This document shows, one piece after another, positions 1 through 42,267 of a stretch of 42,267 nucleotides of DNA. This stretch comes from Thermoanaerobaculia bacterium (GTDB taxonomy: Bacteria > Acidobacteriota > Thermoanaerobaculia > Gp7-AA8): NCBI GenBank assembly GCA_023700825.1, contig JAMPYE010000002.1, positions 1 through 42,267 on the forward strand, written 5' to 3'. The position numbers were made by a program, and so were the translations under genes. The notes below the pieces were generated by a model. That model saw nothing but the letters and a program-made list of their open reading frames with translations. It had not been told where the DNA came from and ran no database searches. The first letter of the stretch is position 1; each line of letters opens with the position of its first letter.

Positions 1-1532
1 GGAAAGTAGACGAGCGGGGCGACGAGCAGGGCGCGAACGACGCGTCCCGCGTTTTCCGAGCCCGCGCCTCCGGAGGCGAGAGTGGCGATCGCCAGCGCGC
101 CGAAGACGAGGGCGAGCGGCAGACCTCCCGTCCGTCCTCCGAGCGCGATCGCGACGACAGCGGCGATGGCCGGGACCGCCGCTGCAACGGCCAGGGACAC
201 TCCCCGAAAACGTGTGCGCGCCAGTTGAACCAGCGCCCAACCCAGGAGCACGATCGAGAGGAACAGCAGCAGCTGCGCCGCCCCCGACGGGAGGATCTTC
301 TCGGGGAGCGGCGTGACGCGCGCGTTGGCCGTGATGTTCGCCACGAGTCGCTGGAAGGCGACCGCGGCGGGAACGGCGACGACCAGGGGCATCGCCGCCA
401 GGACGCGGTTTCCGCTCGTGCGCGCGAGGCGCGCGAGAAGGAAGACGATCCAGAACAGTGCGAGCGCTGTCGCGGCGAGGTCGAATGGCGACGCCATGAA
501 CGGGCCGGCGAAGCGGGAACCGAAGGACTCGAAGCCGAATACGGGATCGTCGGCGCCTCCCCCGCGAACGCCGAGAAGGGCGACGCGAACGGCTGCGATC
601 GCGATCGCTGCGCAGAGCGCGTCGACGGGAAGGCCGGCGCCGGCGTCCCGGCGCGCGAAGAAGAGCGCCAGCGCGGCGAAGGCGAGGGCCGCGATCGCGG
701 CGGCGGTCGAGCGTCCGGCCGCGCGGATCTCCCCGAGGACGACCGTCTTCAGTTCGGGGGTCAGGTCGAGGAACAGCCTGCGCTCGTTGCCCAGCCTGAA
801 TCGGCGCGATCCGGGCGGCAGCGGTGTCGAGCCGTCGTTGAAGGCCGAAGCGGAAATCCAGCCGCTTGGTTTTCCGAGCAGCGTGGTCGCGGGGTCGGTG
901 CCGGCATTCTTGATTCGCCGGAAGACGAGAACCTCGAGCTCGTTGGCGCCCGACCCGACCTTGCGGGTCTCGAAGACCTGGACGCCGGTGACGGAAAACG
1001 AGGGAGAGCCGGGCCCGATGCGACGCGGCTCGTCGCCCCACCATGCGATCAGCTTTCCGGAGGCCGATATGCGCGCGCCGCGCCGGGGGAGGACGAGCTC
1101 GCGGCCGAGCAGGTCGAACATCGCGAGGCGGTCGGACGCAGCGATTCCGCGAAGTCCGGTTGCGATCCGGTCGGCGTCGGCACCGAGCGACTGCTCGATG
1201 GAGTCGATCCTCACCGCGACGAGCTGAGCACGCGCTGTGAGGCGCGCCGTCGATGCCGCGTCGAACGTGCGATCGATGCGCTCCACGGCAACCGCGGTGA
1301 CGAGCAGGGTCGCTCCCGTTGCGGCGATTGCGAGGGAGAAGAGGCGCAAAAGCCGGGAAGTTGCCAGAACGGCGGCGAGAGCGGCGAAGGCTAGAGCGGA
1401 TGCCGCGTACGCGATTCCGAGGCCGTGCAGTGCGAGGGTCGCGAGTGCGAGCCCTGCCGCTGCGCCCGCCGCGGCGAGCGATGCCTTCTCACGCGGCGTG
1501 CGCCGGTTGTCCCTCTCGCTCACGTCCCTCAC
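1..1532 (-). CDS. Integral membrane protein with sensor-like topology; 3' end lies beyond the window edge
   Basis: Absent from the ORF track because there is no stop in the window. My minus-strand translation is open from GTG 1532 (alternative GTG 1523) to position 1: VRDVSERDNRRTPREKASLAAAGAAAGLALATLALHGLGIAYAASALAFAALAAVLA... This is followed by a ~190-aa non-hydrophobic segment (RIDSIEQSLGADADRIATGLRGIA...GKLIAWWGDEPRRIGPGSPSF...) and at least six hydrophobic helices (FDLAATALALFWIVFLLARL, LLLFLSIVLLGWALVQL, LPLALVFGALAIATLA). The plus-strand track ORFs here (225..1394, 313..1227) are Arg/Ala-rich shadow frames. Family not recognised. Confidence 0.55.
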   Translation of the reverse strand, partial: MRDVSERDNRRTPREKASLAAAGAAAGLALATLALHGLGIAYAASALAFAALAAVLATSRLLRLFSLAIAATGATLLVTAVAVERIDRTFDAASTARLTARAQLVAVRIDSIEQSLGADADRIATGLRGIAASDRLAMFDLLGRELVLPRRGARISASGKLIAWWGDEPRRIGPGSPSFSVTGVQVFETRKVGSGANELEVLVFRRIKNAGTDPATTLLGKPSGWISASAFNDGSTPLPPGSRRFRLGNERRLFLDLTPELKTVVLGEIRAAGRSTAAAIAALAFAALALFFARRDAGAGLPVDALCAAIAIAAVRVALLGVRGGGADDPVFGFESFGSRFAGPFMASPFDLAATALALFWIVFLLARLARTSGNRVLAAMPLVVAVPAAVAFQRLVANITANARVTPLPEKILPSGAAQLLLFLSIVLLGWALVQLARTRFRGVSLAVAAAVPAIAAVVAIALGGRTGGLPLALVFGALAIATLASGGAGSENAGRVVRALLVAPLVYF

Positions 1533-1587
1533 TCGCCATGCGCGGCGCCGTGCGGGCCGCGAGATTCAATCCGACCTCGCGCGGGCC

Positions 1588-2022
1588 TCAGCGGCCGGCC
1601 GAGCGGATGGAGATGATCGACCAGCGGCCGCTCTTCTCCTGCAGGATCACGTAAACCTCGCGCTCCTCGGACGCTCCGCCCGGGCTGATCCGCCAGCTGC
1701 CCTTGATGTGGTACTGCTTCTCGGCGCTGACCTTGCGCGCGCTGTTCTGTTCGAAGCCGGAAGGCGACGCCTTGCGGAAGACGTCATCGAGCACGAGCGC
1801 CGCCTGGTCGGGTCCGAAGAAACCCGAGCGCTCCGCGAGCCCGGGGAACTGGAGCTCGATCTTGTCTCCGTCGCCGATTCCCGCGACCAGCGGACCGCTG
1901 TCCCCCTTCTCGAGGGCCGATCCGATTGCAGTCATGGCGTTGTCGAGATCGCCGTAGCCTCCGGCGAACGCAGCGACTGGAGCAAGTATCAGGGCGAAAG
2001 CGACAGCAATGGCTCGAAGCAT
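1588..2022 (-). CDS. Small secreted protein, possibly NTF2/SnoaL-like (DUF4783-type); family call tentative
   Basis: Track ORF 1588..2226 trimmed to the internal ATG at 2022, which is preceded by a GGGAGA RBS. The N-terminus MLRAIAVAFALILAPVAAFAGG is a signal peptide. The C-terminus YHIKGSWRI...VYVILQEKSGRWSIISIR resembles small cone-shaped-fold secreted proteins. Confidence 0.6.
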   Translation of the reverse strand: MLRAIAVAFALILAPVAAFAGGYGDLDNAMTAIGSALEKGDSGPLVAGIGDGDKIELQFPGLAERSGFFGPDQAALVLDDVFRKASPSGFEQNSARKVSAEKQYHIKGSWRISPGGASEEREVYVILQEKSGRWSIISIRSAGR

Positions 2023-2151
2023 TGGATTCTCCCGCCCATCATAACTCCGCAGGACGTCCGGATGTTTCGGGGAGAGAGATTTGGGCCCGATGGCCCACGA
2101 CAACGGTGGCTGAAGGAGTGGCGACTCCGGGAACGTCACAGGTTCGTGTGC

Positions 2152-2298
2152 GGAAACCGGAATGAAGAATGTCGAATGAAGAATGAGAAATGAAGAAGTA
2201 GGCCGAGTCCGCAGTCCCTTCAGCACCGTCCGGTCGCGGTCTCGCTCCCGGCGGCTTCATTCTGCATTCCGCATTTGACATTCTTCATTTCGGGTTCC
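2152..2298. repeat. Heptamer-periodic inverted repeat, GAATGAA type (arms 2152-2198 and 2255-2298, 56-nt GC-rich spacer)
   Basis: The left arm is GGAAACCGGAATGAAGAATGTCGAATGAAGAATGAGAAATGAAGAAG. The reverse complement of the right arm is GGAACCCGAAATGAAGAATGTCAAATGCGGAATGCAGAATGAAG. About 36/44 positions are complementary by hand alignment. Confidence 0.85.
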
Positions 2299-2340
2299 GG
2301 GCGTCGACATTGCGGGGGATTCAAGCCGGATGTCGTAACG

Positions 2341-2979
2341 TCATCCGCGTCGCATCGCCTCGAAGTCCTCCGGCAGCCGCGACTCGACGACGAGTGGCTG
2401 GCCGGTCGCGGGGTGGATCATTTCGATTCTGCGGGCGTGGAGCATCGGGCGCCCGCGGTCGCGGTCGCCGTAGAGCCAGTCGCCGACGAGCGGGTGGCCG
2501 ATCGCCGAGAGGTGGACCCGGATCTGGTGCGTCCGGCCGGTCAGAAGGTGGATCTCGACGAGCGAATGCGCGTCGCCTGGCTCGAGAGGGATGATCCGGG
2601 TCAGGGCGCGCTTTCCCTCGTCACGCACGCCAAAGTTGATCGCGCCGATGCGTGCGAGCGGCGCGTCGACGAGCTGCGGCTCCGCGAGACGGCCGACGCA
2701 GAACGCGGCGTAGATCTTCCTGATCCGCTTCGTCTCGAACTGCCGTGTGAGGCGCACGTTCATCTTCGACGACTTCGAGAAGAAGATGACGCCGGTGGTG
2801 CCGCGGTCGAGCCGCTGGAGGAGACACGTCTCCTCGCCCTTCGCGCCGAGGTAGTCGCGCACCAGGTCGAGCAGGATCGGCTCCTCCTGGTCGTACCCCC
2901 TCTGCACGACGATCCCCGCGGGTTTGTCGATGAAGAGGAGGAACTCGTCCTCGTGGAGGATGGTGAGCGTGGGGGGCAT
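2341..2979 (-). CDS. RluA-family pseudouridine synthase
   Basis: Motifs FIDKPAG, LLQRLDRGTTGVIFFSK (catalytic Asp motif) and LLTGRTHQIRVHL. ATG at 2979. Confidence 0.9.
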   Translation of the reverse strand: MPPTLTILHEDEFLLFIDKPAGIVVQRGYDQEEPILLDLVRDYLGAKGEETCLLQRLDRGTTGVIFFSKSSKMNVRLTRQFETKRIRKIYAAFCVGRLAEPQLVDAPLARIGAINFGVRDEGKRALTRIIPLEPGDAHSLVEIHLLTGRTHQIRVHLSAIGHPLVGDWLYGDRDRGRPMLHARRIEMIHPATGQPLVVESRLPEDFEAMRRG

Positions 2980-2992
2980 GGGGGCGTATTTG

Positions 2993-3200
2993 GTTGTTAG
3001 TTGTTAGTTTTTAGTTGTTAGAAAGCAGAGATTGACGACGGAGATGGCGGTTAGGGCGTTAAGACGCCCTGAAGTTAGAAGTTAGAAGTTAGAACGATGA
3101 ATGTTGAATCCAGAATTGTCCTCTTTCTGGATTCAACATTCATCGTTCTAACTTCTAACTTCAGGAAGTGCGTGTCTAACAACTAACAACTAACAACTAC
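2993..3200. repeat. Nested 208-nt palindromic element: (GTTGTTA)n ... AGAAGTT-type 40-bp hairpin ... (TAACAAC)n
   Basis: 2993-3021 reads GTTGTTAGTTGTTAGTTTTTAGTTGTTAG and pairs with 3176-3200 (CTAACAACTAACAACTAACAACTAC). The inner arms 3069-3115 and 3125-3164 are perfectly complementary over 40 nt, except for one extra GAAGTTA unit on the left. Confidence 0.9.
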
Positions 3201-3206
3201 CCCTCC

Positions 3207-4394
3207 CTACTCGTACAACAGCCACTCCTGCCGCGTCGCCGCAAACGCCGCAGCCTCGGTGCGGCCTTCGCGGATCCAGGCGTCGAGATCGCCTTCCTCA
3301 TCGACGATGACTCGGTAGGCCGGGTCGCCGGTGAGCAGGTCGATCGCGGGGTGATCGCTTACGTATTCGTAGACCTCGCGGCGCCAGGCGAAGGCGTCGG
3401 GGTCCTGATCGCGCGCGACCTTGATGCACCACAGGCCCGTGCGGTAAGGCTCGAAGCTGTCGCGGTCGGTCACGTGAAGCTGCACGCCGCCGCAGACCTT
3501 GCCCGCGTGCTTCTGAAACGTCGGTTTGAAGTAGTGCGGACGGAAGGCGACGCCGGGAAGTTCGAGCGCGTTCAGGTCGGCGGCGAGCGTGAACGGGTCG
3601 AGCCAGGGCGCGCCCCAGATCTCGAACGGCCGCGTCGTGCCCCGCCCTTCGGAGAGGTTGGTCCCTTCGACGAGGCACATGCCGGGATAGACGGTCGCCG
3701 TGTCGGGGGTCGGCATGTTCGGCGACGGAAGCACCCAGGGCAGCCCCGTGTCGTTCCACCACATCGAGCGGGTCCACCCGCGCATCGGCACGACGTGGAG
3801 GTCGATCTCGAGCCGGTCGTGCTTCTCGAAGAAGAGCGCGAGCTCGACCGCGGTCATGCCGTGCCGCACCGGGAGCGGGTACATGCCGACGAAGCTCGCG
3901 TAGTCGGGGTCGAGAACGTTCCCTTCGACCGCGAGACCGCCGAGCGGGTTGGGCCGGTCGAGCACGACGACGCGGAGCTTCTTCCGCGCTGCGACGCGCA
4001 TGCAGAGTGCCATCGTGCAGACGAAGGTGTAGTAACGCGAGCCGACGTCCTGCAGATCGATGACGAGGGCGCTGAGCCCGTCGAGGTCGCTCTCCGCGGG
4101 CGAGAGCTCGTCGAAAGTCTTTCCGTAGAGCGACTTCACGTCGAGTCCGGTGAGAGGGTCGATTGCGTGCTCGACGTGCGCCATGTCCTGCGCCTCGCCC
4201 CAGATGCCGTGCTCGGGGCCGAACAGCGCGGCGAGCGTCCATCGATCGTCGTCGATCAGGAGCTCGGCGGCGTGACGGAAGTCGCTCGTGATCGCCGCAT
4301 GATTCGTCACCAGCCCGAGGCGCCGTCCGACGATCGGGGCCGGGTCTTCGAGCAGGGCTTCGAGCCCCGTGAGAACTCTCGTGTCGCGTTTCAC
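3207..4394 (-). CDS. namZ: DUF1343 family protein (NamZ/YbbC-like exo-beta-N-acetylmuramidase family)
   Basis: Full-length similarity pattern to DUF1343: LGLVTNHAAI, LFGPEHG, LVIDLQDVGSRYYTF, VLDRPNPLGG, PLPVRHGMT, NMPTPDTA, EGTNLSEGRGTTRPFE. GTG start at 4394 overlaps the stop of the downstream gene (GTGA). Confidence 0.85.
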   Translation of the reverse strand: MKRDTRVLTGLEALLEDPAPIVGRRLGLVTNHAAITSDFRHAAELLIDDDRWTLAALFGPEHGIWGEAQDMAHVEHAIDPLTGLDVKSLYGKTFDELSPAESDLDGLSALVIDLQDVGSRYYTFVCTMALCMRVAARKKLRVVVLDRPNPLGGLAVEGNVLDPDYASFVGMYPLPVRHGMTAVELALFFEKHDRLEIDLHVVPMRGWTRSMWWNDTGLPWVLPSPNMPTPDTATVYPGMCLVEGTNLSEGRGTTRPFEIWGAPWLDPFTLAADLNALELPGVAFRPHYFKPTFQKHAGKVCGGVQLHVTDRDSFEPYRTGLWCIKVARDQDPDAFAWRREVYEYVSDHPAIDLLTGDPAYRVIVDEEGDLDAWIREGRTEAAAFAATRQEWLLYE

Positions 4395-4903
4395 TTTGAT
4401 GCTCCGGGATGATCTTCGACGTGCGCTCCCTCGAGGAGAACGAGAGTGTGGCCGAGCAGGTGGACCACGGCCTCGAGATTCTCGATCGCTCCCTTCGGGC
4501 TTCCCGGGACGTTGACAATCAGCGCGTTGCCGCGCGTCGCGGCCTGCGCGCGGGAGAGGGTCGCGAGCGGGGTCTTCTCGAGCGAGCGCATCCGCATCAA
4601 CTCGCCGAAGCCGTCGATCCGCCGGTCGGCAACGCGCATCGTCGCCTCCGGCGTGACGTCCCGCGGCGCAATCCCGGTTCCTCCGGTCGTCACGACGAGC
4701 CGCCTCTCGCCGATGTCGATCGCCGAGGCGATCGCGTCGGAAATCTCCTGCACGGAGTCGGGGACGATCTCGACGCGATCGACCCGGAACCCGTGCCGTT
4801 CGAGGAACTCGCGTACCGCCGGGCCGGAGCCGTCGGTGCGCTCACCGCGGACGGCGGAATCGCTGCAGGTGATCACGCGGGCCTTGATGCCTGGTTTGTC
4901 CAT
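4391..4903 (-). CDS. mog: Molybdenum cofactor biosynthesis protein MogA/MoaB family (molybdopterin adenylyltransferase)
   Basis: 170 aa with motifs VVTTGGTGIAPRDVTPEAT and NVPGSPKGA. ATG at 4903. Confidence 0.85.
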   Translation of the reverse strand: MDKPGIKARVITCSDSAVRGERTDGSGPAVREFLERHGFRVDRVEIVPDSVQEISDAIASAIDIGERRLVVTTGGTGIAPRDVTPEATMRVADRRIDGFGELMRMRSLEKTPLATLSRAQAATRGNALIVNVPGSPKGAIENLEAVVHLLGHTLVLLEGAHVEDHPGASK

Positions 4904-4923
4904 GTGCGGTCAATTCTTGCACA

Positions 4924-4984
4924 GGCGAAAGGCGAGAGGCGAAAGGCGAGAGGCAGGCCATTGGCCTTTGGCCTGCCTTTCGCC
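4924..4984. repeat. (GGCGARA)x4 array fused to a 16-bp hairpin
   Basis: GGCGAAA GGCGAGA GGCGAAA GGCGAGA at 4924-4951. The stem 4945-4960 pairs with 4969-4984 with 1 mismatch. The right arm overlaps the aldo/keto reductase stop codon (4984-4986). Confidence 0.85.
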
Positions 4985-5859
4985 TACTTCGCCGTCGAGA
5001 ACGTAGCCGCGTCGATTCGCGCGACCTGCTCCTGAGACAGGTCGACGAGCATCGCGCGAGCGCTGTCGAGTGCGTGCTCGATCCGGCTCGCGCCGGGAAT
5101 CGGAACGACGGTCGCCCCTTTTGCGCGCGTCCAGGCGAGGGTCACGGCTGCGGGGGAGACGCCGAGCTCGCGGCCGATCGCGACGAGCGCAGGGATCGAG
5201 CCGATCCGCGCCGAGAGCCGCTTCCCGCCGAGCGGGCTGTACGCGAGAAACGTGATGCTTGCGCGCGCGCACTCTTCGATGACTCCCTCGTCCGCGGCTT
5301 CGCGGAACCAGGGACTGAATCGGTTCTGCACGGAGACGATCGGGACGATCGTCTGGGCCGAGCGAAGCTGGGCCACCGAGACGTTGCTCAGGCCGACGTG
5401 CTCGATCTTCCCTTCGTCGCGAAGGCGCGCCAGCTGCTCGACGCTCGTCTCGAAGACGATATCGGGATCGGGCGAGTGGAGCTGGTAGAGCGTGATCTTC
5501 TCCGTGCGAAGCGCGCGAAGGCTCGCCTCGCAGGCGCGGCGGAGCGATCGCGGCGAGCCGTCGCAATGCCAGGCGCCTTTCGGCCGCCGCAGCCCTCCCT
5601 TCGTGGCGACCACGATCCCTTCGCGGTCGTCGCGCTCCTCGAGCACCGACGCGATCAGGGCCTCGTTGTGGCCGATGTCGTCGTCGTCGATGCAGTAGAC
5701 GTTCGCTGTGTCGATCAGCGTCATCCCGGCGTCGATTGCCGCATGGAGCACCCGCCGTGCGACCGCTTCGTCGGGACGTCCCTGGATGGAGAGAGGCATC
5801 GCCCCGAAGCCGTGGATCGGGATCGCGATTCCGGTCGTGCTGAGCTCGGTGGTTCTCAC
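4984..5859 (-). CDS. Aldo/keto reductase family oxidoreductase
   Basis: Motifs GFGAMPLS, IDTANVY, ATKGG, YQLHSPD, GLSNV, VQNRFS, AYSPLG. GTG start at 5859. Confidence 0.9.
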   Translation of the reverse strand: MRTTELSTTGIAIPIHGFGAMPLSIQGRPDEAVARRVLHAAIDAGMTLIDTANVYCIDDDDIGHNEALIASVLEERDDREGIVVATKGGLRRPKGAWHCDGSPRSLRRACEASLRALRTEKITLYQLHSPDPDIVFETSVEQLARLRDEGKIEHVGLSNVSVAQLRSAQTIVPIVSVQNRFSPWFREAADEGVIEECARASITFLAYSPLGGKRLSARIGSIPALVAIGRELGVSPAAVTLAWTRAKGATVVPIPGASRIEHALDSARAMLVDLSQEQVARIDAATFSTAK

Positions 5860-5869
5860 GCTCGATTCC

Positions 5870-7273
5870 TCACTCGAACCCCGGCGGCACGCGCCGGTGG
5901 AACGCGGTGGTCGTCTGCAGTTGTTCGCCTAACGCGATGACGTCGCGGTCGGCGAGCGGCGCGCCGACGATCTGGATCGACGTCGGCAGGCCGTGCAGCC
6001 CGGTGCCGTTCGGCATCGCGATCGCGGGGGCGCCCGCGAGATTCATCCCGCCGATCACCGACGGCCCGCTCTTCACCCCGGGGTATGCGTCGCGGAACTT
6101 CACGTCGACCGGCGGCGCGACCGTGGCGCGCGACGGCGCAGCGAGCATCGTCACTTTCGTCGTGAGCAGCTCGACGAGCGCGGCGCGGATTTTCTTCCGG
6201 ACGCGCATCGCGCGAAGGTAGTCGACCGCGAGCGTCGCCGCTCCCTCGTAGCCGCCGATGTGGTCGGCCGCGCAACGGAGCTCCTTCGCTTTTCCGGAAA
6301 CGAGCAGGTCCTCGAACGCGCTCGCGCCCTCGGCGTCGACGATCGTCGAGACGACGGGGCCGTAGGGAAGGTCGGGCAGCTCGATCTCGACGAGCTCGTG
6401 ACCGAGCGCCTCGAGCGCCTTCATCGACGCTTCGAAGTTCGCGCGAACCTCGGCCTGCACTCCCTCGTACGACGCCTCGATCACTCCGATTTTTCGTTTC
6501 GCCCGCTGGGGCTTCGCGCCCCAGGCGAGCTTCGCGGGAAGCGAGCTCTCGTCCTTCGGGTCACGTCCGGCGATGACGCCCATGACGAGCGCGCAGTCTG
6601 CAGCAGATCGCGTCATCGGCCCGAGCTTGTCGAGCGTCCAGGCGAGCGCCATCGCGCCGTGGCGGCTGACGATGCCGTAGGTCGGCCGGAAGCCGGTGAC
6701 GCCGGAGAAGGCGCACGGGGTGATGATCGACCCCGAGGTCTCGCTGCCGATCGCGAACGGGACGAGCGCCGCGCTGACGGCCGCGCCCGGGCCGCTCGAC
6801 GAGCCGCCCGACCAGTGCCCGGTGTTCCACGGCGACCTCCCGGGTCCGGTGAACGAAGCGTCGGCCGTGTCGTAGCCGAACCCGCCGGCGAGCTCGACCA
6901 TCGCGAGCTTCGCGCAGAGCACCGCGCCGGCCTCGCCGAGGCGACGGACGACTTCGGCGTCGAAATCGAAGACCTGGCCCCGATACGGCTCGGCGCCCCA
7001 GGTTGTCGGGATGCCTCTCGTCGCCAGGAGGTCTTTTACGCCATACGGAATGCCGTGCAGCGGCCCGCGCCATTTTCCCTTCGCGATCTCCGCGTCGGCG
7101 CGGCGCGCTTCCGACTCGGCACGCTCGCGTGTGACCGTGACGACCGCGCCGAGGGCGGTGCCGTGCTTCTCGAGTCGATCGAGATAGAAGCGCGTCAGCT
7201 CGAGCGAAGAAACTTCGCGCTTCCTGAGCGCCGCGCCCAGCTCGGCGAGCGTCGCGTAGGGGCTCACGCTCAT
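5870..7273 (-). CDS. Amidase (amidase-signature family)
   Basis: Motifs GIPYGVKD, GGSSSGPGAAV and GSETSGSIITP (AS signature, Ser-cisSer-Lys). There is no signal peptide. ATG at 7273 overlaps the upstream stop (ATGA). Confidence 0.9.
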   Translation of the reverse strand: MSVSPYATLAELGAALRKREVSSLELTRFYLDRLEKHGTALGAVVTVTRERAESEARRADAEIAKGKWRGPLHGIPYGVKDLLATRGIPTTWGAEPYRGQVFDFDAEVVRRLGEAGAVLCAKLAMVELAGGFGYDTADASFTGPGRSPWNTGHWSGGSSSGPGAAVSAALVPFAIGSETSGSIITPCAFSGVTGFRPTYGIVSRHGAMALAWTLDKLGPMTRSAADCALVMGVIAGRDPKDESSLPAKLAWGAKPQRAKRKIGVIEASYEGVQAEVRANFEASMKALEALGHELVEIELPDLPYGPVVSTIVDAEGASAFEDLLVSGKAKELRCAADHIGGYEGAATLAVDYLRAMRVRKKIRAALVELLTTKVTMLAAPSRATVAPPVDVKFRDAYPGVKSGPSVIGGMNLAGAPAIAMPNGTGLHGLPTSIQIVGAPLADRDVIALGEQLQTTTAFHRRVPPGFE

Positions 7274-7602
7274 CGCGGGCCTCCTTCGGCGAAGAAGATG
7301 CTGTCTGGCTCGTCGGCGTTGGTGAGCGTGACCGAGTGCATCGACTTCATGTAGCCGGCGGTGTCGTCGAGGTCCTTCTCGATCGTCCGCGTGTCGTCGG
7401 CGGTGAGGTGTTTGCCGTACCGGGCGCGGAGCAGCGCCGTCTGCGCTTCCGACTGGCGCAACGCGTCGGAGCCGGGTGGAGGCGGGGCGGGCGCGGGAGT
7501 TGGGGCCGGTGCGGTCTGCGCGGTCGCGTCGGAGACGATCAGTGGGGCCGCCGCGATCGCTGTCGCGGCGAGTTTCGCGAAATCACGGCGTGTGCGTTTC
7601 AT
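7270..7602 (-). CDS. Small twin-arginine (Tat) signal protein, translationally coupled to the amidase
   Basis: Track ORF 7270..8061 trimmed to ATG 7602. The N-terminus MKRTRRDFAKLAATAIAAAPLIV is a canonical Tat motif (RRDF plus h-region). This is followed by a Pro/Ala linker and a ~60-aa C-terminal domain. The rest of the track ORF is an Arg-rich shadow frame running over repeats. Confidence 0.7.
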   Translation of the reverse strand: MKRTRRDFAKLAATAIAAAPLIVSDATAQTAPAPTPAPAPPPPGSDALRQSEAQTALLRARYGKHLTADDTRTIEKDLDDTAGYMKSMHSVTLTNADEPDSIFFAEGGPR

Positions 7603-7629
7603 GGTGGGGAGATTGTGGCGCACGGGGGA

Positions 7630-7659
7630 GGCGAAAGGCGAGAGGCGAGGGGGCGAGGG
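7630..7659. repeat. (GGCGARR) heptamer array
   Basis: GGCGAAA GGCGAGA GGCGAGG G GGCGAGG, immediately upstream (minus sense) of the Tat-protein start at 7602. Confidence 0.75.
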
Positions 7660-7666
7660 TTGCCTA

Positions 7667-7787
7667 GTGTGGCGCAGGCACTCCTGCCTGCGCGTCGCCC
7701 CGCACAGCGGGGCGACCGTATTCTGTGGGATGAGCCGAAAGCGGCGGCGCTCCGCGCCGCGCGCAGACAGGAGTGTCTGCGCCACAC
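7667..7787. repeat. 121-nt structured inverted-repeat element (28-nt arms, 26/28 match) enclosing two GC hairpins
   Basis: The arms are 7667-7694 GTGTGGCGCAGGCACTCCTGCCTGCGCG and 7760-7787 CGCGCAGACAGGAGTGTCTGCGCCACAC. The internal hairpins are GTCGCCCCGC-aca-GCGGGGCGAC (7694-7716) and GCGGCGC-tcc-GCGCCGC. Confidence 0.8.
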
Positions 7788-7811
7788 GCGGTGGCGCTTT
7801 CGCACTCCAAA

Positions 7812-8489
7812 TCAGAACTTCGAGATCACCTTCCCTGGCGGCGTGTTCTCGAGGAACATATTCAGCGCGGCGAGGACGACCTTCTCGTGATGTGCGCGGT
7901 CGCCGGCGGCGCCGGCGAGGTGGCCGACGGCGCAGCCTTCCCACGTCATTCCGCGCGGCGGGCGCGTCGACTCGCTCGCGGCCGGGTTCGCGCTGATCAC
8001 GATCGTCGGCACGCCGCGCGACTCGATCTCGCGCGCGAGGTTCGAGATCGACCGGTGGCACGTCTCCGGGCAGCCCGCCATCAGGATTACCAGCTTCGTC
8101 TTCGACTTCTCGACGTTGTCCGCGATCTCGGGGAAGGTCTTCTCGTAGAGCTCCTTGAGCCGCGTCGTGAAGCCGTACGAGTAGTGCTTGTCGTTGACCG
8201 CGCCGATGACCCCTTTCGCCGCGAGCTCCTGGAGCGTCGCGAGCGGGAAGACGATGTTCGGGTCGCCGTCGGCCTCGGTGTGGTCGTAGTGATGGTGCGC
8301 GATCTTGAAATCGGCGACGTTCGCGTCACCCGCGATCACGCGGTAATCGATGTCGCCCGGATCCTCGGTCGCAAACGCTGCCTGGCCGGGCGCGTAGACG
8401 CCGGTCGCGCAGACGAGAGTCACCGTCGCGGAGGCGAGGTCTTTGTCGTACGGAGTGAAAGGGATGCAGCGTCGCGAGATATTGAGCAT
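7812..8489 (-). CDS. Glycine/sarcosine/betaine reductase selenoprotein B (GrdB) family protein, short Cys-containing form
   Basis: Motifs DYRVIAGD, HHHYDHTEADGDPNIVFPL, LQELAAKGVIG, and a redox-type pair in LMAGCPETCHRS followed by GVPTIVI. No in-frame TGA. Start is uncertain: ATG 8489 (MLNISRR) or ATG 8549 (MTQTGR). The track start at 8645 would overlap the upstream gene. Confidence 0.6.
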   Translation of the reverse strand: MLNISRRCIPFTPYDKDLASATVTLVCATGVYAPGQAAFATEDPGDIDYRVIAGDANVADFKIAHHHYDHTEADGDPNIVFPLATLQELAAKGVIGAVNDKHYSYGFTTRLKELYEKTFPEIADNVEKSKTKLVILMAGCPETCHRSISNLAREIESRGVPTIVISANPAASESTRPPRGMTWEGCAVGHLAGAAGDRAHHEKVVLAALNMFLENTPPGKVISKF

Positions 8490-8583
8490 GGGGTTCGCTT
8501 TCGCAGAGGGATTTCGGGGCGGGCTCGTCGCCCGCCCCGTTTGGGTCATGAGATCCGGCGCGTGGACGCCGGAAGAGGCGATG

Positions 8584-9096
8584 TCAGGCGAGCTCGCGCA
8601 GCGTTTCGATGATCTGCGCGTTTTCAGGCTGCTCACCGATGTCATGGACGTCGATGTAGGCGACCTTGCCCTGTTTGTCGATGACGAAGATGGCGCGTTC
8701 GTTGATGCCCTTGTCGTCCATCCAGACCCCGTAGAGCTTCGCTACGTGCCCCTTCGGGTGGAAGTCGGCGAGCAAGGGATACGAGTTGATCCCGCCGAGT
8801 GATTTTGCGAATGCGACGTGACTGGGGATGCTGTCGACCGAAATGCCGAAGACCTCGGCATCATACCGCTCGAAGTCGGCGTGTTCCGCCTCGTACGAGG
8901 GCATTTGGACCGTTCAGACAGGGGTCCAGTCGAGAGGATAGAAAGCGATGACCACGTTCTTCTTGCCGTGGAAGTCGCTGAGTTTGACCTTCTCGCCGCC
9001 ACGATGACCGGGAAGCTCGAAGTCGGGAGCCTTGTCGCCGACTTTGAGCGTCGCGGTCTTCGACGCGACGGAGGTCCTGCCTACCTTGACACTCAT
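8584..9096 (-). CDS. AhpE/Bcp-type peroxiredoxin with in-frame TGA (8914-8916) at the peroxidatic Cys position; probable selenocysteine peroxiredoxin
   Basis: Track ORFs 8914..9153 and 8584..8904 are in the same frame and are separated only by TGA plus 3 codons. The joined product is [30 protein letters not shown]...[43 protein letters not shown]...[10 protein letters not shown]...[15 protein letters not shown] 9096 is preceded by AAGGAGGA. Confidence 0.75.
8843..8903 (-). promoter_or_regulatory. Candidate bacterial SECIS region downstream of UGA 8914-8916
   Basis: On the mRNA, 13 nt after the UGA there is CCUC-GUAC-GAGG, extendable with a bulged C to G-C and U-G pairs, which places a GU-containing loop 18-21 nt after the UGA. 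A second hairpin, AUGCCGA-GGUCU-UCGGCAU (8843-8861), has a GGUC loop like E. coli fdhF but lies about 52 nt after the UGA, further than usual. Neither was scored with a SECIS model. Confidence 0.3.
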
Positions 9097-9199
9097 GGGA
9101 GGTCCTCCTTGGTTGAGATGACTGCAAGCAATGAGTGCGATGTCCACGTCCATCGCGGGAGCAGCAGCTCGCCAGCATGGATTCTATCGCACGAGAGCA

Positions 9200-9234
9200 G
9201 GCGATAGGCGAGGGGCGAGAGGCGAGGAGCAGGC
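9200..9234. repeat. (GGCGARR)x4 heptamer array ending in GCAGGCC
   Basis: GGCGATA GGCGAGG GGCGAGA GGCGAGG AGCAGGC. It has the same architecture and the same strand as 4924-4958. Confidence 0.8.
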
Positions 9235-9264
9235 CGAGTAGTGTCGGCGGAGGGGAAGAGGCAA

Positions 9265-9366
9265 TTCTCAATTCCTCATTCCTCATTCGACATTCTTCAT
9301 TTCGGTTTCCGCTCCTTCACCAGAACCGAAATTTCGAATGTCGAATGAGGAATGAAGAATGAAGAA
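9265..9366. repeat. Heptamer-periodic inverted repeat, GAATGAA type (arms 9265-9310 and 9323-9366, 12-nt spacer)
   Basis: The reverse complement of the left arm is GGAAACCGAAATGAAGAATGTCGAATGAGGAATGAGGAATTGAGAA. It matches 2152-2187 at 34/36 positions. The right arm is GAACCGAAATTTCGAATGTCGAATGAGGAATGAAGAATGAAGAA. Confidence 0.9.
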
Positions 9367-9466
9367 AAGGGAAACGGCATGCTTCCAGCCAGTTCGGATC
9401 GAGGTCTTCTCTTGGCCGGATTTTCGGCCGGTACACTCCGCGGAGTAAAATCACCCCATCGGCACA

Positions 9467-10366
9467 ATGGCGATCCCTGGCAACGGCGGTGACCGGCTCA
9501 TCCTGGGCATGGCTGGCGGCGGAGACTTCCGGGTCATCGCGGCGCAGACCGCGGAGTCGCTCGAGCTGGCCCGGCTGCGGTGCGACCTGTCGCCGGTCGC
9601 GGCCGCGGCGCTGGGCCGCGCCCTTACGAGCGCGGTCCTGCTCGCGCGCCTCCTCGACAAGCAGGTTCCGGAACAGCACGTATCGCTCCGTCTCGAGGGA
9701 GGCGGCCCGATCGGCGGCGTGATCGCGGAAGCGACGATCGACGGGCGGATCCGCGGCTGTGTCGGGAACCCGCAGTACGAGGACACCGCGTGCGACGTCG
9801 GCCTCGCGGTCGGCTCCGGCGGCAACCTCACCGTGATCCGCAAGTCGCCGCCTCTGATGAAGCCCTACACCTCGCAGGTCCGGCTCGTCTCGGGCGAGAT
9901 CGCCAAGGACGTCGCGCACTATCTCGCGACGAGCGAGCAGATCCCGACCGCGGTCCTGCTCGGCGTGCTGAATCGCCCCACGGGCGTGGCCTCCTGCGGC
10001 GGAATCGTGATCCAGGCCTTTCCGCACACGACCCCGGCGGAGATCGAGGCGATGGAGAAGGCGATCCTCGACGCGCCGCCGCTTTCGTCCCTTCTCGCCG
10101 AGCTGCCGATCCACGACGCCGTGGCCCGCGTCCTCGGCCCCGTCGGCTACAAGCAGCTCGATCCGTCGTTCGACATCCCGATCTCCTACCACTGTACCTG
10201 CTCGCGGGAGAAGGCGCTTCGGATGTATCGTTACTTTCCGCCGCAGGAGCTCGGCGAAATGATTCGCGAGGCGAGCGACACCGAGGCCGTCTGCCACTTC
10301 TGCGGCGCGAAGTACGTGTTCACGGCCGACGACCTGCTGGGCCTGGACGTTGGCGAAGGGAACTGA
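9467..10366 (+). CDS. hslO: Hsp33 redox-regulated chaperone
   Basis: Full-length Hsp33 pattern, including the C-terminal zinc/redox switch CTC...CHFC (YHCTCSREK ... AVCHFCGAKY). ATG at 9467. Confidence 0.9.
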   Translation: MAIPGNGGDRLILGMAGGGDFRVIAAQTAESLELARLRCDLSPVAAAALGRALTSAVLLARLLDKQVPEQHVSLRLEGGGPIGGVIAEATIDGRIRGCVGNPQYEDTACDVGLAVGSGGNLTVIRKSPPLMKPYTSQVRLVSGEIAKDVAHYLATSEQIPTAVLLGVLNRPTGVASCGGIVIQAFPHTTPAEIEAMEKAILDAPPLSSLLAELPIHDAVARVLGPVGYKQLDPSFDIPISYHCTCSREKALRMYRYFPPQELGEMIREASDTEAVCHFCGAKYVFTADDLLGLDVGEGN

Positions 10367-10422
10367 CTCTTGAGAGGCGCGGCCGGATTCTCAATTCGGA
10401 ACTCGCGTGTAACACCCGACCT

Positions 10423-11481
10423 ATGAAAAGCGTAATCACCGGTTCCGGCATCGCACTTCCGCCTCACGTCGTCACCAACGATCAGCTGTCGCGGATCATG
10501 GACACCTCGGATGAATGGATCCGCACGCGGAGCGGCATCGAGCAGCGCCACTTCGCGGTGGCGGGCCAGGGCTCGGCGGAGCTCGGCTCGATGGCCGGCG
10601 AGGCCGCGATTCGCGACGCGGGACTGAAACCGGAAGACATCGACGTCGTCGTCTTCGCGACGATGACTCCCGACCATGTCCTTCCGGGCAACGGGCCGTT
10701 GCTGCAGAAACGGATCGGGCTTCGCCAGGTGCCGACGTTCGACCTCCGCCAGCAGTGCAGCGGCTTCCTTTACGGTCTCGACCTGGCCGACTCGCTCCTC
10801 CGGAGCGGCAAGTTCGAGCGGGTGCTGCTGGTGGGAGCCGAGACGCACAGCGGCTTCATGCCATGGGATCAGGGGTGGAAGGTCGTGCTGGGGCTGAGCG
10901 ACGAGGAGCCGAGCGACGAGGAGAAGGCCTGGAACACGCTGTCGCGCGACCGGACGGTGCTCTTCGGCGACGCCGCGGGGGCGGTCGTGGTCGAGAAGCG
11001 CGAGAACGGCGCGGCGGGTCTGCTTCGCACTCGCCTCTACACCGACGGCGGAGGCGCCGAAGCGCTCACGATGCACGGTTCGAGCTTCAAGCAGCGCCCG
11101 TTCGTGACGAAGGAGCAGATTGCGGCCGGAGAGACGATCCCCGTGATGAACGGCCGCGAGGTGTTCAAGACCGCCGTGACCCTCATGCCCCAGGCGGTGC
11201 GCGACGTCTGCGCCGACGAAGGGCTGGCGGTGGCGGATCTCGATCTCGTCCTGATTCACCAGGCGAACCTCCGGATCATCGAGGGAGTGCAGAAGCAACT
11301 CGGGCTCCCCTCCGAAAAGGTGCCGCACAACATCGAGCGCTACGGAAACACCACCGCCGCGACGCTGCCCCTGCTCTTCCACGAGTGCAAACAGAACGGA
11401 CTCGCAGGTCCCGGGAAACTGATCGCGTTCACGGCGCTCGGGTCGGGGCTGCACTGGGGAGCGGCGTTGTACCGGATGTGA
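10423..11481 (+). CDS. fabH: 3-oxoacyl-ACP synthase III (FabH-like ketosynthase)
   Basis: Track ORF 9580..11481 trimmed to ATG 10423 (MKSVITGSGIALP). Cys-His-Asn triad contexts are QQCSGFLYGL, LIHQAN and YGNTTAAT. The upstream part of the track ORF is a shadow frame over hslO. Confidence 0.85.
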   Translation: MKSVITGSGIALPPHVVTNDQLSRIMDTSDEWIRTRSGIEQRHFAVAGQGSAELGSMAGEAAIRDAGLKPEDIDVVVFATMTPDHVLPGNGPLLQKRIGLRQVPTFDLRQQCSGFLYGLDLADSLLRSGKFERVLLVGAETHSGFMPWDQGWKVVLGLSDEEPSDEEKAWNTLSRDRTVLFGDAAGAVVVEKRENGAAGLLRTRLYTDGGGAEALTMHGSSFKQRPFVTKEQIAAGETIPVMNGREVFKTAVTLMPQAVRDVCADEGLAVADLDLVLIHQANLRIIEGVQKQLGLPSEKVPHNIERYGNTTAATLPLLFHECKQNGLAGPGKLIAFTALGSGLHWGAALYRM

Positions 11482-11494
11482 TGGTTGGGCGGGC

Positions 11495-11624
11495 GGAAAC
11501 ACAATGAATGCAGAACGCAGAATGCAGAACGATGAATGTAGAAATCGGAACCGAAGGCAGCCACTGCCACGGGTTCCCTTTCTACATTCATCGTTCAGCA
11601 TTCAGCATTCATTGTTTTCTTCCG
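11495..11624. repeat. Heptamer-periodic inverted repeat, GCAGAAY/GATGAAT type, with central GGAACC...GGTTCC and GGCAG-cca-CTGCC hairpin
   Basis: The left arm is ACAATGAATGCAGAACGCAGAATGCAGAACGATGAATGTAGAAA (11501-11544). The reverse complement of the right arm 11579-11615 is ACAATGAATGCTGAATGCTGAACGATGAATGTAGAAA. The arms differ by exactly one heptamer plus A/T changes. Confidence 0.9.
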
Positions 11625-11667
11625 TTTCGTTGATCCCAAACTGCCCCTCAGATAGACTCCCGCCCCT

Positions 11668-12735
11668 ATGACGGACAAGCTTTCCTACCGCGACGCCGGG
11701 GTCGACATCGACGCGCAGGACGAGGCGCTTCGCGAGGTTCGGCGCATCGTCAAGAAGACCTACACGCCCGGCGTGATGTCGGACATCGGCTCGTTCGGCG
11801 GCCTCTTCCGCGGCTCGTTCCCGGAGATGCAGGCGCCGATCCTCGTTTCGTCGGCCGACGGCGTCGGGACGAAGCTCGCGGTCGCCAAGGCGATGAAGGT
11901 GCACGACACGGTCGGCTACGACCTGGTCTGTCATTGCGTCAACGACATCCTCGTTCAGGGTGCGCGCCCCCTCTTCTTCCTCGACTACTTCGCCTCCGGC
12001 AAGCTCAACCCCGGCGTGATGACCGACGTCGTGAAGGGGATGGCGAACGGCTGCCGCGAGAACGACTTCGCGCTGATCGGCGGCGAGACGGCAGAGATGC
12101 CGGGCATGTACTCCGAAGACGAGTACGACGTCGCCGGTTTCATCGTCGGTGTCGTCGACGAGAAGCATCTCATCACCGGGAAGAACGTCCGCCAGGGCGA
12201 CCTCGTCATCGCGCTCCCCTCGGTTGGGCTCCACACGAACGGCTACTCGCTCGCGCGCAAGGTACTGATCGACAAGTGCGGGCACGACTACCAGACGATC
12301 GTCCCCGAGATCGGCGGCAAAGTGGGTGAAGTCCTGCTCGCGCCGCACGTCTCGTATCTCAAGCCGCTGCTGCCGCTGGTCCAGGAGTCGCTGATTCACG
12401 GGATGGCGCACATCACGGGCGGCGGCCTAACCGACAACGTGCCGCGCGTCCTTCCCGCCGACTGCGACGTGCAGATCCGCCTCGGCTCGTGGCCAGTGCT
12501 CCCGATCTTCCGGTACATCTTCGAGAAGGGTGGCATCGAGGTCGAGGAGATGCTTCGCGTCTTCAACATGGGCGTCGGGATGGTGCTGATCGTCGCTCCG
12601 GAGGCGGTCGAGCCGGTGACGAAGCGACTGCTGTCGTACGGCCAGAAGTACTTCTTCATCGGAAACGTCGTCGCGGGGAGCGGCAAGGTGGTCTACGACC
12701 ATCCCCCTGCCGGCTTCGCGAGCTGGATCCGCTGA
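11668..12735 (+). CDS. purM: Phosphoribosylformylglycinamidine cyclo-ligase (AIR synthetase)
   Basis: Motifs YRDAGVDID, GGLF, SSADGVGTKL, DYF, GGETAEMPG, HITGGG. Confidence 0.95.
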   Translation: MTDKLSYRDAGVDIDAQDEALREVRRIVKKTYTPGVMSDIGSFGGLFRGSFPEMQAPILVSSADGVGTKLAVAKAMKVHDTVGYDLVCHCVNDILVQGARPLFFLDYFASGKLNPGVMTDVVKGMANGCRENDFALIGGETAEMPGMYSEDEYDVAGFIVGVVDEKHLITGKNVRQGDLVIALPSVGLHTNGYSLARKVLIDKCGHDYQTIVPEIGGKVGEVLLAPHVSYLKPLLPLVQESLIHGMAHITGGGLTDNVPRVLPADCDVQIRLGSWPVLPIFRYIFEKGGIEVEEMLRVFNMGVGMVLIVAPEAVEPVTKRLLSYGQKYFFIGNVVAGSGKVVYDHPPAGFASWIR

Positions 12736-13334
12736 TGAAGCGCCTTGCCGTGCTGCTCTCCGGGCGCGGGTCGAACTTCCTTGCGATCCACGAGGCGTGC
12801 GCGACGAAGGAGCTCCCCGCCGAGGTCGTCTGCGTCGTCTCGAACAAGCCGGACGCCCGCGGAATCGAGAAGGCCAGGGAGCTCGGCGTTCCCGCGTTCG
12901 GGATCGACCACAAGCAGTTCGCGAATCGCGCGGCGTACGAGGCCGAGGTGATCGCGACGCTCGACCGGCACGCGCCCGACTTCGTGATCCTCGCCGGCTA
13001 CATGCGGCTCCTGTCGCCCGACTTCGTGGCGCGCTTCCGCCATCGCATCACCAACATCCATCCGTCGCTGCTGCCGTCGTTTCCCGGCGTCGACGCGCAG
13101 CGCCAGGCCGTCGAGTACGGAGTGAAGGTGTCGGGCTGCACGGTGCACCTCGTCGACGAGTCGCTCGACGGCGGGCCGATCCTCGTGCAGCGCTCCGTCC
13201 CGGTCCTCGACGGCGACACCCCCGAAGAGCTCGCCACCCGCATCCTCGGCCAGGAGCACGGCGCCTACATCGAGGCGCTAAGGAAGCTATGCGGCGGCTA
13301 TCGGGTGGACGGAAGACGGGTGATCTTCGACTGA
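12735..13334 (+). CDS. purN: Phosphoribosylglycinamide formyltransferase
   Basis: Track ORF 12489..13334 trimmed to ATG 12735 (MKRLAVLLSGRGSN), which overlaps the purM TGA by 1 nt. Motifs NIHPSLLPSFPG and GCTVHLVDE. Confidence 0.95.
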   Translation: MKRLAVLLSGRGSNFLAIHEACATKELPAEVVCVVSNKPDARGIEKARELGVPAFGIDHKQFANRAAYEAEVIATLDRHAPDFVILAGYMRLLSPDFVARFRHRITNIHPSLLPSFPGVDAQRQAVEYGVKVSGCTVHLVDESLDGGPILVQRSVPVLDGDTPEELATRILGQEHGAYIEALRKLCGGYRVDGRRVIFD

Positions 13335-13468
13335 GGTCGAAGCAACTACTGAGGCGCGGTGGGGGTCAGGCCTCGAAACTGTACTTTAGCAGCTCTTATG
13401 ATACTTGTGATCTGACCCTTGGCCACAGGACTCACCTAGACACCTTCCGAGTTCGCAACTGTGTATTG

Positions 13469-14593
13469 TTAGTTCGGCAACAGCCGCTTCCACCACGGCA
13501 ACTCGGCGACGTCCGTGTCGGCGACAGCGGGAATCGACGCCAGCGTTCTTCCATCGAGCGAAACGACGACGGTTCCGATCTTCTCGCCTTTGCGGATCGG
13601 CGCCCTGGCCTTGTCGCTGACGACGGTAGTCATCACCCGACGCGCCTCGCTTTTCTCGAGGAAGAGCCTCGGCGCGGTCGCCGCCGTGACTGGCACGGTC
13701 GAGACCTCGCCGTTGCGGACGACGACCGCGTCGCGCATCCGCTGCCCCTTCTTCACGGGATGGACCCAGCGCCAGCCATCGAACCCGCGGCGGAGGAGCG
13801 CTGCCGCGGCATCGAAGCTGCCGTCACGCACCTCGCTGCCCATGACGACTGCAATCAGGTCGAGGTCGCCGCGCCTGGCCGAGGCCGTAACGCAGAAGCC
13901 GGAGCCGCGGTGGTAACCGGTCTTGAGGCCGTTCGCCCCCGGGAAGTTGCCGAGCAGCTTGTTTGTCGTGAGCAGCTTCTCGAAGGTACCGTTCCGAAAC
14001 TCCATCTCCGTCGTGGCCGCAAACTCGCGGATGAGCGGAAACTTCATCAGCTTGACCGCAAGCTTCGCAGCGTCGTCCGCGCTCATCACGTCGTCAGGAC
14101 GCTTCGTCGACGGGAGGCCGTTGGGCGAGGTGAAGCGACTCTCGCTCATGCCGAGCGCCGCGGCGCGCCGGTTCATCTGCGCGACGAACGCCTCCTCGCT
14201 TCCGGCGACGTGCTCGGCGAGTGCCATCGCAGCGTCGTTGGCGGAGTGGATGAGAGTCGCGGCGACGAGCTGCCGAACCGTGAAGGCGCCTCCCCGCGCG
14301 AGAAAGACCTGGGAGCCTCCCTCGTCCTCGGCTCTCTTCGAAATCTCGACCGGAGAGTCGAGCGAGAGCGTGCCGCTCTCGACCCTCTCCATCACGAGTA
14401 GCAGCGTCATCATCTTCGTCATCGAGGCGACGGCGCGCGACTCGTGCGCGTTGTCCTCGAACAGCACGCGCCCGGTGGTGCCCTCGACGAGGATCGCCGA
14501 CACGTAGGGACGCGGCTCCGCGGCCGGGGCCGCGAGAGGGAGGAGGACGAAGAGCAGAACGGCGAGTACGAGGAATCCGGGGCGCAGGTTCAT
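13469..14593 (-). CDS. D-alanyl-D-alanine carboxypeptidase (peptidase S11, PBP5/6-like)
   Basis: Signal peptide. SxxK motif (ASMTK), SxN motif (HSAND) and KTG motif (LKTGYH). C-terminal beta-sandwich-type domain. Confidence 0.9.
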   Translation of the reverse strand: MNLRPGFLVLAVLLFVLLPLAAPAAEPRPYVSAILVEGTTGRVLFEDNAHESRAVASMTKMMTLLLVMERVESGTLSLDSPVEISKRAEDEGGSQVFLARGGAFTVRQLVAATLIHSANDAAMALAEHVAGSEEAFVAQMNRRAAALGMSESRFTSPNGLPSTKRPDDVMSADDAAKLAVKLMKFPLIREFAATTEMEFRNGTFEKLLTTNKLLGNFPGANGLKTGYHRGSGFCVTASARRGDLDLIAVVMGSEVRDGSFDAAAALLRRGFDGWRWVHPVKKGQRMRDAVVVRNGEVSTVPVTAATAPRLFLEKSEARRVMTTVVSDKARAPIRKGEKIGTVVVSLDGRTLASIPAVADTDVAELPWWKRLLPN

Positions 14594-14682
14594 CAGTCAA
14601 CAGGATACCGCGATGGCGCCGCTGCGCGTCCCGGGGTTCAGTCCGACGCCAAGAGTGGTGCTGGCCTGGCGGCGTCGCAAGA

Positions 14683-14716
14683 ATCCAGAGGCGCCCCTTA
14701 TGGAGCGCCTCTGGAT
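14683..14716 (-). terminator. Stem-loop downstream of the 14726..15496 gene (12-bp perfect stem, 10-nt loop)
   Basis: ATCCAGAGGCGC-cccttatgga-GCGCCTCTGGAT lies 10 nt past the stop codon. On the minus strand it is followed by TCTTG. There is no long U tract. Confidence 0.5.
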
Positions 14717-14725
14717 CGTGCGGGA

Positions 14726-15496
14726 TTACTCAGGCGTGAGCACCGCGACACTGTGCGTGAGGTTGTTCGTCACTGACGCGAACGCCCAATACTGCCGAGG
14801 AGTGGATGGCTCCAGACGGATGCGAACGTATCCTGCGCCTGCAAGCTGCGGGAACTGCTCCACGAGGTTCGTGATCGTCGCGAAGCTGGGTACGAGCGGG
14901 TACGTCGAGTGCGTGTCTCCGCCACGCAGATCGAGCGTGAGCTGCGCCAAAGCGTCGTCCCCATCCTCGGGCAGGATGGTCACGTTCAACGAGAGTGTGT
15001 CGCTCGGCTGGTACTCGTAAGCCCGCAGTGTGACGCGGAACAGCTCGTCGACGGGCACGTGAAGCAACTCCGTCGTGCCCGTGAGCCACTCATCCTCTCG
15101 GACGACGGGGATCGTCGTGCCGAAGTTCTCGGCCTGCCGCGACACATCCCAGGCGCGGAGGAGGAAGTGGATGTCGCCCGCGCGGGCCTCCTCGACGACG
15201 AAGTACGCGCCGGGGATGCTCCCCGATCCCGTTCCTTCGTACCGTGCCAGCGCGCCCGGTGCGAGCGTCTTGTCACAGAGTTCGAACGGGCACTCGGGCG
15301 AGCCCGGCGCGACGATCACGGGCTGTGTCCCGCTGTTCGACATGTACAGCTCCGACATCCAGAGGCTCCCGCCGTACCCGGCGCCGTGCCAGAGCACGGG
15401 GACGAGGACGCGCTGCGTCGTGGGCGGCACCTGGGCATTGGCCGCGACGCTTCCGCCCATGAAGACAGCAAGTGTCAGGCACAACCAGAATCGCAT
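14726..15496 (-). CDS. Secreted hypothetical protein
   Basis: Signal peptide MRFWLCLTLAVFMGGSVAANAQ. ATG 15496 lies 10 nt after AAGGAG. The track start at 15502 is a GTG only 4 nt after the RBS. No domain recognised. Confidence 0.6.
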   Translation of the reverse strand: MRFWLCLTLAVFMGGSVAANAQVPPTTQRVLVPVLWHGAGYGGSLWMSELYMSNSGTQPVIVAPGSPECPFELCDKTLAPGALARYEGTGSGSIPGAYFVVEEARAGDIHFLLRAWDVSRQAENFGTTIPVVREDEWLTGTTELLHVPVDELFRVTLRAYEYQPSDTLSLNVTILPEDGDDALAQLTLDLRGGDTHSTYPLVPSFATITNLVEQFPQLAGAGYVRIRLEPSTPRQYWAFASVTNNLTHSVAVLTPE

Positions 15497-15731
15497 TCGC
15501 ACGATACTCCTTTCGTTACGGTGTCACGGGTCGGCTGCGGCACGAGTCGAGGAAGTACAGCAGCGAGCCGTTCGGCGACGTCGTGGTGTCGCGGACGAGG
15601 AGGTTGTCCGATGGAGTCTACGTGGAGGTTGGTGGCGAAGAGAAGTCGCATTAACTTCTGCGCGGAACGAGTTCGGTGCGCCTAACGACCCAGCTTCAAA
15701 ACGGGAGCGCCAGCTGGCCAACGTCAATCGT

Positions 15732-15796
15732 CTAACAACTAACAACTAACAACTAACAACTAACAACTAACAACTAACAACTAACAACCAACAACT
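15732..15796. repeat. Tandem heptamer array (CTAACAA)x9
   Basis: Eight perfect units and one variant unit (CCAACAA). The array ends 8 nt from the enoyl-CoA hydratase stop (15804). The same unit occurs at 2993-3021 and 3176-3200. Confidence 0.95.
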
Positions 15797-15803
15797 CCCC
15801 CGC

Positions 15804-16547
15804 TCACTTCCTCCCCACCGTCTTCGCGAGATACGCGCGGATCGAGTCGTGCGTGGCTGGGTCGGCCCAGATGCGGCGGACGTCGCGGTCGATCGATGCG
15901 CGGGCTTCGGCGATCCGCCGGAGCGTCGGCTCGCGCAGGGTGCGCTTGGCGAGCGCGAAGCTCTGCCGCGGAATCGCGCCGTACTGCGCCGCGACTTCGA
16001 GCGCTCGCGTCTCCAGCGTCTCGGGTGCGGCGATCTCGTCGATCAGGCCGTGCGCGAGCGCATCCTCGGTCCCGTACGTTCTTCCCGTGTACGCAATCTT
16101 CTGGACGTGCTGCGGAGGTGTCGCGAAACGGACGACTTCGAGCGCCGCGACCGGGAACGGCACGCCGACCAGGAGCTCGGGGACGCCGATCTTCCCGCCT
16201 GACATGATCCGGTAGTCACACGCCTCGACCAGGATGCCGCCGCCCGCAATCGCGTGGCCATTGACCGCCGCGACGATGGGCACTGAGAGCTCGAAGAGAC
16301 GGAGAATCACGGCGTCGAGCGCGTCGAGGAAGTCTCCGATCGCCGGGGCGCCTCCTTCGAGCAGCCGAAAGAGATCGACTCCCGCGGAGAACATCGAGCC
16401 GGTGCCGGTCAGCACGATGGCGCGCGCGTCTCTCGCGTCGCCGAGCTCCTGGCCGAGCGCCTCGAGCAGAGGAAGGTCGAGCGCGTTTGCCTTGCCGTGG
16501 TTGATGCGCAGGATCGCGATGTCGTCGCGGTTCTCTCGAGTGATCAC
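15804..16547 (-). CDS. Enoyl-CoA hydratase/isomerase (crotonase) family protein
   Basis: Motifs ILRINHGKANAL, VLTGTGSMFSAGVDL and AAVNGHAIAGGG. I chose the GTG start at 16547, which overlaps the upstream stop (GTGA). The longer track ORF N-terminus is Arg-rich shadow sequence. Confidence 0.85.
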   Translation of the reverse strand: MITRENRDDIAILRINHGKANALDLPLLEALGQELGDARDARAIVLTGTGSMFSAGVDLFRLLEGGAPAIGDFLDALDAVILRLFELSVPIVAAVNGHAIAGGGILVEACDYRIMSGGKIGVPELLVGVPFPVAALEVVRFATPPQHVQKIAYTGRTYGTEDALAHGLIDEIAAPETLETRALEVAAQYGAIPRQSFALAKRTLREPTLRRIAEARASIDRDVRRIWADPATHDSIRAYLAKTVGRK

Positions 16548-16978
16548 GATGCGGGGTCTCCTTCGGGGTCGATTGCGAAAGTGCGCAGCGCGCCCATCGT
16601 TCGCTGCACGTGCTGCTCGATGGCGGCCACGAGAGGCGCAGCGTCCTGGAGCCTGTGCCCTTTTGCGAGGGTCTCGATGGCGCGCGCGTGGCATGCGAGG
16701 CTTGCGGCGCCGACGTACGCCGCTCCGCCGGCGAGCTCGTGCGCCTGGTGCCTGAGGTTGTCGAAATCCGAGACCTCGAGTGCGGCGCGGATCGCATCGA
16801 TCCGCATCGGCGCCTGGTCCTCGAAGAGCGCCAGCATCGATGCGAAGAGCCCTTCGCGATAGGCGCGGAGGTCCGCGATCATGAAGCCGTCGAGCTCGAC
16901 CATTGTGGACTCGAGCTCGTAGTCGTCGGACCAGGCGACCGGCCCGTCGAGCACTACGAAATCGATCCCGAGCTTCAT
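16544..16978 (-). CDS. Stand-alone Hpt (histidine phosphotransfer) domain protein
   Basis: The motif LRHQAHELAGGAAYVGAASL matches the Hpt phospho-His helix (HxxKG/AG...G). Four-helix-type C-terminal ~100 aa. ATG at 16978. Confidence 0.7.
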   Translation of the reverse strand: MKLGIDFVVLDGPVAWSDDYELESTMVELDGFMIADLRAYREGLFASMLALFEDQAPMRIDAIRAALEVSDFDNLRHQAHELAGGAAYVGAASLACHARAIETLAKGHRLQDAAPLVAAIEQHVQRTMGALRTFAIDPEGDPAS

Positions 16979-16995
16979 TCCCTTGTCCGTCGCCT

Positions 16996-17817
16996 TCAGT
17001 CGAGGAAGAAGTCGGGGAGCAGAGGCGTCCCCGGCTTGTTGGCGTACTTGTCGAAGTCGGTCACCCCTTCCTCGGCGAGGACCTCCTCGTCGAGCGCGAA
17101 GTGGCCCGTGTACTCGCGGCTCGGCCGCGTGAGGATCGCGTGGGCTGCGTCGGCCATGATCTCCGGCGTGCGGCTCGCCTCGAGCCCCGCGAACGACAAC
17201 AGCATCTCGATCGCCGCGGTCGCGATCGCCGTCCGTGGCCAGAGCGAGTTCACCGCGATCCCGTCACGCCTCAGTTCCTCGGCCATTCCGAGCGTGCACA
17301 TCGACATCCCGTATTTCGACATCGTGTAGGCGACGTGGTTCTTGAACCACTTCGGGCTCAGGTTGAGCGGAGGCGAGAGCGTGAGGATGTGAGGGTTCGC
17401 CGACTTCTTCAGGTACGGAATGGCCGCGCGAGAGCAGGCGTAGGTGCCGCGCACGTTGACCGAGAACATCAGGTCGAATTTCTTCATCTCCGTCTCGAGC
17501 GTGGGGGTGAGGCTGATCGCGCTCGCGTTGTTGACGAGGATGTCGAGCCCGCCGAAGGTCTCGACGGTCTTCTCCATGGCGGCCTGAATCTGCTCCTCGG
17601 AGCGGACGTCGACCTGCAGCGGCAGCGCTCGCCCGCCAGCGGCATCGATCTCGGCAGCGACGGTGTGGATCGTCCCCTCGAGCTTCGGGTGCGGTTCACT
17701 GGTTTTCGCGGCGATGGCGACGCGCGCGCCGTCGCGGGCGCAGCGCAGGGCGATCGCCCGGCCGATGCCGCGGCTGCCGCCGGTGATGAAGACGACGCGA
17801 TTTTCGAGAGTGCGCAT
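16996..17817 (-). CDS. SDR family oxidoreductase (HSDL2-like)
   Basis: Track ORF trimmed to ATG 17817 (MRTLENRVVFITGGSRGIGRAIA). TGxxxGxG, NNAS and YTMSK (YxxxK) motifs. Confidence 0.9.
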   Translation of the reverse strand: MRTLENRVVFITGGSRGIGRAIALRCARDGARVAIAAKTSEPHPKLEGTIHTVAAEIDAAGGRALPLQVDVRSEEQIQAAMEKTVETFGGLDILVNNASAISLTPTLETEMKKFDLMFSVNVRGTYACSRAAIPYLKKSANPHILTLSPPLNLSPKWFKNHVAYTMSKYGMSMCTLGMAEELRRDGIAVNSLWPRTAIATAAIEMLLSFAGLEASRTPEIMADAAHAILTRPSREYTGHFALDEEVLAEEGVTDFDKYANKPGTPLLPDFFLD

Positions 17818-18010
17818 CCGAGCGGCCTCCTCCGGGAACGGGTCACTGCCTCTGTAGTTTCTACCCACGCTTACTGTCGTGAATGGGTAATAAGTGCGCT
17901 TCCGTGCCGGCTCCGTTTCGAATCATATCGAATGCTGGAGAGCCGTACCCCTGTTGAAAGATGGACGGGTCTGGACTAATGATTGTGGAGTCGAAGCAAC
18001 GGAGGAAACC

Positions 18011-19459
18011 ATGAAAGCAAAGAAGATGCTCCTCGTGGCAGTCGCGTCGCTCGCGCTGGCGGCCTGCGCGACGAACCCGGTCACCGGCAAGAAGGAACTC
18101 TCGCTCATCCCCGAGGCGCAGGAGGTCGAGATCGGGCGGGAGGAAGCGAAGAAGGTCATCGCCTCGATCGGGCTCTACCCGAAGCCCGAGGTGCAGAAGT
18201 ACGTGAGCGACCTGGGGCTCGCGATCGCGAAGGAGTCGGAGCGGCCCAACCTGCCCTGGCAGTTCGCGGTGCTCGACGATCCGGCGGTCAACGCCTTCGC
18301 TCTGCCGGGAGGGCCCATCTTCGTGACGCGCGGGATCCTCACCTACATGAACTCGGAAGCCGAGCTCGTCAGCGTGCTGGGGCACGAGATCGGGCACGTG
18401 ACGGCGAAACACTCGGTAAGCCAGATGTCGAAGGCGCAGATCGCATCGATCGGCGTCGGCGTGTCGTCGATCCTCGTCCCCGAGATCAGGGAGTACGGGA
18501 TCGACCAGATCGCGGGCGCAGGGCTCGGGTTGCTGTTCCTCAAGTTCGGGCGCGACGACGAGCGGCAGTCGGACCAGCTCGGCTTCAACTACATGCTGCG
18601 GCTCGGCTACGACCCGCGGGAGATGGCGTCGATGTTCACGACGCTCGACCGCTACGGGGAGATCGCCGGGAGGGGCGCCGTTCCGGAGTGGGCCTCGACG
18701 CACCCGGCACCGGAGAACCGGGTCGCCGCGACGATGGGGCGGGTGCAGAAGCTGCCGCCGACCGCGGCCGGGCTCTCCGTCGGCCGCGACGCCTTCATGA
18801 GGCAGCTCGACGGGATGACCTTCGACGAGAACCCGAGGCACGGCTACTTCGTCGGGCAGCGTTTCTTCCATCCCGACCTCGAGTTCGTCCTCGACTTCCC
18901 CACCGGCTGGAAGGTGCAGAACAGCCCGGATGCAGTGATCGCCGCCAGCCAGAAGGGCGACGCGATGATTTCGCTTGGCGCGGCGGGCAAGGATTCGCCA
19001 AGGACCGAGGGAGAGAAGTTCATCTCGCAGCAGGGAATCGTGAGTGGCAACGTCAGCCGGGATCGGATCAACGGTCTCGACGCGTGGCGCGGGTACTTCA
19101 AGGCGACGACGCAACAGGGAGAGCTCGGCGGGCTCGCCGCCTTCGTGTCGCACGGCGGCACGACCTGGCGGATCGTCGCGCTCACGAGCGGAACGAGGCT
19201 CGAGAGCCTCGCGAACGACTTCAACGCCACCGCGACGAGCTTCGCGCGCCTGACCGACCCGAGGGCGCTTGCCGTCGAGCCGGCACGGGTGAAGCTCGTC
19301 AAGGCCGATCGAGACATGACGATCGACGAGTTCCAGCGACGCTATCCGTCGTCGATCCCGATCGAAAAGCTCGCGACGATGAACGGCCTCGACAAGGGAG
19401 GAAAGATCCTCAAGGGCCAGATCGTGAAGCGGGTCATCGGCGGTGAGCTTCCGAAATAG
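18011..19459 (+). CDS. M48 family metallopeptidase lipoprotein (BepA/YcaL-like)
   Basis: ATG 18011 follows GGAGGA. Lipobox LALAAC. Zinc site HEIGH. Track ORF 17894.. trimmed. Confidence 0.9.
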   Translation: MKAKKMLLVAVASLALAACATNPVTGKKELSLIPEAQEVEIGREEAKKVIASIGLYPKPEVQKYVSDLGLAIAKESERPNLPWQFAVLDDPAVNAFALPGGPIFVTRGILTYMNSEAELVSVLGHEIGHVTAKHSVSQMSKAQIASIGVGVSSILVPEIREYGIDQIAGAGLGLLFLKFGRDDERQSDQLGFNYMLRLGYDPREMASMFTTLDRYGEIAGRGAVPEWASTHPAPENRVAATMGRVQKLPPTAAGLSVGRDAFMRQLDGMTFDENPRHGYFVGQRFFHPDLEFVLDFPTGWKVQNSPDAVIAASQKGDAMISLGAAGKDSPRTEGEKFISQQGIVSGNVSRDRINGLDAWRGYFKATTQQGELGGLAAFVSHGGTTWRIVALTSGTRLESLANDFNATATSFARLTDPRALAVEPARVKLVKADRDMTIDEFQRRYPSSIPIEKLATMNGLDKGGKILKGQIVKRVIGGELPK

Positions 19460-19606
19460 GTCTCTCGGCGGGACTTCCGGGAAACTGCCGGGCCGACTCG
19501 TAACCGTGATGTTCCAGCGCTCAGCCTAACGGAGCGCGAAACTGTCTCCATACCGATCGAGGACGAGGGAGGAGGAGCCAAACCTCCTGGACTTGGAGAT
19601 TGACCC

Positions 19607-19975
19607 ATGCCAGCCAAAGCGAAGACGACAGTGAAGGGCCACGAGGACTATCTCGCCGCGCTGAGTGACGACAAGCGCGCTGCGCTCGAGAAGCTGGGGG
19701 CGATGATCCGCGCCGCTGCGCCGGGCGCCGAGGAGTGCATCAGCTACCAGCTCGCGGCATTCCGCCTGAACGGCAAGGCGTTCGTCGCGATGGGCGCGAC
19801 GGCGAAGCATTGCGCCTTTTATCTGATGAGCACGTCGGTGATTGACGCCTTCGGGAGCGAGCTCGCGACGTACGACACGAGCAAGGGCACGATCCGGTTC
19901 CAGTCCGACAAGCCGCTTCCTGCCGCGCTCGTGAAGAAGCTGGTCAAGGCGAGAATCGCGGAGAATGGCGGTTGA
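19607..19975 (+). CDS. DUF1801 (YdhG-like) domain protein
   Basis: 122 aa. The pattern YLAALSDDKRAALEKL...ECISYQLAAFRLNGK...FYLMS...GTIRF is typical of DUF1801. Confidence 0.7.
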   Translation: MPAKAKTTVKGHEDYLAALSDDKRAALEKLGAMIRAAAPGAEECISYQLAAFRLNGKAFVAMGATAKHCAFYLMSTSVIDAFGSELATYDTSKGTIRFQSDKPLPAALVKKLVKARIAENGG

Positions 19976-20023
19976 CGTGCGGGCGCGGAATCGGCTCCGC
20001 GGCGCTCGCAGCGACCGGAGGCG

Positions 20024-20911
20024 TCAACCCACCGTTCCGCGCCCTTTGCCGGTCCGGTAGTCGAACTCCGAGCCGAAGATGCTGTGCGGGATGAAGTAGA
20101 CGAGAAGCGTCACGACTCCGGCCGCGTAGATTGCGAGCCGGCTCCTGCTGCCCTTGCGGTTGGCCCACGCGGCGAATCCCCATGCGAGGAGTGAGACGAG
20201 GACCTTGTTGTCGGTCCAGTCCCAGCCGAGCGGTATACCGGCCCACCAGACACCGAAGGCGTACCACTGAACCAGCGGACCGAGAAGGAAGGCTCCGACC
20301 AGGAGCGACACGAGCGTCGCATGCAGCATCCAGCGATAGCTGCCGTCGACGAGCGCCTCGAGCACGGTCCGGGTCGCGAACATCATCGACATGAAGATGA
20401 CGAGCACATGGGAGATCAGAACGGGCGTCGGCACTGCTCCCTTGAAGCGCGCGTAGACGGGACGATCGCCCGTGACCGACACGAGCTTCCCGCTGCCGTC
20501 GTCGATCTTCACGAACATTTCGTACTTGCCCGCTCGTTCCGGAAGGCCCGGCAGCGCCACGCCGATTCCGCTGAGCGTGAAGTCGCGGCCGCGCCTCGAG
20601 AACTTGAAGTCGCCGCGTCTCATCGGGGCCACGGTCCAGTCGTCGTGCGATTTCAGCCGGCGGTACTCGACTCGGCCTGTCACGCCGGCCGGCACCGGAT
20701 CGACCAGGAGGATCGGCAGTTCCGTGTCGAGCGTCTCGCTGCGCACGAAGATGAAGCGCACCCGGCCGGCAGCCGTCTCGAGCTCGCCCTCGAGGGGATA
20801 CGTCGGGCCGGTCTTGTCCTGGTACATGAAGGCGCCCACGGTGGCCGCGACGGCCACGAGCCAGAGGAGCCAGCGGACGAGGACAGGTCGATCCTGAACG
20901 AGCTTTTGCAT
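20024..20911 (-). CDS. Hypothetical membrane protein (N-terminal TM, ~150-aa external domain, 4 C-terminal TMs)
   Basis: Hydrophobic segments WLLWLVAVAATVGAF, VLISHVLVIFMSMMF, LHATLVSLLVGAFLLGPL, VLVSLLAWGFAAW and AIYAAGVVTLLVYF. ATG at 20911. Family not recognised. Confidence 0.6.
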   Translation of the reverse strand: MQKLVQDRPVLVRWLLWLVAVAATVGAFMYQDKTGPTYPLEGELETAAGRVRFIFVRSETLDTELPILLVDPVPAGVTGRVEYRRLKSHDDWTVAPMRRGDFKFSRRGRDFTLSGIGVALPGLPERAGKYEMFVKIDDGSGKLVSVTGDRPVYARFKGAVPTPVLISHVLVIFMSMMFATRTVLEALVDGSYRWMLHATLVSLLVGAFLLGPLVQWYAFGVWWAGIPLGWDWTDNKVLVSLLAWGFAAWANRKGSRSRLAIYAAGVVTLLVYFIPHSIFGSEFDYRTGKGRGTVG

Positions 20912-21174
20912 GGTGAGTGGCGGCGCTTTTCCCGGGGGGCTTCAGTGGCGCGGTGCGCTCACGCAGGGTAAGGGCGCGATGCGCGCCCGCGGCGTGTCCC
21001 GCGTCACACGGGCGGGCCGCGCGCGGACGAGGAAGGCGTGATGGTGTTGCGTGCCGCCCTGATCGAATCGTCGAAGTAGAACGTCGACCGTGGACGATCG
21101 CGTTGCGGTGGCGGGCGATCGTGTCGTGTCCCGCCTTGCCCTTCGCAGGGCGGGATCGAGCTCCGTGCGCGCGA

Positions 21175-23031
21175 TCAGCGCTCGCAGGGAGGAAGCGCGT
21201 CCAGAAACGCGATGTACTTGCGCGCCGCGGCCTGCCAGGTGAATCGGCGTGCGGTCTCGATCGCGCGCTCGGCGAGCGTCGCGCGAAGCCCGTCGTCGTC
21301 GACCACGCGGATCAGTGCCTCCGCGAGCGCGTCGACGTCGCCCGGCGGGACGAGCAGCGCGTTGACGCCGTCCTCCGCGTACTCTTCCGCGCCGCCGCTT
21401 CGCGTCAGCACGCAGGCCGCGCCCGACGCCATCCCTTCGATTCCGACGAGGCCGAAGCCCTGGAAGAGCGACGGGTCGACGACGACGTGCGCGCTCGAGA
21501 GAAGCCTCGCGACACCGTCGCGAGAGAGTGCCCAGTTGTGGTGGTACGGGAACTCCGCTTCGCCCGGCTCGGGCCCGTGCACGCCGAAGAACTGGAACTC
21601 GACGGCGTGCCCGCCCTCCTGAGCATGCTTCCAGAGCCTTTCGAGTGCGGGGAGCAGGATGTGCTTGCCGCGCCGCTCCTCGGGGCGGAGCATCGCCACG
21701 ATGCGGATCGGCCCGTTCGCCGCCCGGTTGCCGCGCGGGTAGAAGACTTCCGGGTCCGCCGACATCGGCACGACGGTCGACGAGATTCCGTGGCGCGCCT
21801 CGATCTCGCGTTTCAGCCAGCTCGAGATCACCGTGATGCGCGGGATCAGCTCGTAGGTCTTGCCGACGATCTCCGGACCGTCCTGGCCGAACCAGCCTTC
21901 GTAGTCCTGCACGAAGTAGGCGGTCTGCGTGCCGGGGTTTGCGGCTGCGGCCTCCGCAACGACGGACGCGGTCTGGTACGAGGTCGCGACGAGCACGCGA
22001 GTCTTCGGAAGGTGCGCGGCGAGATCGCTCGCGGAGAGGCGGATCGGCCGGAAGAAAATCTCGAGGTTGATCTCGGGCGTGACGTTCTCCAGCACGACGA
22101 CTCCCGCGCGCACACCTTCGAGGATCAGGGCGTTCACGACTTCGAGGACGTCGGCAACGCCGCCGAAGACACCCATCATCGGGAGGACGAAGAGAACGTC
22201 GAACGGCTCGTGCTCTCCGGCTGGAGGCAGGATCCACTCGCGGCTTTCGCGGTCGCGGAACGCGCCCATCGCGTCGCGCCGGTCGAACTCCTCGAGAGCG
22301 GGGCCATGCGTCCACTGCCATCGCCGGCGGAAGATCTCGAGATTCCGGTGCATCCTCTCGTTGCCGTCGAGGAAGCTCGCGCCCTGCTTGTGGTAGACGA
22401 ACGTGTCGTCGGCGACCACCGCGCGCCAGCCGGCGGAGCGGACGCGGTAGTGGTAGTCGCTTTCCTCGCAGTAGCCGAGGCCGAAGACGGTGTCGAACAC
22501 CCCGATGGTGCGGATGACGTCGCGGCGGATGAGAAGACAGAAGCCGACGACGGTGACCACGTCGGGATAGAGCGCGGGGCTGGTGTCCGTGACGCGCCGT
22601 GCGAACGAGAAGACGTTCTCGCCCGGCGGGATGTTCACCGACAGGTTCATCGAGTTGTTCGAGAGAGGGCAGCAGAGCCCGATCGAATAGTCGTCGTCGA
22701 GCCGGGCCACCATGCGCTCCAGCGCCCCCTCGGTGAGCAGGGTGTCGCTGTTGAGCAGGCAGACGTAAGGCGCCTCGGAGAAGAGCATTCCGCGGTTCGC
22801 GGAGGCCACGAAGCCGAGATTCCACGCGTTGTGAAGCACGAGAACGTCGCTCTGCTCCTCGAGCCAGGCGGTCGTGCGCGCATCGCTCCGGTCGTTGACC
22901 ACGATGACGCGCGCCCAGGGCGGGGCGTAGCGCCGGACGCTCTCGAGGCAATTGCGGGTCGACTTGAGCGCGTTGTGGACCGGGATGACGAGGTCGCAGC
23001 GCGCCTGGATCGGCGTCAGCGGAATAGCCAT
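21175..23031 (-). CDS. Bifunctional glycosyltransferase (N-terminal GT2, C-terminal GT4/group 1)
   Basis: Track ORF 21175..23391 trimmed to ATG 23031 (MAIPLTPIQARCDLVIPVHNA). GT2 motifs VVNDRSDA, NSDT and CEESDY. GT4 tail motifs VVDPSLFQGFGLVGIEGMASG and NALLVPPGD. Overlaps the upstream gene by 16 nt. Confidence 0.85.
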   Translation of the reverse strand: MAIPLTPIQARCDLVIPVHNALKSTRNCLESVRRYAPPWARVIVVNDRSDARTTAWLEEQSDVLVLHNAWNLGFVASANRGMLFSEAPYVCLLNSDTLLTEGALERMVARLDDDYSIGLCCPLSNNSMNLSVNIPPGENVFSFARRVTDTSPALYPDVVTVVGFCLLIRRDVIRTIGVFDTVFGLGYCEESDYHYRVRSAGWRAVVADDTFVYHKQGASFLDGNERMHRNLEIFRRRWQWTHGPALEEFDRRDAMGAFRDRESREWILPPAGEHEPFDVLFVLPMMGVFGGVADVLEVVNALILEGVRAGVVVLENVTPEINLEIFFRPIRLSASDLAAHLPKTRVLVATSYQTASVVAEAAAANPGTQTAYFVQDYEGWFGQDGPEIVGKTYELIPRITVISSWLKREIEARHGISSTVVPMSADPEVFYPRGNRAANGPIRIVAMLRPEERRGKHILLPALERLWKHAQEGGHAVEFQFFGVHGPEPGEAEFPYHHNWALSRDGVARLLSSAHVVVDPSLFQGFGLVGIEGMASGAACVLTRSGGAEEYAEDGVNALLVPPGDVDALAEALIRVVDDDGLRATLAERAIETARRFTWQAAARKYIAFLDALPPCER

Positions 23032-24176
23032 GCCTTGAATCGCCAGTAGGACGTCACGAATCGCCAGCCTAACGAGCCCTGGATGATGTCGAGCTGATGC
23101 TGGAGCGACGTGCCGGCGTCCTGCGCCTGCCGCAGGCTCTCCGACAGGGCCTCGCGCTCCCTGCGGGCGTCCGCCAGCTGCGATTGCAGCGCGGCGATTT
23201 CCTCGTGCAGCTTCGATTCGCGCTCGTACCCCTGCTGCGCCGTCCGCGCGGAGTCGCCGCGCAGCGCGAGCATGTCGGAGTGCAGCCGGGCGATCACGTC
23301 CTTCTGGCGGGCGACGAACGCCTCGGATTCGGCGCGGCGCGCCTCGATGTCGACGATGCGCGCTTCGGCCTCGATCGCGCGCGGCCGCCACTCGAGCGAC
23401 GCCGCGAGCTCGCGCTCGAAGCCTTCGATGGCGGCCATCTCGGTCTCGGGCGTGTGCAGCTGCCAGTGCTTTTCGTAGATCCGGCGCCGCGCCGCCTGCG
23501 CGACCGCGCCCTGCCAGGGCGCTGCCGTCACCGCGTTCGTGGCGTCGTTGCGGACACGGTAGAGCGCCGTCACGTGGCCGAGGCGATGCGGCCTCGTCGC
23601 CTGTGCGAGCCGGATCATGAAGTCCCAGTCCTCGAACAGGTCGAACGATTCATCGAAGAGCCCGGTCTTCTCGAAGAGCGAACGCCGGTGCGCGAGCGAG
23701 ATCAGCGGGATGAAGTTCGCGAACTGGATCTTCCCGGCGACGAAGTCGCGCCCGAACCCGCTGCGACGCGACCGCTCGACGTAGCGGCCGTCGTCACCCA
23801 GCTCCTGGTCCACGATGTCGACGTCGGTGTACGCCGCCTGGTACTCGTCGGTGCCGTCGAGGAAACGAACGAGGGTCTCCAGGTGGTCCGGAAGGAAGAG
23901 GTCGTCGTCGTCGAGGTAGGCGACGTAGCGCCCGCGAGCCGCCCGCACGCCGGTGTTGAGTGCCCTCGCGCGGCCGCGCGGCTCCTCGGTTTCGATGACG
24001 GTGCAGGGAACGCCGAGGTCCGCGGGGATCGACGGTGCCGTCTCCCCGTCGTTGACGACGACGACGTCGAAGTCACGCCACGTCTGGTCGCGGAGGCTTC
24101 CGAGCGCCTCGGCGAGCAATGTCGGGCGATTGCGCGTGCGGACGATGACCGTCACGCGGGGTTCCTGGAGCGTCAT
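23016..24176 (-). CDS. GT2 glycosyltransferase with ~140-aa C-terminal coiled coil and terminal amphipathic helix
   Basis: Motifs VTVIVRTRNRP, VVVNDGE and YLDDDD. The second half is heptad-rich (EAEARIVDIEARRAESEAF...LHEEIAALQSQLADARREREALSESLRQ) and ends in GWRFVTSYWRFKAWLFR. I preferred ATG 24176; the track start at 24179 is TTG. Confidence 0.85.
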   Translation of the reverse strand: MTLQEPRVTVIVRTRNRPTLLAEALGSLRDQTWRDFDVVVVNDGETAPSIPADLGVPCTVIETEEPRGRARALNTGVRAARGRYVAYLDDDDLFLPDHLETLVRFLDGTDEYQAAYTDVDIVDQELGDDGRYVERSRRSGFGRDFVAGKIQFANFIPLISLAHRRSLFEKTGLFDESFDLFEDWDFMIRLAQATRPHRLGHVTALYRVRNDATNAVTAAPWQGAVAQAARRRIYEKHWQLHTPETEMAAIEGFERELAASLEWRPRAIEAEARIVDIEARRAESEAFVARQKDVIARLHSDMLALRGDSARTAQQGYERESKLHEEIAALQSQLADARREREALSESLRQAQDAGTSLQHQLDIIQGSLGWRFVTSYWRFKAWLFR

Positions 24177-24463
24177 CAACCGGCGGGGATGATAACACGC
24201 AGCCTCAGGCCCGCTACCCGGTGAAGCCGCCGCGGCGATGCGCGAGACGGGGCGTTCCTGTCGGAGGCGGCGGAGTCCCGGCCGCCCCGGCGCGGCGCGT
24301 CGGCGTGACGATGACGAGGCGGGTCGCCGGCGGGCGCTCCTCGAAGCGGCAGCGGTCTGCGAGAATGGTGTCGAACATGAGCACGCGAGACGTGGAGCCT
24401 CCGTCCGGCTCCCGTCGCAGACCCGGAGCGCGCTCGGAACCGGCGCTGCAGGGAACGATCACG

Positions 24464-25045
24464 ATGCAGAAAATCGTCGACTTCATTCTGGAACTGGACA
24501 AGCTCAAAGGCGTGACGCGCAAGACCCGCCCGATCGGACTCGACCGTTACGAGAACTCTGCCGAGCACAGCTGGCAGATCGCGATGCTCGGCGCATCGCT
24601 GGCGCACCTTGCCGAAGCGCCGGTCGACCTCGACCGGGTGACCGCGATGCTCCTCGTCCACGATATCGGCGAGATCGACACGGGTGACACGATCGTCTAC
24701 GCCGAAGGCGGCTGGGAAGAGCGCAAGCGCGACGAGCTGGCCGCGGTGACGCGAATCTTCGGGCTGCTGCCGGAGCCGCAGCGCGAGCGCTTCATGGAGC
24801 TCTGGATCGAGTTCGAGCGCAGCGAGACGGCGGAGTCGAGATTCGCGAACGCGGTCGACCGGGCGATGCCCGTGCTGCTGAACCTGGCCAACAACGGCCA
24901 GAGCTGGAGAGAGAACGGCATCACGCACGAGCGTGTCGTGCGCCGTGTAGCGCCGCAGATCAGGGCCGGTTGCCCCGCGCTGTGGGACTATCTCGAAGCT
25001 CGCCTCGAAGAGGCGCGTCGCAGTGGTTGGTTCGGCACGGGGTGA
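24464..25045 (+). CDS. HD-domain phosphohydrolase (YfbR-like 5'-nucleotidase family)
   Basis: Track ORF 24221.. trimmed to ATG 24464 (MQKIVDFILELDKLK). Motifs ENSAEHSW and LLVHDIGEIDTGD. Start is uncertain (in-frame ATG at 24365). Confidence 0.8.
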   Translation: MQKIVDFILELDKLKGVTRKTRPIGLDRYENSAEHSWQIAMLGASLAHLAEAPVDLDRVTAMLLVHDIGEIDTGDTIVYAEGGWEERKRDELAAVTRIFGLLPEPQRERFMELWIEFERSETAESRFANAVDRAMPVLLNLANNGQSWRENGITHERVVRRVAPQIRAGCPALWDYLEARLEEARRSGWFGTG

Positions 25046-25079
25046 GCGCTTCGGCGACGTGAGGATCCAGCGGAGCATC

Positions 25080-25478
25080 ATGGAGACGATCGACAAGGTC
25101 GCGTGGATCCTCGTTCGTGACGGGCGCCTCCTCTGCGTCCGGTCGCACGGAAAGACGTCGTTCTACATGCCAGGAGGGAAGCGCGACCCCGGCGAATCGG
25201 ACCAGGAGTGCGTCCAGCGCGAGATCGGCGAAGAGCTCGGCGTCACGCTCCGCCCCGCGACGCTGCGACCAGTCGGCACCTTCGAGGCGCAGGCCGACGG
25301 GAAGCCCGCGGGCACGATGGTCCGGATCTCCTGCTGGGGAGGCGACTATGACGGCGCGCTCGAGCCGCGCGCGGAGATTGCCGAGCTCGCGTGGCTTTCG
25401 CACGCGGATCGCGATCGATGCTCGCTCGCCGCACAGATCATCCTCGACGAATTGCACCGGAGGGGCGAGGTCGGGTGA
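25080..25478 (+). CDS. NUDIX hydrolase
   Basis: Nudix box GGKRDPGESDQECVQREIGEELG. ATG at 25080 (METIDKV). Confidence 0.85.
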   Translation: METIDKVAWILVRDGRLLCVRSHGKTSFYMPGGKRDPGESDQECVQREIGEELGVTLRPATLRPVGTFEAQADGKPAGTMVRISCWGGDYDGALEPRAEIAELAWLSHADRDRCSLAAQIILDELHRRGEVG

Positions 25479-25514
25479 GGGGACACGATCTGCCCGGTGT
25501 CGCTACCTCGTCGC

Positions 25515-28500
25515 CTACTCCCGTCTCGAACCACGCCTCCGCGCCTTCTCGACGACGAAGGCCGGCTCGATCGTCGTCACGGCGGCGTTGCCCGCGGCGT
25601 CGGTGAGCTCGATGCGAAGGTCGACGCGTCCCTCGCGGATGAGCGCATCGGTGAGATCGGCGCGGAAGATCACGCCCGCGGGAGTGCGGGCCGCGCCGGC
25701 TCCTGCGTCTTCGCCGAGCGTTTCCGTCGGCAGCTGGGCCCAGGTCAACGTTCCCGTGCGACGGAAGAAGACGCTTCGGATTTGAAGCGATCCCTGCCGG
25801 TACTGCGGCCCCTCGTAGGCCGGCTCGTAGTCGCCCGCGGAGAGGACGAGCGAGCCCGTTCCGAATAGCGGCAGCGACGAGGTGTGCCTTCCGAGCGCGT
25901 CGAGGAGCGCGAGCGACGTGAGCGCGGGCGGCGCGGAGTCGGGGCGCCTCGTGTCGAAGCCGAGCCACAACGTGGTGCGCGCAGCGCTTCCCGCGAGCGT
26001 CGTGGCCGCGCCAAAGGCGACGTCGAAGGCTCCGTCGGGGCCGAGCGGGATGATGGGCTGAGCTGCGCCGATCGTGCCGCGCGCAGTCTCGACTCCCGAC
26101 CGCCTAACGACGAAGTCCACCGTGCTCCGGGAGAGACGCCTCAGGTCGTTGCGATCGCCCGCAACGTCGAGCTGGCCCGTCAGGAAGCCGCTCGACTCGC
26201 CCAGGATCGCGAGCGGGAACGACGGCCCGTCGCCGAATACGAGCGACTCCGCGCCGGGCGCGCCTGACGGCACCGGAGCCGGATCGAACGACCGCGTGCT
26301 GAAGAACTCGCTCTCGCGCAGACGGATGGGCGTCGTGATGTTCGCGGCGAGCCCTTGCAACTCCGCGTGCTGCGTGTAGGCGAACACTTGCAGCGCGCTC
26401 CCGTAGTCGGGATGCACCTCGGGGGTCATCCAGAGCGTGCCGATCCACTCCGCCGGCTGGTTGCGCACGTAGACGCCGAGGGGCGCACGGCCGATCTCCA
26501 CCGGGTTGCGGGTGACGCCGCGTGCAAGGATGCCGATCTCCCGTCGCGTCGCGTCGGGCGGAAACCGAAGCCGCAGCTGCTTCGCGCGGAGCGTCTCGCC
26601 GCCTCCCGTCACCACACGGTCGCCGTCGATCCCGCGCAGCACCGGGTGCTGCACCACGACGAAGCGGGACGCCTCGCCGTCGAGATACGACTCGGAAGCC
26701 AGGAGCCCCCAGCGCGAGCTTTCCATCGAGACGTGGAGCGTCCGTCCCGCCGGGCGCGGCAGCTCGAGCGAACGGAGCGGCGAGCCTTCCGGAAAGAGGA
26801 CGCGCAGCTGCGGAAACCATAGATGCAGTTCATCCTCGACCAAGGGCAGCGTGCTGCCCTGCGCGTCGACGGCGGAGAGGGTGACCGCGTGCCGCGCGTC
26901 CGCGGCGGAGAACGTCAGCAGCCTGTCGCCGTCGATCGCCACCTGCTCGCGTGTGATGACGCGGAGGTCGCCGTCCCACGAGGAGACGAGCGTCAGGTCG
27001 TACGTTCCCGGCGCGAGGAGCGTCTCGGTCGTATTCGCGTCGACGATCGCGAACGAGGCGGCCCGCGGCTCGTTCGCCGTCCAGTAGACCCCCGGAAACT
27101 CGAGGTCGTAGCGCACGCGCGCGCGTCCGGCGCGGAGGAATGCCCACGGCACGCGGGAGGTCGTGCCCCCCGATTCGATCTCGATGAGACCACCGAAGGC
27201 GAACGACGCGGACTGCGGGTCGCCTAACGCGGCATTGTCGGCCTCGACGGTCACGCTGACCGCTCGCGAAGCGCCGGGAGCGAGGTCGAGCTCCGCGGGC
27301 TCGAAGCCGATCGTGATCGCGGGCGCAAGGCCGACGGCGCGAAGCCGGAACGAGCGCGTCGTCGCGTCGTCGTTCGTGATCGTCAGCTCCCGCTGCGACG
27401 CGTACGAAGCGCCGGCCGTCGCATCGAGATCGAGCTCGAGGGTCGACGGAGAGACGGAAAGGCTCGATCCCGCGGCGCGTGTCGCATCGACGCGACCGGT
27501 CCCCTGGCTCATGACCTCTTCGTTCGCGATCGGGACCGCGGAGCTCACGATCGCGGAGCGGACGCGCTGCGGGCTCCAGTCGGGATGCTGCTCGCGAAGG
27601 AGCGCCACGATGCCGGCGACATGGGGCGAAGCCATCGACGTGCCGCTCGAGACGCGCGTCCCGCCACCCGGCGCGGCCGAGCGAATCTCGACGCCCGGCG
27701 CAAGAACTTCCGGCTTCACGGCGCCGCTGACGGTCGCGGGTCCGCGCGAGCTGAACTCGGCGAGCAGACCGTCGCCGTCATGTGCGCCGACTGCGATCGC
27801 GGTGCGCGCCGCCGCAGGGCTCCCCACGGAGTGAAAGAGGCCGGTGTTGCCGGCCGCGGCGACGACGACCGACCCTGCCGCGGTCGCGTTGTCGACGGCG
27901 CGCGAGAGCGGATCGTCGGGCGAGCCGGGCCCGCCTAGGCTGAGGTTGATCACGTGGGCGCGGTCGGAGAGGTCGCCGTCGAGGTTCGGGTCGATCGCCC
28001 GCTCGAGCGCCGCGAGGATCGCCGACGTCTTCCCGCGGCCGTTGTCGTCCAGGACCTTGTAAACGAGCAGCGAAGCTTCGGGCGCGACGCCGGTGAGCCC
28101 GCCGCCGTTCGCGGCGACGATGCCGGCGACGTGCGTGCCGTGGCGAAAGTCGTCGTCGGGGTCACCGTCGCCGTTGACGAAGTCGTAGCCGCCTGCGATC
28201 CGGCCGGCGAAGGCGGGATGCGACGCGTCGATACCCGAATCGATGACGGCGATGACGATTCCGCTGCCCCCGGTTGCCGCGGGGACGAGAGCATCCGCGC
28301 TCCCGGGGGCGTCGTCCTTCGACGAAAAGGCCGTGACCTCGACGTCGGGATGGATCGCGCGGACGTACGGCAGCGCGCGGAGTTCCGCGAGCGACGAACG
28401 GCGCGCGAGGCGGACGCTCGCGCCGTGGAACGCGCGAAAGTACTCGAAGTCGATCGCGGCGGCACTCGTCGTGCCCGGCGCGGCCGGCTCGATACGACCG

Positions 28501-28679
28501 AGGTCGTCGCGAAACTGCGCGAAGGTGCCGGCGTAGGACGAGGCAGTGCGGTTGGCCGATGCTCGGGCGAGTGGGGGTTCTCTGAATTCGACGACGAAAC
28601 GCCCTCCCATGGGCTGCGCGAGGAGGGGCACCGAGAGCAGTGAGAACACCACGCCGAGGACCGAGCGATATCGGAACAT
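25515..28679 (-). CDS. Secreted subtilisin-like serine protease (peptidase S8) with long C-terminal extension
   Basis: ATG 28679 (MFRYRSVLGVVFSLLSVPLLA signal peptide). I9-like propeptide. Catalytic triad contexts are Asp (VIAVIDSGID), His (HGTHVAGIVA) and Ser (SGTSMASPHVAG). About 650 aa follow with no recognised domain. Confidence 0.9.
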   Translation of the reverse strand: MFRYRSVLGVVFSLLSVPLLAQPMGGRFVVEFREPPLARASANRTASSYAGTFAQFRDDLGRIEPAAPGTTSAAAIDFEYFRAFHGASVRLARRSSLAELRALPYVRAIHPDVEVTAFSSKDDAPGSADALVPAATGGSGIVIAVIDSGIDASHPAFAGRIAGGYDFVNGDGDPDDDFRHGTHVAGIVAANGGGLTGVAPEASLLVYKVLDDNGRGKTSAILAALERAIDPNLDGDLSDRAHVINLSLGGPGSPDDPLSRAVDNATAAGSVVVAAAGNTGLFHSVGSPAAARTAIAVGAHDGDGLLAEFSSRGPATVSGAVKPEVLAPGVEIRSAAPGGGTRVSSGTSMASPHVAGIVALLREQHPDWSPQRVRSAIVSSAVPIANEEVMSQGTGRVDATRAAGSSLSVSPSTLELDLDATAGASYASQRELTITNDDATTRSFRLRAVGLAPAITIGFEPAELDLAPGASRAVSVTVEADNAALGDPQSASFAFGGLIEIESGGTTSRVPWAFLRAGRARVRYDLEFPGVYWTANEPRAASFAIVDANTTETLLAPGTYDLTLVSSWDGDLRVITREQVAIDGDRLLTFSAADARHAVTLSAVDAQGSTLPLVEDELHLWFPQLRVLFPEGSPLRSLELPRPAGRTLHVSMESSRWGLLASESYLDGEASRFVVVQHPVLRGIDGDRVVTGGGETLRAKQLRLRFPPDATRREIGILARGVTRNPVEIGRAPLGVYVRNQPAEWIGTLWMTPEVHPDYGSALQVFAYTQHAELQGLAANITTPIRLRESEFFSTRSFDPAPVPSGAPGAESLVFGDGPSFPLAILGESSGFLTGQLDVAGDRNDLRRLSRSTVDFVVRRSGVETARGTIGAAQPIIPLGPDGAFDVAFGAATTLAGSAARTTLWLGFDTRRPDSAPPALTSLALLDALGRHTSSLPLFGTGSLVLSAGDYEPAYEGPQYRQGSLQIRSVFFRRTGTLTWAQLPTETLGEDAGAGAARTPAGVIFRADLTDALIREGRVDLRIELTDAAGNAAVTTIEPAFVVEKARRRGSRRE

Positions 28680-28809
28680 GCGGGTAAGGAACCCGCCGCT
28701 CAAAATCGAAATTCGGACTCGATCGATGCGGACGGTTTCAATTCGGTGAGCATTGCGGAGGCAGGAGCTTGCGCCGAGCAGCGAGCCGGCGGCGGCCACG
28801 GGGAGACTC

Positions 28810-29370
28810 TTACCGGGTCACGATCTGCCTGCGCACCCAGCGGAGCCACCGAAGGCGTCCCTCGAGCTCGAAGATCGTGCCGACGAAGGAGTAGTAGTCG
28901 AAGCGGCTCATCTCCACTTCCTTCTTCGGGCGGAGGCGTTTCGCTTCGTCGATCTTGTCGCGCAGGTTCCGCTCCGCCTCGGCGATGAAGGCTCGCCGCC
29001 CGGCGGGCTCGAGGAGCTCGAGGAAGACGAGGCGAGTCCGCACGGGGTCGAACGTCGGGGCCGCGGTCCAGCTCTCGAGCGGTGGGCGGATCCACGCTTC
29101 GAGCTCGCGTCGCCCCTTCGGGCTCACGCGGTACTCTTTCTTCGTCCGGTTTCCCCACGGGAGCTCGGTCGCGCGGGCGAGGCCAAGCGCCTCGAGTCGC
29201 TCGAGAACCGGGTAGATCGCCCCTGCGCTGCCGCTCCAGTACGCGGAGGTCGAGGCGAGGAAGTCGCGGCGCACGGTGTAGGCCGAGCAGGGCTCGTGGA
29301 GCCAGACGACGCCGAGCACGCACCGCTCGAGTTCGGTGAGGCTTCTCGCTGTAGGTCGTTTCGGAGCCAT
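28810..29370 (-). CDS. PadR family transcriptional regulator
   Basis: C-terminal part of track ORF 28810..30741. Starts at ATG 29370 (or 29379). Motifs LTELERCVLGVV, YTVRRD and GAIYPVLERLEALGLA (winged helix), plus a C-terminal helical domain. The remainder of the track ORF is antisense shadow. Confidence 0.85.
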   Translation of the reverse strand: MAPKRPTARSLTELERCVLGVVWLHEPCSAYTVRRDFLASTSAYWSGSAGAIYPVLERLEALGLARATELPWGNRTKKEYRVSPKGRRELEAWIRPPLESWTAAPTFDPVRTRLVFLELLEPAGRRAFIAEAERNLRDKIDEAKRLRPKKEVEMSRFDYYSFVGTIFELEGRLRWLRWVRRQIVTR

Positions 29371-29436
29371 GTGCAACATTCTGCCGTATACTCCGTATCG
29401 GATCAATAGTACGAAATAGACTATTTGAGGCAGGCC

Positions 29437-31287
29437 ATGAAGACCACGAGAATTCGCGTCACGTTCGTCCTCGTCGCAGCCGCGACGCTCACCACGCTTT
29501 CCGCCGTCGCGGAGACGACCGCCGCGTCGCTCGTCGACTGCTGGGCCAATGCCCTCGGCGGGCGCGAGCGTCTCGCCGCCATCCGTGCCGTCGAGCGCGA
29601 AGGTGTCGTCGAGACGGGCGGGATGAAGGGCTCCGTCCACGCCTGGAGCACGGCGGCGGGCGAGCTTCGCACCGACGTCGAGCTCGGCCCCTACCGGTCG
29701 ACCGACGCCTTCGACGGGAAGCGCGGCTGGACGAAGACCGGGAGCGCCCCGGCCCACGAGCTGACCGACGCCGATCTCTCGCGCATCGTCTCCGACGCCT
29801 ACCTCGAGAGCATGTCGCCCTTTTTCGCCGACCGGATGAAGGGCTCGACCACTCTCGTCGAAGCGACCGACGGGCCTCGTCTCGTGATCGAGCCCGTGGG
29901 CGGGCTGCCGGTGACCGTGCGCCTCGATGCTGAGTCGTGCCGCCCCGTTTCGATCGAGCAGCCCGAGCGCGATCGGACGCTGCGCGTCGAGCTGCTCGAG
30001 TGGACCGAGGTCGACGGCGTGCGCTTTCCGAAGAAGCTGAGGCAGAGCACGGGCGACCTGGCGTACGACGTCGTGGTGACATACCAGTCGACCCAGATCA
30101 ATCCGGCGATCGATGACGGTCGCTTCAACGAGGATGCGGGCGCGGGCACGGGGATCTCGTGGAACGGACGCGCGAGTGCGTCGACATCGCTCGAGCTCAC
30201 GCAGAACCACCCCTATGTTCCGGTGTTCGTGAACGGAAAAGGCCCGTCGATGTTCATCCTCGACACGGGCGCCGACCTGACGGTGATCGAGAAAGGGCAC
30301 GCCGCGGAGATCGGCCTCGCGATGGAGGGGTCGATCGAGATCCGGGGCGGCGGAGAGGGGACGCTCGACGCCTCGATGATCGCGGGGCCGACCGTGAAAC
30401 TCGCGGGCCTCGAGATCCCGTCCGAGGCGATGATCGCAATCCCGCTCGGGCCGCTGAGTCTCTACGAGGGACGGCCGATGCAGGGAATCCTCGGCTACGA
30501 CGTGCTCAGCCGCTTCGTCGTCGAGGTCGATTACGCGGGCAGGCAGGTCACCTTCCACGATCCCGCGAAGTTCGCGACGCCGAAGGGTGCCCACCCGTTC
30601 GAGGTCTACTTCGACGGGAACACGCCGGTGATGAAGGGGAAGATCGGGCTGCCCGACGGTCGCTCGTTCGACGCGCGGCTGACGGTCGACACCGGAAACC
30701 GCACGGCGCTGATCCTTCATCAGCCGTTCGTCGAGGCGCATCAGCTAAGGAAGGCACTCCCGGTTCTCGCGAACGCGCCGCTCGGAATGGGGGTCGGAGG
30801 GATGACCCGACAGGATCTCGGGCGCGTGGCGTCGCTCGCGCTCGGCGAGTTCGTCATGAAGGAGCCCCTGACGAGCTTCTCGATCGAGAAGTCGGGGGCG
30901 AATGCGAATCCCGACATCGACGGCAACCTCGGCAGCGAGGTGCTCCGCCGGTTCACGCTCTGGATCGACTACGGCAGCAAGCGCATCCTTCTGCGGCCTA
31001 ACCGGCATCTCGCGGAACCGTTCGAGTACGACATGAGCGGCCTGACGCTGGCTCAGCGCGACGCGTCAGGGAAGGAGCTCGCCGTTCTGCACGTGCTTCC
31101 CGGCTCGCCCGCGCAGGATGCGGGGGTGCTGAAAGGTGACGTCATCGTCGGCGTCGACGGAGCGGCGCCGCCGGAGCTCGAGGCGGTGCGTGCGAAGCTC
31201 GGCCAGCCGGGCGGCGAAGTGCGACTCGGGCTCCGGCGCGCCGGCGGCGAAGTCGTGGTCACGGTCAAGATGCGGCGGCTGATCTGA
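29437..31287 (+). CDS. Secreted retropepsin-like aspartyl protease (two DTG domains) with C-terminal PDZ domain
   Basis: ATG 29437 (MKTTRIRVTFVLVAAATL signal peptide). ILDTGAD and TVDTGNR motifs. PDZ motif GSPAQDAGVLKGDVIVGVDG. The ~230-aa N-terminal domain is unrecognised. Confidence 0.8.
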   Translation: MKTTRIRVTFVLVAAATLTTLSAVAETTAASLVDCWANALGGRERLAAIRAVEREGVVETGGMKGSVHAWSTAAGELRTDVELGPYRSTDAFDGKRGWTKTGSAPAHELTDADLSRIVSDAYLESMSPFFADRMKGSTTLVEATDGPRLVIEPVGGLPVTVRLDAESCRPVSIEQPERDRTLRVELLEWTEVDGVRFPKKLRQSTGDLAYDVVVTYQSTQINPAIDDGRFNEDAGAGTGISWNGRASASTSLELTQNHPYVPVFVNGKGPSMFILDTGADLTVIEKGHAAEIGLAMEGSIEIRGGGEGTLDASMIAGPTVKLAGLEIPSEAMIAIPLGPLSLYEGRPMQGILGYDVLSRFVVEVDYAGRQVTFHDPAKFATPKGAHPFEVYFDGNTPVMKGKIGLPDGRSFDARLTVDTGNRTALILHQPFVEAHQLRKALPVLANAPLGMGVGGMTRQDLGRVASLALGEFVMKEPLTSFSIEKSGANANPDIDGNLGSEVLRRFTLWIDYGSKRILLRPNRHLAEPFEYDMSGLTLAQRDASGKELAVLHVLPGSPAQDAGVLKGDVIVGVDGAAPPELEAVRAKLGQPGGEVRLGLRRAGGEVVVTVKMRRLI

Positions 31288-31296
31288 GCGGAGCCC

Positions 31297-32001
31297 TCAC
31301 GACGGCTCCATCATCGCGTCGATCGCGGCATCGACGTGAATCGCCGTCGTGTCGAGGAACGGGACGCCGTTGTGGCTCTCCTGTCGCAGGATGAGCGGCA
31401 GCTCGGTGCCCGCGAGAATGATGCCGTCGATGCCTTCGCGAAGGCGAATGTTGTCGACGATCGTCAGCAGCCGGGAGCGCGTCTCCGGAAGAAAGAGACC
31501 GGGAATCAGCTCGTTCAGGTAGATCTCGTGAATCCACTTCCGCTCGCTCTCCTCGGGGAGGACGAGCGCGATTCCGCGCGGCTCGAAGAGGTCGGGATAG
31601 AAGCGCGATCCCATCGTGTAGCCCGTGCCGAGGATCGCAAGACGCGTCAGCGATCGCTTTTGCGCTTCTGCATAAGTGGCCTCGACGATGCTGAGCAACG
31701 GGAGTGGCGAGCGCTCGACGAGGGCAGGAAAGACGATGTGCGCCGTGTTCGCGGCGAGAAGCGCGAGATCGGCACCCGCGCGTGCGAGCGATTCGATGGC
31801 CTCCGTGAAGCACGACGCGACGAAGTCGAGATTGTCGACGGCGAGCGCGTCGAGGAGCGGCCGCAGGTCGACGCTGTGGATGATGACGCGCGGGTTGTTG
31901 TCGCGGCCCGTGCGCGCCTGGTAGCGCGCCAGAAGCGAGCGGTAGTAGTCGATCGTCGACTCCGGGCCGATTCCGCCGACGATGCCGAGAACGCGCGTCA
32001 T
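31297..32001 (-). CDS. Aspartate/glutamate racemase family protein (atypical active-site motifs)
   Basis: C-terminal part of track ORF 31297..33204. ATG 32001 (MTRVLGIVGGIGPESTIDYY) overlaps the upstream stop (ATGA). The family motifs are present but read AANTAH and AGTELP, not CNTAH and GCTE. Confidence 0.8.
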   Translation of the reverse strand: MTRVLGIVGGIGPESTIDYYRSLLARYQARTGRDNNPRVIIHSVDLRPLLDALAVDNLDFVASCFTEAIESLARAGADLALLAANTAHIVFPALVERSPLPLLSIVEATYAEAQKRSLTRLAILGTGYTMGSRFYPDLFEPRGIALVLPEESERKWIHEIYLNELIPGLFLPETRSRLLTIVDNIRLREGIDGIILAGTELPLILRQESHNGVPFLDTTAIHVDAAIDAMMEPS

Positions 32002-32933
32002 GACGAGGCGTCCCGGGGCGTGCCGTTCGCGTACGGGGCGAGCGCCGCGTAGAGCGTCCGATGGATCGGTGTGAGAACACCGGCGCGCTCGCCGCGGCGC
32101 ACGACGGCGCCGCTGAGCCACTCGAGCTCGAGCCGTCCGCCTCGCAGAAGGTCGTTGGCCATCGAGGCGCGGCCCGACGGCGGAAGCGAGTCGACGAAGC
32201 GGAGCTGCGCATCGACGAAGTCGTCGCCGATGGCGACTCCCTCGGCGCGCGCGACGAGGACGACCTCGGCGATCGCCTCGCGAAGCATCGCCCGCGTCGC
32301 GGGGTTGGTGCGGACCGCGCCCATCGGGAGGCGAGTCACGGCCGTGACCGCGGAGCTCGCCGAGAGGAAGGCGAACTTCTGCCAGATCTCCCGGCGGATG
32401 TCGGAGCTCGCCGACGCGTCGGTCCCGGCCTCGGCAAACGCGGTCGCGATGCGATTGGCGCGCGCCGAGCTGCCGCCCGCAAGCTCGCCGACGACGACGC
32501 GGTGAAGCGTTCCGGACTGCGAGATGACGCCGGGCTCGACGATCCTCGCGATGATGTAGGTCAGCGCGCCGACGAGATGCTGGTTGCCGACGATCGCGGC
32601 AATCACCTCGTCCTTCTCGACGCCGTTCTGAAGCGAGATGACGGTGGTGTCGGGGCCGACGAGCGGGACGATCGCGCGGGCGGCGTCGTCGGTGTCCCAC
32701 AGCTTCACGGCGATCACGACGAGGTCGGCCGAGCCGATCTGCCGCGGGTCCTCGACGACGCTCACGCGCTCGAGGCGCACGTCGCCGGCGTCGCTGCGAA
32801 CGAGGAGCCCGTGCTTGCCCATCGCCACGCCGTGCGCGCCGCGCGCGACGAAGTGGACGTCGTGCCCCGCCTTCGCGAGCCGTGCCCCGTAGTACCCGCC
32901 GACCCCACCCGAGCCCATGATCGCGATCCGCAT
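31998..32933 (-). CDS. panE: 2-dehydropantoate 2-reductase (ApbA/PanE family)
   Basis: ATG 32933 (MRIAIMGSGGVGGYYG Rossmann motif). Motifs IAVK, NGV and the C-terminal ApbA_C pattern SMANDLLRGGRLELEW. Confidence 0.8.
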   Translation of the reverse strand: MRIAIMGSGGVGGYYGARLAKAGHDVHFVARGAHGVAMGKHGLLVRSDAGDVRLERVSVVEDPRQIGSADLVVIAVKLWDTDDAARAIVPLVGPDTTVISLQNGVEKDEVIAAIVGNQHLVGALTYIIARIVEPGVISQSGTLHRVVVGELAGGSSARANRIATAFAEAGTDASASSDIRREIWQKFAFLSASSAVTAVTRLPMGAVRTNPATRAMLREAIAEVVLVARAEGVAIGDDFVDAQLRFVDSLPPSGRASMANDLLRGGRLELEWLSGAVVRRGERAGVLTPIHRTLYAALAPYANGTPRDASS

Positions 32934-33096
32934 GCCTTCGGTCCTCTCCCGCAACTGCGGCATCGTAGCTCGCGCGGCCCTCGGAGGGAACGGCTGCAGC
33001 TCCCGCGCCCGCGGGTCGGGTGACGCCGCCGTTCCACATCAGTCCTTGAAAGTCCCGGCCCGGTCGCGTACAACCCCGCATGTGACGACGGCCTCG

Positions 33097-33930
33097 ATGC
33101 CCGATTTTCGATCGGTACCGGTTCGGCGGAATGTCGGCGGCCGGCCGCTCGGCCTCGCCCAGGAGCTCCGCGATCTCGTCGCCCACCGGTTCCTCCTCCA
33201 TCAACTCGTCTGGCGGGATCTCACGGTGCGCTACCGGCGCTCCTATCTCGGGTTTCTATGGACGATGATGCATCCGCTTCTGATGATGCTCATCTTCGTG
33301 GTGGTCTTCTCGCGCGCGTTTCGATTCCCCACGCCGCACTACGAGACCTACTTTCTCTCCGAGTACATCGCCTGGATGTTCTTCTCGCAGACGACCGTGA
33401 ACGCGATGGTCAGCGTCGCGTGGAACGGGCCGTTGATGAAACGAGTCTTCGTTCCCAAGACGATCTTCCCGATCTCGTCGACGCTCGCCGGACTCGTGAA
33501 CTTCTCTCTGTCGCTCCTCGTGCTCGTGGTCATCATGGCGATCGTGGGCGCGCCGATTCACGCGGCGATCCTCTTCCTTCCCGTGAGCCTCGCGATCCTC
33601 GGGATTTTCACGCTCGGCGCCTCGCTCGCGCTGTGCGCGCTCGCGGTCTACTTCGTCGACGTGCGCGAGATGTACCAGGCGGCCCTCCCGGCGGTCTTCT
33701 ATCTCACGCCCGTGGTCTATCCGATCGACATCGTCCCGGAGATCTTCCGGCCGGTGATCAAGCTGAACCCGATGATCTATCTTCTCGAGATCGTGCGCGA
33801 CCCGATCTACTACGGCATTCTTCCCTCGCCGCTGACCCTGACGATCTCGATCGTGCTGTCGCTCGGCATGCTGACGATCGGATGGATCGTCTACCGACAC
33901 CTGGCGCCCCGGTTTCACAGCCAATTCTGA
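33097..33930 (+). CDS. ABC-2 type polysaccharide/O-antigen exporter permease (Wzm/TagG-like)
   Basis: Track ORF trimmed to ATG 33097 (alternative GTG 33082). Motifs LVWRDLTVRYRRSYLGFLWTMMHPLL and six TM helices; LNPM motif. Confidence 0.85.
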   Translation: MPDFRSVPVRRNVGGRPLGLAQELRDLVAHRFLLHQLVWRDLTVRYRRSYLGFLWTMMHPLLMMLIFVVVFSRAFRFPTPHYETYFLSEYIAWMFFSQTTVNAMVSVAWNGPLMKRVFVPKTIFPISSTLAGLVNFSLSLLVLVVIMAIVGAPIHAAILFLPVSLAILGIFTLGASLALCALAVYFVDVREMYQAALPAVFYLTPVVYPIDIVPEIFRPVIKLNPMIYLLEIVRDPIYYGILPSPLTLTISIVLSLGMLTIGWIVYRHLAPRFHSQF

Positions 33931-34667
33931 TGAACGTCATCGAGCTTCAACGCGTGAGCGTTCGCTATCGGACCCATGGGGCGAAGGGATTGAAAGAGTT
34001 CGTCATCCGCGGGCTTCGCGGTCAGCGGCAGCACGAGTGGTTCGCGAGCCTGAGCGAGATCGATCTCACGATCCGGGCCGGTGAGTCCGTCGGCATCATC
34101 GGCAACAACGGCGCGGGGAAATCGACGCTGCTTCGCGTCGCCGCGGGCATCATCCAGCCGTCGGAGGGAGTCGCGATCTCCCGCGGCGCGATCACGCCGT
34201 TGATCGAGCTCGGCACCGGGTTCGAAGGCGAGCTCACCGGCCACGAGAACATTTTTTTCAACGGCGCGCTGCTCGGGAAGACGCGCGGGGAGATCCTCTC
34301 CCGCATCGACGAGATCGTCAGCTTCGCCGCGCTCGACGGATTCATCGACGAGCCGCTGCGAACCTATTCGACCGGGATGGTGGCGAGGCTCGCCATCTCG
34401 ATCGCCACGGCCATCGACACGGAGACGGTCCTGCTCGACGAGATCCTCGCGGTCGGGGATGCCTCGTTCCGCGAGAAGTGCCACGCGCGGATGCGCAGCT
34501 TCATCGAGCGGGGACTGACGGTGGTGCTCGTGTCGCACGATGTCGACGTCATCGAGCAGCTCTGTGTCCGCGCGATCTGGCTCGAGCACGGACGGATCGT
34601 GGCAGATGGCCCGGCCCGCGAGGTGATCGCGCGATATCAGCGCGCGCGCGCGACGAGCCCGGTCTAG
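33930..34667 (+). CDS. ABC transporter ATP-binding protein (Wzt/TagH-like, no C-terminal carbohydrate-binding domain)
   Basis: ATG 33930 overlaps the permease TGA by 1 nt. Walker A GNNGAGKST, signature YSTGM, Walker B LLDE. 245 aa. Confidence 0.9.
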   Translation: MNVIELQRVSVRYRTHGAKGLKEFVIRGLRGQRQHEWFASLSEIDLTIRAGESVGIIGNNGAGKSTLLRVAAGIIQPSEGVAISRGAITPLIELGTGFEGELTGHENIFFNGALLGKTRGEILSRIDEIVSFAALDGFIDEPLRTYSTGMVARLAISIATAIDTETVLLDEILAVGDASFREKCHARMRSFIERGLTVVLVSHDVDVIEQLCVRAIWLEHGRIVADGPAREVIARYQRARATSPV

Positions 34668-35554
34668 AGAGGCTGCGACCTCAGCTGCCGGAGCGCGCTG
34701 CGGACTCTCGATCGCTCTGAGACGGTGGGTGAGAGGACGAGCCGGATCCACGCTCCGGTGCGGATCGCTCGCCGGAAGCTCTCCGCACGCCGCGGCCCGT
34801 GGCACCGGCTGGCCCAGAGACAAAGGTCGGACCAGAGAGCCGCCAGGTCGACGCCGTCCGCATTTGCAGCCTCCTGCCTGACGGTCGTGCCGCGTTCGTG
34901 TTCGACGGTGGCTTCTCTAACGAGTCCGACGATCCACCCTGCGCGCCTGGCGCGGAAGCAGAGCTCGAGATCCTGCGCATAGAACGCGTACGACTCTTCG
35001 AACAGGCCGACTTCGGCGAGCACCTCGCGCCGGATCGTCATCGCGGTCCCGGCCACCCAGTCGACTCTCGCCTGCACGCGGGCGCCGCCGCGGGCCCGGG
35101 CGATCCTCGAAGCGACACCGGAAGCGGCAACGAGGCACCAGGACGGAGTCGGCTCGGGACCGCCGCTCCATTCGTCGTTTCCCCGCGAATCGACGAGGCG
35201 CGCCCCCGCGATGCCCGACTTCGGATCGCCCGCGAACCACGCGACGATGGCGCGGAGCGACCCCGGTCGAAGGAGCGCATCGCTGTTCAGGCACATCACG
35301 AGCGGCGCCCGGGCCACCCGGAGGCCGCGGTTTGCTGTCCCCGCGAAGCGCATCCGGTTCGCGTTGCGAAGCAGCGTGACGCCCGGATGTTGCGACGAGA
35401 TGGCCTCGGCCGTGCCGTCGCTGCCCTCGTCGTCGACGACGATGATCTCGACATTCGCGGAGTCGCGCTCCGACTCGATCGACGCCAGCGTCCGCAGCGT
35501 GGACTCTCGCGTGTTGCGCGTCGGAATGACGATGCTGATCTCGGGCGCACCCAT
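34664..35554 (-). CDS. GT2 family glycosyltransferase
   Basis: ATG 35554 (MGAPEISIVIPTRN). Motifs VVDDEGSDGT and LNSDA. Its stop overlaps the stop of the convergent ABC ATPase gene. Confidence 0.85.
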   Translation of the reverse strand: MGAPEISIVIPTRNTRESTLRTLASIESERDSANVEIIVVDDEGSDGTAEAISSQHPGVTLLRNANRMRFAGTANRGLRVARAPLVMCLNSDALLRPGSLRAIVAWFAGDPKSGIAGARLVDSRGNDEWSGGPEPTPSWCLVAASGVASRIARARGGARVQARVDWVAGTAMTIRREVLAEVGLFEESYAFYAQDLELCFRARRAGWIVGLVREATVEHERGTTVRQEAANADGVDLAALWSDLCLWASRCHGPRRAESFRRAIRTGAWIRLVLSPTVSERSRVRSALRQLRSQPL

Positions 35555-35677
35555 GCGGGGAGAGATCTTATTGCAGCTGCCCGAAAATGACGGCACGCGG
35601 GTTCGCGATGCCGTACGCCCGCCGTGAGGGTGCGCTGCGGAGGTGTCGGGGATTAATATTCACCCCAGGGTCTCACC

Positions 35678-36775
35678 ATGCGATGGATCGTCGTGACGTG
35701 CGTTCTGCTCCTCGCCTGCGCCTCGGTTCGCGCGCAGTCGACTCCCTGCGAGTCCTTCGGAAGCTACCGCGAGTGCCGCATCGCCACGAACGGCCGCGCG
35801 CGGCTCGTGATGGAGCTCAGCAACCAGGCCTGCTTCGAAGACCTCACCTGGGGAGCTCGATCGAACGGCACGGTGTGGGTCGACCGCGGTTGCCGTGCGA
35901 AGTTCCGGGTCGACAGCATCTACAGCTCGACCGAGCTCGGGGGCGCGCGCATCGTCTGCGAATCGCTCGACGGCCGCCTCGAGGTCTGTCCCGCCGACGG
36001 CGGCCGCGGGGTCGAGCTCTCGCGGCAGCTCAGTCGCACAGCCTGCCTCGAGGGAAAGGACTGGGGCTACAGCGCCGAGCGCGCGCAGATATGGGTCGAT
36101 CACGGCTGCCGCGCGGAATTCGTTCTCGGCAGGTTGTTCGGGCCCGCGCTCCCCGTCGAGCCGCTCGAGAACACGCTGGTCTGCGAGTCCGCCGACGGGA
36201 AGCGACGCGCCTGTCCTGCCGACACGACGGCCGGCGTGCAAATCGTGCACGAGTTGGGAGACAAGCCGTGTGCCTTTGGGCGCGACTGGGGCTTCGAGAC
36301 CAAGAAGAACGAGATCTGGGTGGCGCGAGGGTGCCGCGCCGAGTTTGCCGTGCGCGGAAAGCCCGTGGTGAGCACCGTCGTCTGCGAATCGAAGAGCGGC
36401 GCGCGCAACCACTGTGCCGCCGGCACTGAGCCCGGCGTCGCGCTGGTGAAGGTGCTTGGGGAGGGTCGCTGCGTACTCGGCACGACCTGGGGTTTCGACG
36501 ACGAAGGCGTTTGGGTGAGCGACGGATGTCGCGCGCAGTTTGCCCTCGGCGGCTTCCGCCTGCCGGAGTCGGCCGTGCCGAAGTCGGCGACGAGGATCGT
36601 CTGCGAGTCGGAGCTCGGGAATCTCACGCAGTGCCCCACCGACACGGCGCGCGGCGTCGGGCTCGTGCGCCAGCTCGGCGAGAGCCCGTGTGTCCTGAAC
36701 CGGACGTGGGGCTACGGCGCCGAGGGGATCTGGGTGAGCGAGGGCTGTCGCGCGGAGTTCGCGGTCGCGCGGTGA
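35678..36775 (+). CDS. Secreted Cys-rich protein with five tandem DUF3011-type repeats
   Basis: Signal peptide MRWIVVTCVLLLACASVRA. There are five repeats of C-ES...C....V.L..Q/LS...C..G..WG.....IWV..GCRAEF (for example IVCESLDGRLEVCPADGGRGVELSRQLSRTACLEGKDWGYSAERAQIWVDHGCRAEF). Confidence 0.8.
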   Translation: MRWIVVTCVLLLACASVRAQSTPCESFGSYRECRIATNGRARLVMELSNQACFEDLTWGARSNGTVWVDRGCRAKFRVDSIYSSTELGGARIVCESLDGRLEVCPADGGRGVELSRQLSRTACLEGKDWGYSAERAQIWVDHGCRAEFVLGRLFGPALPVEPLENTLVCESADGKRRACPADTTAGVQIVHELGDKPCAFGRDWGFETKKNEIWVARGCRAEFAVRGKPVVSTVVCESKSGARNHCAAGTEPGVALVKVLGEGRCVLGTTWGFDDEGVWVSDGCRAQFALGGFRLPESAVPKSATRIVCESELGNLTQCPTDTARGVGLVRQLGESPCVLNRTWGYGAEGIWVSEGCRAEFAVAR

Positions 36776-36851
36776 GATGCGGTGAGATACTGACGGGCGC
36801 GCCGCACGATCCGACGGCGAGGCGACGGACGACCCGAGACGGAGACCGCTC

Positions 36852-37358
36852 ATGAACGGCGCTGACATCCTCGACCTCTATCGCTACAACGGCTGGGCGA
36901 ACGAGCGCATCACGTCCTCGGTGCTCACCCTTTCCCGTGAGGCCTTCACACGTCATCTCGGCGGAAGCTACCCGACGATCCGCGACGCCTTTTCGCACAT
37001 CGTCTCGGTCGAGTGGGTGTGGCTCGAGCGATGGGCTGGTACCAGCCCGACCGCGGCGCCGGTGTGGGCTGCGTCGACGGAGCCGGCGTTGCTCGCCGAG
37101 CATCTTCGTGACGTCGACGCGCGGCGGTACCAGTTTCTCGCGGGGCTGTCGGCGGATGCGCTCGACGCGCGCGTCTCTTTCGTCTACCTCAGCGGCGCGG
37201 CGGCGGCGCACCGGTTGCAGGATCTGCTCGTCCACGTGGCCAACCATTCGACCTACCACCGCGGGCAGGTCTCCTCGATGCTCCGCCAGGTCGGCACGGC
37301 TCCTCCCTCGACCGACTTCATCGTCTACAGGCGGGAGACGTCGACCGAAGGCGCCTAA
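36852..37358 (+). CDS. DinB family protein
   Basis: Motifs LYRYNGWAN, AFSHIVSVEWVW and HVANHSTYHRGQ (His triad pattern). Confidence 0.85.
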   Translation: MNGADILDLYRYNGWANERITSSVLTLSREAFTRHLGGSYPTIRDAFSHIVSVEWVWLERWAGTSPTAAPVWAASTEPALLAEHLRDVDARRYQFLAGLSADALDARVSFVYLSGAAAAHRLQDLLVHVANHSTYHRGQVSSMLRQVGTAPPSTDFIVYRRETSTEGA

Positions 37359-38383
37359 CCCTCGAGGGCGCGGCGCATCGACCCGAAGCGCTTTCTGTAC
37401 TGCGAGGGCGTGAGACTAACGTGCCGGCGGAAGAGGCGCGAGAAGAACCCCGCGTCCTCGTAGCCGACCTCGAATGCGATCTCCTCGACGGGGCGGTCGC
37501 CTCCCTCGAGCATCTGTTTCGCCTGTTCGAGGCGGAGCGTGTGCACGTACTCGAGCGGCGACATGCCGGTGGCCAGCTGGAAGCGGCGTTTGAAGGAGCG
37601 TTCCGGGAGCCCGCTGAGGCGCACCATCGCCGCGACCGGCGAAGGCTCGTGGTAGTGCTCGGCGATCCACGCCTGGCACTCTCTGACGACCGCATCGTCG
37701 TTCTGCCTCGCCCCTGCCAGGCGCGCGAACGGTTGCTGCCCGACCTCGTGCCAGTCGATCAGGTTGATCTTCGCGACCTGCATCGCGGCATCGACGCCGA
37801 CCGTCCGCGCGATGAGGTAGAGCGCGAGGTCGAGCCACGACGTCCCTCCTCCCGCCATGACGAGCCGTCCCCCTTCACCGGAAACGACGAGCGCGCGCTG
37901 GCGCTGCACGCTCACGGTCGGATAGCGCCGTGCAAGGATGTCGCAGTACGCCCAGTGCGTCGTGGCTGCGTGGCCGTCGAGCAGCCCGGCTTCGGCCAGC
38001 AGCATCGCTCCCGAGCATGCCGAGGCGAGCGTCGCCCCCCGCGCGTAGCGCTCGCGCAGGAAGCGCGTCTCCACCTCGAACATCCCCTCGAGCGGCGCGC
38101 CAGGCGGGATCGTGACCTCGGGCACGATGAGGATGTCGACCTCCGGGAGGTCGTCGATCGTCGTGTCAGGTTGGATGACCACCCCGTTGGCGGCCTCGAA
38201 CGAACCCGTTCGCTTCGCAACGATGAACGCCTTCACCAGGCTCGGCCCGGGTGTTCCATCGACGATCGATCCCCAGTCGCGCCCGGTCGACGCGAACAGG
38301 TCGTAGAGCCCGTAAACGACCGAGGCGGTCGTCTCTGGAAAGGCGAGGATCGCGATCGTGACGGGTCGATTTTCGACACTCAT
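37355..38383 (-). CDS. GlxA-family transcriptional regulator (DJ-1/PfpI-like domain plus AraC HTH)
   Basis: N-terminal motifs ILAFPE...ASACSGAMLLAEAGLLDG. C-terminal AraC HTH motifs SERSFKRRFQLATGMSPLEY and EIAFEVGYEDAGFFSRLFRR. Confidence 0.9.
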   Translation of the reverse strand: MSVENRPVTIAILAFPETTASVVYGLYDLFASTGRDWGSIVDGTPGPSLVKAFIVAKRTGSFEAANGVVIQPDTTIDDLPEVDILIVPEVTIPPGAPLEGMFEVETRFLRERYARGATLASACSGAMLLAEAGLLDGHAATTHWAYCDILARRYPTVSVQRQRALVVSGEGGRLVMAGGGTSWLDLALYLIARTVGVDAAMQVAKINLIDWHEVGQQPFARLAGARQNDDAVVRECQAWIAEHYHEPSPVAAMVRLSGLPERSFKRRFQLATGMSPLEYVHTLRLEQAKQMLEGGDRPVEEIAFEVGYEDAGFFSRLFRRHVSLTPSQYRKRFGSMRRALEG

Positions 38384-38481
38384 GGCCGATTCGTCCGGTT
38401 TCTTGCCGAAACGGCTTTAGTAACTCCGCCCCGGCGGTCCGACATTGCGGTTCGGAACATTGAACCCGAAGGAGGACCCCG

Positions 38482-39291
38482 ATGCCAACCCCGATTGAAG
38501 TACTGACCGACCCGATCTCGCTCGTGGTGCTGGCGATTTATGGCGCGCTGATCCTGTGGGAAGCCGTCGCGCCCGCACGCGAATTGCCAAGAGTGAAGGG
38601 ATGGAGGCTGCGAGGGATGATCTCCTTCGGAGTGTTCTTCTTTCTGTCGACCTACCTTCCGCTCCTCTGGGGCGGGCAACTCGCACGTCTTCAGTTGTTC
38701 GATCTGACGGGACTCGGAACGTGGGGTGGTGCGATCGCCGGGCTGTTCGTCTACGAGATGGGAGCCTGGGCCTATCACCGGGCGCTCCACGCCTCGGACT
38801 TCCTCTGGAGAACGGTCCACCAGATGCACCACAGCGCCGAGAGGCTCGACACGTACGGCGCGTTCTGGTTCGGCCCGCTCGACATGGTCGGCTGGACGGC
38901 AGTCGCGAGCGTGAGCCTGACTCTCGTCGTCGGCGTAACCCCGGAAGCCGCGACGCTCGTGCTATACGCGACGACCTTTCTCGGCGTCTTCCAGCACGCG
39001 AACATCAGGACGCCGAGGTGGCTCGGATACATCGTGCAGAGGCCGGAGAGTCACTCAGTGCACCACGGCCGAGGGATCCACAATGGCAACTTCGCAGATC
39101 TCCCGGTGTTCGACCTGATCTTCGGGACGATCGACAACCCGGTCGATTTCGCGCCGGCGACGGGCTTCTACGATGGCGCGTCGTCGCGAATCGGCGAGAT
39201 GCTCGTGTTTCGCGACGTGACGACACCGCCGCCGGCGAAGGGCGATGCGAAGGCGCCGGTGCGCGTGCTCGGGCGCGCGAACGCGGCGTGA
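38482..39291 (+). CDS. Fatty acid hydroxylase/sterol desaturase superfamily membrane protein
   Basis: His boxes HRALH, HQMHH and HSVHH. 4 TM helices. GAAGGAGGA RBS upstream of ATG 38482. Confidence 0.85.
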   Translation: MPTPIEVLTDPISLVVLAIYGALILWEAVAPARELPRVKGWRLRGMISFGVFFFLSTYLPLLWGGQLARLQLFDLTGLGTWGGAIAGLFVYEMGAWAYHRALHASDFLWRTVHQMHHSAERLDTYGAFWFGPLDMVGWTAVASVSLTLVVGVTPEAATLVLYATTFLGVFQHANIRTPRWLGYIVQRPESHSVHHGRGIHNGNFADLPVFDLIFGTIDNPVDFAPATGFYDGASSRIGEMLVFRDVTTPPPAKGDAKAPVRVLGRANAA

Positions 39292-39329
39292 TCCGCGTCC
39301 GATGCCAACTTCAGAATTCGCGCAGACGC

Positions 39330-39361
39330 GAAGAGGGGCACGGCATGCCGTGCCCCTCTTC
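39330..39361. terminator. Perfect 32-nt palindrome between convergent genes (candidate bidirectional terminator)
   Basis: GAAGAGGGGCACGGCATGCCGTGCCCCTCTTC equals its own reverse complement. It lies between the stop at 39291 (+) and the stop at 39386 (-). Confidence 0.6.
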
Positions 39362-39385
39362 ATTGCCGCAAGAAATCTACGAGCG

Positions 39386-39970
39386 TTACTTCGCGGGTGC
39401 CGGCGCCGGGACGGCCTCGAGCATCGTCGAGAGCTGCTCGGCCTTCGTCTTCACGTCGCCTGCCTTCGCGATCGCGCCGGTGATGTCTCCAGCGGTGAAC
39501 GCGTCCGAGGCGGCGGTCCAGCCCGCGGTCACGTCGGCGAGGGAGGTCTTGGCAGTCTCGACCATTGCAGCGTCGACTCCCTTGGGGAGCTTCTTCATCG
39601 CGGCGAGACCACCGATCTTCTCGGTGAGCGACTGAACCATGGCGGGAAGCGAGCCCTGCATGTCGGCCCACTGCTTCATCAGCTCTTCCTTCTTCGCGGC
39701 AGCGGCCTTCATCACCTCGTCGGCCTGCGCCGGGAGAGCCTGCGCCGCGGTGAGGGCGCCCTTGTAGTCCTTGGCGTCGAATTTCGCTCTCGCGTCGGCC
39801 GCAGCCGCCGTAAGGGCATTGAACTGCTCGGGCACGTACTTTTCGGCCTCGGGCTTCACGTTCGCGATTGCCTCGTCGGCAACCTTGAGAGCGGCTTCGG
39901 CCGGAGCTTTGCTGCAGCCTGCGGCGAGCAGCGCGAGAATCATCAGTCCAACAACGAACAGCTTGCGCAT
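39386..39970 (-). CDS. Ala/Lys-rich helical lipoprotein, function unknown
   Basis: Lipobox MRKLFVVGLMILALLAAGC. The remainder is predicted all-helical and low-complexity. Confidence 0.7.
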   Translation of the reverse strand: MRKLFVVGLMILALLAAGCSKAPAEAALKVADEAIANVKPEAEKYVPEQFNALTAAAADARAKFDAKDYKGALTAAQALPAQADEVMKAAAAKKEELMKQWADMQGSLPAMVQSLTEKIGGLAAMKKLPKGVDAAMVETAKTSLADVTAGWTAASDAFTAGDITGAIAKAGDVKTKAEQLSTMLEAVPAPAPAK

Positions 39971-40255
39971 CGATTACTCCTTTTTCCAGTGTTGAATTGT
40001 TCTGCGGGGGGCCGTTTCCGGCCCTTACAGGATCAGAATCCTACACGCCGGAAGCTTTGGGAGCGAGTGTTTGCGCGCACATCCGCCCGGTTGGTAAGAC
40101 CCGGACGCTCGCGGCCTACGCGCACCGTGATTCACCGAGCCCTGCCGCGCCGCCCGGGGCGAAGCGGCCAGTCGGCGACGCGAGGGACGTTTGACAGCGA
40201 TTCGCAGTGAGGACATGCTTTTCGGCGTCCCGCGAAGTTCCGAGAACCCGATCCG

Positions 40256-42267
40256 ATGGAAGGCTGCCTCGCTCTTCTCGCCCTGGCAATTTCGGCGGTG
40301 CTCATCGCACTGCCGGTGATCTCCCTGATCGGGAATCTCCAGCTTCGAAGCCGCATGAAAGTGCTCGAGCGCCAGCTCGACGAACTGCGGGAGAGCGTCG
40401 CGGCGCAGACGGCGCGCACCGCTCCCGGAACGACGCGCGTACCGGAGCCGGCGCCTCCGGCTTCGCCGGCTCCAGAGCCCGTGCCCCTGTCTGCGACGGT
40501 CACTCCCGAGGCGATGTCGGAATCTCCCGCGGCGATGGTCGCGACGCTCCCGCCGGAGCCGCCGTCTCCCGAGTCGCCACCCGAAGTACTGACGGCGATT
40601 GCGGAAGGCGCGCCCGACCTTCCGTCGCCGGAACTCGAGCTCGCAGCCGCCGCTCCGGCCCTGATTCCCATGACGCTTTCCGCAGAGCCGCTGCCTCCCG
40701 AACCCGCACCCGAGGTTCTGGCGGCGATCTCGGAAGGTGCGCCCGACCTCTTGCCGTCCGGGCCCGAACTCGATGCCGGGGCAGCGCCAACGAACGCGGA
40801 AGTGTCGCCTCCGTCGCCGCCGCTCGCGGCGCCGCCAAAGCAGGGCACCGACTGGGAGCGCTTCGTCGGCGTGAAGCTCTTCTCCTGGATCGCCGCGGTC
40901 GCGCTCGCGCTCGCCGCCGTCTTCTTCCTCAAGTACTCGGTTGATCACGGATGGCTCGGCCCGCCGGTGCGCATGCTGATCGGCCTTGCGGTCGGCGTCG
41001 GGCTGCTCGTCGTGTGCGAGCTGAAGGTTGCGGGCCGGTATCGCACGACTGCGAACGCGTTCGACGGCGCCGGCGTCGCGATTCTCTACGCGACACTCTT
41101 TGCAGCGCACGACCGCTGGCAGTTGATTCCGCAGAGCGCGGCGTTCGCGTTGATGGTCGCGGTGACGGCCGTCGCGGTCATCCTCTCGGTGCGCCGCGAC
41201 TCGGTCTTCATCGCGCTGCTGGGACTGCTCGGCGGCTTCTCGACGCCGGCGCTCCTGTCGACCGGGAGCGACAGGCCGTTCAGCCTCTTCGGATATCTCC
41301 TGCTGCTCAACGCCGGCATCGGCTGGGTGGCGTACCGGAAGCGCTGGCCGTTCCTCTCGCTGCTGACGCTCGTCTTCACGACGATCTACCAGTGGGTCTG
41401 GGTGGTGCGCTTCGTCGACGGAGCACGCGTCGGAGTTGCGGCCGCGGTCTTTCTCGTCTTCCCGATCGTCGCCGTGATCGCGCTCTGGCTCGCCGGGCGG
41501 CGTGACGGCGATCCGCCCGGAAAGCTGTTCGAAAAGACCGCGCAGATGAGCGCGGTGCTCCCGCTGGTCTTCGCGGTCTACGGCGCCGCGGTGGGCGGTT
41601 ACGCCGATCGCTTCGCGGTGCTCTTCGGGTTCCTTCTGTGTGTCGACATCGGGCTCGCGCTCATCGCGGCGTGGAAACGCGACGCGGAGGCGCTGCACCT
41701 CCTCGGCGCGATGACGACGGTGCTCGTCTTCGCGGTCTGGTCGGGCTTCTCGTACCGCGAGTTCGCGTGGCCGTCGATCGTCGCGTGGGTCGCCGCGTTC
41801 GTGCTGCTCTACCTGGCGGCGCCGGCGATCGTGCGGCTCGCGGGGCGGGACTACACCGCAGCGGGACGTCATGCGGTGCTCGCCGCGCCCGCGCTCCTCT
41901 TCATGTTCACGGTGCTCTCGGAGATCGAGCTGCGCACGGTCGATCCGAGACTGCTCTTCAGCGTGCTCTTCGCGCTCGCCGTAGCGCTCGCGTTCGGGGC
42001 TGCCCGTTACCGCTCCGGGAGGATCTGGCTCGTCGCGGGGTTCTTCGCCGTGACGGCACAGTTCTCGTGGTCGCTCGGGTATCTGGTTCCGAGCAACGTC
42101 GGCACGGCGCTCGTCGTGCACGGAGCGTTCGCGCTGCTCTTTCTCGCGGTGCCGGTCGCGGCGCGCGCGGCAGGGAATCCTCTCGCAGCCTCCCGTGCCG
42201 CGGCGATCGTGCCGGTTCTGCAGATCGTCATCATGGCGCTCGCGGCGCGCGGCCACGTCGCGCGGCA
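40256..42267 (+). CDS. DUF2339 family membrane protein; 3' end lies beyond the window edge
   Basis: Absent from the ORF track (no stop in window). My translation from ATG 40256 reads MEGCLALLALAISAVLIALPVISLIGNLQLRSRMKVLERQLDELRESV... This is followed by a Pro-rich linker, then WERFVGVKLFSWIAAVALALAAVFFLKYSVDHGWLGPPVRMLIGL and more than 12 TM helices. The antisense track ORF 40025..42256 is Arg/Glu-rich shadow. Confidence 0.8.
   Translation, partial: MEGCLALLALAISAVLIALPVISLIGNLQLRSRMKVLERQLDELRESVAAQTARTAPGTTRVPEPAPPASPAPEPVPLSATVTPEAMSESPAAMVATLPPEPPSPESPPEVLTAIAEGAPDLPSPELELAAAAPALIPMTLSAEPLPPEPAPEVLAAISEGAPDLLPSGPELDAGAAPTNAEVSPPSPPLAAPPKQGTDWERFVGVKLFSWIAAVALALAAVFFLKYSVDHGWLGPPVRMLIGLAVGVGLLVVCELKVAGRYRTTANAFDGAGVAILYATLFAAHDRWQLIPQSAAFALMVAVTAVAVILSVRRDSVFIALLGLLGGFSTPALLSTGSDRPFSLFGYLLLLNAGIGWVAYRKRWPFLSLLTLVFTTIYQWVWVVRFVDGARVGVAAAVFLVFPIVAVIALWLAGRRDGDPPGKLFEKTAQMSAVLPLVFAVYGAAVGGYADRFAVLFGFLLCVDIGLALIAAWKRDAEALHLLGAMTTVLVFAVWSGFSYREFAWPSIVAWVAAFVLLYLAAPAIVRLAGRDYTAAGRHAVLAAPALLFMFTVLSEIELRTVDPRLLFSVLFALAVALAFGAARYRSGRIWLVAGFFAVTAQFSWSLGYLVPSNVGTALVVHGAFALLFLAVPVAARAAGNPLAASRAAAIVPVLQIVIMALAARGHVAR

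Follow-up and report, generated by a model that had tools for sequence, protein, structure and literature searches.

The STRR arrays of cyanobacteria are made of heptamer units, in Calothrix PCC 7601 CCCCAGT, TTGGTCA and CAACAGT, while for REP and BIME elements roles in mRNA stabilisation, transcription termination and protein binding have been proposed, and REPs are tied to RAYT transposases. As later papers report the survey of Mrazek 2007 (via PMC4679880), intergenic heptanucleotide simple-sequence repeats (SSRs) are the most abundant class of long SSRs in most bacterial genomes. For the G-rich heptamers of Xanthomonas (GGGAATC) and Nostoc (GGGGAYT), Rehm et al. 2015 (PMC4692102) took G-quadruplex formation as the defining property; among about 185 sites, 70–75 consist of inverted pairs capable of forming a stem-loop, the purine-rich strand is the coding one at sites up to 50 bp from a stop codon or overlapping it and the non-coding one just upstream of ORFs, and transcripts start or stop at G4-forming repeats more than at control repeats. 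TAACTGA direct repeats occur in marine Beggiatoaceae, cyanobacteria and Bacteroidetes, with many copies a few nucleotides 5' of start codons in a fixed orientation (MacGregor 2015, PMC4679880). REPs, in the description given in PMC3733652, are single units of 20–40 nt, GC-rich, with a conserved GTAG or CGTC tag.

The window analysed here, a stretch of 42,267 nt, is a fragment of a Thermoanaerobaculia (Acidobacteriota) genome; its NamZ homologs name this lineage, and the GAATG-module contigs L163, L126, L120 and L140 cluster with proteins of Thermoanaerobaculia MAGs. Tandem Repeats Finder called 15 period-7 rows, at 2160–2197, 2258–2289, 2993–3021, 3071–3094, 3146–3162, 3176–3199, 4923–4954, 4956–4974, 7628–7649, 9199–9226, 9271–9301, 9343–9366, 11506–11531, 11585–11611 and 15732–15796 (9.3 copies), all in spacers separating housekeeping genes. 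Every row lies within 2160–15796 and none was called in 15797–42267; a sequence-only reading had placed all copies in the first 16 kb. Lag-7 self-match is 0.51–0.52 in spacers 2980–3206 and 4904–4983, whereas other lags and the later spacers give about 0.25–0.30, and a 22-mer of the GAATG module, with up to 3 mismatches allowed, matches 4 times where 0.00 matches are expected. With these rows, five hairpin loci and modules recurring across loci, the 7-nt family of the early spacers is confirmed, and the view of it as related, modular and non-random is supported. Three details of that reading need correction: the window is 67.1% GC and not about 69%; the GGCGARA arrays (4923, 7628, 9199) are GC-rich and not AT-rich; and the supposed relic at 28688–28747 has no period-7 signal and sits inside a 1094-aa subtilase ORF (25515–28799).

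The first element (2151–2299) is a GAATGNN hairpin in the spacer from RluA to DUF4783, both genes on the minus strand. Its arms (2151–2195 and 2255–2299, 45 nt, 82% complementary) enclose a GC-rich loop of 59 nt, with the purine arm first, 42 nt past the RluA stop (2341); orthologous hairpins are found in the relatives L082 and L083 and absent in L001. On the other side of RluA lies a composite hairpin. Its outer arms are minus-strand arrays, (TAACAAC)x4 on the sense strand (2993–3021), pyrimidine-type and G-less, 14 nt 5' of the RluA ATG (2979), and (GTTGTTA)x3 on the sense strand (3176–3199), purine-type and C-less, starting 8–10 nt past the NamZ stop (3207); 2998–3022 and 3175–3199 are 96% complementary. 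Between them, an inner hairpin (3068–3165) of GAAGTTA, GAACGAT, GAATGTT and GAATCCA units has perfect 38-nt arms at 3078–3115 and 3125–3162 (100% complementary), with one extra GAAGTTA unit in one arm. Its ortholog is L001 9805–9895, where two pairs are changed on both sides.

The element in the AKR-to-MoCF spacer (4923–4985) consists of (GGCGARA)x4, then GGCAGGCC and a GGCC hairpin, and fills the spacer between the AKR stop (4984) and a point 20 nt short of the MoCF ATG (4903); it is common to L082, L174 and L176, L087 has one unit, and the L001 spacer is merely 13 nt. A GC-rich GGCGARA array on the minus strand, in plus-strand reading (7628–7659), has no partner arm and is pyrimidine-type on the sense strand, 26 nt 5' of the ATG at 7602; the ORF starting there has 110 aa and precedes an amidase gene. 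The divergent peroxiredoxin/Hsp33 spacer holds (GGCGAKA)x4 then GCAGGCC (9199–9234), a module order repeated in L112 and L143, and a GAATGNN hairpin of the rare pyrimidine-arm-first type (9265–9366; arms 9265–9307 and 9324–9366, 43 nt, 86%), 100 nt 5' of the Hsp33 ATG. The hairpin at 11498–11618 is built of NNNNGAA heptads (GCAGAAY, GATGAAT), with arms one unit apart (inverted repeat 11513–11553 / 11570–11610, 41 nt, 83%); a FabH-like gene stops (11481) about 14–17 nt before the hairpin, the PurM ATG (11668) lies about 50 nt beyond its end, and L001 has a hairpin at the matching place below FabH (133–262). The last element, a minus-strand array of (GTTGTTA)x9 on the sense strand (15732–15796; Tandem Repeats Finder score 123), lies 8 nt past the enoyl-CoA hydratase stop (15804), lacks a partner arm and is by itself unstructured (z +0.8). 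The module sharing described from the letters was reproduced: one arm of 9265–9366 matches 2152–2187 at 34/36 nt (reverse complement of 9275–9310), the 18-mer AGAACGATGAATGTNGAA stands at 3091 and 11526, GGCGARA x4 precedes GCAGGCC at 4924 and 9200, and the paired arms at both 3069–3164 and 11501–11615 differ by one heptamer.

Folding z-scores of the five hairpin loci, in order of position, are −6.3, −13.9, −4.0, −6.9 and −11.4, with no shuffle folding equally well, and the stems are AT-rich with 30–47 pairs. Fold stability is equal for sense and antisense, with 39 versus 38 G-U pairs, and therefore nothing marks RNA rather than DNA as the selected form.

The elements belong to a known class, the intergenic heptanucleotide SSRs, whose members include cyanobacterial STRR, Xanthomonas GGGAATC, Nostoc GGGGAYT and Beggiatoa TAACTGA; the statement that they could not be assigned to a known repeat class is thus not upheld, and their anatomy matches that of the Xanthomonas and Nostoc repeats (PMC4692102). 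Shared with those repeats are heterogeneous 7-nt units with fixed positions, strongly intergenic placement, inverted pairs, a preference for aligned ORFs with divergent ORFs under-represented, a coding purine strand near stops, spacers shared by two species with varying length and sequence, and ordinary metabolic genes as neighbours (PMC4692102). Unlike them, most units here (GAATGAA, GAAGTTA, GTTGTTA, GAGTTAA) are AT-rich without G-tracts, which makes a G-quadruplex impossible for most units, and one genome, of the phylum Acidobacteriota, holds several unrelated unit families and composite hairpins with arms of up to about 100 nt (L083). With TAACTGA they have in common one heptamer present in distant phyla, intergenic position, 7-nt indels between relatives and contigs that terminate inside the repeats, but TAACTGA sets are almost all direct (169 sets, one inverted), stand before starts and form no hairpins (PMC4679880). 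Long SSRs and STRR, as far as later papers describe them (Mrazek et al. 2007, via PMC4679880 and PMC4692102), are likewise over-represented intergenic 7-nt tandems that change in 7-nt steps and are explained by slippage, but they are direct arrays, unlike the stop-to-start hairpins with a polarity rule and above-synonymous conservation found here. Like REP/BIME, the elements are dispersed extragenic palindromes at gene 3' ends and between co-transcribed genes, but their stems are 30–100 nt of 7-nt units and carry no tag. The search for an Rfam family or a CRISPR gave neither for the repeat elements, and the earlier distinction from REP/BIME and CRISPR is supported.

The 7-nt bias extends to the lineage. 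In 240 kb of lineage loci, period 7 accounts for 46/73 arrays of at least three copies, compared with 21/150 in 1.10 Mb of other genomes, and an inverted partner lies within 350 nt of 22/33 arrays. The unit families within the one lineage are GAATGAA, GAAGTTA, GTTGTTA, GAGTTAA, GGCGARA and AGGTCAA, and GAATGNN heptads occur in both Thermoanaerobaculia and a deltaproteobacterial symbiont.

Arrays are oriented in a strongly non-random way with respect to stops and starts. In a positional census of 73 unique metagenome elements, in loci where gene calls are crude, 50 hairpins have the purine arm first and 3 the pyrimidine arm. In a count of array polarity, 43 purine-type and 10 pyrimidine-type arrays stand near stops, versus 27 pyrimidine-type and 9 purine-type near starts (Fisher p = 2e-7). 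As in Xanthomonas (PMC4692102), the purine-type array follows a stop and the pyrimidine-type complement precedes the next start, so the spacer can fold as one long hairpin. In the positional census the distance from stop to hairpin has a median of 11 nt and is at most 20 nt in 16/23 cases. Of the element contexts there, 31 are co-directional, 8 convergent and 3 divergent; the depletion of divergent spacers is weak (3/42 elements vs 15% of background spacers), and hairpins stand in divergent spacers, where terminators are needless, at 9265–9366 of the window and twice in L001.

At fixed sites, arrays lengthen and shorten by whole 7-nt units, while spacers remain occupied across relatives despite this turnover. 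Past the NamZ stop, GTTGTTA counts 3 units in the window, at least 4 in L174 and 6 in L087/L088 (the array is also present in L175 and L082), which bears out the unit slippage proposed earlier, and comparison of orthologous spacers gave both presence/absence and 7-nt copy-number variation. Such data could come from a neutral, functionless mutational by-product, in which 7-nt-favouring slippage fills non-coding space and template switching makes the palindromes. The general heptamer bias of long SSRs (as Mrazek 2007 is cited in PMC4679880 and PMC4692102), copy numbers that vary between close relatives, assemblies that break within arrays, element-free spacers such as the L001 one between AKR and MoCF, arrays abutting stop and start codons as though bounded by coding sequence alone and the missing strand-specific G-U signal all agree with it. 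Nevertheless, we consider it improbable, because hairpin arms are conserved far above synonymous sites and pairing is restored through changes on both sides. About 10% of arm positions differ between window and L001 in the orthologous hairpin (hand count on the alignment), versus 48–56% identity at four-fold sites of five flanking genes, and the pyrimidine-arm ends of the RluA-spacer hairpin are 85–93% identical versus 67–70% at four-fold sites. Across six family members 11/37 pairs have changed on both sides, and in six hairpins each 7-nt phase keeps its GAA unchanged as the four bases between vary. Since arms are 85–93% identical against 48–70% at four-fold sites, with paired changes and fixed GAA, the arms are under constraint; slippage alone predicts neither the polarity nor the arm order.

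Quite unlikely, in our judgement, are non-autonomous mobile elements of MITE- or foldback-like type, with heptad arrays as terminal inverted repeats and a transposase encoded elsewhere. Modules do recur in identical order at unrelated loci and genomes (e.g., GGAAACCGAAATGAAGAATGTCGAATGA and (GGCGARA)n-GGCAGGCC-(AAAGGCC)n), low-GC copies have a conserved inner core, GGAGCGAAGCGAC, in common, relatives differ in presence/absence and the distribution crosses phyla; but copies sharing arms have unrelated loops and lengths, no target-site duplication is seen at inspected ends, single units expand into arrays at their site (one CTCTCGCCT unit in L087, four in the window), no transposase or Y1/RAYT domain was found among about 40 ORFs of the window, in line with the sequence-only reading, and the GAATG-module 22-mer has zero matches in 2.9 million viral contigs. 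The earlier denial of a classical MITE stands for the criteria that can be checked by eye. An assembly or vector artefact is barely conceivable: such repeats do disturb assembly, and relatives' short-read contigs end inside arrays, but identical gene junctions carry arrays in independent NCBI, ENA, JGI and Logan assemblies, and the flanking genes are intact.

The reading we prefer, with a probability of about 50%, is that slippage builds the arrays and that they are retained as hairpins at gene ends or between cistrons, acting as terminator, insulator or RNA-stability structures, a function suggested by their position; the median of 11 nt past the stop fits a terminator or insulator. Replication slippage, with its known 7-nt-unit bias, would supply the raw material, and correction between arms, or selection, would maintain their complementarity. 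Most arrays form inverted pairs, in which the purine-type (C-poor) array starts within about 10–40 nt past one gene's stop and its pyrimidine-type (G-poor) complement ends shortly before the following start; the transcribed hairpin would serve as a structure at gene ends or between cistrons in a genome without an excess of canonical U-tract terminators (terminator scan: 11 found vs 11.2 expected, 10 vs 8.1). Candidate roles are a direction-independent terminator or insulator lacking a U-tract, a barrier to 3'-exonucleases and a processing site, singly or together. In purine-first elements the RNA's 3' arm is G-less and U/C-rich, which would give a weak RNA:DNA hybrid in either direction of transcription. 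Position directly 3' of a stop recalls intrinsic terminators, and the A/G-rich 5' and U/C-rich 3' sides recall bidirectional ones, but the stems are AT-rich with 30–47 pairs, unlike the short GC-rich stem of intrinsic terminators, and a U-tract is absent at the hairpins. Counting against this explanation are that unlikeness to proven intrinsic terminators, the equal sense and antisense folds, the hairpins in divergent spacers with their weak depletion, and the conservation of arm sequence with GAA at every heptad, which a purely structural role does not need.

UAG-N4 repeats close to a terminator are recognised by HutP and triplet repeats by TRAP, and cold-shock domains, with a footprint of about 7 nt, can be antiterminators. 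By analogy, an oligomeric or cooperative single-strand nucleic-acid binder might read one short motif per heptad, mostly GAA, on the purine arm, which we regard as doubtful, though a stronger contender than the neutral by-product; equally doubtful is that it would compete with hairpin formation and so set termination, read-through, translation or stability in many operons. The fixed GAA gives it some support, as do the arm conservation, the heptads common to Thermoanaerobaculia and the symbiont, and these precedents, in which a motif at fixed spacing (7 nt for HutP; GAG/UAG triplets for TRAP) may work comparably and the repeats stand on the 5' side of an intergenic hairpin adjoining the upstream gene's end. 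For TAACTGA heptamers, S1, Csp or CsrA proteins have been proposed (PMC4679880). On the other side, HutP and TRAP serve one operon at single sites with a dedicated protein, whereas many loci and many unit sequences are involved here, too diverse within one lineage for any single sequence-specific protein; GAA/GAG arises by chance in roughly half of purine-rich heptads (our estimate), the unit logo is weak over 154 further units of metagenome hairpins, and no candidate protein came to light. Whichever function the gene-end hairpins may have, Thermoanaerobaculia are a new lineage for the known bacterial heptanucleotide repeats.

The GC content of the window is 67.1%, and Tandem Repeats Finder, run over its whole length, gave 15 period-7 rows, all within 2160-15796; the 26 kb that follow have none. 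In plus-strand reading, the GAATGAA/GAATGTC units lie at 2160-2197 and their complements at 2258-2289, 9271-9301 and 9343-9366; GTTGTTA lies at 2993-3021; CTAACAA at 3176-3199 and at 15732-15796 (9.3 copies, the highest number); GAAGTTA at 3071-3094 and 3146-3162; GCAGAAY/GATGAAT at 11506-11543 and 11585-11611; and GGCGARA at 4923-4954, 7628-7649 and 9199-9226. Lag-7 self-match is 0.51-0.52 in array-bearing spacers and at background level in later spacers, and no period-7 row lies beyond 15796, as expected from the sequence-only reading, which had placed all copies in the first 16 kb. A 22-mer of the GAATG module, GAAGAATGTCGAATGANGAATG, has four matches in the window, allowing up to three mismatches, against 0.00 expected. 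The repeat family which that reading described is therefore real, and the specific statements checked are correct except for three: the background is 67% and not about 69% GC; the GGCGARA arrays, called AT-rich, are GC-rich; and the possible degenerate relic at 28688-28747 is coding sequence inside the subtilase gene, with no periodicity.

Many of the arrays are arranged as inverted arms, and the inverted-repeat search of the window found arm pairs of 38, 45, 43 and 41 nt, which are 100%, 82%, 86% and 83% complementary, respectively, together with an outer GTTGTTA/CTAACAA pair (96%) surrounding the hairpin with 38-nt arms. The stems are AT-rich and measure 30-47 nt or more, and folding z-scores range from -4.0 to -13.9, while the lone (GTTGTTA)9 array gave no structure on folding.

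All arrays of the window sit in spacers between Pfam-supported genes, as mapped by Pfam scans of the window ORFs. On the minus strand these are a DUF4783 protein (1588-2022), an RluA-type pseudouridine synthase (2341-2979), NamZ (3207-4394), a MoCF/MogA-like protein (4391-4903), an aldo-keto reductase (AKR, 4984-5859), an amidase (5870-7273, preceded by a 110-aa ORF at 7270-7602), a GRDB-like protein (7812-8645) and a peroxiredoxin (8584-9099); Hsp33 (9467-10366), a FabH-like protein (about 10420-11481), PurM (11668-12735) and PurN (ending at 13334) follow on the plus strand, and a D-Ala-D-Ala carboxypeptidase (13469-14593), a secreted protein (14726-15502) and an enoyl-CoA hydratase (15804-16694) again on the minus strand. 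At five loci (RluA, NamZ, AKR, FabH and enoyl-CoA hydratase) a purine-type array, that is, one with the C-poor strand in the sense of the gene, begins 0-42 nt past the stop, and RluA, MoCF and the 110-aa ORF have pyrimidine-type arrays 14-26 nt upstream of their start codons. The region 9199-9366 is the only array region of the window in a divergent spacer, and the hairpin there has the rare arm order, pyrimidine before purine. The array-bearing part is a housekeeping block, syntenic with an 83%-related genome (L001) over the extent of the latter (about 1.6-11.5 kb of the window), and the array-free part (16000-42267) encodes glycosyltransferases, a subtilase, an ABC-2 transporter, a DUF3011 protein and an AraC-type regulator; the arrays might reflect the residence time of the DNA in the lineage.

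Several other features of the window were recorded. The AhpC/TSA peroxiredoxin gene (8584-9099, minus strand) has an in-frame TGA at about 8911-8913, exactly at the expected catalytic cysteine; the same TGA is present in L001 (2842-3354), where the gene is called as two ORFs, and the gene adjoins that of the GRDB-like protein (selenoprotein B family). The gene probably encodes a peroxiredoxin that carries selenocysteine. A GC-rich 28-nt inverted repeat (7667-7694 and 7760-7787, 93% complementary, 65 nt apart), which encloses a 10-bp GC hairpin at 7694-7716 and has no relation to the heptad arrays, looks like a small MITE-like element. The palindrome GAAGAGGGGCACGGCATGCCGTGCCCCTCTTC at 39313-39378 is GC-rich and lies between two genes that converge on it, with stop codons at 39291 and 39386. 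Purines prevail on its 5' side and pyrimidines on its 3' side, and it lacks a T-run; it shares the polarity of the heptad hairpins without their 7-nt periodicity.

Known classes were considered in turn. The family is not CRISPR, since the units are contiguous and without spacers; nor is it REP/BIME, whose elements are GC-rich, 20-40 nt long and end in GTAG or CGTC, whereas here the stems are AT-rich and at least 30-47 nt long and no such tag was seen. A classical MITE is rejected too, as far as inspection by eye goes, because copies resemble each other in their arms but not in loop or length, and no target-site duplication was seen at the inspected ends; Pfam scans of the 42-kb window found no transposase and no RAYT (Y1) domain. 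On these points the sequence-only reading was right. No heptad hairpin appeared in the terminator-scan output, there being no GC-rich stem with a U-tract, and the scan showed no excess of canonical terminators in the window. The Rfam search proposed earlier matched no catalogued family to the hairpins: Rfam 15 at the gathering threshold gave no match in the window and a single tRNA in 20 related loci, and E-value mode gave only sub-threshold look-alikes of miRNA precursors, as generic long hairpins do. There is no tRNA or tmRNA in the window, and a literature search with the repeat strings matched only primers.

The family can nevertheless be assigned, contrary to the earlier opinion that it belongs to no known repeat class. 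Bacterial heptanucleotide repeats have been noted since 1990, and to our knowledge no function is known for them. The arrays have the features of long simple sequence repeats (SSRs), with head-to-tail 7-nt copies beyond chance, non-coding location and copy changes in 7-nt steps. Heptanucleotide repeats are described as the most abundant long SSR in most bacterial genomes, with slippage as the explanation (Mrazek 2007, as cited in PMC4679880 and PMC4692102). Rehm et al. (PMC4692102) described GGGAATC in Xanthomonas and GGGGAYT in Nostoc, where 7-nt units are heterogeneous, 70-75 inverted pairs occur per genome, the same spacers are occupied in two species with varying lengths, and transcript starts or stops are commoner at G4-forming heptamers than at control repeats; the study found no function, and Xanthomonas, the best-studied case, was explained via G-quadruplexes. 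MacGregor (PMC4679880) found TAACTGA direct repeats common to Beggiatoaceae, cyanobacteria and Bacteroidetes, mostly just before start codons. As in Xanthomonas and Nostoc, the purine strand of our arrays is coding after stops and non-coding before starts, inverted pairs are frequent, and the same spacers stay occupied. Unlike theirs, the units GAATGAA, GAAGTTA, GTTGTTA and GGCGARA have no G3 tract and cannot form G-quadruplexes, which removes the explanation favoured for Xanthomonas. The window family is a further case of the known intergenic heptamer repeats, in a new phylum, the Acidobacteriota, and since the anatomy is the same without quadruplexes, the shared cause must lie elsewhere, for example in hairpin formation, in strand polarity or in a footprint of 7 nt.

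Homologs of NamZ place the source of the window in the class Thermoanaerobaculia of the Acidobacteriota. Syntenic loci with 80-96% NamZ identity, from NCBI, ENA, JGI and Logan assemblies, show that occupied spacers persist while 7-nt units are gained and lost in place. The NamZ-to-RluA spacer (2980-3206 in the window) holds a heptad hairpin in every relative compared, with different units: GAAGTTA in the window and L001, GAATG in the relative L082, and (GAGTTAC)3(GAGTTAA)n with arms of about 100 nt in the relative L083. Past the NamZ stop there are three GTTGTTA copies in the window, at least four in L174 and six in L087/L088. The AKR-to-MoCF array (4923-4985) has four CTCTCGCCT units in the window and one in L087, and the spacer in L001 is 13 nt only. 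Relatives thus differ by whole 7-nt units, as the paired arms of the window do by one, so that the slippage signature proposed from the sequence, and the presence/absence and copy-number variation sought in orthologous spacers, were both found. Besides the 28-nt inverted repeat at 7667-7787, a second GC-rich element, one whose terminal inverted repeats read TGTGGAGTGCGAAAGCG...CGCTTTCGCACTCCACA, sits in the spacer between AKR and MoCF in L087, L088, L175 and L083. Very long arrays occur in other Thermoanaerobaculia, for example CTCTCGC x30.7 and CATTCGT x14.7, beside a GAGTTAA/AACTCTT hairpin with arms of about 100 nt (sites: L003 7597-7811 and 9361-9426; L002 9361-9463; L083 4151-4380).

The arrays are not artefacts, because they are present in independent assemblies. 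Short contigs of relatives terminate within them, and the heptad repeats therefore break assemblies; in practice, short-read Thermoanaerobaculia assemblies break at predictable gene junctions. Contigs end inside the GTTGTTA array just past the NamZ stop in L174 (1757-1784), L087 (4249-4294), L088 (1751-1774) and L176 (at its end), and some short-read contigs of relatives start within a TTTCGCC array.

Position and polarity were counted on 73 unique metagenome elements with a fold-based detector of partner arms, which replaced a stricter one that had left 45 of 75 elements unpaired; gene calls in these counts are crude, and paired arms are not independent observations. The purine arm came first in 50 elements and the pyrimidine arm in three, and 20 had no detectable partner. 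Only four of the 73 lay inside a called ORF. Where both flanking genes were called, the spacer was co-directional in 31 cases, convergent in eight and divergent in three; the divergent share (3/42) is lower than in background spacers (26/173), although not significantly so. In co-directional spacers the hairpin starts at a median of 11 nt past the upstream stop (16/23 within 20 nt), and its distance to the next start varies from 2 to about 1200 nt. Of 89 period-7 arrays close to a gene end, 53 are near stops, where the sense strand is of purine type in 43 and of pyrimidine type in 10, and 36 are near starts, where 27 are of pyrimidine type and 9 of purine type, a contrast with Fisher p = 2e-7. 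Array polarity is tied to gene ends. An explanation of the C-less arm by stop codons in all three frames was dropped, because the roughly 60% of purine-type units that carry a stop match chance for C-less heptads by our own calculation.

From these positions we infer that slippage would supply the arrays and that the transcribed stop-to-start hairpin would work as a structure at gene ends or between cistrons, in a genome without an excess of canonical terminators, with terminator, insulator, exonuclease barrier and processing site as candidate roles. Where the purine arm leads, the RNA would have a G-less, U/C-rich 3' arm in either direction of transcription, which would fit a bidirectional terminator without a U-tract. 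Against a gene-end function stand the lack of a U-tract in the heptad hairpins themselves and the occurrence of hairpins in divergent spacers too.

Arm sequence and pairing are under constraint. In the NamZ-to-RluA hairpin (inner part 3068-3165), about 10% of arm positions differ between the window and L001 (manual count on the alignment), two of the differences having a complementary change in the opposite arm, while in five flanking genes identity at four-fold degenerate sites is only 48-56%. For the RluA-to-DUF4783 hairpin, the ends of the pyrimidine arm show 85-93% identity among the window, L082 and L083, against 67-70% at four-fold sites in the same comparison. In an alignment of six GAAGT/GAACG-type hairpins, 11 of 37 predicted pairs changed on both sides and GAA is invariant in every heptad. 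That the arrays are the product of slippage alone, neutral in effect, would agree with the gain and loss of whole units but is hard to square with this constraint and with the rules of position and polarity, and we consider it improbable.

Some further comparisons were uninformative. For 14 hairpins with known gene orientation, sense and antisense folds were equally stable and had 39 and 38 G-U pairs, respectively; no asymmetry pointing to strand-specific RNA selection was found, and selection at the RNA and the DNA level is therefore inseparable. A heptad logo of 154 further units from metagenome hairpins was noisy, with only modest GAA enrichment, and mirrored order of the last two bases of GAATGNN between arms (18/65 against 18% expected, metagenome hairpins) was too weak.

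The conservation and the fixed GAA phase exceed what a structural role would need, which counts against the gene-end hairpin and keeps alive the suggestion of the sequence-only reading that some factor reads the 7-nt register, though this explanation is unlikely. The interpretation given there is partly supported: slippage stands, the register idea survives as an unlikely reading, and the unassignable class falls.

Beyond the window, a collection of Thermoanaerobaculia-type loci totalling 240 kb contains 73 arrays of three copies or more, of which 46 have period 7 (0.19 per kb); for comparison, 1.10 Mb taken from some 70 genomes of other phyla gave 21 of 150 (0.019 per kb). An inverted partner lies within 350 nt of 22 of 33 period-7 arrays in the lineage loci, and sporadic inverted heptad pairs with other units occur in loci of Nitrospirota, Caldilineaceae, Anaerolineales, Desulfobacterales and Verrucomicrobia. 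The exact GAATG 22-mer was found in 85 metagenome stretches of GC 0.40 to 0.72; four bearing contigs of GC 0.62-0.65 are Thermoanaerobaculia, and one of low GC belongs to the Olavius algarvensis Delta 1 symbiont, a deltaproteobacterium. Mobility of the elements would account for modules shared between unrelated loci, yet it leaves unexplained the unrelated loops, the missing target duplications and the in-place growth, and we regard it as very doubtful. A phage origin of the GAATG module was rejected, as the 22-mer has no match among 2.9 million viral contigs. (GTTGTTA)3 is present in 39 viral contigs (L177-L215), including giant-virus MAGs, and was treated as a generic SSR. In low-GC contigs (0.44-0.51; L103, L107, L127, L128, L130, L142, L147, L153, L160 and L162), an asymmetric core that is conserved, AATTAAGGAATTCTGTC ... 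GGAGCGAAGCGAC, lies between the GAATGNN arms in either orientation, which suggests a distinct composite, possibly mobile element of a deltaproteobacterial lineage.

Against the heptamer-repeat literature the result is unsurprising; what it adds is a set of testable facts, namely arms much better conserved than synonymous sites, compensatory pair changes with the GAA phase left invariant and the reuse of GAATGNN in a distant phylum. To hypothesize further than the gene-end hairpin, and as a long shot, the heptad hairpins with a GAA phase might provide the cis-sites for a hitherto undescribed post-transcriptional system, class-wide and possibly cross-phylum, in which a protein covering about 7 nt (perhaps a cold-shock-domain or S1 protein, or a HutP/TRAP-like oligomer) would load cooperatively on the purine arm beside the stop and set the state of the hairpin. 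By opening or closing the stop-to-start hairpin, such a factor would set termination, read-through or translational coupling in many housekeeping operons. If this were true, the 7-nt unit of bacterial heptamer repeats generally would be a protein footprint and not a quantum of polymerase slippage. With a clean non-G4 case that carries both evidence of selection and a polarity rule, the question of why seven bases becomes experimentally approachable.

Follow-up and report, generated by a model that had tools for sequence, protein, structure and literature searches.

The window analysed here is a stretch of 42,267 nt from a Thermoanaerobaculia bacterium (GCA_023700825.1, contig JAMPYE010000002.1). 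On its minus strand, the ORF list shows two ORFs, 8914..9153 and 8584..8904, that lie in a common frame and are separated by a TGA (8916..8914) and the codons ACG GTC CAA, after which the second ORF opens at ATG 8904. Read from 9096 to 8584, this frame comprises 171 codons and is interrupted internally only once, by a stop at codon 61. A previous, sequence-only reading of this DNA had described one frame split by TGA plus three codons, which the sequence bears out; it had also proposed that read-through yields a complete 170-aa peroxiredoxin, and both the translation and the Pfam AhpC-TSA profile agree. The start at ATG 9096 matches that of the full-length Cys homologues, which begin with a common MA[VI]x[VI]GRTS, and a Shine-Dalgarno-like element is found 6 nt upstream, where a strong ribosome-binding site had been pointed out. 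No promoter-like site was found in 7700-9500, and the two terminator-like sites of this region are at chance level. A six-frame scan of the window for other TGA-interrupted coding regions with coding-like flanks returned nothing but a normal gene terminus, at 31299.

A second gene, PrdB/GrdB-like, follows the peroxiredoxin gene (Table 1). Its 225-aa product scores 111 bits with the PrdB model TIGR04483, under the cut-off of 300. Such a gene is found immediately downstream of the peroxiredoxin gene in about 55 loci, and it is probably its operon partner. The neighbourhood is syntenic with that of an Acidobacteria MAG (L001, GCA_016184115.1), where FabH, Hsp33, the peroxiredoxin and the GRDB-like gene come in this order and the shared order continues with an amidase, an aldo-keto reductase and more genes.

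Table 1. Features of the peroxiredoxin locus (window coordinates; columns are counted from the U of the UGA, so that the window coordinate equals 8917 minus the column).
Feature	Position	Strand	Description
Full peroxiredoxin gene	8584..9096	minus	170 aa, predicted Sec at residue 61, terminal TGA 8586..8584
In-frame UGA, predicted Sec codon	8914..8916	minus	peroxidatic position of P54-x3-T58-x2-U61
Shine-Dalgarno-like element	9103..9110	minus	AAGGAGGA, 6 nt 5' of ATG 9096, read from the sequence
Hairpin 1	8863..8904 (columns 13-54)	minus	outer helix AUGCCCUCG/CGAG(C)GGUAU, inner helix GGCG/CGCC, loop GAACA 8886..8882
Hairpin 2	8842..8862 (columns 55-75)	minus	stem GAUGCCGA/UCGGCAUU, 8 bp, loop GGUCU 8854..8850
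PrdB/GrdB-like gene	7812..8489	minus	225 aa, AG-C-PET-C-HR, Pfam GRDB E 3.5e-9

For protein searches, Cys was put in at codon 61. The product matched Pfam AhpC-TSA (PF00578) with 132.1 bits for a cut-off of 26, residues 19-148 covering profile positions 1-124 of 124. The active site reads YPLDWTPV[U], with P54, T58 and U61 all present, and R134, the distal Arg, is invariant in the homologue alignment. Residue 61 falls in the column of the peroxidatic Cys of solved peroxiredoxins, AhpE and Prx structures among them, and the P-x3-T-x2-[C/U] motif is aligned throughout, confirming the earlier suggestion that the TGA hits precisely the peroxidatic position. The 170-aa product contains no cysteine at all. 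Sec61 would thus be its sole redox-active residue, which would make the protein a 1-Sec peroxiredoxin.

We then compared the TGA column across homologous genes. Pooling loci of GTDB species representatives with metagenome loci, the column holds TGA in 97 genes, TGC in 35 and TGT in 20, and never TAA or TAG. Among the species representatives alone, about 45 of 80 loci carry TGA and the remainder TGC or TGT; in the metagenome scan, TGA was found in most of the best 50 loci. The TGA genes span six phyla (Acidobacteriota, Chloroflexota, Eremiobacterota, Myxococcota, Planctomycetota and Bacillota), with carriers in Thermoanaerobaculia, Pyrinomonadaceae/Blastocatellia, Eremiobacterota, Anaeromyxobacteraceae, Anaerolineae, Planctomycetota and Bacillota, and one of them is an isolate, Ornatilinea apprima P3M-1 (Anaerolineae). 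Full-length homologues of 169-182 aa, 69-75% identical, have Cys at the column, and one Cys orthologue is itself syntenic (L084: Hsp33, the Cys peroxiredoxin, GRDB-like). The orthologue alignment proposed in the sequence-only reading therefore gives a column with only TGA (97 genes) or Cys codons (55 genes). Relatives checked in full have the internal TGA, the terminal stop and no other stop, and the scattered stops and frameshifts by which decay would have been recognized are absent from them. The one exception seen is a metagenome contig, L137, which has three stops. Finally, purifying selection acts on either side of the TGA: 13 pairwise comparisons (dS 0.6-2) gave dN/dS values of 0.08-0.33, over codons 3-60 as well as codons 62-169.

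Three explanations that dispense with selenocysteine were considered. The UGA might be read as a standard amino acid, through a reassigned code or by near-cognate decoding as Trp, Cys or Arg. In line with this, some public gene calls show W at the codon, notably distant and shorter homologues (P0007, P0015, P0020), and genes for the Sec machinery were found neither in the window nor in the related loci. We regard such read-through as very improbable, since TGA ends many Pfam-confirmed genes of the window (for example PurM and Hsp33), so that the code is standard. The W calls stem from a code-4 gene caller that, on short contigs, read the in-frame stop as Trp. Moreover, an enzyme with Trp as its peroxidatic residue would be inactive, and SelB-dependent recoding predicts hairpins such as the Sec-specific ones described below, which carry a GGU loop.

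Regarding the machinery itself, ARAGORN found no tRNA in the 42-kb window and only tRNA-Ala and tRNA-Val in 167 sequences, hence no tRNA-Sec in either set, and the E. coli SelA, SelB and SelD proteins, used as tblastn queries, matched neither the window nor the 728 kb of related loci. An AIRS-domain gene at 11668..12735 was examined as a possible SelD and turned out to be PurM (408 bits with TIGR00878; 27.6 bits with the SelD model, for a cut-off of 125). At the level of phyla, Acidobacteria and Chloroflexi are listed as Sec users, and Occallatibacter riparius is a Sec-using acidobacterium (PMC13188914, PMC1794560, PMC12013277).

A second possibility, which we consider still more remote, is a split gene: translation would stop at the UGA and restart at ATG 8904, and the 60-aa and 106-aa products would assemble into a peroxiredoxin devoid of its catalytic residue. 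The ATG lies only three codons past the UGA and the 106-aa ORF is publicly annotated as a gene. However, the sequence upstream of ATG 8904, CCCCUGUCUGAACGGUCCAA, has no Shine-Dalgarno, and the Met encoded there is conserved in the uninterrupted Cys homologues, thus it is an internal residue. A split gene would also allow TAA or TAG and a shifting break, when the break is always TGA and always at the catalytic column, and its product would lack the peroxidatic residue. Least credible of all is a decaying pseudogene with a nonsense mutation in the codon of the catalytic Cys: a one-base change does turn TGC or TGT into TGA and gene callers do split the gene, but the same TGA recurs in 97 genes of six phyla without further stops or frameshifts in the fully checked relatives, dN/dS stays low in both halves, the TGA-specific hairpins are kept by compensatory changes and the relatives, at 73-95% identity, are not assembly duplicates.

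Each of these explanations is contradicted, and even taken jointly they are improbable. The sequence-only reading had considered a chance nonsense mutation at the redox Cys unlikely, and the recurrence of TGA in the same column bears this out. Its selenoprotein interpretation now draws support from the Sec/Cys column, from selection on both halves and from RNA structure specific to the Sec genes. All together, these comparative data make us highly confident in predicting that the gene at 9096..8584 encodes a single AhpC/TSA-fold peroxiredoxin, the UGA at codon 61 being read as selenocysteine.

We next looked at the RNA downstream of the UGA. The first 80 nt fold into two abutting hairpins, the minimum free energy and centroid structures being identical (-30.7 kcal/mol), and in the window the first 60 nt have a z of -2.9 relative to synonymous-codon shuffles. 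Hairpin 1 has an inner helix that is 100% paired across 32 distinct close relatives. Compensatory pairs are found at columns 29-37 (CG in 28, AU in 4), 30-36 (CG in 23, GC in 9) and 21-45 (GC in 17, AU in 15); 86-90% of the hairpin 1 cells are paired in these 32 relatives, against 26-48% in slid controls. RNAalifold applied to all 42 TGA genes did not find the hairpin 1 consensus, because its register shifts between clades; support for the hairpins was thus taken from clade-level alignments and from named structures.

Hairpin 2 is conserved more widely. With 32 distinct sequences of several phyla, 92.6% of its cells are paired (slid controls, 21-40%), and four pairs are altered on both sides, including G61-C69 of the window, which is C-G elsewhere. 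Of the 92 distinct Sec genes, 82 can form at least seven of the eight pairs; among the 54 Cys genes, just 4 can do so. Likewise, G64-U65 is present in 91/92 Sec genes and 17/54 Cys genes. This contrast persists even with Cys genes that specify identical residues, D-[AT]-Q-V-L-G-I. Synonymous shuffling separates the two groups for both hairpins: for hairpin 1, Sec genes average a z of -2.42 and Cys genes one of -0.56 (Mann-Whitney p 2e-15), and for hairpin 2 the averages are -2.20 and -0.03, respectively (p 6e-18), bearing in mind that these group tests treat kin sequences as separate and that the p-values overstate their independence.

Two hairpins had been put forward from the sequence alone, and both are present. 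One of them, AUGCCGA-GGUCU-UCGGCAU (8861..8843), is hairpin 2 and is indeed conserved. The other, CCUC-GUAC-GAGG (8900..8889), is not: 15 of the 32 close relatives have CCG GGA UAU GAG G at this place and cannot form it, and it also competes with the longer hairpin that is supported by covariation. An Rfam search of the window gave nothing at gathering thresholds, and within 8500-9200 it gave only meaningless miRNA matches (E up to 10).

Which of the two hairpins would bind SelB? The bacterial SECIS consensus calls for a loop of 3-9 nt with a G in its first two positions, an upper stem of 4-16 bp, a distance of 16-37 nt from the UGA and a minimum free energy of at most -7.5 kcal/mol (PMC13188914). 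Checked by hand, hairpin 1 conforms to it: GAACA forms the loop, the upper stem has 4 bp, the distance to the UGA is 27 nt and the energy is -19.9 kcal/mol. The loop of hairpin 2 starts 59 nt past the UGA. On the other hand, SelB-binding hairpins typically have a stem of 6-8 bp (PMC4605307), and that of hairpin 2 has 8. Moreover, its hexamer AGGUCU is that of the E. coli fdhF loop, located at positions 21-26 after UGA140 (NC_000913.3). As in our gene, the fdhF SECIS lies in the coding sequence just past the UGA; its loop GU is at positions 23-24, however, and G64-U65 of the window lies 41 nt further, beyond the 16-37 nt range and with a 42-nt hairpin between. An fdhF-type element would be a short hairpin having a GGUC loop with G-U about 20-24 nt past the UGA, and the window has this G-U at columns 64-65. 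We take G23 and U24 of fdhF to be contacts of SelB. Given an offset of 41 nt and a hairpin 1 of 42 nt, removing hairpin 1 would place AGGUCU within one nt of the fdhF position; the resemblance would thus hold only if hairpin 1 is folded out as a spacer. The fit of this spacer is good in the clade of the window, with 9 unpaired nt ahead of the junction, and looser elsewhere (1-15 unpaired nt in all but one sequence).

Hairpin 1 may alternatively act alone as a long canonical SECIS, hairpin 2 being an accessory element, for instance in pausing or mRNA stability. The consensus constraints are all consistent with this possibility (PMC13188914), as is the shuffle z that makes hairpin 1 specific to Sec genes. 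Yet its loop opens with GA when G[G|U] is usual, and both the sequence and the register of the loop vary between clades. Conservation at the sequence level across phyla belongs to hairpin 2, through G64-U65, and the adjacent selenoprotein genes carry GGUC tetraloops: in relatives, the neighbouring PrdB-like Sec genes have a single hairpin with this tetraloop at columns 24-27. In a distant peroxiredoxin subgroup (L139-L146), hairpin 2 is missing and the only hairpin has its A-GGC-U loop at columns 26-30. We therefore consider it rather unlikely that hairpin 1 is the SelB site and lean towards hairpin 2 in this role, with hairpin 1 as a folded spacer. The full arrangement, a bipartite SECIS in which a hairpin 1 of 33-47 nt folds out and so brings hairpin 2 to the mRNA entrance of the ribosome, is suggested more tentatively. 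If SelB indeed binds the distal GGUC hairpin, this would be an example from nature of the strict UGA-SECIS spacing being met via an intervening folded hairpin, and it would bear on SECIS prediction and on the engineering of Sec insertion.

A working model may be proposed from these observations. At the UGA, SelB carrying Sec-tRNA(Sec) would be recruited by the RNA structure in the next 80 nt. By analogy to the family, Sec61, placed by P54, T58 and R134, would attack the hydroperoxide and be converted to a selenenic acid. The protein having no Cys, an external thiol or selenol partner must then recycle Sec61. The most obvious candidate would be the CxxxC protein encoded by the downstream PrdB/GrdB-like gene, thioredoxin-type reductants being the alternatives. 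In 14 loci, the first Cys codon of this neighbour is itself a TGA (10 of the Pyrinomonadaceae type and 4 of the Anaeromyxobacteraceae type), so that the cassette has one or two selenoproteins depending on the lineage. This separate use of Sec in related lineages also speaks for Sec decoding of the peroxiredoxin UGA. The conserved pairing of a Cys-free peroxiredoxin with a PrdB/GrdB-like protein that has Sec in some lineages and Cys in others is suggestive of a two-component peroxide reduction, in which the PrdB/GrdB-like protein is a candidate for the dedicated reductant of the 1-Sec peroxiredoxin.

The gene belongs to a known kind of selenoprotein, but to a clade that has no curated model and is systematically mis-annotated. 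Public protein hits comprise dozens of distinct 106-aa clusters, 74-95% identical and all cut at the identical site; these C-terminal fragments are named 'redoxin domain-containing protein' or 'peroxiredoxin'. In the syntenic Acidobacteria MAG, the gene call likewise consists of a 60-aa and a 106-aa piece. The expectation that such genes are annotated as fragments was thus correct, and the reason is that no curated model names this clade. As a result, more than 90 relatives, carried by Acidobacteriota, Chloroflexota and members of other phyla in soils and sediments, are filed either as truncated 'redoxin' pieces or with a Trp that is spurious, which conceals a common selenoenzyme and underrates selenium use in those phyla. 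A curated model of the clade would fix this.

How does this protein relate to characterized peroxiredoxins? PrxU of Eubacterium acidaminophilum, which had been named as a known example, is reportedly a Sec peroxiredoxin verified by experiment. PrxU is also a peroxidase of the thioredoxin fold with Sec in place of the peroxidatic Cys, and its model (NF040737) is the top NCBIfam match. However, the score is 86.5 bits for a cut-off of 270, and the profile has 233 positions for a window protein of 170 aa. The window protein is therefore no PrxU equivalog and belongs to another peroxiredoxin subfamily. AhpE of M. tuberculosis (PDB 1XXU, 1XVW and others) resembles it in architecture, being a short 1-Cys peroxiredoxin of similar length without a C-terminal resolving-Cys extension, and it shares the LL[AS]DF.P.G.V...YGV block with the window protein, although AhpE itself uses Cys. 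In the PDB search, AhpE matched residues 16-157 with about 82 bits (E about 4e-22), and BAS1, a typical 2-Cys Prx, scored higher (101 bits). UniRef names one homologue AhpE.

A close parallel is found in selenoproteome surveys. Prx (PF00578, TxxU) is an established bacterial selenoprotein family, a member of which has been verified by experiment (PMC13188914). The surveyed family has the same AhpC/TSA fold, with Sec in PxxxTxxU and many Cys homologues (PMC1794560, PMC13188914); the window member differs in that it comes from an uncultured Acidobacteriota lineage, its nearest relatives being Thermoanaerobaculia MAGs. Besides three Sec peroxiredoxins, the published selenoproteome of Anaeromyxobacter dehalogenans contains a 'proline reductase' selenoprotein (PMC1794560), a set that appears to match the peroxiredoxin and PrdB-like pair found in our Anaeromyxobacteraceae-type loci (L025 and L122-124).

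The genomic setting of the peroxiredoxin gene (prx) was considered together with that of its relatives, and the features of the window that bear on it are collected in the table below. The divergent hslO gene, encoding the redox-regulated chaperone Hsp33, occupies the same position beside prx in the syntenic Acidobacteria locus L001 and in L084, the locus carrying a Cys orthologue of prx, and this retained arrangement gives the locus the appearance of an oxidative-stress module.

Features of the window around prx and its AT-rich intergenic palindromes
Feature	Position	Strand	Remark
AT-rich palindromes, intergenic, long	2141..2299, 2980..3022, 3066..3165, 9264..9380, 11498..11618, 15718..15803		
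PrdB/GrdB-like gene	7812..8489	-	directly after prx
GC-rich hairpin GGGGCGGGC-GACGA-GCCCGCCCC	about 8515..8540	-	between prx stop and PrdB-like start
hslO (Hsp33)	9467..10366	+	divergent from prx
AIR-synthase-family gene, PurM	11668..12735	+	TIGR00878, 408 bits

An AIR-synthase-family gene lies 2.6 kb from prx, the selenoprotein gene, and is open to confusion with selD. This identity was ruled out: the SelD model scored 27.6 against a cut-off of 125, and the TIGR00878 match assigns the gene to PurM. When the window was scanned, the sole other TGA with coding-like composition on both flanks was found at 31299 (minus strand); it was rejected as an interrupted gene, being an ordinary gene end, and its "downstream frame" runs antisense to a gene that occupies 29425..31287.

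In public protein collections, three relatives of prx (P0007, P0015 and P0020) carry Trp at the catalytic position. These residues arise from a code in which TGA is read as Trp, applied to short contigs; under translation table 11 the catalytic codon is a stop (related locus L167, 254..715).

The AT-rich palindromes, for which no Rfam match was obtained, are made of repeats with a 7-nt period, either GAATGAA-like or CTAACAA-like. In one of them (3078..3162) the 38-nt arms match perfectly, another sits between prx and hslO, and one consists of some 10 CTAACAA units in tandem. The GC-rich hairpin is not a classical intrinsic terminator, because it lacks a T-run.

Relatives in which the Thr codon following the UGA is ACC (L004-L006, L016, L023, L087, L089, L090, L094 and others) have an additional helix, in which ACCG (columns 4-7, counted from the U of the UGA) pairs with CGGU (columns 77-80, 3' of hairpin 2), closing a three-way junction that encloses hairpins 1 and 2, the two abutting hairpins 3' of the UGA. 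In the window, this codon is ACG and the helix is absent.

The cassette formed by prx and the PrdB-like gene is kept in about 55 loci. The protein bears a G-[C/U]-P-x-x-C-HR motif, the first Cys of which is Cys in the window's clade and TGA in Pyrinomonadaceae-type and Anaeromyxobacteraceae-type relatives (L013-L016, L018-L023, L025 and L122-L124). In these relatives the TGA precedes a single hairpin, whose GGUC tetraloop occupies columns 24-27 (here counted from the TGA).
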